Below are positions 1-64,000 of a stretch of DNA of 64,000 nucleotides, one piece after another (the stretch's first letter is position 1; every line of letters starts with the position of its first letter). The position numbers were made by a program, and so were the translations under genes. This DNA comes from Chiloscyllium plagiosum (lineage: Eukaryota): the NCBI RefSeq assembly GCF_004010195.1, contig NC_057757.1:1359524-1423523 (forward strand). The letters are read 5' to 3'. Below the pieces are notes generated by a model, which saw only the letters and a list, made by a program, of their open reading frames with translations, was not told where the DNA came from and ran no database searches.

Positions 1-3000
1 GAGGATTAGTCCCGAGGGAGCCCTCACTGGTGGAGGATTAGTCCCGAGGGAGCCCTCACTGGTGGAGGATTAGTCCCGAGGGAGCCCTCACTGGTGGAGG
101 ATTAGTCCCGAGGGAGCCCTCACTGGTGGAGGATTAGTCCCGAGGGAGCCCTCACTGGTGGAGGATTAGTCCCGAGGGAGCCCTCACTGGTGGAGGATTA
201 GTCCCGAGGGAGCCCTCACTGGTGGAGGATTAGTCCCGAGGGAGCCCTCACTGGTGGAGGATTAGTCCCGAGGGAGCCCTCACTGGTGGAGGATTAGTCC
301 CGAGGGAGCCCTCACTGGTGGAGGATTAGTCCCGAGGGAGCCCTCACTGGTGGAGGATTAGTCCCGAGGGAGCCCTCACTGGTGGAGGATTAGTCCCGAG
401 GGAGCCCTCACTGGTGGAGGATTAGTCCCGAGGGAGCCCTCACTGGTGGAGGATTAGTCCCGAGGGAGCCCTCACTGGTGGAGGATTAGTCCCGAGGGAG
501 CCCTCACTGGTGGAGGATTAGTCCCGAGGGAGCCCTCACTGGTGGAGGATTAGTCCCGAGGGAGCCCTCACTGGTGGAGGATTAGTCCCGAGGGAGCCCT
601 CACTGGTGGAGGATCAGTCCCGAGGGAGCCCTCACTGGTGGAGGATCAGTCCCGAGGGAGCCCTCACTGGTGGAGGATCAGTCCCGAGGGAGCCCTCACT
701 GATAGAGGATGAGTCCCGAGGGAGCCCTCAATGACAGAGGATCAGTCCCGAGGGAGCCCTCGCTGACGGAGGATCAGTCCCGAGGGAGCCCTCATTGACA
801 GAGGATCAGTCCCGAGGGAGCCCTCACTGGTGGAGGATCAGTCCCGAGGGAGCCCTCACTGACAGAGGATCAGTCCCGAGGGAGCACTCACTTGTGGAGG
901 ATCAGTCCTGAGGGAGCCCTCACTGGTGGAGGATTAGTCCCGAGGGAGCCCTCACTGGTGGAGGATCAGTCCCGAGGGAGCCCTCACTGACAGAGGATCA
1001 GTCCCGAGGGAGCCCTCACTGGTGGAGGATCAGTCCCAAGGGAGCCGTCACTGACAGAGGATCAGTCCCGAGGGTGCGCTCACTGCTGGAGGATCACTCC
1101 CGAGGGAGCCCTCACTGACGGAGGATCAGTCCCGAGGGAGCCGTCACTAACAGAGGATCAGTCCCGAGGGAGCCCTCACTGGTGGAGGATCAGTCCCGAG
1201 GGAGCCCTCACTGGTGGAGGATCGGTCCCGAGGGAGCCCTCACTGGTGGAGGATCAGTCCCGAGGGAGAACTCACTGGTGGAGGATCAGTCCCGAGGGGG
1301 CCCTCACTAGTGGAGGATCAGTCCCGAGGGGGCCCACACTGTCAGAGGATGAGTCCCGAGGGAGCCCTCACTGACAGAGGATCAGTCCCGAGGGAGCCCT
1401 AACTGGTGGAGGATCAGTCCGGAGGGAGACCTCACTGACAGAGGATCAGTCCCGAGGGAGCCCGCACTGCTGCAGGATCAGTCCCGAGGGAGCCCTCACT
1501 GGTGGAGGATCAGTCCCGAGGGAGCCCTCACTGACAGAGGTTCAGTCCCGAGGGAGCCCTCACTGACAGAGGATCAGTCCCGAGGGAGCCCTCACTGGTG
1601 GAGGATCAATCCCGAGGGAGCCCTCACTGACAGAGGATCAGTCCCGAGGGAGCACTCACTGGTGGAGGATCAGTCCCGAGGGAGCCCTCACTGGTGGAGG
1701 ATCAGTCCCGAGGGAGCCCTCACTAGTGGAGGATCAGTCCCGAGGGAGTCGTCACTGACAGAGGATCAGTCCCGAGGGAGCCCTCACTGGTGGAGGATCA
1801 GTCCCGAGGGAGCCCTCACTGACAGAGGATCAGTCCCGAGGGAGCCCTCACTGACGGGAATCAGTGCCGAGGGAGCCCACACTGACAGAGGATCAGTCCC
1901 GAGGGAGCCCTCACTAGTGGAGGATCAGTCCCGAGGGAGCCGTCACTGACAGAGGATCAGTCCCGAAGAAGCCCTCACTGGTGGAGGATCAGTCCCGAGG
2001 GAGCCGTCACTGACGGAGGATCAGTCCCGAGGGAGCCCTCACTGACAGAGGATCAGTCCCCAGGGAGCCCTCACTGACGGAGGATCAGTCCCGAGGGAGC
2101 CCTCACTGGTGCAGGATCTGTCCCGAGGGAGCCCTCACTGGTGGAGGATCAGTACCGAGGGAGCCCTCACTGTCAGAGGATCAGTCCCGAGGGAGCCCTC
2201 ACTGTCGGAGGATCAGTCCCGAGGGAGCCCTCACTGACAGAGGATCAGTCCCGATCGAGCCCTCACTGTCGGAGGATCAGTCCTGAGGGAGCCCTCACTG
2301 TCGGAGGATCAGCCCCGAGGGAGCCCTCACTGTCAGAGGATCAGTCCCGAGGGAGCCCTCGCTGGTGGAGGATTAGTCCCGATGGAGCCCTCACTGTCGG
2401 AGGATCAGTCCTGAGGGAGCCCTCACTGTCGGAGGATCAGTCCCGAGGGAGCCCTCACTGGTGGAGGATCAGTCCCGAGGGAGCCCTCACTGACAGAGGA
2501 TCAGTCCCGAAGGAGCCCTCACTGGTGGAGGATCAGTCCCGAGGGAGCCCTCACTGGTGGAGGATCAGTCCCGAAGGAGCCCTCACTGGTGGAGGATCAG
2601 TCCCGAGGGAGCCCTCACTGACAGAGGATCAGTCCCGAGGGAGCCCTCACTGACAGAGGATCAGTCCCGAGGGAGCCCTCACTGACAGAGGATCAGTCCC
2701 GAGGGAGCCCTCACTGACAGAGGATCAGTCCCGAGGGAGCCCTCACTGACAGAGGATCAGTCCCGAGGGAGCCCTCACTGACAGAGGATCAGTCCCGAGG
2801 GAGCCCTCACTGACAGAGGATCAGTCCCGAGGGAGCCCTCACTGACAGAGGATCAGTCCCGAGGGAGCCCTCACTGACAGAGGATCAGTCCCGAGGGAGC
2901 CCTCACTGACAGAGGATCAGTCCCGAGGGAGCCCTCACTGACAGAGGATCAGTCCCGAGGGAGCCCTCACTGACAGAGGATCAGTCCCGAGGGAGCCCTC

Positions 3001-5600
3001 ACTGACAGAGGATCAGTCCCGAGGGAGCCCTCACTGACAGAGGATCAGTCCCGAGGGAGCCCTCACTGACAGAGGATCAGTCCCGAGGGAGCCCTCACTG
3101 ACAGAGGATCAGTCCCGAGGGAGCCCTCACTGACAGAGGATCAGTCCCGAGGGAGCCCTCACTGACAGAGGATCAGTCCCGAGGGAGCCCTCACTGACAG
3201 AGGATCAGTCCCGAGGGAGCCCTCACTGACAGAGGATCAGTCCCGAGGGAGCCCTCACTGACAGAGGATCAGTCCCGAGGGAGCCCTCACTGACAGAGGA
3301 TCAGTCCCGAGGGAGCCCTCACTGACAGAGGATCAGTCCCGAGGGAGCCCTCACTGACAGAGGATCAGTCCCGAGGGAGCCCTCACTGACAGAGGATCAG
3401 TCCCGAGGGAGCCCTCACTGACAGAGGATCAGTCCCGAGGGAGCCCTCACTGACAGAGGATCAGTCCCGAGGGAGCCCTCACTGACAGAGGATCAGTCCC
3501 GAGGGAGCCCTCACTGACAGAGGATCAGTCCCGAGGGAGCCCTCACTGACAGAGGATCAGTCCCGAGGGAGCCCTCACTGACAGAGGATCAGTCCCGAGG
3601 GAGCCCTCACTGACAGAGGATCAGTCCCGAGGGAGCCCTCACTGACAGAGGATCAGTCCCGAGGGAGCCCTCACTGACAGAGGATCAGTCCCGAGGGAGC
3701 CCTCACTGACAGAGGATCAGTCCCGAGGGAGCCCTCACTGACAGAGGATCAGTCCCGAGGGAGCCCTCACTGACAGAGGATCAGTCCCGAGGGAGCCCTC
3801 ACTGACAGAGGATCAGTCCCGAGGGAGCCCTCACTGACAGAGGATCAGTCCCGAGGGAGCCCTCACTGACAGAGGATCAGTCCCGAGGGAGCCCTCACTG
3901 ACAGAGGATCAGTCCCGAGGGAGCCCTCACTGACAGAGGATCAGTCCCGAGGGAGCCCTCACTGACAGAGGATCAGTCCCGAGGGAGCCCTCACTGACAG
4001 AGGATCAGTCCCGAGGGAGCCCTCACTGACAGAGGATCAGTCCCGAGGGAGCCCTCACTGACAGAGGATCAGTCCCGAGGGAGCCCTCACTGACAGAGGA
4101 TCAGTCCCGAGGGAGCCCTCACTGACAGAGGATCAGTCCCGAGGGAGCCCTCACTGACAGAGGATCAGTCCCGAGGGAGCCCTCACTGACAGAGGATCAG
4201 TCCCGAGGGAGCCCTCACTGACAGAGGATCAGTCCCGAGGGAGCCCTCACTGACAGAGGATCAGTCCCGAGGGAGCCCTCACTGACAGAGGATCAGTCCC
4301 GAGGGAGCCCTCACTGACAGAGGATCAGTCCCGAGGGAGCCCTCACTGACAGAGGATCAGTCCCGAGGGAGCCCTCACTGACAGAGGATCAGTCCCGAGG
4401 GAGCCCTCACTGACAGAGGATCAGTCCCGAGGGAGCCCTCACTGACAGAGGATCAGTCCCGAGGGAGCCCTCACTGACAGAGGATCAGTCCCGAGGGAGC
4501 CCTCACTGACAGAGGATCAGTCCCGAGGGAGCCCTCACTGACAGAGGATCAGTCCCGAGGGAGCCCTCACTGACAGAGGATCAGTCCCGAGGGAGCCCTC
4601 ACTGACAGAGGATCAGTCCCGAGGGAGCCCTCACTGACAGAGGATCAGTCCCGAGGGAGCCCTCACTGACAGAGGATCAGTCCCGAGGGAGCCCTCACTG
4701 ACAGAGGATCAGTCCCGAGGGAGCCCTCACTGACAGAGGATCAGTCCCGAGGGAGCCCTCACTGACAGAGGATCAGTCCCGAGGGAGCCCTCACTGACAG
4801 AGGATCAGTCCCGAGGGAGCCCTCACTGACAGAGGATCAGTCCCGAGGGAGCCCTCACTGACAGAGGATCAGTCCCGAGGGAGCCCTCACTGACAGAGGA
4901 TCAGTCCCGAGGGAGCCCTCACTGACAGAGGATCAGTCCCGAGGGAGCCCTCACTGACAGAGGATCAGTCCCGAGGGAGCCCTCACTGACAGAGGATCAG
5001 TCCCGAGGGAGCCCTCACTGACAGAGGATCAGTCCCGAGGGAGCCCTCACTGACAGAGGATCAGTCCCGAGGGAGCCCTCACTGACAGAGGATCAGTCCC
5101 GAGGGAGCCCTCACTGACAGAGGATCAGTCCCGAGGGAGCCCTCACTGACAGAGGATCAGTCCCGAGGGAGCCCTCACTGACAGAGGATCAGTCCCGAGG
5201 GAGCCCTCACTGACAGAGGATCAGTCCCGAGGGAGCCCTCACTGACAGAGGATCAGTCCCGAGGGAGCCCTCACTGACAGAGGATCAGTCCCGAGGGAGC
5301 CCTCACTGACAGAGGATCAGTCCCGAGGGAGCCCTCACTGACAGAGGATCAGTCCCGAGGGAGCCCTCACTGACAGAGGATCAGTCCCGAGGGAGCCCTC
5401 ACTGACAGAGGATCAGTCCCGAGGGAGCCCTCACTGACAAGCCCCGAGCGGGCCCACACTGACAGAGGATGAGTCCCGAGGGACCCCTCACTGACAGAGG
5501 ATCAGTCCCGAGGGAGCCCTCACTAGTGGAGGATCAGTCCCGAGGGAGCCCTCACTGACAGAGGATCAGTCCCGAGGGAGCCCTCACTGGTGGACGATCA
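1..5600. repeat. 32-bp minisatellite (~175 copies), consensus GAGGATCAGTCCCGAGGGAGCCCTCACTGACA
   Basis: Direct 32-nt periodicity. 19 identical copies of variant ...GATTAGT...GGTG (1-608), mixed variants 609-2591, 89 identical copies of variant ...GACA (2592-5439), degenerate end. Runs off the left edge. Confidence 0.97.
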
Positions 5601-6095
5601 GTACCATGGGAGTGCTGCAGTGCTATCTTTTTAATGAGGCTTTCTACAGAGGCCTCTGCCACAGCACTATTCCCAGCACAGATGTTCCTGTGTGGAAGTG
5701 AATACGCCGCTGGCACTATTGAAAAGAAAATGTTCTCCGTGCTGTCCCGTGCTGTCTTCCATGCCTTCACTTAAATCACTGAAAAATGTAAAGCAAAAGA
5801 CTGTGGATGCTGAAACTCTGAAATAAAACAGAATGTGCTGCAGAGTCACATTGGATTTACAATATTAACCATTTTTCTGTCCTCGGGTGGTGCCAGACCT
5901 GCTCAAGTTCCCAGCACGAACCTCTTTTTTCATCAGTGAACAAATAGACTATCAGGCAACTATCGCAGTTTGCTCCGCGCTGTGTGAACCTTAACCACTT
6001 GGACCTTTCAAAAAGCTATTCCATTGACAGCGGAGCACTCTGTGCTCTCCTGTGGTGGTGATAGGGTGCCACAGAAATGTAAGTTCTTTGTTTTT
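5595..6095 (+). mobile_element. Decayed Deu-domain SINE body/tail contiguous with the minisatellite
   Basis: CAGTACCATGGGAGTGCTGCA..., GGCACTATTGAAAAG, AAATAGACTATC and tail GGTGCCACAGAAATGTAAGTTCTT resemble the better-preserved SINE at 35935-36345 and Deu-SINE motifs. A short unrelated fragment interrupts it near 5790-5920. Confidence 0.5.
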
Positions 6096-9079
6096 CAGAG
6101 CTGCTGCATTTGTAAATGCCTTCATCTATAACGGACTGACTGGCAGTTCACGAAAAGAGAGAAAGTACAAACCAAGAGTGCACCCCAGTGCGAGAATGAA
6201 ATGACAGGCATTTCCAAGATCCAAACACTCTTGTCAGGTCAGACCTGCCTGTGAACTTTGGGCGAGCTTTCGGTCTAATTATACCCTGGGGGAGGGGTAA
6301 CAAAAGTTCCTTGTGCCTTTCTGTAAGCTGGGGCTGTTTTCCGGTGGCATTTCCGCAAGGATTCCATGTGTCCTGTTATCGACACCCTGGAGACTTCAGA
6401 GCCAGTGTTCACAGAAACAGCAGCTGCAAATGGCTGGGCTACATTTACACAGATCAGCATCCAACTGGGGTTTCACAAGAACTGGATTCCCTCCCAGTGC
6501 TCTTCATCTGTGTAGGTGGGAATGCTTTGCTGCCAGCCGGGTGGCTTCAGATTTTTCTTTTATCGGAGTGACTCTTACTTTTGCTACAATGTCTGTAAAC
6601 TCCCACAAATTGACAGTAAAACTGAACAACACAGGAGGAATTAAATAAAGGGAGGATTTGGGAAGCAGACAACAACGGTCGATCTCTCCCAGTGTGTGTG
6701 GAGACAGAAGGGGACCATCTGGACCGGGAGTAAAACAAAGGCTTCTGCTGTCAGGATTGAGCCACACTGACCCTTTTGCCTTTAATTGTACCCGCACATT
6801 TTAGTTCTGTCCGTTCCTCCTCTTTGAACTGTTATTTCCAGCTAGTTTTCCTGTTTCTCTGAGTCTGTAACTCCCTCCTTCTGTTTTGCTAGCTTACCGC
6901 GCTATTTTTGTTTGACTGTCTCTCTATGAATATCAGTTTTCCGGACTGGGACTCTCTTTTTGGATTTGCAATCTTTATTTCTGTCTGACTGTCCCTATTT
7001 TGGTCCCTGTCCATTTCAGGTTCCCTATCTGTGCCTCTCTCGCTCTGACTTCCCCCTTTTGGGCTGTAATCTCTATTTCTGTCCAACCATGTCAGATGAT
7101 ACCTGCCTCTCTGCCTGGCTATCCTGTTGGCTATTTCTTTCAAATCTGAATATGGGCTGAAAGTGGACTGGAAACCCAATGGAATAGGACTGTTTACTCA
7201 GTTTGTTCACACAAGTCAATGAACTCACTCCTTTAATTCTCCTGTCAAGGGCTAGGTCAATGTGGCATTACTGCATTAAGTGATGCAATGTAATTATATT
7301 TTTAGTAACAGAATCTTCCATGCGAAAGAGAGATTTATCTATTAATAACAAGAGGATTTACACATCCCATTCATAGGAAACTGAGTTTAGGGGAAACATT
7401 TTGCCATTTGGTACAAAATATGACATCTAATTTTATATTTAAGATCTGTTGAATGCTTCTGTAATCTTCTGGAACCTTCTTCAGATTTTTGACAGCTATG
7501 TTCAAACTGACAAGTCCAAAAGGAATATGACATGGGTTGATGAATCCCCCCCAGGAGTGTCACATTTGCTGTTAAATAATGTAATAAAAAAGGAGTTTCT
7601 CTTGTTGCCCCAGCATTGTGAATAACCTCATACAAACTACAATTTGCATTTATAGAGCGCCACTTTGGTACTGAAATATCCCAAGGGGTTTCGTGGTAGA
7701 TTAATCAGAAACGGACTCCGAGCCGAATAAGGAGATATTAGGGCCGAAGATCAGAAGTTTGGACCATGAGGTAAGTTTAAGGAACATCTTAAAGGAGGGA
7801 GGTGAAGAAGGAATTCTAGAATTAAGGCTGAGATGGCTAAAGGCATCAGAGGACCTTCAGAGGTTTTATGTTAAGATGCTATAAAATCTCAAGTTGTTAT
7901 GTCATAGTTATATTTATTGCTAGAAGATGGATGTAGTGTAATATATTCATGTCTGAAATATGCATCCTGTTTCAATTATATCTAATATTTGAATTTATGA
8001 ATAATTTTGACACTAATGCAAAGGTAAGGTAATATCTATGTGCAGTTTGTATAAAGATATTCAATATGGTTTGTGCATGTACTTGATATAGCAGTTAAAA
8101 TAAATGTACATTGATGTAAAATCACTCAGCATAGGAGGAGGCAATTTGGCCCCTTGTTCCTGCATTGACTCTTTTTGCTTAGCTTCTTAGCCTTCTCTTC
8201 TTCCCCACAGTCTGTAGTCTTTCCTTTTCAAGCATTTATAGCATCCCCTTTGCACATTCGAAAGTTACTTTTGAAATTGCTTCCACTATACTTCCAGGCA
8301 GTGCACTTCAAGTTTGCTGTTAAAAAAATCATCTCCTACTCTGATTTTTTTTCTTAATCTATATCCTCTAATTATCAAACCTCTTGTGAATAGAAACAGC
8401 TTCTCCATATTTAGTTTATTAAAACCCTTGGGTTTTTTTTTCAAAACTCCTAACTCCTTTCTCTACTTTAAGATGAATAATTCCAACTTCTGACAAAACT
8501 GAAGTACTGTATACACAAGGTGCTGACAGATCAGTGCAAGCTCCCCTCCTCCAAATAAAGTCAATCTCTTACCTTTCCCCCACTGCTCTCAGACACATCC
8601 CATCTTATTCTGTAGTTTCTCCACTATTACCCTCAAGCTCTCTCTCTCTGAGCACCTTTCATCTATGAGATCTATCCCTGATTCCTCCCTCCTCCTCCCC
8701 AATCTCCCAGTCTGCTCCTAAATAGCCTAGTTCTCCCACCCCCACCACTCCATATTAGGTACTTACCTCATTTTTGGTCCTATCATGACAACTGGAATGC
8801 ACTGCTGAAAGTTCAGTGGAAGCATTCCAGAGTGCATTGCATAATTATTCAAATAGATATGATGTTCAGGGGAAAAGACAAGAGAGTGGCACTAAGTCAT
8901 GACACACACTTGGACACGATGAGCTGAATGGCTTTCTCCTCCACCGTAACAATTCTGTGATTCTGCCAGCACCCTCCTCTCTTTTAGCTGCAAATGACAT
9001 CCTCTGCAAGTATGACAATGGTGAATGGGGGTGAGCTCTGACCTGGTCAGCCAATGCCTCTCTGTTTTCCAATTTAGTG

Positions 9080-9335
9080 GGATTGTCCTCATTTGTTTCA
9101 ATCCTTACCTATGCAATCATAGTTAGCTCATCTCCAGTCTTGACTTCTCTATCTACCTTACACTGTTACTATGGAATCCCCAATTTTATTGTACCTTATC
9201 TACATGTTTCCCCTTGGTGATATCATGAAAGGCAAGGGTTTGACCTCCACATGTATAATGACAACATTCAGCTCTGTCTCTTCATGTCTACTCTCCACTC
9301 CTTCCACTGCCTCTCTATTGTTAGACTGCTTGTGC
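9080..9335 (+). mobile_element. L2-type LINE reverse transcriptase fragment
   Basis: Translates to ...LYLIYMFPLGDIMKG... followed by a degenerate HMYADDTQL-like stretch, typical of L2 RT. Confidence 0.65.
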
Positions 9336-10394
9336 TTAATTAAAACACAATTACCCCTTCCCTTTCCTTTAACAACACTTCATTTATAGAGCACTTATAA
9401 TTTAATTAACCTTTCCAAAATGCTTCCATCAAACAAAATTTGGCACCAAGAGTCACAAAGAAATATGGCAGTAGGCAGCCAACAGCTTGATCGAAGATGC
9501 AGATTTACTCAGTGAATTAGAAAAAGGTTCAGAGGTTTTGGGATGGAATTCCAGAGCTCAGGGCCAAAGCAGCAAAATGCACAACCTGTCACCACACAAG
9601 AAGTCAGAACTGAAGAGACACAGAACTCTCAGGGCAATGTGAGATTGGAGGAGGTTAGAAAGATAGACAGCAGTAAGATTGTCTTTTCACCTATAGCCAC
9701 TGACTGACTGCTTCTGCACAAAATATTGAAAAAGCATTTGCAGCAGGTTCTGGTTGGACAGCTGTCGTAGCAGAACTTAATTTGCAGGGATCTATGAGAG
9801 CAAAAGAAATCAACAATACTCAAAAAAAAAATCAATTGAACTGACAATAATCAGCCTTTATTGTAAGTACTGCAGCACTTGGCTGAAACTTAGCAAGAGG
9901 AGGGATTCAGATCGTTCCCTATTTCCCTTCCAAGTTTCGCACCTTTACAAAAGAAAAGGAACACATTATATATTTTAAAATATGCTAAACAATTACAGAT
10001 TACCATGAAATGTGCATCATCTGTAACACTGAACCTTAGTCTAAAACAAAATTAATCATTTGGGTCATTCCATGATTCTGTTTCTATTATACGGACCTTT
10101 TGTTTAGGCTAAGATCTGCCTAAATGTTCAAAATGTTCAAGGAGCTGTTACAAGGTTAAGAATCAGCCTGTGTCATGTTTACTGTTTCCGACCTCTCTTC
10201 ACAGTTTTTTAACTTACAGAATTATAACTCGAGAATTGACTAACATTTTTCCCCATCATGCATTGTTAAATGTTCCCCACAATACCACAGAGCTAAGTAC
10301 TGGTATGTTGGAAAAAACACTCATTTGCTTCAACTGTTGAATTGCACATAGATCTTTTGTTTCAGGACAAGATCAATTCAACAAGATCAGCCTC

Positions 10395-10700
10395 ACATTC
10401 ACTTTGGTCAGCTCACCTCTGGACTGTAGCACACAGCCCCGGGAATTAATCTTCAGAAGGACGAGGTGCAGAGGCTTGGAAACATCAGCAAGTTCCCTGC
10501 CAGAACTCAAACCACCTTTACTTGGAAATATATTGCCATTCCTTCAGTATTACTACGTCAAATTCCTCCCTAGTGGCACTGTTGGGTTCCGATGGGCCAA
10601 GGATGGCAATAGTTCAAGAAGGCAGCTCACCACTATCTTCTCCAGGATAATTAGGGATGAGGATTAAATGGTAACCCAGCCAGTGGTGCTCACAGCAGAT
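10395..10700 (+). mobile_element. LINE 3' end, clade uncertain; same family at 11320-11700 and 13915-14395
   Basis: Shared motifs ACTTGGAAATATATTGCC, CAAGAAGGCAGCTCACCAC and tail AGGGATGGGCAATAAA-like/CCAGCC. Confidence 0.6.
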
Positions 10701-11319
10701 TAAACATTTTTAAAAATGTTAAAGTTATGATGCCAGGTTGCCTGAAAAATGGCAGAAACCTGGAACTCACTGTTCTAAAAATCTGTCAAGGCTGGAGGTA
10801 AGTTGAAAGCTTTGCAGTTGAGACAGATTTTGATGGGCAAAGATGTAAAGGTTACAAGATGTGGGGAGGTAAGATACGAACCAGTAGTGCATGACGAGAT
10901 CTGAATGGCCTCCTCCTGTTTCCAACTTCATTGCATAATTTCCAGTGCTCCACTGGATTCAGGACGAGTGAAATATGGAGTAAGGATGAACATTCAACAA
11001 ATCCAGGCCCTTCCTTCATGGGAACAAAGAGCCCATTTGGGATTTGGTAGTTGACCAACTTCAGGAATGAAGGATTGTTGCTGTGTTGAGGGATGGTGCA
11101 GTTGACGTGTGGAAGAAAAGGTGGGAGCAACCATTAAGCACTCCTGATATGATACTGTCTCAAGAAAGCTCTCAGATATGTTAAAGAATTCATCAAAGGT
11201 GACTTGGAGAAAGTAATTTCTCTCCTGAAGAAACTGTTTACCAGGGGACATAATGTTTAAAGTCAGAACTCCAGATGTTTAGCAGCAAAATCACGAGGTC
11301 ACAGAAAAGGTGTGACTGA

Positions 11320-11700
11320 CATCCACTTGCTCCTCTGACGCTCAATAGCAGCAGTGAGTACTATCTACAAGGTGCACTGCGGAAGTTCACCAAGGCTCCT
11401 CAGACAGCACCTTTCAAACCCATGACCTCTTCCATCTAGAAGGACGAGGCCAGCAGATACATGGGAATACCATCCCCTGCAAGTTCCCCACTGAACCCCT
11501 TACCGTCTTGACTTGGAAATATATTGCCTTTCCTTCACTGTTGCTGGGTCAAAATCCTGGAATTCCCTCTTCTAGTGTATTATGGGTCAACCTACAGCAC
11601 ATGGATTGCAGCGGTACAAGTAGGCAGCTCACTACCACCTTCTCAAGGATCGGCAATAGATGCTGGCCAGCCAACAATGCCTACGTCCCACAAATGAGGA
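11320..11700 (+). mobile_element. LINE 3' end (same family as 10395 and 13915 copies)
   Basis: IYKVHC..SPRLLRQHL-like translation plus shared 3' tail. Confidence 0.65.
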
Positions 11701-12881
11701 AAAAGGTAGTGGAAATCTGAAATGCTAAAACTGCGTGCATGGTGGGATGCATACGTCTTTCAAGAGTAAGTTTTTTTTGTTGGGTAGGAGTGTCGAGGAA
11801 CGGCTGCTAAATAGAGTTAAGGTACAGATCAGCCATGTTCTAACTGATGGAGCCGGTTCCAGGTCTGTTGGTCTACTGCAGTTTAATTAACTTACAATTT
11901 CCCCCCTTCCCTTTAGTAAGGGACCCTTCCTTCACATCCTTTGTTGTATTAAGCTAAACCGGACACATTTCTCTCCACAGGATCTGGCCAATGTTTAATA
12001 CCTAGCGGGGAACACTTCCCCTATTCAGAGCTCCCCCTCTTTAAACTGTCCCTGGTGGTGAGGAGATTGCAACATTTCACTGAAGGTTAAAAAGCCTGAC
12101 CATTTTTGCTCAAAAAAGGGTCACATTTCCCTGGTCCTGATCCCACCTTGTTGCCAGTGCTGCTATCGGGATGAGCAAGTGGCAGGACTCAACCCTCAAC
12201 CTAACTCATGCTGAGAGCCCTGGAAGGAGATAAGGCCCGGAAAGGATTATGTAACCAACAGACAGTTTTACCGTGGGCCACACATTCCAGCCTCGATATC
12301 TTAAAGCTCCAGACCTTTTGAGTACTGAGGCCCATAGGCGAGCAGAGCCCAGAGGGTACAGCTCCCAACTCCAAAATGACAGGCATTAGGCAAAGTTAGA
12401 TCCAGCGCTCACTCCCATCACCTGCTGCATCTACCAAGGGGTCAGGGAGATTATGGGATCAAAATCATCGGAAGTTTTCGTGCACCAGTCCAAAAACAAC
12501 CCACAAATAGCTCAGGCGCCTTAATTATTGTGGCGTAGTCATGGACACCGAGACGGATCGACTGCTTCCTCTCACTGTCTCCTTTACATTGCAGACGCTT
12601 TGCAAATGTTTGGAGCCGTGCACACACACACACACACACCCCGCTTCGAATGCATGTTGCTGTTGGAGCGGCTTGGACCCCTTTTCAAATGCATGCACAA
12701 CCCCCTCTGTCCATTTCTTTCGCGCTGTTTGCAGCGGAATATCCCAACATCCCCGCTCACAGTCAGGGAAGAGAGGCACTCACATCACCAACCAGGATGC
12801 TCAGGATCCGCCAAAGCCGAATGCATTGGGTGGCAAGATGCAAAATAAAAATACCACGCCGAGGAAAGCCAGGTGACTTAC

Positions 12882-13050
12882 CTGTGGTTGAATGGATGGT
12901 GAGGGCAGACACACAGACACACACACACACAGACAGAGGATGCAGACAGCGACAGGTAGGCGAGGTACCAGCAGCAGGAGCAGCAGACACACAGTAGCTA
13001 GCTACCCGTTTGCTGCTCAAGGTTGTGTCTCTGCCTGTTTGTGTGGGCTT
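12882..13050 (-). other. Probable 5'-UTR first exon of an unidentified minus-strand gene
   Basis: Consensus donor CAG|GTAAGT on the minus strand (intron starts at 12881). TE-free, CpG-enriched context 12.5-13.1 kb with (CA)n tracts. No ATG in the exon; 5' end uncertain. Confidence 0.5.
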
Positions 13051-13914
13051 TTTTTTGGGGGGGGGGGGGGAATGATGAGCAAATGGGAAGAGTCTCGCGA
13101 TGTTTGCAAAGGATCTGGGGGGGTGGGGGAGGTGAGAGCCAGCATTTGTCCACAATGTAAGGGATGGGCATGGAGGCAATGGGCTGAGGACAGGGAGAAG
13201 GATGCAGAAGTCTGGTTGAACTGATTCTGTCAGTCAGCTCCTCCGTTCCACCAGGAGGCAAACTAATGTCACATTCAGAACTGTTGAAGCACTCGAGGTT
13301 TCAAGGCTTTCTTTTTAATTGTGCTGAAAAGGTATTTTGCTCTCTCTATATGAAAAAAAAACATATTTCCTATTGAAAGTTATCATTTTGTACTGTGCAC
13401 AGATAACGCAAATGATTGCTCCCTGCTCTGTGTTTTGTCTTTGAAGATCTCGGTGCTGCCCCTGATTTTGGAATTTTCCTTTATTTAACCACCAAGTCTG
13501 AACAATTAGAGCTTCTAGTTCTGTATTTTAAACCTCTTGGGAATTAATTACATTGGATGTTCAGGGCTAACATTGTACCTGCCGAGAAGATTTTACAAAC
13601 GACTGGTTTTCTGGAACGGAATAAAGCCACATTAGGAGTCGGGTTAGGGAGCAGGTATAATTGAGGAACTCTCCAGCTGTGGTTAGTTTGGTTTTGTGCT
13701 GATTCTTTTGGACAATGCTGTTAAAAAAAACAGCTTCCTTCATCAGATCGAGTGCAGCATCAAACATACAATTTGTCGGTATATTAAAAAATGCCGAGCG
13801 GCCAACAGAGTTTGATTTTGAATTTGGAACTCAATGCCCAAAATCAGTTTTAGTCCCCCCCCCAAAAGACCCAGATTCCCCAAAGCCTGTCCACAATTTA
13901 CAAACCACCTGGCG

Positions 13915-14395
13915 GCAATATGATGCAGTATTATCCACTTAACTGAATGAGTGCAGCTTCAACAACATTCGAGAAGCTTGTCACCATCCAGGACAGTACA
14001 ATCCACTTGATTGACACCACATCCACAAGCATACATTCCCTCCACCGCACATGCTCATTAATGGCTGTGTGTACAAAATGTACTGTAGAAATTCACTAAG
14101 GCTGCTTAGACTGAATCTCCAAATCCATGACCACTGCCATCTAGGTGGGCAAGAGCAGCAGATACATAGGAACCACCACTTGCAAGTTCCCTCCAAGCCC
14201 CTCACCATCCTGATTTGGAAATACGTCGCCATTCCTGTGTCAACATCCTGGAGCTCCCTTCTTCACTGCTCTATGTGTGTACCTACACCAAGCTGATCAA
14301 GAAGGCAGTTCATTACCACCTTCACAGGGCAAGTAGGGATAGGCAATAAAGGCTGGCTCAGCCAGCGACACACAGATCTCATGAATGAATAAAAC
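13915..14395 (+). mobile_element. LINE 3' end (RT C-terminus + 3' UTR)
   Basis: KLVTIQDS..HLI..TSIHSLHR..VYKMYCRNSLRLLRLNL translation; tail GGCAATAAAGGCTGGCTCAGCCAGCGAC..ATGAATGAAT. Confidence 0.7.
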
Positions 14396-14822
14396 AAATC
14401 ACCAGCCAGGTACCCCGATAAAGAATGCCATGTTGGCGAAGATGATGGTGAGCTGTCAGGAGTTAGAATTGCGCTCTGAAGTGTTCCGTCCTTCAGGTCA
14501 ACAAATTCAATGTTAATTTGCTTGCTTCCATAGTTCATAGATTGTTCAGGTTTGAAATTTTAAAATATTTAATAATCATTAAAATCTCAGTTTAGAGACA
14601 TCTGGAGAGACCAGATATGCTGGAATTATGTAAAATGTAGAAGACTTTTTCAAAGTCACAAGACAGGTTTGATGCAATAAGGAAGGTGAAACTGTTTCAA
14701 CACACAGGACTCCAGCATCTGCATTTCCCACTTTCTCCAACACACAGGAGGGTAAGGACCAGTAGGATATCGAATTTAAGGTAATTAACAAAAAGAAGCA
14801 GAGGGAAAGTGAGAAAATTTTG

Positions 14823-15978
14823 TTATGCTGTGAGTTGTCAGGATTTGGATTTTACTGCCTGAAAATATTATGGAAAAAGATTTAATCATAACTTTCAAAG
14901 GGAATATGGGTGAATGTTGAAAAGAAAATGTGGAATTATGAAGAATAACTTCTTTCAAAGAACAGGCATAGCCATGATAGGCCAAATTGCCTCATGCTAT
15001 GCTGTTTTGTTCAAATCTTCTTTTTGGGCATGTGGAGGAAATTGATATGAATCCAGTGGTTAACTGTACAAGAATTGTTTATGGGTCAGTAAGGAACTAA
15101 AAGACTACATTGATTTCATCCATGCTTATCTCGCAGACAACAAGCTATTTTGTCAGGAACTAGTGCCCACAAATTATGAAACATTTTCCAATATGAATAT
15201 TGGCTTATCTAATTTGTATTGTGATAAACATGGAGCTTAAACATTAAATTTGCTTCACTCACGGGATTAGTTTAACACATACAGCACAGGTGTCCAAGGC
15301 AGTGCCTCAAACATTCAATTTATAAATGAATATTTTATGGGATAAATTTAAATGATGATGAACTGGCAGCTTCTTTTTTATGTCTGGAAGACAGTTATTT
15401 AATCCTGCATGATTCCTGTTGCTTACCAGAACATTTTTATCAACCTGCCTGGTTCATATTGCGAAGTCCATCTGAAGTTTTTTCAGAGTGCTTGGCAGGC
15501 CAGTTAACTTCGAAGAATGGTGAGAAAAAGCAAGCTCTTTCCACCTACGTTACTCGTAATATGTAATTGCTTTTTCTGTCATTGATTATACTTTCACCTT
15601 CATTAAAACTATTCATTTTTGAGAGTAAATGTTGTATGCAGCATTATTCTAGTGCCTTCAGAAGCTAAGGATATTTATTTAGTATGTGATAACAACCTTT
15701 AGAGAAGATTTTCCCATTTGGTCCCTGGGATAAACAATTCTTGTACAGCTAACTACTGGCATTCATATTAACTTCCTCCACATGCCCAAAAAGAGATTTG
15801 AACAATACAGCAAAGAATAAGGCCATTTGGCCTATCATGTTATGCCTGCTCTTTGAGTTATTTCTCATAATTCCACAGTTTTTTCTTTTCAACATTGTCC
15901 GTTTGAAAGTTATGATTAAATGTTTTTCCATAACACTTTCAGGTAGTAAAATCCAGATCCTGACAACTCACAGCATAA
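14823..15978. repeat. Inverted duplication, ~255-bp arms (14823-15082 and 15730-15978)
   Basis: Arms are diverged reverse complements and include both a CR1 3' tail and its adjacent flank. The ORF track shows the same peptide (SGSKIQILTTHSI) on opposite strands. Confidence 0.85.
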
Positions 15979-16668
15979 TTAAGTCAGGGAATGAGAGGTC
16001 AAATTTGAGGTGAAAATGCAATGAGTTGGCCTTCTGAAATAGCTCATTTACAAATGGCAATGACATCATCCCTGCAGAGCCTCAGTATAAAGATGTTTTC
16101 TAAGAACTAAAAAGCGCAAGTTATCAGCACTTCTAGGTTCTGTGGCTCAGCAGTGTGCTATGTTAAAAACTCATCCTTGATATCTTTCCATTTAATCTGT
16201 GAGGAATGTAAATCAATGTCATTGGATGCACTTGGCTGACTTTCCAAATATCCTTCCTAATTAACAAAATTGCTTTTCAATCTTGTTCAAAACCTACTGC
16301 TGAAAACAGGAAAATACTTGACAAATGATCTTGATTTTATTACAAGATTGCAGCTTGTTTAAAAAGAAACACTGGGCACTTCTCTCCACTTTCTATCAAA
16401 AAAGATTAAGCAGCTTATTTGAGCAGATCAACATTTTTCCATGACCAATTCTTGCGGCCATCTTTAAAATAGGAACCTTCCATGCAAATATGTTACACTT
16501 TAATTTCACCATCCTAATGGAGCCATTGCATTGCCATTGCAATTGGTGAGAGAATTTAATATCATCACAATTTTCACAAGGCATCACTTATACACCTCTT
16601 GAATTAGACTTTTGAATTTGAATGAGTGGCAGAAAGATTTTCTGCATATCTATGGTAATTTATTTTAG

Positions 16669-17381
16669 TGTGAGAGAAAGACCTGGAAAATAATTTATTT
16701 TTGTTTACATTGGGAAAATTTTATGAGTGAATAAGGAAACAGCTGTTCATTAAACTTTAGTTTAGAAGGTAAGAGATTGGTTATTTTACTTTTGATTACG
16801 GAAAACACACATAGCTTAGGAAGAAAAATACTTTTTTTTGTTTTTTTTCAGGATTTTTAAATGCATGTGAAATGCACTTGGTCCTGAAAAAGGAAGAACA
16901 TGGCCTATAATTGCTAAAAACAAAAGGTTACCTCAATTTAAGGAGTTTAGTAAAAAAAATTCAGACGAGATGTGTTTGATTAAAACCCTGAAGGGTTATT
17001 TGAATCTGAGAAAGTTTAAGCTCAGTTATATGAAATCTCCAGGAAGATGTGTTTAGATTCTCAGGCCTGAGAGTTGATGCTGCAGTTAAATTAAGCCCAA
17101 TAGAGGCAATAAAGAAGGGTGTGAGTACTGTAATGGGGTGCTTTTTAGGATTAACGGGATTATGATTTCATTGTGTGTTTTGGAAGATTTAAACATGTGT
17201 TATATGTAAATAATTTGGTTTATTCTATTTTACCATAATTTCCTCTGCACAATAAACCTTTGTTTTATTATTAAATCCTGAGTGTGTTTCAGTGAGAGAA
17301 CATCTCATTAGGTCATTTATCAAACCAGGTTTCAGTCTGGGATCTGAATGATCAGTAATAACATCAGTTGGGCTCATAATA
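16669..17381 (+). mobile_element. Possible solo LTR
   Basis: Starts with TG, has an internal AATAAA followed by CCAGGTTTCAGTCTGGGATCTG and a CATAA-type end; no coding sequence. Confidence 0.3.
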
Positions 17382-17604
17382 CCATTGTAAATGAAAACAA
17401 AGGGATGCATAATGGAAAGAAACATTAAAAAATACCAAATTTCTGAATGTCTGCCAATCTTGACTCTTAACTTCACCCACTTTACATATTCTACTTTAGA
17501 GTGTAAGACAAATTTCACAATCACTGCTTTTCAATTTTGCAATTTCTTCTTCCCTTTGAACAGGGGACATAGTATTATTCTTTAAGGGGATTGAAACATA
17601 TAAT

Positions 17605-18345
17605 CCTGCAGGAACTGCAAAACCTGCGCCCACACCTCCCCCCTCACCTCCATCCAAGGCCCCAAAGGAGCCTTCCACATCCATCATAGTTTCACCTGCA
17701 CATCCACCAATGTCTCCGTTGCTCCCGATGTGATCGTCTCTACATTGGAGAGACTGGACGCCTACTCGCAGAGCACTTTAGGGAACATCTTCGGGACACC
17801 CACACCAATCAACCCCACTGCCCCGTGGCCGAACATTTCAACTCCCCCTCCCATTCTGCTGAGGACATGCAGGTGCTGGGCCGCCTCCACCGCTGCTCCC
17901 TCACCACCCAATGCCTGGAGGAAGAATGCCTCATCTTCCGCCTCGGAACATTTCAACCCCAGGGCATCAATATGGAGTTCACCAGTTTCCTCATTTCCCT
18001 CCCCCCACCTTACCCCAGTTCCAACCTTCCAGCTCAGCACCATCCTCAGGTTCTGTCCTACTTGTCAATCTTCCTACCCACCTATCCGCTCCGCCCTCCC
18101 CTCCGACCTATCACCTTCATCCCCACTTCCATCCACCTATTGTACTCTTACCTACCTTTGCTCCAGCCCCACCTCTCCTCCCATTTATCTCTCCAACCCA
18201 GAGGCTCCCTGCCTCATTCCTGATGAAGGGCTTTTGATCGAAATGTCGATTTTCCTGCTCCTCGGATGCTGCCTGACCTGCTGTGCTTTTCCAGCATCAC
18301 TCTAATCTTGACTCAAATCTCCAGCATCTGCAGTCCTCAATTTCG
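17605..18345 (+). mobile_element. Penelope-like retroelement 3' part (GIY-YIG endonuclease + terminal repeat with degenerate hammerhead core)
   Basis: CKTCAHT..FTCTSTNV..CSRC..LYIGETGR..EHFREH..AEHFNSPSHS..IFRLGTFQPQGIN; CTGATGA..GAAA at ~18220-18243. Confidence 0.85.
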
Positions 18346-19458
18346 CCGATATGTTTTGAACGACAGCGTGATTCACAGGAAATTGATTAGCATTTTAAAA
18401 TAATTGCATTTGGATTCAGTGTAGTAGGATCATTTGAAACCTCAGTGGGTGGTCATTTCTGCACTTTTGAAAGTCATTTCATTCTTAGGGTCAATGGAAA
18501 AACCGGTGAATCTTTGCTGGTGGTGGTGGAACAGTGAGAGCCTTAAGGGATAATGGCTGCTTTCAGGTGCAGGAATCCTTTCAAAAGAAGGCATTTGTGT
18601 TTCCTTTACGCACATATGAGAAGTGCAGCATTCAGGAATCCACCTTATGTATTGTTTTATGTGGTATTGTTATTATTAACTTCTCAATGAGGTTGGAAAT
18701 GAAGAACTGAGCAGAAGACCTTCCCTGGGCAAATCATTGCCACTCGTTTAGATCCCCGGCCTTTTCTTTTGAAATACCATTAGTTGAGTCACAGTCAGTA
18801 GCAGACTTTAATGTCACAGTTATTGATTTACTGTCAAGTTTCAAATCCTGAGCCTAGAAGGAGAGAGCAAATGTAACATTGAAATTAATTTCCCTTAATA
18901 CAAGTGATTTATCAATTATTATGTGTAATCGTGCTTTGGAGCCAATTATTAACTGTCAAAAGAAGCTATTTGAGCACAAATTACAATGCAGTGTAAAGTG
19001 GTTTCCCACAACATATAGCTTGCAGAAAGAACGGGAGACACTTTGTCAGTTTAAATTTCCTGACAACCTCATTTTAAATGGTTACCAAACACTCGCCAGT
19101 GGAATCAATTTCCTGTTGTAATGATGTAACCTCAAGCCAGCTCTGCCAGTCAGTATGGTGATGATTGATCCATGTCAACTCCATTTTCCTGCATGAACCA
19201 TATTCCATTGATTCCCCCCTAGTGTCTAAAAATTCATTGCTCTCAGTCTTGAAAAATACACAACAGCTGGGGTATCCATAATTCTCAGGGCAGAAGGTCA
19301 CAAGTTTTACAAAATTCAAGTTAGAAATTGATCTTCAGCTCAGTATCAAATAGTTTGTCCTTTTTCCTGGACTTTGACCCTGAGTTCTTTCTGCAGCCAT
19401 GGGAAACAGATTCTTGTAATTTCAGTGAGATTACCTTTCATTCTTCTAAATTTCAGAG

Positions 19459-20265
19459 AATTTGATTTGATTTGATTTATTGTTGTCACATGTACCTGAG
19501 TACAGTGAAAAGCTTTGTTTTGCGAGCAGTACCAGCAGATCATAGTAAACAAAGATATCTGTGGCAATGAGCTGTGTAAATGGAGTCCATGGATGGGAGG
19601 TTGGCTTCCCTGATAGACTGGGCTGTGCACACAACCTTCTGTAGTTTCTTACAGTCCTGGGCAGAGCAGATGCCGTACCAGGCCGTGATGCACCCAGATA
19701 GAAGGCTTCCTATGGTGCATCTGTAAAAGTTGGTGAGGGTCCTTACGGACCTGCTGGATTTCCTAAGCCACTTGAGGAAGAAGAGGGAGGTGTTGTCCCT
19801 TTTTGACCATCATATCTATGTGGGAGGACCAGGACAGATTGTTGGTGATTGTCACTCCTAGGAACTTGATGTTATCACCCCTCTCCACCTCAGCTTCATT
19901 AATGTAGATAGGGGTATATCCTCCTTTCTTCCTGAAGTCAACAATCAGTTCTTTTGTTTTGCTGATATTGAGGGAGAGAATATTATCATTGCACCACGAC
20001 ATCAAGCACTCTATCTCCTTCCTCATCATTTGACTCATCATTATTGATATTTGGCCTTAGCAAATTTGTAGATGATGTTAGTGTGGAACTTGGCTACATA
20101 GTCATGGGAGTGCAGGGAGTACAGTAGGGGCTGAGAATGCATCCTTGGCTGGGGTGGTGGGGGGCTCCAGTGTTGAGGTTTAACATGGAGGAGATGCAGT
20201 TGTCTATCTTCACTGACTGATCTGCGGGTCAGGAAGCTGAGGATCCAATTGCAGAGGATAGAGAT
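19459..20265 (-). mobile_element. Rex1/Babar-like LINE (RT C-terminus), nested in an older CR1 fragment
   Basis: ORF 19763-20041 WCNDNILSLNISKTKELIVDFRKK..IKFLGVTITNNLSWSSH; (ATCAA)n tail. Confidence 0.75.
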
Positions 20266-20689
20266 GAGACCTAGAATTATAGACCCATTCTACTCCATCC
20301 CCCTTCATAGGATAACCTTGTCATCCCAGGAATCAATCTAGTGAGCTTTCGTTTCACCCCTGACAAAGCAAGTACATCCTTCGCCTCACGGAGCCAGACA
20401 AAGTGGGAAGGCTGTTCAGCCCATCCTTCCTGTACTGTGCCAGCTCTTTGGGGTTATGAAGATAAATTATTTAATTTAGGCCCATTTTCTGTTGGATTTA
20501 AAAAGTTAAAGATGATCTAATCAAAGTGTTTAAGATATTAACAGGAAAAGACAGGGTAGGTAAAGATAATCTATTTCCACTGGTTGGGAGTTCTAGAACT
20601 GGAGGCATCATCTGAGGATTAGTGCCGACAATTCAGGAGAAAAGTTAGGAAGCAATTCTACACAATAGTAATGTTTAAGAGGAGGCAAT

Positions 20690-21030
20690 AAGGGAGGCAG
20701 TGGCCTCCTGGGGTTTATCGCTGGATGATTCATCCAGAGACCCTGGTAATGTCCTAGGGATCCAGCTTAGAATCCCACAACGGCAGATGGTGGAATTTGA
20801 ATTAAATGAAAAAAAATCTGCAATTAGGAGGCTAATCATTGATTGCTGGAAAAAACATCTGGTTTCCTAATGTCCTTTAAGGAAGGAAGCTGCTATCCTT
20901 ACCTAATCCAGCCTACACGTGACTCCTGACCCACAGCAATGTGGTCGACTTTCAAACTGCCCTCTGAGCAGTTAAGGACGGGAAATAAATGCTGGACAAG
21001 CCAGTGATGCCCAAATCCCATGAATGATTT
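20690..21030 (+). mobile_element. tRNA-derived SINE with LINE-shared 3' tail, inserted in a CR1 3' fragment (~20495-21175); second copy at ~38745-39025 (-)
   Basis: tRNA-like head GGCAGTGGC..GAATCCCAC; tail AATAAATGCTGG..GCCAGTGATGCCC..CCCATGAATGA matches the LINE tails above. Confidence 0.7.
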
Positions 21031-22329
21031 TTAAAGAAGAGACATTTAGACAGACACATGAAAAGGCAGGGAATAGAAGGATGTGCGGGCAGATGGGATT
21101 AGTTTAGAATGGCATGCTGATTGGCACAGACATGATGGGCTGAATGGCCTGTTCATGTGGTCTACTAATCTATATTGTCTGAGTAGTATTCCAAAACTAC
21201 ATGCAGTAGTCCAGCTGTGGCCTCAGTAAAGACCTGGACAATTGCAGCAAGACTTCCTTACTCTCAGTCTCCCTCCAATTAGATTAAAGAATTGAGGTAG
21301 GATTAGATACAAAGTTTGAGTCTTTCTGAGTTCTTTGGAAGTCACATGGTGTCATTCGCTGGGATAACGTTTAAACTGAGTGCAATACAGACCCCAAACT
21401 ACTCTAGAGATCAAGTCCAATGAATTGGTCCTTCCCTCTGAGCAGAAATAATTGTCTCGTCTAGTTAACACTCTCATCAAAACTCTCTTGCTTGATATCA
21501 CTTGTTTCCCACATGCCGAGGCACTCAAACAATGAAGCTTAAAAATCTGCAGTGCCCTTTGTTGAGAGAAGCTACAATAGTTTATGATTGTCCTGTACCT
21601 TTGGAGATCAGGATGCAACATCCTCTCATGACAAGCAGGGCTAATTATTAAAAATATTTCCAGCTTAGTGTGGATCACAGGAAATTTGTAACATGCCACC
21701 CTTTGAACACCTCCCTCATATGTCTTCTTTTCCTCCCTTCTGGCATTGATGGTATCAACTTACAACTAGTGTCCTGCTACTTAAGAATTACTGATAGTGT
21801 TGGCTGATTCCTTGAAATCAATGTTATTGATGTTTTTAATTCCTTATCCTCTGCATTGCTGAGTTTAATCTTCATGGGAACTTTTGACTTAGTGATGGAG
21901 TGGTTCCAATCAGTGATTTTTTTGCCTATTCACTCTAGCCAATCAAAGCAACACTGTCCTGTTTCTCGGATAAGCCTGTTGACCCAGCCTCAGCTGTCCT
22001 TCAATTCAACTCCTTCCTGCATTATTTTTGACAGCTCCAATTCCCACTTCATACAGCAGCCAATACAGTGTTGTAAAAACAGAAATTGCTGGAGAAACTC
22101 AGCAGGTCTGGCAGCAGCAGAGGACAAGAGAAACAGAGTTAATGTTTTGATTAGACTGTGACTCTTTGGAACTTTGGAAACCCAAGAGAGAGTTTGCACT
22201 TTAAACCCGCATACTTCTTGTTTCTGAGGTTACGAAAAGTTTACTCTTTTGATTAAGTCAACTACACAAATATACTTATTAATTAATTGACAGCCTCTTA
22301 AAGTGGCATTGTAGTTAAAAACAACTCTT

Positions 22330-22513
22330 TGTATGTGATGGCGTTGACTGGTTTCTGTTTGATATGATAAGGTGGGATTCGAGGCTTGTCCTCATTTCCC
22401 TGCGAGCTGGTTGTAAGGTGGGATTTGCTACCCCTTTCCTCTGTAAATTGCTGTTTCTTGTATATGGCTGTTCATGTTAACTGTTTGTTTGTAATTTGTA
22501 CTGGTTAATAAAA
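22330..22513 (+). mobile_element. Short 5'-truncated retroposed insert with 14-bp TSD
   Basis: TAAAAACAACTCTT at 22316-22329 and 22514-22527; AATAAA at the 3' end; TT/AAAA target. Confidence 0.6.
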
Positions 22514-22694
22514 TAAAAACAACTCTTCTGCTGTGGTAGTAGTATCCCTATCTCTGAGTTAGAAGACCCAGGTTGAAGTCCCACCTGCTCCAAAATGTGT
22601 CATGACCTGCCTGAACAGATTGAATTGAAAATATCTAAACACCAGCTTTTGCAGGAAGCTTAATTGATTTAAAATACGTTTTTAAGGGACATTT

Positions 22695-23027
22695 CATTGA
22701 ATCTCTGCAGTGTGGAAGCAGGCCATGTAGCCCATCAAGTCCACACCAACTCTCCATAGAGCATCCCATCTAGATTCACCCCCTTACCCTATCACCCTAC
22801 ATTTCCCATGGCTAATCCACCTAACCTACACATCCCTGAACATTATGGGCAAATTAGCATGGTCAGTCTGCCTAAACTGCATATCTTTGGATTGTGAGAG
22901 GAAACCGGAGCACCTGGAGGGAACCAACAAAGATATGGGGAGAATGTGCAAATTCCACACAGACAGTCACTTGAAGCAGGTCCCTGGCTGTGTGAGGCAG
23001 CAATGCGAACCACTGAGTCACCGTACT
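22695..23027 (-). mobile_element. HE1-type V-SINE
   Basis: Reverse complement shows a tRNA head (GTGGTTCGCATTGCTGCCTCACA), V-domain (TGTGTGGAATTTGCACATTCTCCCC..GGTTTCCTC) and CR1-like tail. Confidence 0.85.
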
Positions 23028-23395
23028 GAGTTCAGACTTCTCCAGTTTCCTCATTTCCCCTCCCCCCACCTTGTCTCAGTCAAATCCCTCGAACTCAGCA
23101 CCACCTTCCTAACCTGCAATCACCTTCCTGACCTCTCTGCCCCCACCCCACTCCGGCCTATCACCCTCACCTTGACCTCTCTCCATCTATCGCATTTCCA
23201 AAGCCCCTCCCCCAAGTCCCTCCTCCCTACCTTTTATCTTAGCCTACTGGACACACTTTCCTCAATCATGAAGAAGGGCTTATGCCCGAAACGTCGATTC
23301 TCCTGTTCCTTGGATGCTGCCTGACCTGCTGCGCCTTTCCAGCAACACATTTTCAGCTCTGATCTCCAGCAGGAGATCTGCAGCCCTCACTTTCT
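23028..23395 (+). mobile_element. Penelope-like terminal region
   Basis: Similar to 17980-18345; GAAGAAGGGCTTATGCCCGAAACGTCG motif. Confidence 0.75.
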
Positions 23396-23477
23396 CTCAG
23401 ACACAGAGTTAGCCAAAGAGGAGGAGCAGGCAGGCAGGTGAAATGACCCCCTCAACTATCCACTACCTGGACCTCCT

Positions 23478-24840
23478 AGAATCATAGAGATGTACAGTAT
23501 GGAAACAGACTCTTCAGTCCACCTTTCCATGCCGACCAGACATCTTAAGTAAATCTAGTTCTGTTTGCCAGCATTTAGCTCATATCCCTCAGAACCCTTC
23601 CTATTCATATACCCGTCCTATCTGTCTTTTAAATGTTGTCATTGTATCAGCCTTCACCACTTCTTCTGGCCACTCATTCTATACATGCACCACCCTCTGT
23701 GTGAAAAAATTGCCCTTTAGATCCCTTTTAAATATTTCCCCTCTCACCTTAAGCTTATGCCCTCTAGTTCTGGACTCACCCATCCCAGGGCAAAGACTTC
23801 GTCTATTCACCTTATCCATGCCCCATGTGATTTTATAACCCACTACAAGATCACCCCTCAGCCTCCGGTGCTCCAGGGAAAATATCCCCAACCTATTCAG
23901 CCTCTCCCTATAGCTCAAACCCTCCAACCTCCATCCTTGTAAATCTTTTTTGAACCCTTTCAAGTTTCACAACATCCTGCCTATAGGAGGGAGACGAGAA
24001 CTGCATGCAGTATTCCAAAAGTGGCCGAACCAATGTCCTATACAGCCACAACAAGACCTCCCAACTCAATTGAACTATTGGGTGTGTCCCTGACCCTCCA
24101 AAGAGCATCTCACCGAAACCCATGCCCATGCTCCATCCTCCCACAACTTCCACCAGAAGTTCAGATCAAGCCCACAATCCTAGATGGTCTCAATTTAACA
24201 TATTCAGACACAAAGAACATGTCAATAATTGATGACACAGAGGCTATAGCAGATGAGGACCTATAAATGATCATTATTCTAAAGAGGTAGGGTTGGGCAA
24301 GCTAATGAGATTAAAGGTAGACAGGTCTCCTGTACTCAATGCTCTGCCCAATAAAGGAAAGCATACCAAAGACATTCTTCACTATCCTATCTACCTGGTA
24401 CTCCACTTTCAAGGAACTATGAACCTGCACTCCAAGATCTCTTTCTTTAGCAACACTCCATTTCCAAGGACCTTACCATTAAGTCTATAAGTCTTGCCCT
24501 GATTTGCCTTTCCAAAATGCAGCACCTCACATTTATCGAAGTTAAACTGTATCTGCCACTCCTCAGTCCATTGGCCCATTTGATTGAGATCCAGTTTAAA
24601 AAGTAACCTTCCATGACCATCCTCTGCCTCCAGCCTTCGAGTCAGTTCTGTATTCAAATGGCTAGTCCTTCCTGTATTCCATGTGATCTCACTTTGCTAA
24701 CCAGTATACATAAGGAACCTTATCAAACATCTTGCTGAAGCCCATATAGATCACATCCACCGCTTAGCCCTCATCAATCCTCTTTGTTACTTCTTCAAAA
24801 ATCTCAATCAGATTAATGAGACACAATTTCCCATACACCA
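23478..24840 (-). mobile_element. CR1 LINE 3' part (rearranged, internal + strand fragment ~24065-24330)
   Basis: LYRTLVRPLLEYC..LERVQKRFTRM, RTRGHKLKV, WQIQFNFDKCEVLHFG. Confidence 0.85.
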
Positions 24841-25486
24841 TGGGCACTTGAGGAAAAAAAAACCTGTTAGAAAACAATGATATTTGGAAATGAACCACAT
24901 TGGGCATACAGGTTCCCAACACTGAAGTATCTGAGATAATTCAGAACAGTCTCTCTCTCTCTTTCACTGGTTTGACTGATTTTTCTGTCTAGGTAGCTTG
25001 GCCACAGACAGGCTAACAAGAAGGTGTTCTACACACACACACACACACCTAGTCCTGATTCTGACTATGTATGTTCCCAAGACTCCGGGAAACAGACATA
25101 GCCTGAGAATTTGTGAACTGCTTTACCTTTGTTAAATGCAAGATTTTCTTTCTCTCTCTGGCATTGGTGATTATCTCATGATGAATCATGAGTGACATAT
25201 GATTCAGAAGTGAAACCCAACTTATCATTTTTATCAGTTAATTGTTTTGGGTGAGGACCCATCATACCACTGTCTGTTTAACCATGTATTTCAACATGTT
25301 GCTTCTTTCTATGACCAAACAGGAACATCCTTCTTCCCCTTAGTCTGCTTCTGAAAGCCAAAATCACCATAGTCCTAGCAGACCATATGGCTGGTCTCCC
25401 ATTAGAGGGAGATGACTGTTGGTGGTTTAACTTGAGCCTCAGGCAAGGTCAGTACTTCATGGTAACCCCAGCTGGTGCAGGAATTA

Positions 25487-26125
25487 TAGAGTCATAGAGA
25501 TGTACAGCATGGAAACAGACCCTTCGGTCGAACCCATCCATGCTGACCAGATATCCCAACCCAATCTAGTCCCACCTGCCAGCACCCAGCCCATATTCCT
25601 CTAAATCTTTCCTATTCATATACCCATCCAGATGCCTTTTAAATGCTGCAATTGTACCAGCTTCCACCACTTCATCTGGCAGTACATTCCACACACGCAC
25701 CACTCTCTGTGTGAACAAGATGACCCTTAGATCTCTTTTATATCTTTCCCCTCTCATCTTAAACATATGCCCTCTAATTCTGGACCCCCCCATCCTAGGG
25801 AAAAGAACTTGCTCATCCTATCCATTTATCCTATCTGTGCCTCTCATGATTTTAGAAACCACTGTAAGGTCACCCCTCATCCTCCGACACTCCAGGGAAA
25901 ACAGCCCCAGCTTATTCGGTCTATCCCTGTAGCTCAAATCCTCCAACCCTGATAACATCCTTGTAAATTGTTTCTGAACCTTTTCAAGTTTCACGACATC
26001 CCTCCGATAGGAAGGAGACCAGAACTACATGCACAATTCCAAAAGTGGCCGAACCAATGTCTTGTACAGCTGCGACATGACCTCCCAACTCCTATATTCA
26101 ATGCTCTGACCAATTACGGAAAGCA
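25487..26125 (-). mobile_element. CR1 LINE 3' end
   Basis: RIRGHMFKM..FTQRVVRVWN..AFKRHLDGYM; CTCTATGACTCTAT tail. Confidence 0.85.
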
Positions 26126-26129
26126 CACC

Positions 26130-28110
26130 AGTTTAAAGTTTTGTGAAATGGGATAAAAAATGCACCAGTTACATTTTAAAGACTAACGAATAAAGTCATT
26201 TTGAGATTATCTATTTGTGTGGTGTTTGTTGACAATCAGGTGATTATTAGTCACATGTGGAAGGAACATTTGGAATATCTGTCAAAGTTGTTCAATCCAT
26301 TTCAGAAGGCAGGCTTGGCGATAAACCTGGCTGACAGCGAGTTCTCAAAAGCCCAAGTCATGTACTAGGACTGGTTTTTGAAAACAAAGGTTATGGGGTA
26401 GCAATTCTGAGACTGAGTGGTTAGCTACACCTAATTATGCAAACCCATTTAAAATGGCTATCAATGTGAGTGATGTGGGTGTTGGGTTCTATACTCTTGC
26501 AAGAAGATGAAAAGAAGGTAGAAAGACATATTTGGGTATTTTTCCAGAAAGCTGATTCTTTATCAATAGAAATATTCCACAATTGGGAAGGAGACCTTCA
26601 GTTTGGTGTTGTCTTTGCAACTTTTCAACATTTATGTTGCCAACAATGTGTCTGAACAGTGGTAAATACAGTACAACTTCGATTATCCGAACATCAATTT
26701 TCTGAATTTCAGATTATCCAAACAAGATTTCAAGGTCCCGTAAAATGGCATTATGCAACTCAGCATACAGCTATCAGTTAAACAGCATTATGGCATGGAT
26801 TGCTGGATAACCGAGAAATGTTCAATAACTGGCACTCAAATGACCACTTGTTTACAGTAGATCAGTTATTGGTTAAACTGCATTATGGTGTGCATTGCCA
26901 GATAACCGAGAAATGTTCGGATAACCAGCACTCATACATTACCGCTTGTTTACAATCAGATCAATTATTCGAACGATCATGTATCTGAACAAAACACTCT
27001 GACCCCCCCCCACCCCCCACCCCCGTCTCGTTCAGATAATCGAAATTCTACTGTACTGACCATAACCCCTTAATGTTTTTTGGAAAAATTTACAGATTAA
27101 AATACCAGCCTGTTTGGATGGAGTTTCTTGTCATAGCTATTCAGTTTGAAAATTACATACATGGCAGGCTGAGTGAATGTAATTGTCATTCGATGTAATA
27201 ACTTTGATAAAGGATGACAAATATGTTAGGCAGCAGAAGAAATGGATTGAATAGATTGTAGTATTGACTGCAGGCTTAAAGTCAATGTAACGGATATGTA
27301 TTGTAGTGTGTTGAATGTGCAAGACTAAATGTTTATAAAAATGAAACTATCATTGTAGATTGATGGTCCCCTTTTCTAGGGGGAGGTTGACAATACAATG
27401 GCTTTAAAAGGTATATTTTGTTCTGGCTGTTATTTGAAGAGAGGATTTGAGCCATTGGAGTCGAGATGTCTATTCGAAGCCGATAAAGTTAACAGCTTGT
27501 GAGGCCTTGGATTTTTTTTAAATTGTTATAATAGAAGCAGCAGGAATGGGTGAAGTCAGGCTCCCACAGAAACAGGGGTTTTTGTTCAGCTTTCAGCAGT
27601 TGTTGGGGTTTTGAAGTTGATTATGGAAGCTCTCTCTCTCTCTCTCTCTTTCTCAGAATGTTCACTCTGTTGTTACAGCTAAAAGCTTGGGTTCTCTTCT
27701 TGCTGCGAGAATCACACGTCAGACAATCTCTTTCACTGACTTTGCCTTCGCCAAAGATGTGTTTATGGGATGTTACTGCATTGGAACAGTTGCTGTTGGG
27801 TACTTAAATAACTTCTCATTCTGTTAAGTTTGCCAACAGAGTAATGTACAAGTGTGTAGTTTGTGCTGTCCATGTAGCACCCTTGGTCTGAAGGAACGCT
27901 GTCTCTTTTTTTACTGTATCAGTTGTATATGGTAGAAATGACAAATTAAAAGCTGCTACTACTACTCCTCGATTATTCCAATTCTTCTTTCCTTAGTTTG
28001 TGCTTTGCCCATAGTGTAAGAATAAAGCATGTTCTATGTAAAGCTGAGTAGTGCGACCAGTCCAGTTACATCTGGAACACAGCACCTGACAATTACCTTT
28101 AAATCTCCAC
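26130..28110 (+). mobile_element. Decayed Gypsy LTR retrotransposon (RT/RNase H remnants, purine tract, 3' LTR from ~27390)
   Basis: AGLAINLADSEFSKAQVMY, ATPNYANPFKMAI, ILLQED, KYSTIGKET, and VVNTDHNPL once the MITE is removed; AGGGGGAGG before the LTR. Confidence 0.7.
26669..27053. mobile_element. Tc1/mariner (pogo/Tigger-like) MITE
   Basis: 24-bp TIRs CAGTACAACTTCGATTATCCGAAC / GTTCAGATAATCGAAATTCTACTG, TA on both sides, splits the Gypsy TDHNPL motif. Confidence 0.85.
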
Positions 28111-28407
28111 CAGGTCATCCTACCACTGGTTATCTAACACGTCATCTTTGTATTGCCTTGCTTATTCATAATGTGGAGGTGCCAGTGTTGGATTATGGTG
28201 GACAAGGTCAGAAGTCACTCAAGTGATGATGCTTCTAGTTAACAAAGTTAGGTTGTCCTTGGTTTCTTTCCAGAGGAGTCGTAAATGTATAGATTCCAAT
28301 GTGTCTGGTTTGTATGGATTTAGGCCCAATTTGGTTATAGCAAACAGATACTGCCACAGGCAAAAGGCTTTCAGGTTTAAATATAGCACTTGTTCAATGA
28401 AAGGTTC

Positions 28408-29875
28408 ATGAAAGGCAGGTCATGTTTAACTAATTTCCTGGAATTCTTTGAGGACATTACAGGGAACCAGTGGATGTAGTGTCTCTGTATTTCCAGAAGG
28501 CATTCCACAAGTTGCCACACAAAAGGCTGCAGCATAAGATAAATGTGCATGGCGACATGGGTACAGTATTGGTATGAATAGAAGATTGGTTAACTATCAA
28601 AAAGCAAACAGTAGGAATAAATGGGTATTTTTTCTGAATGTAAGTTTGCTTGCTGAGCTGGAAGGTTTGTTTTCTGATGTTTTGTTACCATATTAGGTCA
28701 CATCATCAGTGAGCCTCCGGTGAAGCACTGGTATTAGTGCCTACTTTCTATTTATGTGTTTAGGTTTTCTTGAGTTGATGATGTCATTTCCTTTGGTGAT
28801 GTCATTTCCTGTTCTTTTTCTCCGAGGGTGTTTTTCTGGTTGGTGATCAGTGACTAGCAGTGTGCCTCAGGGACTGTTTACAATTTACATAGATGATTTG
28901 GAGTTGGGGACCAAATGTAATGTTTCAACATTTGCAGCTGACACCAAGATGGGTGGTTTAACATCTGCAGTCCTCACTTTCTCCCAGTATAACAAAGGAT
29001 AGCAAAGTGTCCAGAAGATACTGAAAGTCTACTGAGGGATATGGACAGGTTAAGTGAATGGGCAGATGAAGCAAAATGTTGGTAAATGTGAGGTCATCCA
29101 GTTTGGTAGGAATAACATTTTAATGGTGAAAGATTGCAGCATGCGGCTGTGTAGAGGGACCTGGGTGTCCTTGTTCATGAATTACAAAAACTTGGTTTGC
29201 AGGTACACAGGTATTTAAGAATGCAAAGGGAATATTGTCCTTCGTTGCTAGGGGGATGGAGTTTAAAAACAGGGAAATTATGCTGAGCTGTATAGGGTGC
29301 TAGTGAGGCCACACCTGGAATACTGTGTATAGTTTTGGTCTCCTTACTGAGAAAGGATGTATTGGCACTGGAAGGAGTGCCGAGGAGCTTCACTCGGTTG
29401 ATTTTGGAGTTGAGATGGTTGGCTTATGAGGAGAGATTGAGTTGACTCAGAACTATATACATTGGAATTTAGAAGAATGAGGGGAATCTTACAGTAACAT
29501 ATAAAGTTATAAAGGGAATAGATAAGATAAAAGTGGGGAAGTTGGTTCTACTTGGGGGGGACGTGAAACTAGAATTGGGGGCAGAGCCTCAAAATAAGGG
29601 GGAGAAGATTTCAGACTAAGTTGAGGAAGAATTTTCTCACCCAAAGGATTACGAATCTGTGGATTTCCCTGCCCAGTTGGGGCTACCTTGTTGAATGTTT
29701 TTAAGGCAAAAATGGATAGAGTTTTGAACAGTAAAGGAATTTGAGGGTTCTTGATACAGGCGGGTAAGTGGAGCTGAGTCCACAAAAAGATCAACTATGA
29801 TCTTATTGAATGGTGGAGCAGGCTCGAGGGGCCAGATGGCTGACTCCTGCTCCTATTTCTTTTATTCTTATGTGT
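28408..29875 (+). mobile_element. CR1 LINE (RT to 3' tail), interrupted by a Penelope fragment at ~28635-28830
   Basis: GRSCLTNFLEFFED, FQKAFHKLPH, FAADTK, LVRPHLEYC; tail CCTATTTCTT..TCTTATG. Confidence 0.8.
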
Positions 29876-30790
29876 CATTGTTGTTTTTAAATGCCTCCAT
29901 GACCTTCACCTGACCTTTCTCCTCTGTATATACATAAATGGAAGGCTCATTGAAAAATAATCTCTTACTTTATAAAGCAATCCTTTGTCCAGATTAAATA
30001 TGACTATGTTTTGCATCTATGGTTATATATAAATTATCATTATAATATCATTCAGCCAGTGAATTGGCCTACGCTGATAAAATTAGGTCATCAACAATTA
30101 AGGATGAAAAGGAAATGTAAAAGGTAAGATGATGTATTCATGTGGATCTTAATACATATTTATCAGAAATTCACGTTAACGTCAGTTTTTACAACTGTTT
30201 CATAACTTTTATGTTACACCTCAATATTGGAAAATGTCACAAGAGGCTTAATTGTAAAATAAAAGGACACCAAGCCAAAAGATGAGATTAATTTAGGATA
30301 TCTGATTGGCATGGATGAGTTGGACCGAAGAGTCTGTTTCCGTGCTATACATCTCTATGACCTCATGTGGGAGGGGCTGAACCATAAACTGAGTCAAAGA
30401 GCTGGATTTTAAGAGATGGGAGAGTCTAACAGTGGAAATTTCAGAGCATGTATGTGGCACATGCTACAGCTTCCAATGGCAGTGGGCCACAGGAGTTAGA
30501 CGAACAGAGTGGTGGGGAGTTGCAGGGCTGACAGGTGTTATAGAGATCAAGAGGGGCAAAGATCTAACCACAAAGGGTGGAGTTTGAAATATGATAGAAC
30601 ATAGAACATAGAACAGTACAGCATAGAACAGGCCCTTCAGCCCATGATTATTTTTCAATGAGCCTTCCATTTATGTATATACAGAGAAGGAAGGTCAGGT
30701 GAAGGTCATGGAGGCATTTAAAAACAACAATGACACATAAGAATAAAAGAAATAGGAGCAGGAGTCAGCTATCTAGCCCCTCGAGCCTGC
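29818..30790. repeat. 145-bp inverted duplication (29818-29962 and 30646-30790)
   Basis: Arms are reverse complements with ~4 mismatches; the right arm sits inside the CR1 3' UTR. Confidence 0.9.
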
Positions 30791-32535
30791 CCATTGATCC
30801 TCATGTATGCACCCTCAAATATCTGTGACCATATGCATGTCCAGCAGTCTCTTAAATGTCCCCAATGACCTAGCTTCCACAACTGCTGCTTGCCACGCAT
30901 TCCATGCTCTCACAACTCTCTGTGTAAAGAACCTGCCTCTGACATCCCCTCTATACTTTCCTCCAACCAGCTTAAAACTATGACCCCTTGTGTTAGCCAT
31001 TTCTGCCCTGGGAAATAGTCTCTGCTATTGACTCTATCTATGCCTCTCATTATCTTGTATACCTCAATTAGGTCCCCTCTCCTCCTTTTCTCCAATGAAA
31101 AAAGTCCGAGCTCAGTCAACCTCTCTTCATAAGGTAAGCCCTCCAATCCAGGCAGCATCCTGGTAAACCTCCTCTGAACCCTCTCCAAAGCATCCACATC
31201 TTTCCTATAATAGGGCGATCAGAACTGGACGTAGTATTCCAAGTGCGGTCTAACCAAAGTTTTATACAGCTGCAACAAGATCTCACGACTCTTAAACTCA
31301 ATCCCCCTGTTAATGAAAGCCAAAACACCATATGCTTTCTTAACAACCCTGTCCACTTGGGTGGCCATTCTAAGGGATCTATGTATCTGCACACCAAGAT
31401 CCCTCTGTTCCTCCACACTGCTAAGAATCCTATCCTTAATCCTGTACTCAGCTTTCAAATTCAACCTTCCAAAATGCATCACCTCGCATTTATCCAGGTT
31501 GAACTCCATCTGCCACCTCTCAGCCCATCTCTGCATCCTGTCAATGTCCCGCTGCAGCCTACAACAGTCCTCTATACTGTCAACGACACCTCCAACTTTT
31601 GTGTCGTCTGCAAACTTGCTGACCCATCCTTCAATCCCCTCATCCAAGTCATTAATAAAAATTACAAACAGTAGAGGCCCAAGGACAGAGCCCTGTGGAA
31701 CACCACTCACCACTGACTTCCAGGCAGAATATTTTCCTTCTACTACCACTCGCTGTCTTCTGTTGGCTAGCCAATTCTGTATCCAGACAGCTAAGTTCCC
31801 CTGTATCCCATTCCTCCTGACCTTCTGAATGAGCCTACCATGGGGAACCTTATCAAATGCCTTGCTGACGTCCATATACACCACATCTACAGCTCGACCC
31901 TCATCAACTTTTCTAGTCACATCCTCAAAGAACTCGATAAGGTTTGTGAGGCATGACCTGCCCCTCACAAAGCCATGTTGATTGCATTTAATCAAGCCAT
32001 GCTCTTCCAGATGGTCATAAATCCTATCCCTCAGAATCCTTTCTAACACCTTGCAGACGACAGACGTGAGACTTACTGGTCTGTAATTGCCGGGGATTTC
32101 CCTATTTCCTTTCTTGAAGAGCGGAATTACATTTGCCTCTCTCCAGTCCTCAGGTAATCACTCCAGTGGAGAGCGAGGATGCAAAGATCTTCGCAAGTGG
32201 CGAAGCAGTTTCATTTTTCGTTTCCCAAAGCAGCCGAGGACAAATCTGGTCTGGGCCTGGCGACTTGTCAATCTTAATGTTTGACAAAATTTTCAGCACA
32301 TCAGCTTCCTCTATTTCTATCAATTCCAACATGCACACCTGCTCTTCAAAGGTTTCATTCACTACAAAGTTCGTTTTTTTCATAAAGACAAAAGCAAAAA
32401 ACTCATTTAGGGCTTCCCCTACCTCCTCAGACTCCACACACAAGTTCCATATGCTATCCCTGATCGGCCCTACTCTTTCTTTGACCATTCTATTATTCCT
32501 CACATAAGTGTAAAATGCCTTTGTGTTCTCCCTGA
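30594..32535 (-). mobile_element. Young CR1 LINE, 5'-truncated ORF2 (RT)
   Basis: 276-aa ORF 31219-32049 with [37 protein letters not shown]; (TTCTATG)n tail. Confidence 0.95.
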
Positions 32536-32821
32536 TGTGACTGGAGACTAGGAACCAATAGTAGATCGGTCAGCATAGTGGTTTGGATCAATAGGTCCTG
32601 AAAAGTTTGAAAAAGCACAAGTTTACAGAGGATGAATGGTGAGGCTGGTGTTTGGGTGTTGGCCGCTGAGGGAGTTGGAGATTGGTGGAGTTGAAATGCA
32701 ACGCATCGCAGTAGCCATGTCCGGAGGTAGCAAAGGCAAAGGTGAGAATTTCAGTTGCAGATGAACTTGGGAATGATGAAGAACAGGACATATTTTGGAA
32801 ATAGAAGCAGTCAGTCTTAAG

Positions 32822-33445
32822 ATCATAACACATAGGAGTGGAAGCAAAGCCATTCGGCCCATCGAGTCCACTCCACCATTTAATCATGGCTGATGGGTGT
32901 TTCACTTATCTGCACTCTCCCCGTAGCCCTTAATTCTTTGCAAGATCAAGAATTTAGCAATCTCTGCCTTGAAGATACCCAATGTCCCGGCCTCCACTGT
33001 GCTCCGTAGCAATGAATTCCACAGTCCCACCACTCGCTGGCTGAAGATGTGTCTCCTCATTTCCGTTCTAAATTGACCTCCTCTAATTTTAAGGCTGTGT
33101 CCATGGGTCCTAGTCTCCCCGCCTGATGGAAACAAATTCCCAGCATCCACCCTTTCTAAGCCATGCATTATCTTGTAAGTTTCTATTAGCTCTCCCCTCA
33201 ACCTTCTAAACTTTAATGAATACAATCCCAGGATCCTCAGCTGATCGTCATATGTTAGGCTTACCATTCCATGGATCATCCGTGTGAATCTCTGCTGCAC
33301 ATGCTCCAGTGCCAGTATGTCCTTCCTGAGGTGTGGGGCCCAAAATTGGACACAGTATTCTAAAACGGGGCCTAACCAGAGTTTTATAAAGTCTCAGAAG
33401 CACATCACTGCTTTTATATTTCAACCATCTTGAGACAAATGACAA
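32822..33445 (-). mobile_element. CR1 LINE 3' end nested in an old L2 fragment
   Basis: LRLYKTLVRP, QRFTRMI, RTHGHSLKI..FSQRVVGLWNSL. Confidence 0.85.
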
Positions 33446-34219
33446 ATTGAAATAAATTGAGATGAATGATTGTTGGGTGAAAACCTCAGTAAGGAGTTGA
33501 AAAGCATGTTAAGGTTCAAAACAACTGGAGACAGTGACAAGAAGGGTGATGGAATCAGTGCCAAAGCCACAGTGAATGTGAGAGTGTTTGAAGGCTTTGA
33601 CTTTGGATTTCTCAAAGTTCCTTTAATAATTTCTTCCAGTATCCCATTGCCTCTTTCCCAATATCTGTACCTGTCTGAATTACCCTTTCTAAAAATCGTG
33701 TCTCAACTGTATTTGGGAAGAAAAAATTCAATTTTTCACCACCTTTGTATTAAAAACACATTTCCTAATTACTTTTCTGAATGATCTGGTTTTACACATA
33801 GATCCCTTTTCTCTTGATTCCCTTGCCATAGAAAATATTTTCTTACTGTATGTGTTATATCCTTTCACCATGCTGTGCCTTGAAAATACAAATCTAAAAT
33901 GGCCAGGCTGGTACTTGAAGGAGATGAGATTAAGTGGTACAGTTGGCCTTATTTTTAATTAGCTTGTCTATGTTATCATTGAATTGTCTAATGCAATAAT
34001 TTACATTCTGACATACTTCAAGCCAAGCCCAAATTCCAAGCTCTTGATTAAAATTTTATGTTGGCTATTTAACACTAGCTGAAGTGATTCTGAGGACACA
34101 ATCTTAAAGATAATAAAATGTAATGTACGCAATTGATGTCCTCCCTTATTTATGATTGTTTTAAATATTTGTCCATTGTTGCTAAGTTACTACTTAATTG
34201 ATCAAAAATTGTTTATGTG

Positions 34220-35885
34220 GAAAGTGAGCATGGACAAAGTACCTCACAAAAGGTTTAAGTTGTAAGATAAGAACCATTGTATTCGAGGTAGTAAACTGTC
34301 ACAGATAGAGAATTGGCTCAAGGGCAGGAAACACGAGTGGGGATAAGGGATTCTTTTTCAGCTTGGCGACCTGTGACCAGTACGGTTCCACAGGGGTCAG
34401 TACTGGGACCACAACTGTTTACATTGCATGTTAATGACTTGGAGGAGGCAAGGCAATGAACTGTAGCCAAATTTGCAGATGTCACAAAAACAGGTGGAAA
34501 GGCAGGTTGTAAGAAGGAGACAGTTTACAGAGAGATATTCATACGTTAAGTGAGTGGGCAAAAAGTGGGAAAATGGAGTATCATGTGGGAAAATGCAAAG
34601 TTGTTCATTTTGGAAGGGAGAACAAAAGAACAGAATATTATTTAAATGGAGAAACACTACAAAAGCTACAACACAATGGACATGGGGAGACTTAGGCTTG
34701 AAATAGAAAGCTAGCACACGGGTGCATCAAATAATCAAGAAGGCTAATGGAATGTTGGCCCTTGTTTTAATGACATTGGAGAATAAGAGTAGGGAACTAT
34801 ACAAGGTACTGGTAAGACAACACTGAGAGTACTGTGAGCAGTTTTGGTGCCTTTGTTTCAAGAAAGATATCATTTCCATGGATGCAGTTCAGAGAAGGTT
34901 CACAAGGATGATCTGTGGTATGGAGGGATTGTCATGAGCTGAAAATGTGTTGCTGGAAAAGCGCAGCAGGTCAGGCAGCATCCAAGGAACAGGAGAATCG
35001 ATGTTTCGGGCATAAGGAATGAGGAAAGTGTGTCCAGCAGGCTAAGATAAAAGGTAGGGAGGAGGGACTTGGGGAGGGGCGTTGGAGATGCGATAGGTGG
35101 AAGGAGGTCAAGGTGAGGGTGATAGGCTGGAGTGGGATGGGGGCGGAGAGGTCAGGAAGAAGATTGCAGGTTAGGAAGGCGGTGCTGAGTTCGAGGGATT
35201 TGACTGAGACAAGGTGGGGGGGGCGGGGAAATGAGGAAACTGGAGAAATCTGAGTTCATCCCTTGTGGTTGGAGGGTTCCTAGGCGGAAGATGAGGCGCT
35301 CTTCCTTCGTCGTGTTGCTATGGTCTGGCGATGGAGGAGTCCAAGGACCTGCATGTCCTTGGTGGAGTGAGAGGGGGAGTTGAAGTGTTGAGCCACAGGG
35401 TGGTTGGGTTGGTTGGTACGGGTGTGGCTTTCTCCTCAGGGATTGTCATGAGCAAAGATTAAACAGGTTGGAGTTTCGCAAAATGAGAGGTGATCTCATT
35501 GAAACAGATTGGATTCTTCAGGGGCTTGACAGGGTCAATGCTGAGGGGATGTTTACCCTCATGGGAGAGTCTAGGACCAGAGGGCACAGTTTCAGAATAA
35601 AGGGGCACCAATTTAAGACTGAGGTAAGAAAACATAATTCTCTCAGAGGGTTGTGAGTGTTGAACTTTGCGAGTCCTTGACACAGACAGCTGTGGGGGCA
35701 GAGTCCTTGCGTATACTTAAGGCTGAAATAGATAGACTCTTAGCAGTCAGGAGTCAGGAGTTATGAGGAAAGGGCAGGAAAATGGATGTGAGGAATGTCA
35801 AATTTGCTATTATCTTATTGAATGGTGAAGTGGGCTTGAGTGGGCTGAATAGCCTACTCCTGTTCTTATTTCTTATGGTCTAATG
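34220..35885 (+). mobile_element. CR1 LINE interrupted by a Penelope insertion
   Basis: [32 protein letters not shown]. Confidence 0.8.
34940..35437 (-). mobile_element. Penelope-like element fragment with 16-bp TSD
   Basis: AGGGATTGTCATGAGC at 34924-34939 and 35438-35453; reverse complement matches the GIY-YIG C-terminus and the terminal region at 23028. Confidence 0.85.
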
Positions 35886-35934
35886 CTACAATTGACCTGA
35901 AATAGAGATCTGAGGACCCAACTTAGCTGGGTAC

Positions 35935-36345
35935 CAGTTGTGGCTCAGTGAGTAGTATTTTCAGCTCTGTGTCCGAGGATGCTAGGTTTAAGCACCACAC
36001 CAAAATATTGAGTACATAATCCAGAGTGACAATTGCAATGCATTACTGCATTGTTAGGCTATTGTTTGGGTTGAGAAGCAAAAGTGAGGCCTTGTCTTTC
36101 CTCTCAATGTGTAAGATCCCCTTGCACTATTTTGAAGGACAGCAGTGTTTATCTCCTGAGGTAACTTCCTGTTAATGTTTCTGCATCAACTCTCATCTCT
36201 AAAACAGATTATCTCATCTTTCTCCCATATCTGTTTGTTTGTGGGAAATTGCTATGTGCAAACTGGTAGCGTCTTTCCTAGATTACAGCAATGACTGTGC
36301 TTTGAAAGTGTTTCATTGGCTGTGATGCATTTTGAGATATCCCAA
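35935..36345 (+). mobile_element. tRNA-headed Deu-domain SINE
   Basis: GTGGCTCAGTGAGTAG head; GATCCCCTTGCACTATTTTGAAG, AAAACAGATTATCT, GTTTGTGGGAAATTGCT, CATTGGCTGTG motifs. Confidence 0.7.
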
Positions 36346-37039
36346 GAAGACAAATTCTACTTTGGAAGATTTCTTTGTAAGGAGAGCAGCTTAAAGCTGT
36401 ACCATGAAAACCAAATGCCATTACAGATTTGTGATGAGATTATGCGAGCAAAATAATCAATTAGCAACTTGTGTGGCCTGAGGGCAGACTCTGGTTGGCT
36501 ATATCCCTGGAGGATTAAATTACATGGTTTCCTGTCTCCAATTGTCCTGCCTAATGTCCTGCTATTGGTTGCTCATAATGTACTTCTTTATGTCTCCCAA
36601 GCTCATTGGAAAGTGAGCAGACTTGTCAGGTTGAATCTTCCCAGACGTTGGCTTAGTGTCAGTTTTGGAGAGTTTTGTGGAACTTTTCTCTATGTGAGCT
36701 CTAGCAAGTTCTCGAAGCCTTCTTATTCAGATGAGTGAGAAAAGTGTGTTATGGACCAGGCCAGACACCCTCAGTACATTTCAAGAAGGTAATCCAGACC
36801 CTAACTTTTCTAGTTGTTTATCTAGTTGATGTAAAGTGGATATTCCAGGAGTGATGCAGCTGGCCAAACCATATGGTTTTAAACAAAACAGAATTTATTT
36901 ACACACGAACAAAAAAAAACGAGTTTCGATTAACATAACTATTTGAAAACCCAAGCGACTCTATCATAACTTAAAGATTCTGTTCCAAATACCTGCAACA
37001 TCCCCATAAACACCCCTTTGGCTTCCAATAGAGTCCACA

Positions 37040-37245
37040 CAATGTGTGCTGCTTAATCCTTGTGTGATTCACCCTGCCCATCGGCAGCAAGAAAAGAGGG
37101 GATGTGATTGACACTGAAAAGCTGGGAGAGTGGCAGCAATTTTCCAAGGAGGAAGATGAGGACATTGAACAGGAAGATCAGTAAATTCACCAGGATAGAG
37201 CAACGCAATAGGTCAACAGAACTTAATACTCACTTCCAATAGATT
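37040..37245 (+). mobile_element. Possible Harbinger transposase C-terminal remnant
   Basis: NVCCLILV*FTL..KKRGDVID..EEDEDIEQED resembles the xIIxxCCxLHN..RG + acidic tail of PIF/Harbinger transposases; heavily decayed. Confidence 0.3.
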
Positions 37246-38562
37246 CGAGTTTTGTAAAGTCATCATTCATTGACAGTAAATGTTTTTGCTCAAAAGACAA
37301 GCAAGCCCTGTTTAGTCCCAGAACAAATGCAACCTTTTCATTTATTCTTACTTCACATCTCCTGTTCTTCAATAGGCGTTATTGCTAACAACTGGCTGAA
37401 GGCTTTACAAAATGTATGCTCCTACATTCAGCATTGACAGGATGCTGTGTTATGTTGGGTGTTGGGGAAGGTGTACTGGTGCTAAGGATGTGTATGTTAT
37501 CCTTGTAGCTCCAGTGGCAGTGGATCAGGCAGGAATGATATCAAAGTGCCAATATGTTTATGATTATGATATTCTATTTACAATGAGGTGTCACCCGTAC
37601 CATCTGTGTGCCTTCAGAAGCTTTTCTTTCCCACCATGTTAACTGTAAAGGCTATACCTGATTGATAGTGTTGGACCAAGTGAACAACTAGATTCAAAAA
37701 TGCTGCTAGATACAGAAATCCCAGAAGAATGCAGCAGCATTGCGCATGTCTGTCCAGGTGAGTGCAAGATAACGCAGGAGCAGGGCTGTAGATGAGTAGG
37801 GCGTAGGGGGTGAGCAGCGTAGAATTGTGTGAGATAAACTACGGACTTCCTGCACATTCTGAGGGGACCGTCTGTTACAAGTCTTCATGTAGAGACCCTT
37901 CAGTTGTGACTGGAACCTGCTGCTAGTCCTGAACCTGCTGATTCATTCATTCTGCATCAATTTCTCTGCACATTCACTGTGCAGTGGCCATAACAATGAG
38001 GACACCATTGGTGACAGTTCCAATGAACCAGGGTGAGGAATATCAGAATCAAACCAGCTTCCTCGTTGCAGCTGGCAGTTACAGCACACGCAAAGCACAA
38101 TATACCACAGAGCTTGATACAATGGTGCATGTAGGACATTGACACGGAGGGCCATTGAATGGCTGTACATGGACCTATGACATTATTCCAATACACACAG
38201 CACAAGCTACATCACAAACACAACACCTTGTCCTCCCTCTCCACCCTTACTTCTTAAGAAAGGCAGCTTTGCAGAAATGAGCATGTTGGCAAATACTGAC
38301 TGTTCAAGGTGAAAGGAAACCAGCTCCATTCCCATGTGCAGCCTTGGAGATCTTGGATTGTCTCTGTGACTAGTGGCCCACAGGTGAGACCTTTATGGAT
38401 ACCTGTGATTAATTCCGCTTCACAGAGATGACTGTTGTCAATTTGTAATGATCAATGACATGGTCAAGATTGCTAATGGCCAGAATTTGTACTCAGCATA
38501 GTTGAACACTGCACACTGTTCACCTTTTTATGCTCATGGGAAGTGGACAACATTGGCTAGAC

Positions 38563-38735
38563 ATGATGTGGAGCTGCTGGGGTTGGACTGGGGTAGACTG
38601 GGGTAAAAATCACACAACACCATGTTATAGACCAACCGGTTTATTTGAAAGATTGCTCCTTCTTCAGCGCTTTGAAAGCTTGTACTTTCAAATAAGCCTG
38701 TTGGACTATAACCTGGTGTCGTGTGATTTTTAACT
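38563..38735. mobile_element. Small inverted-repeat (Penelope-derived) element, same family as 57735-57851
   Basis: AAAAATCACACAACACC..TTATAG / CTATAACCTGGTGTCGTGTGATTTTT arms. Confidence 0.6.
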
Positions 38736-39907
38736 TTGGCTCAGACAGCATTTATTGTCCAGTCCTGATTGGCCAGAGGGCTGTGAAGAGTCAACTCCAT
38801 TGCTATGAGTCTCGACTAATATGGAGACCAGACAAAGTCAGGCTGGCAGTTCCCCTCCTTAAAGGACATTAGTGATCTAGATGGGCTTTTCCAATAATTG
38901 GCAATGGTTTCATCGTCAAAATTAGAAATTAATTCCAGATTTTTATTGATTTCACACTCCACCATCTGCCATAGCAGGATTCAAACCTGGATCCCAGAAT
39001 ATTACTTGGGTTTCTGGATTCATAGTTGGGATTGTGGTGCTGGAAAAGCGCAGCAGGTCAGGCAGCATCTGAGGAGCTGGAGAATGATTACAGATGTGGA
39101 TTAGGTGATAATGAAATTATTGCATGCACATAGACCCTTACCTCTCACTAGCAAGATTCTAGTCTTGTTGACAAAACATCAGTGGAAATTGGGATTTTTT
39201 TGCTCCTGACGTCAAGAATCTCAATTTTCTGTTCTTGCCATACCTTCCCAACTGACTCACCATTGTTGATGTTGGACAGGGATTGGAAAAGTTCCAGCAC
39301 CAATTACACAATCAGATCAGCCACCTCCAACATTTTCAAAGAAACATATAGAAGTGTTCAAGGAAAAGAAACAAAAAGTTTTTTTCAATGCGACAACAAC
39401 CTTTTTCTGCAGTCCTCTTGCAGTATTCTCCAGAACATTAAATTTTAATTCCTACAGATTTTGCTAATCTGTGTTTTTGGGCTGTTCTCTGAAACCATAA
39501 ATATGTCATCCATTATTACATACTCTAAGGGACTGCTTTGGGCTTGAGATGCAAAATATCACACCCATCAATATTATCAGTACAATGTTCTCAAGTGATG
39601 TGTTTTTGTGCAATTTATGGTGCTGACCTAATGCATGACAGACTCATTACGTCACATCTGATACAAAGATATTTACAACAAACTTCAGGTGACTTATGCT
39701 CAGTTGACAATTAACTTTGGCATTTAGTGATCTTTTTAGAACGCTGGGCTATAACTCATTTCAACTTCAACATTGGGTCACTTCATGCACCAGCAAGGGT
39801 TGCCTTGAAAATTTCCATTGCAGCATTGCTGGTTAATTTTGGACATTTACATAAGGAAACCTTGGTCCTTGAATTGTGAGCTGGGATTTTCACGTGTACA
39901 ACTCAAA

Positions 39908-39986
39908 ATGGACAAGACCCCATGCAAACTGCAAAAGGCATTAGTCTTATTCTGTTTGCTTTCTCCTGCAATTTCAGTGACAACAG
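39908..39986 (+). CDS. First coding exon (signal peptide) of a mucin-like gene: MDKTPCKLQKALVLFCLLSPAISVTT+G
   Basis: Strong Kozak context CAAAATGG; basic n-region, hydrophobic core ALVLFCLL, small-residue c-region; consensus phase-1 donor CAG|GTGAGT compatible with the downstream phase-1 exons. Confidence 0.75.
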
Positions 39987-40139
39987 GTGAGTGGTCATGT
40001 ACAACACTATTCAATGTCAAAGTGCACAGCAAGACAATGCTGTAGGGAAAGAAAGTCATTTACATTGCTTACCGAATACTTTTCAAGAGTATTTAATTAT
40101 CTAAAAATGAAGGAAGTTCAGAAGAGTTTGGATGGAATT

Positions 40140-42340
40140 CTAGACCAATGAGTCTCATACCAGTGGTCGGAAAACTATTCTGAATTAGTCTCATTTTGAG
40201 AGGCAAGGTTTGATCAGGGATAGTCAGCATGACTTTGTCAGAAGGAGGTCATACCTCATAAATCTGGTTAAGTTTTTGAAAAGGTGACAAAGTAATGCAG
40301 TGGTGTATAAGCATAGAAACTTAGAAAACAGATATAGATTTCAGCAAGGTTTTTAACAAGGTCTCACATGGGAGCTGATAATGAAGGTAAAAGCACATGG
40401 GATCCAGGGTAACTTGGCAATTTGGATCAAAATTGGCTAAGGTGACAGAGGGTGATGGTGGAAAGCTGTTTGTGTGACTGGAGACCGATGTCCAGTTGTG
40501 TACTGCAGGGATCAATGCTGGGTCCCTTATTGCTCATGATATATATAAATGTTATAAGTGAGAATGTGAGGGTGAGGAGAGTGGCATGAATAATTTTGTG
40601 GGTGATGTAAAGATCGGCTCGGTGGTTCACAGCGAGGAATAAAGTCTTAGTTATGTTAGGATTTAGATGAATTGGTCACCTGGGAATAAGTTATGAACTA
40701 GAATCTAATCAAGGGATTCTGGGTGGTTTATATATAGAATAACAGATATGGAGCATGAGTTACTGACTGGAATCTAATCGAGTGATTCAGGATGGTTTAT
40801 ATCTCGATTAACAGATTCCCTGGATGGAGTTACAGCCTGAAATCTAATTGACAGTTTTGGGATTGTTTATATAAAGAACATGAGATGCCTTGGAGGGATT
40901 TACAGACAGGAAGTTGATCAGGGGCGAGGTGGTTTCGGGATTGTCTGTGTAGAATAACAGATACCGGATGTAAGTTTTAACTGGAATTGAATTGAGGGGT
41001 TCGGGGTTGTTTATGTCTAGAATAACAGATACCTGGGAGGGAGTTACCAAGTAGAATCTAATCGAGAGGTTCAGGGTGGTTTATATATAGAATAACAGAT
41101 TGCTGGGAATGAGTTACAGACTGGAATCTAATCGAGGGGTTCGGGGTGGTCTATAATGTTATAGGGAGAAGCTGAATAGGCTGAGCTGTTTTCCCTGGAG
41201 TGTTGAAGGCTGAGAGATGAGCTTATAAAGATTTATAAAGTCATGAGGGGCATGGATGGGGTAAATAGACAAGGTATTTTCCCTGGGGTGTGGGAGTCCA
41301 GACCTAGAGGGCATAGGTTTAGGTTGAGAGGGGAAAGATATAAAAGGGACCTAACGGGCAACTTTTCACGCAGAGAGTGGTGCGTATGTGGAGTGAGCTG
41401 CCGGAGGAGGTGGTGGAGGCTGGTACAAATATTGCATTTAAAAGGCATCTGGATGGGTATATGAATAGGAAGGATATGGGTTTGGTGCTGGCAAATGGAA
41501 CTGGGTTAGGTTAGGATATCTGGTTGGCATGGACATGTTGGACCGAAGGGTCTGTTTTCATGCTGTACATCTCTGTGACTCCATGATCAGTGACAGATGG
41601 AATTTAATCCTGATAAGTTTTGGGTGATGCACTTTGGAAGAAGTAACAAGGAAGTACTCAATGAATGGTCAGACACTAGGAAAAACGGAGGGACGTGAGG
41701 ATCTTAGGGTGCTTTTCCACAAATTCCTGAAGGTTTTAGGGCAGGTTAATAAGGTAGAAAAGAAAGCATCCAGGACACTTGTCTGTATCAGTCAAAGCAC
41801 AGATTATATAAACAAGGAGGTCATGTTGGGGCTTTGGTGAGACCACAGCTGCAGAACTGTGTGCAGTGTGGTCACCAGACAAAAGAAAGATGTGATTGCA
41901 CTGGAGGTAATGCAGAGGAGATTTACCAGAACATTACCTAGGAAGGAGCATTTTAGCTATGAAGAGAGGTTGGATAAACTCAGGTTGGTTTCTTCAGAGC
42001 AGAGAAGGCTGAAGGGAATCTGATAGAGGTGTGTAAGATTGTGAGGGACATGGACAGGGAGAACAGGAAGCAGCTGTTCCCCTTAGTTGGAGGGTCAATA
42101 ACAATGGGGCGCATTTCTAATGTGAAAGGCAGGAGGTTTCAAGAGGAGTCGAGGAAAAGTGTTTTCAACCAGAGGACGTGGAGATCTGGAATGTACTGCA
42201 TCACAACATTTAAAAGGTATTTGGATGAACACGTGAATTATCATAACATTCAAAGTTATAGGCCAAGTGCTAGAAAGTGGGATCAGTGTAGTTTAGCTTA
42301 GTTTTGGCAGGATCTCTTCTGTACAATATGATTCTGTGAT
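40140..42340 (+). mobile_element. Old CR1 LINE interrupted by a satellite and a younger CR1 3' end (~41155-41587)
   Basis: DFSKVFNKVSH, QGSMLGPLL, QMEFNPDKF, RPRGHRFRL. Confidence 0.75.
40680..41152. repeat. ~70-bp tandem repeat, ~7 degenerate copies
   Basis: GAATCTAATC-like anchors at 40701, 40770, 40840, 40910, 40984, 41054 and 41124; unit ~TATATAGAATAACAGATACCTGGGAGTGAGTTACAGACTGGAATCTAATCGAGGGGTTCGGGGTGGTT. Confidence 0.85.
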
Positions 42341-42489
42341 TAAATTGAGGAAGGAGACTCACTTAACGGAATAATGCCCACAGGTGACAGAGCAACTGCT
42401 GGAGATATTCCAAAAGATTCCATAAGCTATTTGGGGAGCACAAATGAAGTAGACACATGCACCAAACACATTAGCGGACATTAGGGAAT

Positions 42490-45400
42490 CAATTGGAGGG
42501 CACAGTCTTCCCTGGGAATATGTCCAGGGAAGTTATATGGGTGGAACTGCGAAATAAGAAAGGGATGATCACCTTATTGGGATTGTGTTATAGACTCCCC
42601 AGTAGTCAGCAGGAATTTGAGAAACAACTTTATAAGGATATTTCAGTTATCTGCAAGAATAATAGGGTGGTAATGGTGGGGGATTTTAACTTTCCAAACG
42701 TTGACTGCGACTACCATTGTGTTAAGGGTTTTAATGGAAATGAATTTGTGAAGTGTGTACATAAAAACTTTCTGATTCAGTATGTGGATGTACTGACTAT
42801 AGAAGGTGCAAAGTTTGAGCTAGACTTGGGAAATAAGGCAGGGCAGGTGACTGAGGTGTCAGTGGGGAGGCACTTTAGGGCCAGTGACCATAATTCTATT
42901 AATTTTGAAATAGTGATGGAACAGGATAGACCAGATCTAAAAGTTGAAGTTCTACATTAGAGGAAGGCCAATTTTGACGATATTTAGCAAGAACTTTTAA
43001 AGGTAGATTGGGCATGGATGTTTGCAGGTAAAGGGACGGCAGGAAAATAGAAAGGCGTCAAATATGAAATAACAAAAGTCCAGGAACAGTATGTTCCTTT
43101 TATGGTAAAAGGCAAAGCTGATAGGTGTAGCGAATGCTGAATGACTAGAGAAATTGAGGTTTATGTTAAGAAAAAGAAGGAAGCATATGTCAGGTATGGA
43201 CAGCAGAAAATCGATTAATCCATAGAACAATATAACGGCAGTAGGAGTATAGTTAAGAGGGAAGTCAAGATGGCAAAAAGGGGACATGACATCCCTTTGG
43301 CAAATTAAGGAGGATTATGTTAAAGAGGATCGAAAGGAATTTTATAAATTACATTAAGGAGAAAAGGGTAACTATGAAGAGAATAGGGCCTTTCAAAGAT
43401 CAGCAAGACAGCCTATGTGTGGAGCTGCAAGAGATGGGGGAGATACTAAACAAGTATTTTGTGTTAGTGTTTACTGTGGAGAAGGCCATGGAAGATCTAG
43501 AATGTGGGGACATAGATGGTAACATCCTGAAAAACGTCCATATGTTAGATGTGGAGGTGCTGGATGTCTTAAAGTGTGTAATGGTGTATAAATCCCCAGA
43601 ACCTGATCAGGGGAAGCTAGTGAAGTGATTGCTGGGCCCTTTGCTGAGATATTTGTATCATCGATAGTCACAGGTGATGTGCCGGAAAACTGGAGGTTGG
43701 CTAAAGTGGTGTCACTATTTAAGAAAGGTGGTAAGGACAAGCCAGGGAACTATAGACCAGTGAGCCTGACATCGCTGGTATGCAAGCTGTTGGATGGAAT
43801 CCTGCGGGACAGGATTTACACGCATTTGGAAAGGCAAGGTCTGATTAGGAATACTGATTTGGCTTTGTGCATGGAAAATCATGTCTCACTAACTTGCTTG
43901 AGTTTTGTGAAGAAGTAACAAAGAGGATTGATGAGGGCAGAGCGGTGGATGTGATCTATATGGACTTCAGTAAGGCGTTTGACAAGCTTCCTTGTGGGAG
44001 ACTGGTCAGCAATGTTAAATGACATGGAATATAAGGAGAACTAGCCATATGGATACAGAACTGGCTCGAAGGTAGAAGAGAGAGGGTGGTGGCAGAGGGT
44101 TGCTTTTCTGACTGGAGGCCTGTGACCAGTGGTGTGTCACAAGGATCGGTGCTGGGTCCACTGCTTTTCATCATTTATTTAAATGATTTGGATGAGATAT
44201 AGTTAGTAAATTTGCAGATGACATCAGAATTGGAGGTGTAGTGGATAGCGAAGAAGGTGACCTCCAAGTACAATGGGATATAGATCAGATGGGCCAATGG
44301 GCTGAGGAGTGGCAGATGGAGTTTAATTTAGATAAATGGGAGGTGCTGCATTTTGAAAAAGCAAATCAGAGCAGGACTTATACACTTAATGGTAAGGTCC
44401 TGGGGAGTGTTGCTGAACAAAGAGACCTTGGAGTTCAGGTTCATAGTTCCTTGAAAATGGAGTAGATAGGATCATGAAGAAGGCATTTGCGATATTTTTC
44501 TTTATTGGTCAGACCATTGAATATAAGAGTTGGGAGGTCATGTTATGGCTGTGCAAGATATTGGTTCGGCCACTTGTGGAATATTGTGTTCAATTCTGCC
44601 CTCCCTCCTATAGGAAGGATAATATGAAACTTGAAAGGGTTCAGAAAAGATTAACAAGGATGTTGCCAAGTTTGGAGGATTTGAGCTGTAGGAAGAATAG
44701 ATTGGAGCTGTTTTCCCTGGAGCGTCGGAGCCTGAGGGGTGACCTTATAGAGGTTTATAAAATCATGAGGATGGATAGAGTAAATAGATAAAGTCTTTTC
44801 CTTAGGGTGGGGAAATCCAGAACTGGAGGACATTAAGTTTATGGTGAGAGGGGAAAGATTTAAAAGAGACCTAAGGGGCAATTTTTTCACGCAGAAGGTG
44901 GTACGTGTATGGAATGAGCTGCCAGAGGAAGTGGTGGAGGCTGGTACAATTACGTCATTTTAAAAGGCATCTGGATAGGTACAGAGGAACCTCAATTATC
45001 TGAATATCAATTATCCAAATTTCGGATTATCCGAAGGTGATCTCAAGGTCCCGATAGAAACATTATGTCAAAGGGCTGTTTCAACCCTGATCGCATCTTT
45101 TGTTTGCAGGTACAATGATTTAAAACAAACTTGGGTCACTGAAATGCTGTCGAGAACAGCCCTGGACAGTCCAGGCACCGTCTCTAAATGACTGATGTCC
45201 TGCCTTCTCTCTCTCCCCCCACACTTTCCATGGAGTTCTACATAGGGGTGAACCCTAAACCCCCCCTTCCCAGATAATTTCTTCAACATTGTCCTGTACA
45301 GGGCATAGGTGGAACCGGTCAAAAAGTTGCAGTAAAAAGTTGTGTGCGTGTGCACATGTGTGTGAGTGTGAGTGTGTATATGCTATTTGGAGACATACCC

Positions 45401-45880
45401 CACAAAGGCAGCAGCAGTATTACTGTTGGTGTCCAAACCAGCTGCCCCGGAGGGGGGTGGGAGGGGTCAGCTGGGGTTAGGGACGCGGACGGGGGTTGGA
45501 CGGTGGCTTAGGGGGAATAGTGGTGCGGGATTGGGGGGCAGGCAGGGGCAGACGGAGTTGGGGGGGGGCAGGGGTGGGGTTGGGGGGGCGGGGGCTTGTG
45601 TGCTGTGTGCTGCTGCCTAGTCTCCTGAACGGGGAACAGACTTCACAGAAAACTCCGAGCCCAAGAGGGAATCAATTAACCGAATAATCAATTATCCGAA
45701 TGAAATAGTGCCCGCTCATCTCGTTCGGATAATTGAGGTTTCTCTGTATTGAATAGGAAGGGTTTAGAAGGAATATGGACCAAGTGCTGGTAAATGGAAC
45801 TAGAATAATTTAGGACAGCTGTTCGGCATGGACCAAAGGGTCTGTTTCTGTGCTGTGTACGTCTGTGACTCTATGACTAT
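42490..45880 (+). mobile_element. CR1 LINE, most of ORF2 (APE endonuclease + RT), disrupted
   Basis: EVIWVEL..MVGDFNFPNVD..SDHNSI; PGNYRPVSLTS; YMDFSKAFDK; KFADD; 3' tail CTCTATGACTATG. Confidence 0.9.
44982..45746. mobile_element. Tc1/mariner-type MITE, TIRs related to the 26669 element
   Basis: 23-bp TIRs CAGAGGAACCTCAATTATCTGAA / TTCGGATAATTGAGGTTTCTCTG, TA on both sides, inserted in the CR1 3' end; G-rich interior. Confidence 0.85.
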
Positions 45881-46259
45881 GAGATTTGGAGATGGAAAAG
45901 GTCCCTGCTTGAGAATCATAAAGAGAAGAGGAAGCAATACAGATCCAGTATGGGCATTTGGAGAAAATGATCCAACCGAGCATTTAATTGGAACTAGGTT
46001 AACACCTCATTTGGAAGGCAGACCTATCACAATACTGCATACTAGTATCGACTGTATTGGACGAGAGTTGGTGTCCATTAGTTGTCAAACTTTTCTTAAT
46101 CTTTTATTGGCTGTGAGTCACATTGGTAAGGCCACATGTTATTCTCAATCCCTAGCTGCCTTTGCGATGGTTGTGGAGAGCTATTTGAATTGCCCGAAAT
46201 GTTGATTTTCCTGCTCCTTGGATAAAGAACTGGTTGAGCAACTGGAGACAGAGAGTAGT

Positions 46260-46542
46260 AGTTGAAGGGAGTTTCTTGAAATGGAGAAAGGCAATTCAAT
46301 CATAGGACAAGCTAGAGAATTCCTAGAAACATGGAACTCATCCGTGGACTCTATCAACAAGCACATAGATCCAATATACTGGCACTACAACCAGAACCAG
46401 CAACCAGAAGCAGCAGAAATGAAACCAAATAAATTCCAAAAGGCACAGTACAGCAGCACTTCACAGGAGGGTTGAGGATGTCACCTGGACATGGGACGAA
46501 ACCTCTGCAAATTAACTTCCCAGCTCAACGAATATACCCACA
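46260..46542 (+). mobile_element. Penelope-like element 3' end (second family)
   Basis: IIGQAREFLETWNSS..SINKHID translation; degenerate TGAGGA..GAAAC core near 46473-46502. Confidence 0.7.
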
Positions 46543-46653
46543 ATGACGACAACTAATGTGATATTTAAGAGGAATATCGACAACAGCACAGTATCCACAT
46601 TAACCAGCAGTCCAGGGTTTCAATCACATCTGCAGAGACTTCAACATCAGGAC
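46540..46653 (+). pseudogene. Diverged, dead paralog of the mucin cassette exon
   Basis: ACAATGACGACAACT...TCAACATCAGGAC|ATAAATGGGAGACATTGTGGCCTAT aligns with the exon and donor of the array. Donor GT lost, acceptor replaced by Penelope, internal frameshift. Confidence 0.6.
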
Positions 46654-46696
46654 ATAAATGGGAGACATTGTGGCCTATTGGCTCAATTTTTAATTA

Positions 46697-47003
46697 GATT
46701 TAGATTTGATTCCCTGCAGTGTGGAAACAAGCCCTTCAGCCCAACAAGTCCACACTAACTCTCTGAAGAGCAATTCACCCAGACCCATTTCCCTCTGACT
46801 AATGTACCTAACACTATGGGCAATTTAGCATGGCCAATTCACCTAACCTGCACAATCTTTGGACTGTGGGAGAAAACCAGAGCATCCGGAGGAGACCCAC
46901 GCTGACACGGGGAGAATGTGCAAACAGACAGTTGCCTGAGGCTGGAATTGAACCTGGGACTCTGGTGCTATTAGGCAGCAGTGCGAACTACTGAGCCACC
47001 GTG
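46697..47003 (-). mobile_element. HE1-type V-SINE
   Basis: Same structure as 22695-23027. Confidence 0.85.
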
Positions 47004-47895
47004 TTGACGGGGGAAGGAAAGAAATTGAAAATTTTGTTCTTGGAGGGCAGTTCTGGATCTGGCATCCGTGGGAAAACTTGTAGATTCCATTAGTACTGCA
47101 GGGAGAGTGGAATAGAAAATGTGCTTTCACACCTTTATGACTCTAGTTACCTTTAATGGGCTTGCCAAAGTGCCTAACCCAGAGTGACAGTTAGCATTTC
47201 GTTTCCAGAGAAAGTGCACCGGACATGAGCGTTTTAATGTGAAGTAGTTCGGATTGCTCCAGAACGTAACAGCATAAGTGACAGCAGGAGGATGAGGCCA
47301 TTCAGCCCATCTAGCCTGGTCTATCAAAAATGAAATTGTGTCTTAACTTTCTTCAGCTCTACCTCCCTGGACTATTAATACACACTTGATGTTAATAATA
47401 TATAGAAATATTTTGATTATAGACTTGAACATACTCAGTGACTGATCCTTCTACACTCAGATGCATGGTGTGCACAAAAGATGAATCATTTTCTGAGTAA
47501 AAACATTTCTCCTCGAATTTCTCTTGAATTTGTATAGAATGATCCATTGTCCTTGACCCCCCTCCAGTAGAATTATCTTTCCAGTGTTGATCGAATGGAA
47601 AGTATGTATGTCAGAATGTACAAATTGGGCTTTTCTGAAAGATGACATGTGGCACTGTAGTCCTCCCTCAGCCAATATGATGCAGCCTGGATTTATGCAA
47701 GCTCAGTCTGGATTTGGGGTTTCTGTCTGGAGGAGTGTAAGAGATGCACAATTCCCTTTCCATTTGTAACAAATGGAAATTGACATCAAACCATAGCACT
47801 GAACGGAATGTGATTCTGATGTGGAAAGAGAATGAAATGGATGAAGGAAATGTATTCAGTATAAAATCTGACACCATGAAAATTATCTTAAACAG

Positions 47896-48009
47896 AAACA
47901 AAGACAACAACTGAGGACTCGACAATGGAGTCTACTTCAGTGGACACAACAGTGGTAACCATCAGTTCAAATCCTACCCTGACATCCACTGATGTTTCAA
48001 CATCAGGAG
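47896..48009 (+). pseudogene. Ser/Thr-rich cassette exon copy 1, donor mutated: ETKTTTEDSTMESTSVDTTVVTISSNPTLTSTDVSTSG
   Basis: Branch CTGAC 47868-72, acceptor AAACAG|, open frame, but the donor reads G|GAAAGT instead of GTAAGT. Confidence 0.6.
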
Positions 48010-49224
48010 GAAAGTGGCAGACATTGTGACCTATCATGAGAACATATCCAACTTTAATTATTCTGTACAACTGTGCACGATCACTTCACCTGTAATTTGT
48101 CTTGCCCTATTTTAATAGAGCATAACTGATTTATTGGAAACAATTAAACTTGCAGAGGGCAGGGGTTTCTGAGGTATTGCCAATGTTTAACAGAGTGAGC
48201 AATGGGAGCTAATTTATGAATATTATGATTACTTAGAAAACAAGGAAGTAATAGCTAGAATGGATACTTTCTCTTCTTGATGATGTTTAGGGGGTGGAGG
48301 TTAGCCCAGGACACTATCAATGGTTCAACTGCTTTTGGACAAATAACACAGTTAAATCCAATTCTCCCACAAGTGACTATGGAAGCATTGACAAAGTAAT
48401 GTCACTTTGGAGAGTTTATATTTCAGCACTCCCTCTGCATTGCTGACCCCCAGCCTGGATCTGCTGGAAGTAACTCTGGGGTCGACTTAATGACCTTTCG
48501 ACTGAGTATTTTGCAAGTGCCTGTCCTGAAAAGAGTGACAGTTACCATTTTATTCCCAGAGAAGGTGCACCGGACGTGTGCGTTTTAGTGTAAAGCAGTC
48601 AGGATTGCTCCAGAACATCAGAGCATACGTGACAGGAGGAGGACAAGGCCATTCAACCTGTCTAGCCTGTTCTATCAAAAATAAAATTGTGTCTTTCCTT
48701 TCTTCAATGCTAGGTCCCTGGACTATTGCTGCAGCACTTGATGTTATTAATATATAGAAATATTTTGATCACAATCTTGAACACACTCAGTGACTGAGCC
48801 TTCTGCACTTAATTGCATTCATCATCTTCTGACTAAAACATTTCTCCTAGTCTTTGTCCTGAATTTGTCGAGAATGTTCCCTTCTCCTTGACCCCACTCC
48901 AGTGGAATTATCTTTCCAATGTTTACCTATTTGAAAGTATGAATGTTAGAATGTACAAATTGGACTTTTCTGAAAGATGAACTGTAGTCCTCCATCAGCC
49001 AACCTATGGTGCAGCCTGGATTTGTACAAACTCAGTCTGGGTCTTGGGTTTCAGCCTGGAGGAGTGTAAGAGTTGCACAATTCCCTTTCCATTTGTGACA
49101 GATGGAAATTGACATCAACCCATAGCATTGAATGGAATATGATTCTGATGTGGAAACAGGATGAAATGAATGAAGAAAATGCATTCAATATAAAACCTGA
49201 CCCCATGAAAATTATCTTAAACAG

Positions 49225-49338
49225 ACACTAAGACAACAACTGGGGACTCGACAATGGAGTCTACATCAGTGGACACAACAGTGACAACCATCGGCTCAAA
49301 TCCTACCCTGACACCCACTGATCCGTCAACATCAGGAG
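49225..49338 (+). CDS. Cassette exon 2: DTKTTTGDSTMESTSVDTTVTTIGSNPTLTPTDPSTSG
   Basis: 114 nt, CAG| ... G|GTAAAT, phase 1-1, open. Confidence 0.8.
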
Positions 49339-49512
49339 GTAAATGGCAGACATCATGACCTATAGTTAGAACATATCCAACTGTAATTATTCTCTGAGAG
49401 ATTGTATACGATGACGTCACCTGCAATTTGTCTTACCCTAATTTGAATTCAGAGCATTACTAATTTATTGTAAACAATAAAACTTCCAGTGTGTGGAGTT
49501 TCTGAGGTATCG

Positions 49513-49677
49513 ACGTTTCGGGCATAAGCCCTTCTTCAGGAATCAGGGTCCTGAAGAAGGGCTTATGCCCGAAACGTCGATTCTCCTGTTCCTTTGATGC
49601 TGCCTGACCTGCTGCACTTTTCTAGCAACACATTTTTAAGCTCTGATTTCCAGCATCTGCAGTCCTCACTTTCTCCT
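49513..49677. mobile_element. Penelope-derived palindromic insertion with hammerhead-like cores and 16-bp TSD
   Basis: TSD AGTTTCTGAGGTATCG at 49497-49512 and 49678-49693; perfect 33-bp inverted arms 49509-49541 and 49549-49581. Confidence 0.85.
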
Positions 49678-50223
49678 AGTTTCTGAGGTATCGTCGATGT
49701 TTAACAAAGCGAGCGATAGGAGCCAATTTATGAACATCAAGATTACTTCAAAAACAAAGAACAAAGAGATAGAATGGATACACTTTCTTCTTGATGACAT
49801 TTAGGGAATGAAGATTAGCCCAGGACAATATCAACAGTTCAACTGCTTTTGAACCAATAACACAGTTAGATCCAATCCTCCCACAAGAGACTATGGAAGC
49901 AATCACAAAGTAATGTCACTTTGGAGAGCCAATATTGCAGCACTCCCTCTGCATTGCTGATCTCCAGCCTGGATCTGCTGACTGTAACTCTTGGGTTGAG
50001 TTAATGAGCTTCTGACTGAGTTTTATGCGCTCACCTCACAGCACAGAGAGACTCCCAATGTAATAAGCTTGCCAATGAGCCTGTCCTGAACAGTGAGACA
50101 GATACCATTTATTTCCAGGGCAAGTGCACCGGACATGAGTGTTGCAATGTACATCAGTCAGGATTGCTACAGAACATAAGAGCATAAGTGACAGCAGGAG
50201 GATGAGGCTATTCAGCTTATCTA

Positions 50224-51388
50224 TGAAGTGGTTGTAGATGAAAAGTATTCTGCCTGGAGGTCAGTGGTGAGTGATGTCCTGGAGGGCTCTGCTCTTGGGC
50301 CTCTGCTCTTTGTAGTTTTTAGAAATGACTTTATGAGGAAGTTGAGGGGTGGGTTTATAAATTTGCTGATGACACAAAGGTTGGAGGCGCCGTTGATAGT
50401 ATCGAAATCTGCTGCAGGCTGCAGCGCAACATAGACAGGATGCAGAGGTGGGCTGAGAAATGACAAATGGAGTTCAACCTGGATAAATGCAAAGTGATGC
50501 ATTTTGGAAGGTCGAACTTGAATGCAGAATATACGATTAAAGACAGGATTCTTGGCAGTGTGGAGGAACAGCGGAATCTTGGTGTTCAAGTGCATAGATC
50601 CCTCAAACTTGCCACCCAAGTGGATATGGTTGTCAAGAAAGCATGTGATGTTTTGGCTTTCAGTAACAGGGGGATTGAGTTTAAGAACTGCGAGGTTTTG
50701 CTGCAGCTCTGCAAAACCCTAGTGAGATCGCACTTGAAATATTGTGTCCAGTTCTAATCGCCCTATTATACGAAAGATGTGGAGACTTTGGAGAGGGCGC
50801 AAAGAAGGTTTACCAGGATGCTGCCTGGACTGGAGTTGAAGTCACCTAATACAACAACCCTGCTATATCTGCATTTTTCCAAAATCTGCCCGCCTATGAT
50901 TAATTATCCTCCCTACTGCTATTAGTGGATCTGTTGAAGAGAGGTTGACTAAGCTCAGACTTTTGTCTCTGAAGAGAAGGAGGAAGAAAGATGACCTGAT
51001 CAAGGTGTACAAGGTAATGAGAGGCATGGACAATAGCACTAAACAGAGTGTGATTCTGGTGTGGAAACAGGTTGAAATGAATGAAGCCAGAGACTTTTCT
51101 CCAGGTCAGGATTCACTGCCACGAGGGGTCATAGTTTTAAGGTGTTGGGAGGGAGGTCGAGAGGAGACGTCAGAGGTAGTTTCTTTATGCAGAGAGTTGT
51201 GAATGCATGGAATGTGTTGTCAGTGTTGGTGGTGGAAGTAGAGTCATTAGGGACATTGAAGCGATTGCTGAACATGAACATGGGTGCGTTGGTTAGGTTA
51301 TTTCATTTTAAATTAGGATTAATCCTCGGCACAACATCATGGGCCAAAGGACCTGTTCTGTGCTGTACTTTTCTATGTTCTATGTTCC
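50224..51388 (+). mobile_element. CR1 LINE 3' part inserted into the intron before exon copy 3
   Basis: MEFNLDKCKVMHFG..IKDRILGSVEEQRNLG; (TTCTATG) tail; same subfamily as 30594-32535. Confidence 0.9.
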
Positions 51389-51746
51389 ATATTCTCATGT
51401 TCCGTTGTCCTTAACCCCACTCCAGTGGAATTATCTTTCCAATGTTGATCCAGTGGAAGTCAGAATATGCAAATTGGGCTTTTTTGAAAGATGACATGTG
51501 GCACTGCAGTCCTCCCTCAGCCAACCTACAGTGCAGCCTGGATTTGTGCAAGCTCAGTCTGGGTCTGGGGTTTCAGTCTGGAGGAGTGTAAGAGATGCAG
51601 AATTCCACTTCTGTTTGTAACAAATGGAAATTGACATCAAACCATAGCACTAAACAGAGTGTGATTCTGGTGTGGAAACAGGTTGAAATGAATGAAGAAA
51701 ATATATTCAGTATAAAATCTGACACCATGTAAATTATCTTAAACAG

Positions 51747-51860
51747 AAACAAAGGCAACAACTGAGGACTTGACAATGGAGTCTACATCAGTAGACACTA
51801 CAGTGGCAAACATCAGCTCAAATCCTACCCTGACATCTATAGATCCATCAACATCAGGAG
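51747..51860 (+). CDS. Cassette exon 3: ETKATTEDLTMESTSVDTTVANISSNPTLTSIDPSTSG
   Basis: 114 nt, CAG| ... G|GTAAAT, open; has gained an N-I-S sequon. Confidence 0.8.
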
Positions 51861-53145
51861 GTAAATAGCAGATATTGTGACCTATAGTTAGAACATATCC
51901 AGCTGGAATCATTCTTTGAGATATAGGTACACGATCACTTCACGTGCAATTTACTTTGCCCTACTTTGATTCGAGAGTATAACTGATTTATTGTAAACAG
52001 TTAAACTCCTAGAGGGAGGAGTTTCTTTGATATGGCCAATGTTTAATAGAGTGAGCAATGGGAGCTAATTAATGAACATCAAGATTACATGGAAAAAAAG
52101 GAGGAAAAGAGCTAGAATGGATACTCTCTCTTCTTGATGATGTTTAGGGGATGAAGATTAGCCCAGAACAATATCAGTGGACTACCTGCTTTTGGACGAA
52201 TAACACAGTTAGATCCAATTGTCCCACAAGATACTATGGAAGCAATCACAAAGTAATGTCACTTTGGAGAGTTGATATTGCAGCACTCTCTTTCCATTGC
52301 TGATCTCCAGCCTGGATCTGCTGGCAGTAACTCTGGAGTTGAGTTAATGAGCTTCTGACTGAGTTTTATGCACTCACCCCACAGCACAGAGAGAGTCCCA
52401 ATGTAATAAGCTGCCAATGTGTCTGTCCTGAACAGTGAGACAGATACCATTTTACTTCTAGAGAAAGTGCACGGGACATGTGCGTTTTAGTGTAAAGCAG
52501 TAAAGATTGCTACACAACGTCAGAGCATAGTGACAGCAGGAGGATGAGGCCATTCAGCTCATCTAGCCTGGTCCATCAAACATAGAATTGTGTCTTACCG
52601 TTCTTCAACGCTGGTTCCCTGGACTATTGCTGCAGCACTTTATGTTATTAATATATAGAAATATTCTGATCACAGTCTTGAACACACTCAGTGACTGAGC
52701 CTTCTGCACTCAGTTGCATTGTGTGCACTAAAGATTAATATGACTAAAAACATTTCTCCTTGTCTTTGTGCTGAGTTTGTATAGAATTATCCCTTGTCCT
52801 AGACCACACTCCAGTGGAATTATCTTTCCAATGTTGATTAATTGGAAAGTATGTATGTCAGAATGTGCAAATTGGGCTTTTCAGAATGATGACATGTGGC
52901 ACTGTGGTCCTCCTCAGCCAACCTAATATGCAGCCTGGATTTGTGCAAGCTCAGTCTGGGTCTGGGGTTTTAGTCTGGAGGAGTGTAGGAGATGCAGAAT
53001 GCCCTATCAATTTGTAACAAATGGAAATTGACATCAAACCATAGCACTGAACAGAACTTGATTCTGATATGGAAACAGGATGAAATGAATGAAGAAAATG
53101 TATATTCAGTATAAAACCTGACCCCATGAAAATTATCTTAAACAG

Positions 53146-53259
53146 AAACAAAGACAACAACTGAGGAATTGACAATGGAGTCTACTTCAATGGACACATC
53201 AGTGGTAACCATCAGCTCAAATCCTACCCTGACATCCACTGATATGTCAACACCAGGAG
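53146..53259 (+). CDS. Cassette exon 4: ETKTTTEELTMESTSMDTSVVTISSNPTLTSTDMSTPG
   Basis: 114 nt, CAG| ... G|GTAGAT (weaker donor), open. Confidence 0.72.
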
Positions 53260-54530
53260 GTAGATGGCAGACATTGTGACCTATAGTTAGAGCATATCCA
53301 ACTGTAATTATTCTCTGAGAGATTGGTACACGACCACTTCACCTGCAATTTGTCTTGCCCTAATTTTAATAGAGCATAACTGATTTATTGGAAACAATTA
53401 AACTTCCAGTGGGAGGAGTTTCTGAAGTATAGCCAATTTTAATAGAGCGAGTGATGGGACCCAATTTATGAACATCAAGATAACTTAGAAAACAAGGAGG
53501 AAAGAGCTAGACTGGATACTCTCTCTTCTTGATGATGTTTCAGGGATAAAGATTAGCACAGGATAGTATCAACAGTTCAACTGCTTTTGGACCAATAACA
53601 CAGTTAGATCCAATCCTCACACAAGAGACCATGGAAGCAATCACAAAGTAATGTCATTTTTGGAGAGTCGATATTCTAGGACTCCCTTTCCATTGCTGAC
53701 CTCCAGCCTAGATCTGCTGGCAGTAACTCTGGGGTTGATATGCTGCTGTTCTGACTGAGTATTATTTGCTCACCACAGAGTACAGAGAGATCCCCAATGT
53801 AATAAGCTGCCAATATACCTGTCCAGAACAGAGTGACAGTTATCATTTCATTTCTAAAGTAAGTACACTGAACATGTGTGTTTTGGCGTAAAGCAGTCAG
53901 GATTGCTACAGAACGTAGGAGCATAAGTGACAGCAGGAGGATGAGGCCATTCAGCAAGCAAAACTAAAATTGTGTCTTAAATTTCTTCATCGCTATTTCC
54001 CAGGAGTATTGATGCAGCACGTGATCTTATTAATATGTAGAAATATTTTGATCACATTCTTGAACGCACTGTGACTGAGCCTTCTGCACTCAACTGCATT
54101 GTGTGCACAAAAGATTCATCACCTTCTGACTAAAAACATTTCTCCTTGTCTTTGTCCTGAATTTGTTGAGAATGCTTCCTTGTCCTTGACCCCACTCCAG
54201 TGGAATTATCTTTCCAATGTTGATCCAGGGGAAAGTTTGAATGTTAGAATGTACAAATTGGGCTTTTCTGAAAGATGACATGTGGCACTGTGGTCCTCCC
54301 TTAGCCAACCTACTGTGTAGCCTAGATTTGTGCAAGCTCACTCTGGGTCTGGGTTTTCTGTCTGGAGGAGTGTAAAAGATGCATAATTCCCTTTCCATTT
54401 GTAACAAATGGAAATTGACATCAAACCATAGAACTGAACAGAATGTGATTCTGATGTGGAAACAGGATGAAATGGATGAAAAAAATGTATTCAGTATAAA
54501 ATCTGACACCATGAAAATTATCTTAAACAG

Positions 54531-54638
54531 AAACAAAGATAATAACTGAGACAATGGAGTCTACATCAGCAGACACAACAGTGACCACCATCGGCTCAAA
54601 TCCTACCCTGACATCCACTGATCTGTCAACATCAGGAA
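54531..54638 (+). CDS. Cassette exon 5: ETKIITETMESTSADTTVTTIGSNPTLTSTDLSTSG
   Basis: 108 nt (6-nt in-frame deletion), CAG| ... A|GTAAAT, open. Confidence 0.7.
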
Positions 54639-55911
54639 GTAAATGGCAGCCATTATGACCTATCGTTAGAAAAAGTTTTCTCTGCGAGATTGGTACACGA
54701 TCACTTCACCTGCAATTTGTCTCGCCCTGATTTTAATAGAGAGCAAAACTTCTTATATAAACAATTAAACTTCCAGAGGGAGGAGTTTCTGAGGTATCGC
54801 CAATGTTTAACAGAGCAAGCGATGGGAGCCAATTTATGAACATGATGATTACTCAGAAAACAAGGAGGGGAGAAATAGACTGGATACACTTTCTTATTGA
54901 TGATGTTTAGGGGATCAAAATCAACCCAGGACACTATCAATTCTCCAACTGCTTTTGGAGCAATAACACAGTTAGATCCAATCCTCCCACAAGAGACTTT
55001 GAAGCAATCACAAAATAATGTCACTTTGGAGAGTCAATATTGCAGCACTCCCTCTGCATTGCTGACCTTCAGCCTGGATCCTGGCAGTAACTCTGAAGTC
55101 GATTTGATGAGCTTCTGACTGAGTATTATGTACTCACCGTGGAGCACAGAGAGAGTCCCAATGTGATCAGCTTGCCAAGAAGCCTGTCCTGAAAGAGTTA
55201 CAGTTACCATTTCCTTTCCAGAAAAAGTGCACTGGATACGTGCGTTTTAGTGTAAAGCAGTCAGGATTGCGGCATGACCGTAAAAGCATAAGTAACAGCA
55301 GGAAGATGAGACCATTTAGCCCATCTAGTCTTTTCCATCAGCATTTAAATTGTTTCTTACATTTTTCAATGCTTGTTTCCTGGACTCTTGCTGCAAAACA
55401 TGATGTTATTAACCTATAGAAAGTTTTAATCATGCTCTTGAACACACTCAGTGACTGAGCCTTCTGCACTTAGTTGCATTGTGTGCACTAAAGACTCATC
55501 AATTTCTGACTAAAAATCATTTCTCCTCATCTTTGTCCTGAATTTGTCGAGAAAGTTCCATTCTCCTTGACCCCACCCCAGTGAAATTATCTTTCCAGTG
55601 TTGATCGAGTGGAAAGTATGAATGTTAGAATGTGGAAATTGGGCTTTTCTGAAAGATGACATGTGGCACTGTAGTCCTCCCTCAGCCATTTTACTGTGCA
55701 GCTTGGATTTGTGCAAGCTCCGTCTGGGTCTGGGGTTTCACTCTGAAGGAGTGTAAAAGATGCACAATTCCCTTTCCATTTGTAACAAATGGAAATTGAC
55801 ATTAAACCATAACATAGAACGGAATGTGATTCTGATGTGGAAACAGGATGAAATGGATGAAGAAAATGTATTCAGTATAAAATCTGACATCATGAAAATT
55901 ATCTTAAACAG

Positions 55912-56025
55912 AAACAAAAACAACAACTGTGGACATGACAATGGAATCAACATCAGTGGACACAACAGTGACAAACATTGTCTCAAATCCTACCCTGACA
56001 TCCACTGATCCGTCAACATCAGGAG
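55912..56025 (+). CDS. Cassette exon 6: ETKTTTVDMTMESTSVDTTVTNIVSNPTLTSTDPSTSG
   Basis: 114 nt, CAG| ... G|GTAAAT, open. Confidence 0.8.
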
Positions 56026-57224
56026 GTAAATGGCAGACATTGTGACCTTTAGTTAGAGCATATCCAACTATAACCCTTCTCTGAGAGATTGGTTAATGAT
56101 CACTTCACCTGCAATTTGCCTTGCCATAATTTTAATAGAGAGCATGACTGATTTATTGTATACAATTAAACTTCTACAGGGAGGAGTCTCTGAGTATAGT
56201 CAATTTTTAATAGAGTAAGCAATGGGAGCCAATTTATGAACATCAAGATTAGTTATAAAACAAGGAGGAAAGAGCTAGAATGGATACTCTCTCTTCTTGA
56301 TGGTGTTTTAGAGATAATGTTTAGCACAGGATATTATCAATGGTTCAACTGCTTTTGGACCAATAACACAGTTAGATCTAATCTTCCCACAAAAGACTAT
56401 GGAAGCAATCACAAAATAATGTCACTTTGGAGTGTCGATATTGCAGCATTCCCTCTGCACAGCTGACCTCCAGCCTGGATCAGCTGGCAGTAACTCTGGC
56501 GCTGAGTTAATGAGCTTCTGACTGAGTTTTATGCGCTATCCTCACAGCACAGAGAGAGTCCTAATGTAATATGCTTGCCAATGAGCCTGTCCTGAACAGT
56601 GAGACAGATAGCAATTTATTTCCAGAGGAAGTGCATCGGACATGTGCATTTTAGCATAAAGCAGTCAGGATTGCTACAAAACAGAACTGCATAAGTGACA
56701 GCAGGAGGATGAGGCTATTCAGCCAATCAATCATATTCTAGCAAAAATACAACTGTGTCTTAAATTCTTCATCGTTATTTCCCAGGAGTATTGATGCAGG
56801 ACCTGACTGAGCCTTCTGCACTCAGTTGCATTGTGTGCACAAAAGATTCATCATCTTCTGATTAAAAACATTTCTCCTTGTCTTTATTCTGAATTTTTGA
56901 TAATGTTCCCTTGTCCTTAACCCTTCTCCAGTGGAATTATCTTTCCAGTGTTGATCTATTTGAAAGTATGACATGCGGCACTGTAGTCCTCCCTCAGCCG
57001 AACTACCATGCATCTTGGATTTGTGCAAGCTCAGTCTGGGTCTGGGGTTTTCTGTCTGTAGGAATGTAAAAGATGCACAAGTCCCTTTCTATTTGTAACA
57101 AATGGAAATTGACATCAAACCATAACATAGAACAGAATGTGATTCTGATGTGGAAACAGGATGAAATGGATGAAGAAAATGTATTCAGTATCAAACCCGA
57201 CATCATGAAAATTATCTTAAACAG

Positions 57225-57338
57225 ACACAAAGACAACAACTGAGGAATTGACAATGGAGTCAACTTCAGTGGACACAACAGTGACAACCATTGGCTCAAA
57301 TCCTACCCTGACATCCACTGACCCATCAACATCAGGAG
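57225..57338 (+). CDS. Cassette exon 7: DTKTTTEELTMESTSVDTTVTTIGSNPTLTSTDPSTSG
   Basis: 114 nt, CAG| ... G|GTAAAT, open; 20 of 38 residues are Ser/Thr. Confidence 0.8.
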
Positions 57339-57734
57339 GTAAATGGCAGTCATTGTGACCTGTCGTTAGAACATATCCAACTGTAATTATTGTCTGAGAG
57401 ATTGGTCATGATCACTTCATTTGCAATTTTTCTTGCCTGAATTTTAACAGAGCATAAGTAATTTATTGCAAACAATTAAATCTCCAACAGAACGAGTTTC
57501 AGAAGTATAGCCAATGTTTAATACAATGAGCGATGGGAGCCACTGTATGAACATCAAGATTTTGTGGAAAACAAGGGGAAATAGCGAGAATAGATACTCT
57601 CTCTTCTTGATGATATTTCCGGGATGAAGATTAGCACAAAATACAATCAATGGTTTAACTGCTTTTGGGCCAATAACACAGTTAGGTGCAATCCTTCCAC
57701 AAGAGACTATGGATGCAATCACAAAGTAATGTCA

Positions 57735-57851
57735 TGATTTGTTGATGCAGGTGTTGGACTGGGGTGTACAAAGATAAAAATCACACAACACCAGGTTATA
57801 GTCTATATTGTCCAGGTTATAGGACTATAACCTGGTGTTGTGTGATTTTTA
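57735..57851. mobile_element. 117-bp hairpin insertion with 14-bp TSD
   Basis: TSD ACAAAGTAATGTCA at 57721-57734 and 57852-57865; 29-bp inverted arms 57775-57803 and 57823-57851. Confidence 0.85.
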
Positions 57852-58659
57852 ACAAAGTAATGTCACTTTGGAGAGTCGATATTGCAGCACTCCCTCTGCA
57901 CTGGGCCCCTTCAGCCTGGATCTGCTGACAGTAACTCTGGGGTTGTGTTCATGAGCTTCTGACTGAGTTTTGTGCGCTCACCTCACAGCACAGGGAGAGT
58001 CCCAGTGTAATAAGCTTGCCAATGAGCCTTTCCTGAACATTGAGATAGATACCATTTTACTTCCAGACCAAGTATACTGGAGATGTGCGTTTTAGTGTAA
58101 AGCAGTCAGGATTGCTACATGACCGTAAGAGCATAAGTGACAGTAAGAGGATGAGGCCTTCAGCCCATTTAGCCTCTTCCAGCAGAATTAAAATTGTGCC
58201 TTACCTTTTTTCAATGCTCGTTCCCTGGACTCTTGCTGCAGCAATTGATGCGATTAACATATAGAAATATTTTGATCATATTCTTGAACACACTCAGTGA
58301 CTGAGCCTTCTGCACTCAGTTGCATTGTGCGCACTAAAGACTCATCATTTTCAGACTAAAATACATTTCTCCTTGTTGTTGTCCTGAATTTATCGAGAAC
58401 GTGCTGTTCTCCTCGACCTCACTCCAGTGGAATTATCTTTCCAGTGTTGATCCAGTGGAAAGTATGAAAGAATGTTAGACCCGGTCTAGGTCAGAGGAGT
58501 GTAGGAGATGCACAACTTCCTTTCCATTTGTAACAAATGGAAATTGACATCAAACCGTAACATTGAACAGAATGTCATTCTGATGTGGAAACAGGATGAA
58601 ATGATTGAAAACAGTGCATTCAGTATCAAATCTTACACCATGAAATTTATCTTAAACAG

Positions 58660-58758
58660 AAACAAAGACAACTGAGACAATGGAGTCTACATCAGTGGAC
58701 ACAACAGTGACAACCATTGGCTCAAATCCTACCCTGACACCCACTGATCCGTCAGGAG
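58660..58758 (+). CDS. Cassette exon 8: ETKTTETMESTSVDTTVTTIGSNPTLTPTDPSG
   Basis: 99 nt; three separate deletions (3+6+6 nt), all in frame; CAG| ... G|GTAAAT. Confidence 0.78.
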
Positions 58759-59492
58759 GTAAATGACAGACATTGTGACTTATCGTTAGAACATATCCAA
58801 TTGTAATTTGTCTCTGAGAGACTGGTACACGACCACTTCACCTGCAATTTGCCTTGCACTAATTTTAATTCAGTGCATGACAAATTTATTGTAAACAATT
58901 CAATGTCCAGTGGGACGAGTTTCTGAAGTATAGCCAATGTTTAACAAAGCAAGTGATGTGAGCCAATTTATGAACATCAAGATTACTTAGAAAACAAGGG
59001 AGAAATATGTGGAATTGATACTGTCTCTTCTTGATGGTATTTTGGAGATGAAGATTAGCCAAGGATACAATCAATGGTTCAACAGCTTCTGAAGCAATAA
59101 CACAGTTAGATCCAATTCTCCAACAAGTGACTATGGAAGCAATCACAAAGTAATGTCACTTTGGAGTGTCGATATTGCAGCACTCCCTCTGCAGTGCTGA
59201 CCTCCAGCCTGGATCTGCTGGCAGTAACTCTGGGGTTGAGGTAATGAGCTTCTGACTGTGTTTTATGCACTCACCCCACAGCACAGAGATAGTCCCAATG
59301 TAATAAGCTGCCAATGTGCCTGTCCTGAACAGTGAGACAGATACCATTTTACTTCCAGAGAAAGTGCAGCCTGGATTACTGCAAACTCAATCTGGGTTTG
59401 GGGTTTCTGTCTGAAAGAGTGTAAAAGATGCACAAGTCCCTTTCCATTTGTAACAGTATAAAATCTGACACCATGAAAATTATCTTGAACAG

Positions 59493-59606
59493 AAACAAAG
59501 ACAACAACTGAGGACTCGACAATGGAGTCTACTTCAGTGGACACAACAGTGGTAACCATCAGCTCAAAACCTACCCTGACATCCACTGATCTATCAACAT
59601 CAGGAG
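59493..59606 (+). CDS. Cassette exon 9: ETKTTTEDSTMESTSVDTTVVTISSKPTLTSTDLSTSG
   Basis: 114 nt, CAG| ... G|GTAAGT (consensus donor), open. Confidence 0.82.
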
Positions 59607-61609
59607 GTAAGTGGCAGACATTGTGACCTATCATGAGAACATATCCAACTTTAATTATTCTGTCCAACTGTGCACGATCACTTCACATGCAATTTGTCTT
59701 CCCCTACTTTTAAAAGAGAGCATAACTGATTTACTGTTAAAAATTAAACTTCCAGATGTATGAATTTCCAAAGAAAAGCCAATGTTTAATAGAGAGAGCG
59801 ATGGGAGCTAATTTATGAACATCAAGATAACTTAGAAACCAAGGAGGCAATAGCTAGAATGGATACTCTCTGTGCTTGATGATGTTTAGGGGAATGAAGA
59901 TCAGCCTAGAATACTATCAATGCTCCACTGCTTTAAGAGCAATAACATGTTTAGATCGAATCCTCCCACAAGAGACTACGGAAGCAATCACAAAGTAATG
60001 TCACTTTGGAGAGTCAATATTGTAGCACTACCACTGCATTGCTGTCCTCCAACATGGATCTGCTGGAAGTAACTCTGGGGTTGATTTGATGAGTTTCTGC
60101 CTGAGATTTTTGCGCTCACCATGGAGCACAGAGAGAGTCCCAATATAATAAGCTGCTGAAGTGCCTGTCCTGAGCAGGGTGACAGTTACCATTTTATTCC
60201 CAGACAAAATGCACCGGACACGTGTGTTTTAGTGTGAAGTAGTTCGGATTGCTCAAGAACGTAAGGGCATAAGTGACAGCAGGAGGTTGAGGCCATTCAG
60301 CTCATCCAGCCTGTTGTATCAAAAATGAAATTGTGCCTTCCCTTTTTTTCAAGGCTAGTTCCCTGGACTCTTGCTGCAACACTTGATGTTATTAACATAT
60401 AGAAATATTTTGATCAAATTCTTGAACACACTCAGTTACTGAGCCTTCTGCACTCAGTTGCATTGTGTGCACTGAAGACTTTTCGTTTTCATACCAAAAA
60501 AAATTTCTCCGCCTCTTTGCCGTGAATTTGTACAGAATGGTCCCTTGTCCTTCACTCCAGTGGAATTATCTTTCCAGTGTTGATCGAGTGGAAAGTATAT
60601 CTGTCAGAATGTACGAATTGGGCTTTTCTGAAAGATGATGTGGCAATGTTGTCCTCCCTTAGCCAACCTACCGTGCAGCCTGGATTTGTGGCAAGCTCAG
60701 TGTGGGTCTGGGGTTTCCGTCTGGAGGAGTGTAAGAGATGTTCAATTCCCTTTCCGTTTGTAACAAACTTCAATATCGGGAGGTGAATGGCAGACATTGT
60801 GACCTATCGTTAGAACATATCGAACGTATATCCAACTTTTAGCTAGAATGGATACTCTCTCTTATTGATGAAGTAGCATAGCACAGGATACAATCAATGG
60901 TTCAACTGCTTTTAGGACAATAACACAGTTAGATGCAATCCTCCCCGACATCCACTGATATGTCAACATCAGAAGGTAGATGGCAGACGTTGTGACCTAT
61001 AGTTAGAACATATCCAACTGTAATTTTTCTCTGAGAGATTGGTTAATGATCACTTTATATGCAATTTGTCTTGCCCTACTTTTAATATTAGGAGGTAGGT
61101 GGCAGACATTGTGACCTATCATGAGAACATATCCAACTTTAATTATTCTGTACAACTGTACACGATCACTTCACCTGCAATTTGTCTTGCCCTACTTTTA
61201 ATAGAGAGCATAACTGATTTAATGGAAACAATGAAACTTCCACAGGGAGGAGTTTCTAAGGTATCGCCAGTGTTAAACAGAGCAAGCGATGGGAGCCAAT
61301 TTATGAACATCATGTTTTCTTGGAAAACAAGGAAGAATGAGAGAGAATAGATCCACTTTCTTCTTGATGATGTTTAGGGGATGAATATCAGCCCAGGACA
61401 CCATCAACGGTTCAATTGCTTTTGGGCCAATAATACAGTTAGATTCAATCCTCCCACAAGAGACCATGGATGGAATCACAAAGTAATATCACTTTGGAGA
61501 GTCGATATTGCAGCACTCCATCTGCACTGGGCCCCTTCAGCCTGGACCTGCTGACAGTAACCCTGGGGTTGGGTTCATGAGCTTCTGACTGAGTTTTGTG
61601 CGCTCACCT

Positions 61610-62109
61610 NNNNNNNNNNNNNNNNNNNNNNNNNNNNNNNNNNNNNNNNNNNNNNNNNNNNNNNNNNNNNNNNNNNNNNNNNNNNNNNNNNNNNNNNNNN
61701 NNNNNNNNNNNNNNNNNNNNNNNNNNNNNNNNNNNNNNNNNNNNNNNNNNNNNNNNNNNNNNNNNNNNNNNNNNNNNNNNNNNNNNNNNNNNNNNNNNNN
61801 NNNNNNNNNNNNNNNNNNNNNNNNNNNNNNNNNNNNNNNNNNNNNNNNNNNNNNNNNNNNNNNNNNNNNNNNNNNNNNNNNNNNNNNNNNNNNNNNNNNN
61901 NNNNNNNNNNNNNNNNNNNNNNNNNNNNNNNNNNNNNNNNNNNNNNNNNNNNNNNNNNNNNNNNNNNNNNNNNNNNNNNNNNNNNNNNNNNNNNNNNNNN
62001 NNNNNNNNNNNNNNNNNNNNNNNNNNNNNNNNNNNNNNNNNNNNNNNNNNNNNNNNNNNNNNNNNNNNNNNNNNNNNNNNNNNNNNNNNNNNNNNNNNNN
62101 NNNNNNNNN
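61610..62109. other. Assembly gap (500 N)
   Basis: Run of exactly 500 N inside the tandem array. Confidence 1.
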
Positions 62110-62522
62110 TGCTGTGCTGTTCCAGCAATCAAGTTTCAACTCCAATTCTCCAACAGGTGACTATGGAAGCAATCACAAAGTAATGTCACTTTGGAGTGTC
62201 AATATTGCAGCACTCCCTCTGCAGTGCTGACCTCCAGCCTGGATCAGCTGGCAATAACTCTGGGGTTGAGTTAATGAGCTTCTGAATGAGTTTTATGCGC
62301 TCACCCCACAGCACAGAGATCATCCCAATGTAATCATCTGCCAATGTGCCAGTCCTGAACAGTGAGACAGATACCATTTTACTTCCAGAGAAAGTGCAGC
62401 CTGGGTTAATGCAAACTCAGTCTGGGTTTTGGGTTTCTGTCTGAAGGAGTGTAAAAGATGCACAAGTCCCTTTCCATTTGTTACAGTATAAAATCTGACA
62501 CCATGAAAATTATCTTAAACAG

Positions 62523-62636
62523 AAACAAAGACAACAACTGAAGACTCGACAATGGAGTCTACTTCAGTGGACACAACAGTGGGAACCATCAGCTCAAAAC
62601 CTACCCTGACATCCACTGATCTATCAACATCAGGAG
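62523..62636 (+). CDS. Cassette exon 10: ETKTTTEDSTMESTSVDTTVGTISSKPTLTSTDLSTSG
   Basis: 114 nt, CAG| ... G|GTAAGT, open. Confidence 0.82.
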
Positions 62637-63918
62637 GTAAGTGGCAGACATTGTGACCTATCATGAGAACATATCCAACTTTAATTATTCTGTACAACTG
62701 TACACGATCACTTCACCTGAAATTTGTCTTGCCCTACTTTTAATAGAGAGCATAACTTATTTACTGTAAAAAATTAAACTTCCAGAGATAATAATTTCTA
62801 AAGAAAAGCCAATGTTTAATAGAGCGAGCGATGGGAGCTAATTTATGAACATCAAGATAACTTTGAGACCAAGGAGGCAATAGCTAGAGTGGATACTCTC
62901 TGTGCTTGATGATGTTTGGGGGAATGAAGATCAGCCCAGAATACTATCAATGCTCCACTGCTTTAAGAGCAATAACACATTTACATCCAAACCTCCCACA
63001 AGAGACCAGGGAAGCAATCACAAAGTAATGTCACTTTGGAGAGTCAATATTGTAGCACTACCTCTGCATTGCTGTCCTCCAACCTGGATCTGCTGGAAGT
63101 AACTCTGGGGTTGATTTGATGAGTTTCTGCCTGAGATTTTTGCGCTCACCATGGAGCTCAGAGAGAGTCCCAATATAATAAGCTGCTAAAGTGCCTGTCC
63201 TGAACAGGGTGACAGTTACCATTTTATTCCGAGACAAAGTGCACCGGACACGTGTGTTTTAGTGTGAAGTAGTTCGGATTGCTCCAGAACATAAGGGCAT
63301 AAGTGACAGCAGGAGGATCAGGCCATTCAGCTCATCTAGCCTGTTGTATCAAAAATGAAATTGTGCCTTCCCTTTTTTTTAAGGCTAGTTCCCTGGACTC
63401 TTGCTGCAACACTTGATGTTATTAACATATAGAAATATTTTGATCAAATTCTTGAACACACTCAGTTACTGAGCCTTCTGCACTCAGTTGCATTGTGCCC
63501 ACTGAGGACTCTTCGTTTTCATAGCAAAAAAACATTTCTCCGCCTCTTTGCCGTGAATTTGTACAGAATGGTCCCTTGTCCTTCACTCCAGTGGAATTAT
63601 CTTTCCAGTGTTGATCGAGTGGAAAGTATATCTGTCAGAATGTACGAATTGGGCTTTTCTGAAAGATGACGTGGCAATGTTGTCCTCCCTTAGCCAACCT
63701 ACCGTGCAGCCTGGATTTGGGCAAGCTCAGTCTGGGTCTGGGGTTTCCGTCTGGAGGAGTGTAAGAGATGTTCAATTCCCTTTCCGTTTGTAACAAATGG
63801 AAATTGACATCAAACCATAGCATTGAACAGAATGTCATTCTGATGTGGAAACAGGATGAAATGAATGAAAAAATGTATTCAGTATAAAACCTGACACCAT
63901 GAAATTTATCTTAAACAG

Positions 63919-64000
63919 AAACAAAGACAACTGAGACAATGGTGTCTACATCAGTGGACACAACAGTGACAACTATCGGCTCAAATCCTACCCTGACATC
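63919..64000 (+). CDS. Cassette exon 11 (cut by window end): ETKTTETMVSTSVDTTVTTIGSNPTLT...
   Basis: CAG| acceptor, open, shares the 3+6 nt deletions of copy 8. Confidence 0.72.

Follow-up and report, generated by a model that had tools for sequence, protein, structure and literature searches.

A satellite-like exon array in a carpet shark, most likely the stalk of a MUC3-lineage membrane mucin gene

The ~1.4-kb "satellite" of the window (the whole 64,000-nucleotide stretch of DNA that was analysed) most likely encodes the stalk of a gut-type membrane mucin in a shark and is made of about two dozen copied exon-plus-intron blocks. Judged from its sequence, the gene is quite probably a type I membrane mucin gene of the MUC3/MUC12/MUC17 lineage, covering roughly 75 kb and 30-plus exons in this carpet shark, whose protein identities point to the genus Chiloscyllium. 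The downstream EGF, SEA and TM exons, the homology to other sharks and the linkage to ACHE together make it a membrane mucin of the MUC3/12/17-cluster type and not a secreted orphan. The predicted order is a signal exon, at least 23 phase 1-1 exons each carrying a 28–38-aa Ser/Thr-rich unit, EGF, SEA with a GSIV motif, a second Cys-rich module, TM and a short tail, which as assembled would give a protein of about 1,180–1,240 aa. All exons listed below are on the + strand, and "extended" coordinates continue the numbering past the window (contig position = value + 1359523).

Eleven exon-like copies start inside the window when checked copy by copy. Those of 114 nt are copies 1 (47896..48009, open, with a GA donor), 2 (49225..49338), 3 (51747..51860), 4 (53146..53259), 6 (55912..56025), 7 (57225..57338, with a variant branch motif), 9 (59493..59606) and 10 (62523..62636, directly 3′ of a 500-N gap at 61610–62109). 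The others are copy 5 (54531..54638, 108 nt, with an in-frame 6-nt deletion), copy 8 (58660..58758, 99 nt, with 9- and 6-nt deletions) and copy 11 (105 nt), which occupies 63919..64000 and runs on to extended 64023, so that its donor lies outside the window. Units are spaced ~1.3–1.4 kb apart in seven of ten intervals, the off-size ones being 2522 (element insertions), 833 (a deletion) and 3030 (rearranged, containing the 500-N gap). Rearranged units have also left three 5′-truncated exon fragments at 60770..61120, with the donor kept and the acceptor missing. A dead full-length copy of the distal type (46572..46653, 82 nt) has its donor turned to AT and is also frameshifted against its live 84-nt sibling at extended 80909.

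The first-pass annotation had described in every unit a branch-point-like CTGAC, a 99–114 nt open frame with ~50% Ser/Thr and no Cys or aromatic residues, and a GT donor, all in phase 1-1, and most of this description holds. The acceptor motif is TTAAACAG in 10 of 11 window copies and TTGAACAG in copy 9; nine of 11 have CTGAC at −28, the variants being copies 7 and 8, as had been said; and all window copies have 3n lengths and an uninterrupted phase-1 frame, with 46–57% Ser/Thr and no C, F, W or Y. The GT donor is found in 10 of 11 copies and not in copy 1 (47896), which, given its GA, is probably skipped in splicing. A scan for AG..GT segments of 84–117 nt, open and with at least 45% Ser/Thr, returned nothing in 140,400 non-array bases on both strands; the identical scan of the array gave 27 acceptor hits on the + strand and none on the − strand. 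With its period limit of 500, Tandem Repeats Finder did not pick up the ~1.4-kb array.

Past the window, 13 further complete repeat exons extend to extended 82922, for a total of 24 complete phase 1-1 exons. All 24 are open in one frame, while each other frame is open in 1 of 24; all keep AG and 23 keep GT. If spliced, the joined exons encode about 836 aa with 51% Ser/Thr (T 33.6%, S 17.6%, P 6.1%), a large Pro/Thr/Ser-rich (PTS) repeat domain as in SEA-type mucins. The introns of the array are about 84–85% identical, the 5′ units being old by this measure (84%), and the 3′ half contains younger multi-unit blocks that are 92–98% identical; units may have multiplied by unequal crossing-over between such introns. 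A genome search with the repeat exon gave at least 40 matches; those listed fall either within the array or on one of three small contigs, and a dispersed-transposon origin was rejected on this basis. In a weak search of the repeat part of P0002 against proteins of 386–2000 aa, none of 5422 candidates was significant.

The proposal that the PTS domain grew by serial duplication of exon-plus-intron blocks fits every test run, with its O-glycosylation a prediction. Equal indel and stop rates in exon and intron segments had been named as evidence against it, and the rates are not equal: repeat exons carry no frameshifting indel, against 4.45 expected from their own introns (P about 0.012), where 50 of 56 indels are non-3n and only 2 of 117 exon-sized windows lack a frameshifting indel. 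Gains of stops or C/F/W/Y, a class picked after the first-pass claim had been seen, number 0 of 55 in exons against 4.6 expected (P about 0.009), and synonymous changes 22 against 15.2 (P about 0.03). Stops alone (0 against 2.0) are not significant, and substitution density in exons is not significantly lower (Fisher P 0.12), identity being 89% in exons and 85% in introns; in all of these rate tests the copies are not independent of one another. Of the AG and GT sites internal to the introns, only 25 of 86 and 13 of 61, respectively, are invariant across 11 introns. Since every exon is 3n and phase 1-1, a unit can be gained, lost or skipped with a change in stalk length and none in frame, and selection would therefore bear more on frame and splice sites than on the residues themselves.

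The phase-1 signal-peptide-like exon that had been placed upstream of the array is indeed present at 39908..39986, a single copy in the genome search, with the phase-1 donor CAG/GTGAGT; its role as a signal peptide is suggested by its hydrophobicity. The interval from ACHE to the array has 1354 ATGs and 17 candidates that run from an ATG to a strong phase-1 donor; this exon is by a wide margin the most hydrophobic of them (2.86 versus 1.33 for the runner-up). The ortholog models examined contain no homolog of it. Reads from 4 of 16 runs on 39700–59699, of unstated tissue, were uninformative on splicing and gave no predicted-exon joint among the 15 joints listed, with 1547 more outside the listing: two runs are DNA-like across introns, one is mainly dispersed repeats (~2% read) and one has no match at all.

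Downstream, where a search for SEA, EGF and TM exons had been advised, they are found in frame 34–51 kb beyond the window. These are an EGF-like exon (extended 98038–98139), three SEA exons (100678–100796, 104252–104310 and 104717–104856), a linker (106325–106393), a second Cys-rich exon (110370–110532), a TM exon judged by its hydrophobic run (112016–112192), and tail exons (112825/112828–112934, one ending at 113541 with an uncertain acceptor, and one from 114979). The seven core exons, like those tail exons that were tested, have AG and GT at their borders and can be joined without a break in frame, and the C-terminal part (334 aa) is 80% identical to the mucin-17-like protein of whale shark and 78% to that of zebra shark. 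Stops and frameshifts, of which the present gene is free, occur in sister copies nearby. G-S-V/I-V is the self-cleavage motif of SEA domains, and GSIV is present here, predicting cleavage. PF01390 (SEA) scores above cut-off in three of four ortholog models scanned, the fourth lacking SEA exons, and the first SEA exon of the present gene taken alone falls below it (E 8e-4). Cys-rich modules flank SEA, with 4 Cys before it and 10 between the GSIV motif and the TM; Pfam EGF matches occur only below cut-off, and the exact domain order in human MUC3/12/17 is EGF-SEA-EGF.

A single TM helix (extended 112016–112192) followed by a cytoplasmic tail (112828–112934) closes the protein. Of the earlier "secreted or membrane glycoprotein", the membrane half stands, on the TM exon and the C-terminal homology to mucin-17-like proteins, and the secreted mucin is rejected. 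An adhesion GPCR was also rejected, since the exons found finish with a single TM helix and a short tail; when the zebra shark ortholog was searched against the PDB, the SEA region of ADGRF1 (E 1e-4) was the best match, followed only by two weaker ones. In the tail exon the orthologous acceptor position reads AT, with an in-frame AG 18 nt upstream; the candidate acceptors for the tail are extended 113457, 113485 and 113369. None of the 8 splice forms tested reaches a class I PDZ C-terminus, and a stop precedes a relic Y-T-V end, still in frame in a sister copy; the class I PDZ tail has apparently been lost. Because the PDZ end is not reached in these forms and the stop precedes the relic, we class the gene as a homologous variant, neither MUC17 itself nor a standard member of the cluster.

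Synteny, suggested as a way to name the gene, places ACHE upstream as at the human MUC3 cluster: it lies 66 kb away on the opposite strand, with a best match to AChE of 990 bits versus 698 for the best cholinesterase-only entry. Some 2.0 Mb downstream, the scaffold also has a candidate PAI-1-like serpin, of which one exon scores 64.1 bits for PAI-1 versus 60.4 for nexin. Ten of 150 matches were looked up by name, giving five mucin-17-like or mucin-3B-like and five uncharacterized or hypothetical proteins (all database labels); MUC13 was not among them, and the upstream neighbour is ACHE. Probable orthologs are the RefSeq mucin-17-like proteins of whale shark (XP_048475975), zebra shark (XP_048380272), Mustelus and Narcine, with C-terminal identities of 54–80%, and the models of C. 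punctatum (GCC21518) and catshark (GCB78110) both contain 38-aa units. Independently of the present reconstruction, models of other sharks join homologous units at matching boundaries: four units in C. punctatum, the final unit and EGF in zebra shark, and the 38-aa units of catshark. These models are automated predictions; by inspection, all six have no signal peptide, at most about five units and no full array. The gene is thus hidden from annotation in part, its signal exon and most repeats being missing from relatives' models and its C-terminal half being annotated as mucin-17-like; the present reconstruction completes it where automated models of several sharks miss the signal peptide and most of the mucin domain.

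Passages of PMC9578598 and PMC13643018 describe ACHE as flanking the human MUC3A-MUC3B-MUC12-MUC17 cluster. With the mammalian cluster the shark gene shares the PTS, EGF-like, SEA, TM and tail domains, tandem sister genes, ACHE upstream, and a candidate SERPINE1-like gene downstream on the same scaffold, here about 2 Mb away. It differs in that none of the splice forms tested ends in a class I PDZ motif, and in its PTS domain, which is one giant exon there and at least 23 small exons here (24 separate exons by count of complete copies). Chicken Muc13 is likewise a SEA-type membrane mucin, its PTS domain having at least 12 repeats of 20 aa, each in an exon of its own (PMC1552070), although it is a distinct gene next to HEG with shorter units. 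The Schistosoma mansoni SmPoMuc genes resemble the array in that an exon and its flanking introns form ~1-kb tandem genomic repeats, up to 20 per gene, with broken assemblies (passages of PMC2576457), but they belong to an unrelated flatworm family with a 27-nt exon, introns >94% identical and exon repetition in transcripts. With such precedents the surprise is limited, and the first-pass annotation overrated it: exon-per-repeat mucins are already published, in the parts of PMC1552070 and PMC2576457 cited. Passages of PMC9712336 do not treat multi-exon mucin domains, and the top-ranked literature results included no study of shark MUC3-cluster genes, although supplementary tables could contain them.

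What is new is the exon-per-repeat build in the MUC3 lineage, the apparently lost PDZ tail and the ACHE-linked cluster in a shark. Passages of PMC9578598 suggest that the MUC3-type cluster first emerged in amphibians, and those of PMC1552070 that MUC3/12/17 homologs are seemingly absent from chicken and fishes; an ACHE-linked cluster in a cartilaginous fish would be older than the amphibian origin. A satellite-like array can, moreover, make up most of a coding sequence. The product would be O-glycosylated, SEA-cleaved and part of the apical glycocalyx, probably in the gut by analogy with MUC17. The gene is a direct test case for the 2006 proposal, in the chicken Muc13 paper (PMC1552070, in part), that multi-exon PTS domains permit control of length by splicing. 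We would tentatively go further, to a reading that we consider rather doubtful: one repeat per symmetric exon may be an old, conserved design of the shark MUC3 lineage (the 38-aa unit is common to catshark) that is put to use, cells splicing differing numbers of units and so tuning glycocalyx thickness within one animal, with a neighbour that uses the mammalian single-exon VNTR in a cluster that would stem, linked to ACHE, from the jawed-vertebrate ancestor.

The gene could also be real and use only a few terminal repeat exons, most of the array being a recently amplified macrosatellite within an intron; its exon-like parts would be skipped, and would look intact only because they are young. 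The zebra shark model with about 1.4 units and the whale shark model with none agree with this, as do the 92–98% identical 3′ blocks and the weak splice signals of the array, where acceptors are pyrimidine-poor (6–10 of 17) and several donors score 1.6–4.6 in our own matrix. We nevertheless think it unlikely: the old 5′ units are still all open, intron windows of exon length almost never escape frameshifting indels, and the copy without a donor had decayed.

A recent pseudogene, or a mainly non-surface product starting without a signal peptide at an exon at 37700–37757 and damaged at its tail splice site, is very improbable. The whale shark model does start with the homolog of this exon (37700–37756, 12 of 18 identical), and the AT at the tail acceptor, the stop ahead of the PDZ-like end and the broken sister copies would suit such decay. 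The 37.6-kb region, however, adjoins a dispersed repeat, the extracellular and TM exons are all intact at 78–80% identity to orthologs, the in-frame AG could offer a substitute acceptor, and the whale and zebra shark models finish in a matching shortened frame.

That copy number was inflated by haplotype or gap-edge duplication during assembly, we regard as exceedingly improbable in spite of four N gaps, 96–98% identical blocks across them, and three unplaced contigs that carry seven additional complete copies. At about 16–25% divergence from unit 1, the 5′ units cannot represent alleles, and contigs of two public runs, one possibly the assembly's own source, match separate units including their introns. 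Such an artefact touches the exact number of units and not the architecture.

Copy by copy, the exon-like units of the array are as the first-pass annotation had claimed: 11 start in the window, each 99–114 nt long, a multiple of three and open, with 46–57% Ser/Thr and neither Cys nor aromatic residues. The branch-point-like CTGAC lies at −28 in 9/11 of these copies, and the claimed GT donor holds for them generally, with the exception of copy 1, where it is GA; a second copy with a GA donor is found on an unplaced contig. The array ends at 82922 (extended coordinates, i.e., window numbering carried on past 64000); the assembly count gives 24 complete exons and one dead copy, together with two pieces cut by gaps and five fragments that retain only a donor, with four N gaps interrupting the array. 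Seven further complete copies on three unplaced contigs match the array at 93–98% and may represent either the second haplotype or units that the array lacks. The exon-like pattern is not chance, since no array-type segment occurs on either strand in 140,400 non-array bases used as control. Dispersed repeats are inserted in the array introns (window 49510–51400 and 57735–57850), one insertion with an apparent target-site duplication near 49500/49680, and the first intron carries a 70-bp tandem repeat of about 7 copies (40678–41155).

Equal indel and stop rates in exons and introns had been named as evidence against the gene. Among 11 full-length units from the 20 core copies, chosen to exclude those with gaps or with large insertions/deletions, the introns hold 56 distinct indels, 50 of them not multiples of three, while the exons show no frameshifting indels versus 4.45 expected at the intron rate (P ≈ 0.012); the exon deletions present are of 6, 9, and 6 nt. 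The copies share a history and so are not independent in these tests, which also cover substitutions. Of the 55 distinct substitutions across all 20 core copies, with the four divergent distal copies (one carrying two Phe) excluded, 22 are synonymous versus 15.2 expected (P ≈ 0.03), and none gains a stop or C/F/W/Y versus 4.6 expected (P ≈ 0.009), a residue class chosen post hoc, after the first-pass claim was known. Stops alone are not significant in the core copies (0 vs. 2.0 expected), nor is the difference in substitution density between exons and introns (P = 0.12; identity 89% vs. 85%). Splice dinucleotides of the repeat exons are better conserved than ordinary intronic AG/GT, and the copy at 46572 has both lost its donor and become frameshifted. 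Taken together, the indel, substitution, splice-dinucleotide, and copy-46572 results argue that constraint acts on frame and splice sites more than on exact residues, as a mucin stalk would predict.

Beyond the window, where a search for exons such as SEA, EGF, and TM had been suggested, AG/GT-bounded, in-frame exons follow on the plus strand: EGF-like (extended 98038–98139), three SEA exons that include a GSIV motif (100678–104856), a linker, a second Cys-rich exon (110370–110532), the TM exon (112016–112192), and tail exons. Over this C-terminal part of 334 aa, identity to “mucin-17-like” models is 80% for whale shark, 78% for zebra shark, 64% for Mustelus, and 54% for Narcine; the first two of these models score above the Pfam SEA cut-off. 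With predicted splicing, the joined model has about 1,180–1,240 aa, including a PTS region of 836 aa. Among automated predictions, the EGF exon directly follows the last repeat unit in the zebra shark model, four units are linked at this array's boundaries in that of C. punctatum, and the catshark model has units of 38 aa. A C. punctatum protein is 100% identical over one exon and 88–97% over matching repeat exons, identities that suggest a bamboo shark, probably of the genus Chiloscyllium, as the source. The gene structure, as predicted from sequence, is well supported as real. By inspection, all of these predicted models lack a signal peptide. In whale shark, the model opens with a homolog of window 37700–37756 and passes straight to the EGF exon; the corresponding plus-strand segment here (37700–37757) runs from ATG to a strong donor, shares 12/18 residues with that start, lacks a signal peptide, and adjoins a dispersed repeat, and may be either a first exon used as an alternative or a mis-prediction common to both species. 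Four sequencing runs were compared at the locus: two give DNA-like contigs spanning introns, a single-cell run, of which about 2% was read, covers mainly dispersed repeats, and the fourth gives no match.

None of the 8 splice forms tested reaches the PDZ-like motif, all ending earlier. The stop in the last exon precedes a relic Y-T-V end that is still in frame in a sister copy; models from whale shark and zebra shark terminate in the same shortened frame. Where those two models place the tail acceptor, both this gene and the sister copy have AT, with an in-frame AG 18 nt upstream. Close sister copies of the C-terminal exons, with stops and frameshifts, lie at extended 281600–324300 (+) and on another contig (G000:C101892:55800–63200); one keeps its PDZ-like last exon in frame.

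The gene is homologous to and syntenic with the MUC3 cluster, whose mucins are described as sharing a single PTS exon and a class I PDZ motif (PMC13643018). We class it as a variant, not as MUC17, because both features are absent from the gene as predicted. Chicken Muc13 is described as having one repeat per exon, and splicing has been put forward as the control of its length (PMC1552070); for Schistosoma SmPoMuc, tandem exon+intron units of about 1 kb are described, in up to 20 copies (PMC2576457). Unequal exchange between homologous introns would add or remove whole exon+intron units, symmetric phase would make each gain, loss, or skip frame-neutral, and the translated units would make up an O-glycosylated stalk carried by a membrane anchor that is cleaved in SEA. 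The product would work in the manner of MUC17, and from what is established for this and further SEA mucins (PMC13643018, PMC9578598) we infer, by analogy, gut expression, glycosylation, and SEA cleavage. Among the leading results of a literature search, no published study of shark MUC3-cluster genes was found; PMC4948705 treats gel-forming mucins and did not inform the present gene.

The cluster is described as ACHE-MUC3-MUC12-MUC17-TRIM56-SERPINE1, with a first emergence suggested in amphibians (PMC9578598). Synteny, proposed in the first-pass annotation as a means of naming the gene, places an acetylcholinesterase gene (best PDB match acetylcholinesterase, 990 bits) 66 kb upstream, head-to-head on the minus strand, at 2395–3960 of segment L026 (G000:C48:1331918–1333483, C48 being contig NC_057757.1 of a 3.56-Gb genome). 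In the roughly 210 kb that follow the mucin gene's end there are additional EGF-SEA-TM genes, as well as broken copies. About 2.0 Mb away is a minus-strand serpin gene (segment L060, G000:C48:3459501–3469500); the exon tested in it has PAI-1 (SERPINE1) as its best match. Between ACHE and the mucin gene, window 1–5589 is a 32-bp GC-rich minisatellite of about 175 copies with stops in all six frames. Extended 147000–187500 (−) and 195700–231600 (+) hold two more SEA-type mucin genes, inverted in orientation and with intervening gaps; their PTS regions were not found. A long, gap-split S/T/D-rich open frame with a 13-aa tandem unit (G000:C48 ~1715470–1718680, +; extended 355949–359154) resembles the single-exon VNTR of classic mucins and lies in the same cluster; in the downstream DNA examined, it is followed by no EGF/SEA exon. 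Downstream of the cluster, segment L057 carries a RADX-like ORF (1265–1909, +; Pfam PF17659, E = 4e-10).

Follow-up and report, generated by a model that had tools for sequence, protein, structure and literature searches.

Among described mucins, chicken Muc13 comes closest to the locus analysed here. In the sections of the report drawn on (Lang, Hansson and Samuelsson 2006, PMC1552070), it is a SEA-type membrane mucin whose PTS region comprises at least 12 near-identical exons of one repeat each, with an assembly gap; the authors suggested that splicing might control its length, and they regarded the layout as possibly ancestral. The mechanism, one repeat per exon with splicing as the proposed length control, is thus already published and is not new here. 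Mammalian MUC3A, MUC3B, MUC12 and MUC17 combine, in the excerpted parts of PMC13643018 and PMC9578598, a signal peptide, a PTS domain, EGF-SEA-EGF, a transmembrane segment and a tail, and their PTS occupies a single large exon in which the repeats are sub-exonic. In Schistosoma mansoni, the cited portion of PMC2576457 describes SmPoMuc as a parasite multigene family built from ~1-kb genomic repeats, each a small 27-nt exon with flanking intron and >93% identical, in which repeat number and type vary, altering predicted glycosylation, and the transcript repeat number exceeds the genomic one. Multi-exon mucin domains are also described, in extracts of PMC5789918, PMC7177656 and PMC3549977, for Xenopus MucXS/Otogl and FIM-C.1 and for chicken MUC2, which are secreted gel-forming or trefoil mucins; within these extracts, FIM-C.1 is described as polymorphic owing to alternative splicing (PMC7177656), and for chicken MUC2 a single splice variant of the PTS, in frame, was obtained, with little alternative splicing found (PMC3549977).

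Here we analysed a 64,000-nt stretch of Chiloscyllium plagiosum contig NC_057757.1 (the window), which contains a tandem array of short, likely coding cassettes. Like chicken Muc13, as far as the quoted sections describe it, the array carries one near-identical repeat per exon, includes a gap, and belongs with a SEA-type membrane mucin in its shark orthologues; it differs in repeat length (~38 rather than 20 residues), in its placement on a MUC3/17-like branch rather than at the Muc13/HEG locus, and in being from a shark rather than a bird. The shark orthologues share the domain order of the mammalian MUC3/12/17 proteins, whereas the mammalian single large PTS exon is replaced here by one repeat per exon, and for this reason we class the gene as MUC17-like rather than as a mammalian-type member. 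With SmPoMuc the array shares a small exon that sits, together with flanking intron, in each genomic repeat. The same repeat occurs in the RefSeq ‘mucin-17-like’ entries of Rhincodon typus (XP_048475975.1) and Stegostoma tigrinum (XP_048380272.2, XP_059498641.1) and in chiPu_0019990; in these automatic models the number of repeats ranges from 0 to about 4 and a signal peptide is absent, in contrast to the predicted signal exon and at least 11 cassettes of the window. No papers on the exon array of this shark gene were found in the open-access literature.

Layout and coding constraint of the repeat exons

Searching the window with a 21-nt acceptor motif returned 11 matches on the plus strand and none on the minus strand, delimiting ten complete cassettes and a cut eleventh (Table 1). 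Eight of the ten complete cassettes share one length, the other two being shorter, and all ten are multiples of three in length, of phase 1-1, with a stop-free Ser/Thr frame; leaving out any combination of them would preserve the frame, as the first-pass annotation had stated. Its list of donors matched exactly when all copies were re-read, and the N-I-S sequon it had reported lies in c3 only (1 of 10). Introns between cassettes are 0.7–2.9 kb long, and the unit introns are 79–86% identical between copies (blastn self-map and alignment); c9 and c10 are closer, with 95% identity in introns and 96% over the 1656 aligned nt of the whole unit. That further copies lie beyond the sequence examined was also borne out. 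The three donor-only fragments could be deletions, or assembly debris beside the gap. These fragments, the decayed homologue c0, the 500-N gap and the signal-peptide exon were missing from the earlier list.

Table 1 Features of the window (a slash marks the exon end in donors)
Feature	Position	Strand	Length	Donor	Remarks	Basis
Frame matching first 13 residues of whale shark mucin-17-like model	37700..37738	+			Short	tblastn P0005
Predicted first coding exon	39908..39986	+			Signal-peptide-like, 26 residues	Sequence prediction
c0	46560..46660	+		Lost	Decayed cassette homologue, frameshifted	Pairwise alignment to c7; donor-like match at 46645
Tandem array	47182..64000	+	~1.38 kb per unit		Exon+intron units, past window end	blastn self-map
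c1	47896..48009	+	114 nt	GA (GAAAGT), dead	Clade with c9 and c10	Motif search
c2	49225..49338	+	114 nt	G/GTAAAT		Motif search
c3	51747..51860	+	114 nt	G/GTAAAT	N-I-S sequon	Motif search
c4	53146..53259	+	114 nt	G/GTAGAT		Motif search
c5	54531..54638	+	108 nt	A/GTAAAT		Motif search
c6	55912..56025	+	114 nt	G/GTAAAT		Motif search
c7	57225..57338	+	114 nt	G/GTAAAT		Motif search
c8	58660..58758	+	99 nt	G/GTAAAT	Short B type, like c11	Motif search; 3′ side of run X1 joint
c9	59493..59606	+	114 nt	G/GTAAGT	A type; groups with c1 and c10	Motif search
Three donor-only unit fragments	60770..61120	+			No acceptor; donors at 60774, 60967, 61086	Motif search, self-map
Assembly gap	61610..62109	.	500 N		Within array	Sequence
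c10	62523..62636	+	114 nt	G/GTAAGT	A type	Motif search
c11	63919..64000	+			B type, cut by window end	Motif search

Every complete cassette encodes 16–21 Ser and Thr among 32–37 residues, and the peptides are 80–92% identical to c7 in a 45-column alignment that includes a few intron-derived residues, so that the cassettes have the Pro/Thr/Ser-rich tandem repeats of SEA-type mucins. The cassette exons are under coding constraint. With all ten copies pooled rather than c2–c7 alone, changes per site amounted to 0.43, 0.41 and 0.70 at codon positions 1, 2 and 3 compared to 0.81 in introns, and dN/dS was 0.57. All three exon indels counted by hand were in frame compared to 3 of 22 intron gaps, although two of the three fall within short repeats, in which slippage tends to add or remove multiples of three. 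The first-pass proposal that the cassettes are coding, O-glycosylated stalk exons is thus likely on the basis of codon-position constraint and in-frame indels, the glycosylation itself being predicted.

Homology to shark mucin-17-like proteins

A profile of the cassettes matched Chiloscyllium punctatum chiPu_0019990 (P0001, GCC21518.1) with E 4.6e-30, the sole match at E ≤ 1e-10 among 4 matches in 1.84 billion representatives; two others, P0002 and P0003, looked unrelated when read. The Cys-rich end of P0001 is 85% identical to the whale shark mucin-17-like protein (P0005, XP_048475975.1), which clusters with zebra shark mucin-17-like isoforms X1 and X2 (XP_048380272.2, XP_059498641.1), and the SEA domain scored above the Pfam cut-off in all three of these models. 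A zebra shark model (P0006) opens with the cassette repeat, matching c1 at 13 of 16 residues, and predicted orthologues chain several repeats. Structure-atlas neighbours were mucin-3A, mucin-12 and mucin-17-like proteins (TM 0.73, 0.66 and 0.55, for a low-confidence model). Pfam showed nothing above cut-off on P0001, a PDB sequence search gave 0 matches, and a search for longer relatives of P0001 residues 143–220 gave 0 matches.

These comparisons make it likely that the gene is an orectolobiform-shark mucin-17-like gene and that the cassettes encode its PTS stalk. EGF-SEA-EGF, the transmembrane segment and the tail are seen in the linked orthologues P0005 and P0006; in C. plagiosum this end would lie beyond the window, so that its link to the array rests on the orthologues. 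The array and the shark mucin-17-like models very likely represent one orthologous locus, which would account for the same repeat sequence and, in the whale shark model, for the same upstream 13 residues: tblastn of P0005 against the window aligned these at 37700 with 11 of 13 identical (E 2e-5 within the window). The short frame marks the same locus and is probably not the true start. An N-terminal signal peptide is predicted instead in a hydrophobic ATG exon, the better of 2 candidates in a simple hydropathy scan of 13–47.9 kb, whose ATG has an A at −3 and a G at +4, and which carries a strong phase-1 donor, CAG/GTGAGT. A 9-nt ‘micro-exon’ (39978–39986) was dropped when this 79-nt exon was found to end at the same donor. 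Farther upstream, the first exon of a divergent minus-strand gene ends near 12882. A position between ACHE and TRIM56/SERPINE1 characterises the MUC3/12/17 group, and this gene might be ACHE; no coding exon for it was recognised by eye among 52 frames of 5400–13300, and Rfam gave 0 matches in 5600–61600.

Splice sites and competing explanations

In CD45 (PTPRC), the O-glycosylated exons 4–6 are symmetric, and the frame survives when they are skipped; these three exons are distinct from one another, do not form a tandem array and are known to be regulated by cell type. As the first-pass precedent for this locus, CD45 holds for the in-frame-skippable symmetric exons, but chicken Muc13 is the closer case. 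Symmetric phase is a precondition for the survival of any exon duplication, and therefore symmetry is not evidence of skipping. We consider it probable that the tandem exon+intron copies form the Ser/Thr-rich PTS stalk of a shark MUC17-like transmembrane mucin, with a ~38-residue repeat per exon, intact copies mostly spliced in series behind the signal-peptide exon, splice sites that drifted, and a stalk length set mainly by copy number. Unequal crossing-over would have grown the array, with only the symmetry of the unit preserving the frame; drift of the splice sites after duplication would have killed some copies (c0, c1); weak copies may be skipped to some extent as a harmless side effect; and stalk length would track mainly genomic copy number.

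Reads bear on a different possibility, that only the young A- and B-type copies at the right end are used, while c1–c7 are largely skipped and decay to pseudo-exons. In run X1, a probable RNA contig set whose RNA status is guessed, depth reached 150–207 on A/B-type contigs compared to an average of 5–17 in bins with c3–c7, c0 and c1 are dead, and the c4 and c5 donors are weakened. However, the high depth may sum several collapsed copies, c2–c7 keep open frames and the acceptor, and run X1 depth was higher in the 5 exon bins holding c3–c7 than in 8 exon-free bins (p 0.003; run X2 showed the reverse), all of which makes such restricted use unlikely. Two raw single-cell poly(A) runs were treated as no test: from ~2/100 of run X6, 2927 reads fell into 7 of the 30 bins, every one of them over mobile-element inserts and none on a cassette, and run X7 gave no reads on the window. 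Among sequencing runs listed as containing the sequence, none was recorded as RNA, which speaks neither for nor against expression.

The first-pass annotation had proposed graded, tuned splice-site strengths, with the length of the stalk and the density of its glycans in a single animal controlled by regulated skipping of cassettes in combination, on the model of CD45. Such tuning is not supported, because the donor differences are no more than ordinary mutation gives. At donor positions −3 to +6 we counted 4 changes compared to 7.3 expected at the intron rate (one genome; low power), fewer than drift would give and no sign of selection maintaining splice-site differences; these are four single changes that follow the unit tree, and GTAAGT is a marker of the c1/c9/c10 clade, not a step in a gradient. 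Donor score, ranked from approximate consensus frequencies that give order only, did not correlate with run X1 depth over c3–c7 (rho −0.11, n=5, a weak test). The loss of the c1 donor was confirmed, and no open in-frame substitute GT or GC was found from −30 to +90. The acceptors, as had been remarked, almost lack a polypyrimidine tract (7–8 pyrimidines per 16 nt), and they form no gradient, 7 of 11 copies being identical and 4 differing by one base. Ahead of 8 of 10 cassettes lies a branch-point-like CTGAC, its A being at −25; the block −32 to −22 as a whole is unconserved (9 changes compared to 8.9 expected), so that it is unproven that the branch point makes up for the weak tract. Conservation of this purine-rich acceptor, 3 changes compared to 17 expected at the intron rate, speaks for tuning and could reflect a regulatory element, but the value is low rather than unique, since 2 of 15 other 20-nt windows in the local upstream intron also have ≤3 variant states.

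Further arguments for tuning are the symmetry of all ten complete cassettes, the splicing-based polymorphism of frog FIM-C.1 and the variable repeat number of SmPoMuc transcripts, so far as the cited parts of PMC7177656 and PMC2576457 go, and the sole exon-end to exon-start joint among the 15 of 288 run X1 joints listed, the rest of which may include skipping joints. Taken literally, this joint (48006–58657, depth 149.5), whose skip length of 10650 matches the distance between an exon end and an exon start, connects c1 to c8 in a six-cassette skip, and its 27-nt side fitted c1, not c9; it occurred 0 times among the run X2 joints listed, which were only partly counted. A simpler reading is that adjacent A-type and B-type copies, like c10 followed by c11, lie outside the sequence examined, and skipping is not shown by it. 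We regard as improbable that a weak purine-rich acceptor is deliberately kept on at least a dozen interchangeable exons whose long-range skipping is regulated by tissue or cell state. Were it so, a single gene would set glycocalyx thickness and glycan pattern through regulated skipping, directly exemplifying the control of length by splicing that was put forward for chicken Muc13 in 2006 (PMC1552070), and the multi-exon stalk of the MUC3/17 branch would already be present in cartilaginous fish.

That the array is a non-coding satellite with an accidental open frame, for which it speaks that the absence of stop codons is not significant by itself (P 0.14), is very improbable: changes are patterned by codon position, exon indels keep the frame, the acceptor is conserved, mucin models of three shark species are homologous to the cassettes, and run X1 contains the exon joint. 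Still harder to credit is a Dscam-like repertoire of mutually exclusive single-repeat variants, also raised at first pass, which the homologous tandem exons with amino-acid differences might suggest, but which is disfavoured by the joining of cassette end to cassette start, by introns of a length that gives no steric exclusion, by the chained repeats of predicted orthologues, and by a lack of docking/selector complementarity, in that intron 1 and the cassette upstream regions shared no excess of complementary words (7 compared to 6.6 at k=9; 2 compared to 1.6 at k=10).

Implications for the shark gene and vertebrate mucins

On the preferred explanation, of a PTS stalk built from exons spliced mostly in series, the window supplies the missing 5′ half of the shark mucin-17-like gene, namely the signal exon and the repeat-exon array, which the truncated automatic models lack. 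The 79–86% identity of the introns together with diagnostic exon bases makes the locus unusually tractable for a long-read test of mucin length by splicing. In the MUC3/17 branch, mammals have a single giant PTS exon, whereas the shark apparently has repeat exons. The idea of 2006, as set out in the quoted sections of PMC1552070, that vertebrate mucins had repeats on separate exons, one to each, from early on is supported, here apparently in the MUC3/17 branch.

Structure and coding constraint of the cassette array

The cassette array is a real feature. A motif search of the whole window found the acceptor motif in 11 copies on the plus strand and in none on the minus strand, and the ten complete cassettes (c1–c10, putative stalk exons of a mucin-17-like gene; 114, 108 or 99 nt) were all of phase 1-1 and stop-free in the Ser/Thr frame. 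Each cassette was embedded in a ~1.38-kb unit, and these units followed one another head to tail between 47182 and the window end. The array was interrupted by a 500-N gap, by three donor-only fragments, by several deletions and by three mobile-element inserts, of which one is LINE-like and the other two are short and flanked by target-site duplications. The donor list, common purine-rich acceptor and lone N-I-S sequon (in c3) were recovered as the first-pass annotation had described them. The inserts date their units and serve as copy-specific markers. The units of c9 (59111–60767) and c10 (62141–63797), which flank the gap on both sides, were 96% identical, and many letters of the c9 intron were without support in any listed contig of sequencing runs X1 or X2; the near-identity may represent a recent duplication, an individual allele or a false duplication of haplotypes.

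Features of the array and its upstream region (window coordinates)
Feature	Position	Strand	Remarks
Likely non-coding first exon of divergent neighbour gene	12882–13050	−	consensus donor CAG|GTAAGT at its end
Predicted signal exon	39908–39986	+	strong donor, good start context, signal-peptide-like sequence
Decayed cassette copy	near 46560–46650		
Mobile-element insert	49513–49678		in a single unit
Mobile-element insert	50217–51400		in a single unit
Mobile-element insert	57735–57851		in a single unit
c11	from 63919, interrupted by window end	+	incomplete cassette

With a tree of the downstream introns as the rate reference (0.81 changes per site, 556 sites), cassette codon positions 1, 2 and 3 (37 sites each) showed 16, 15 and 26 changes, and pooled dN/dS was 0.57 over pairs that are not independent. 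The frame was kept in all three exon indel events (hand count) compared with 3 of 22 intron gaps; two of these exon indels sit in short repeats, which favour multiples of 3. Absence of stop codons across the cassettes was weak on its own (P 0.14).

Splice-site variation among copies

Graded splice-site strength had been read in the first-pass annotation as a possible means of tuning stalk length and glycan density, likened to CD45. At the sequence level this claim is unsupported. In a low-power test on one genome, the nine donor positions carried 4 changes, where the intron rate predicts 7.3 (P(≥4) 0.93, P(≤4) 0.15). One of them, at +5, sets the c1/c9/c10 clade apart, and the other three are private to c1, c4 and c5; judged from sequence, such a pattern is the expected outcome of drift. 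The acceptor carried 3 changes versus 17 expected, indicating that it was uniform rather than graded; against the quieter upstream intron this number was low, not unique, with ≤3 variant states in 2 of 15 other windows. A CTGAC branch-like motif was present in 8 of 10 copies, the surrounding block not being conserved overall. An asymmetric exon, once duplicated, would shift the frame, so that cassette symmetry is uninformative on skipping. No in-frame open donor to replace the dead one of c1 was found in a scan from −30 to +90, and most simply c1 is a pseudo-exon.

RNA-like contigs and cassette use

The region compared with four runs was 46400–61600 (c1–c9), with c10, c11 and the signal exon outside it. 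Neither of the two raw single-cell runs yielded a read on a cassette, a result that carries no weight either way. Contig run X1, guessed to be RNA, behaved in an RNA-like manner: its depth was 5.4–16.5 in five c3–c7 bins versus 0–6.8 in eight exon-free, insert-free bins (p 0.003), and the DNA-like run X2 showed the opposite trend. X1 depth was 207 within c9 versus ~27 in the following intron. Among the 15 joints listed of 288, X1 had one at 48006–58657 with a depth of 149.5, compared with 0 in X2, whose joints were not all counted. Its skip length of 10650 equals the distance from c1 end to c8 start, pointing to an exon-to-exon joint at predicted borders. Taken literally, it would skip six cassettes via the dead donor of c1, a less probable reading that is compatible with the placement of the 27-nt side of the joint on c1, where it makes up the whole X1 depth of that bin (7.96). 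More likely, the joint connects neighbouring A-type (114-nt, c1/c9/c10 clade) and B-type (short; c8, of 99 nt, and c11) copies outside the compared region, as in c10 followed by c11. Two observations favour this reading: the abundant A-type contig is identical to none of c1, c9 and c10, and of the 23 differences listed in the c9 unit, 14 match c10 and 9 fit neither c9 nor c10. X2 contig depth was 45–105 over units 8–9 versus 9–20 on earlier units, where depth is not copy number and the c10 unit outside the compared region explains a factor of two. Further copies beyond those compared are suggested, not counted.

We consider it probable that these are tandem-duplicated exons and that splicing joins the intact copies largely one after another. 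Unequal crossing-over would have duplicated the exon into a mucin stalk with one repeat per exon, splice sites would have drifted and some copies died, and any skipping would be tolerated because it is in frame. Use of the young copies alone is unlikely, and regulated tuning of splicing slightly more so; over c3–c7, donor score did not track X1 depth (rho −0.11, n = 5). A non-coding satellite is very improbable, and mutually exclusive use, for which a docking/selector search found no excess, still more so.

Gene identity, 5′ structure and comparison

A profile of the ten cassettes matched one protein, C. punctatum chiPu_0019990 (E 4.6e-30), again the sole match at E ≤ 1e-10 (four matches in all) among 1.84 billion representatives. 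It contains ~4 cassette-like repeats in a chain and then a Cys-rich end. This end shares 85% identity with P0005, the 'mucin-17-like' protein of whale shark, and P0005 in turn falls into one cluster with P0006 and P0007, two mucin-17-like isoforms of zebra shark. A SEA domain scored above the Pfam cut-off in all three, inspection placed EGF-SEA-EGF-TM-tail in that order in P0005 and P0006, and the cassette repeat opens P0006 (identical to c1 at 13 of 16 residues). The first 13 residues of P0005 matched the window at 37700–37738 in 11 positions, tying it to the same locus. Taken together, these homologies point to a carpet or bamboo shark as the source of the DNA. EGF1 and SEA are missing from the C. 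punctatum protein, and P0007 (zebra shark isoform X2), which has no transmembrane segment, is predicted to be secreted; each deviation may reflect genuine splicing or an error in the model.

Two candidates emerged from a search for ATG exons that are hydrophobic and carry a phase-1 donor, one of them the predicted signal exon at 39908–39986. The predicted gene model leads from the signal exon through a 7.9-kb intron to the array and to SEA and TM exons, presumably beyond the window end. A short ATG frame at 37700–37757, which has a strong phase-1 donor (at 37757) and whose opening 13 residues serve as the start of the whale shark RefSeq model, is possibly an alternative or spurious first exon. 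The first intron holds a 70-bp tandem repeat (40678–41155, ~7 degenerate copies). No coding exon of the minus-strand neighbour gene was recognised in the window; it could be ACHE, if mammalian order holds. A 32-bp GC-rich minisatellite (1–5612, ~175 copies, 95% matches) lies within its first intron, provided that gene is real.

Published work describes at least 12 near-identical exons of one repeat each in chicken Muc13, for which the authors proposed splicing-based length control and an ancestral origin of the layout (PMC1552070), multi-exon mucin domains in Xenopus MucXS (PMC5789918) and in chicken MUC2, the latter showing little splice variation apart from a single in-frame variant (PMC3549977), FIM-C.1 termed polymorphic through splicing (PMC7177656), ~1-kb exon-plus-intron repeats with variable transcripts in SmPoMuc (PMC2576457), and a single PTS exon in mammalian MUC3/12/17 (PMC13643018, PMC9578598). 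The available portion of PMC4948705 makes no mention of the shark mucin-17-like gene, and our literature search found no paper on the shark cassette array. Two points are modestly new: a cartilaginous fish has a MUC17-like gene whose stalk is spread over many exons, and the 5′ structure of the shark mucin-17-like gene is now complete; if the minus-strand neighbour is ACHE, the synteny of the ACHE-MUC3 cluster would reach sharks.
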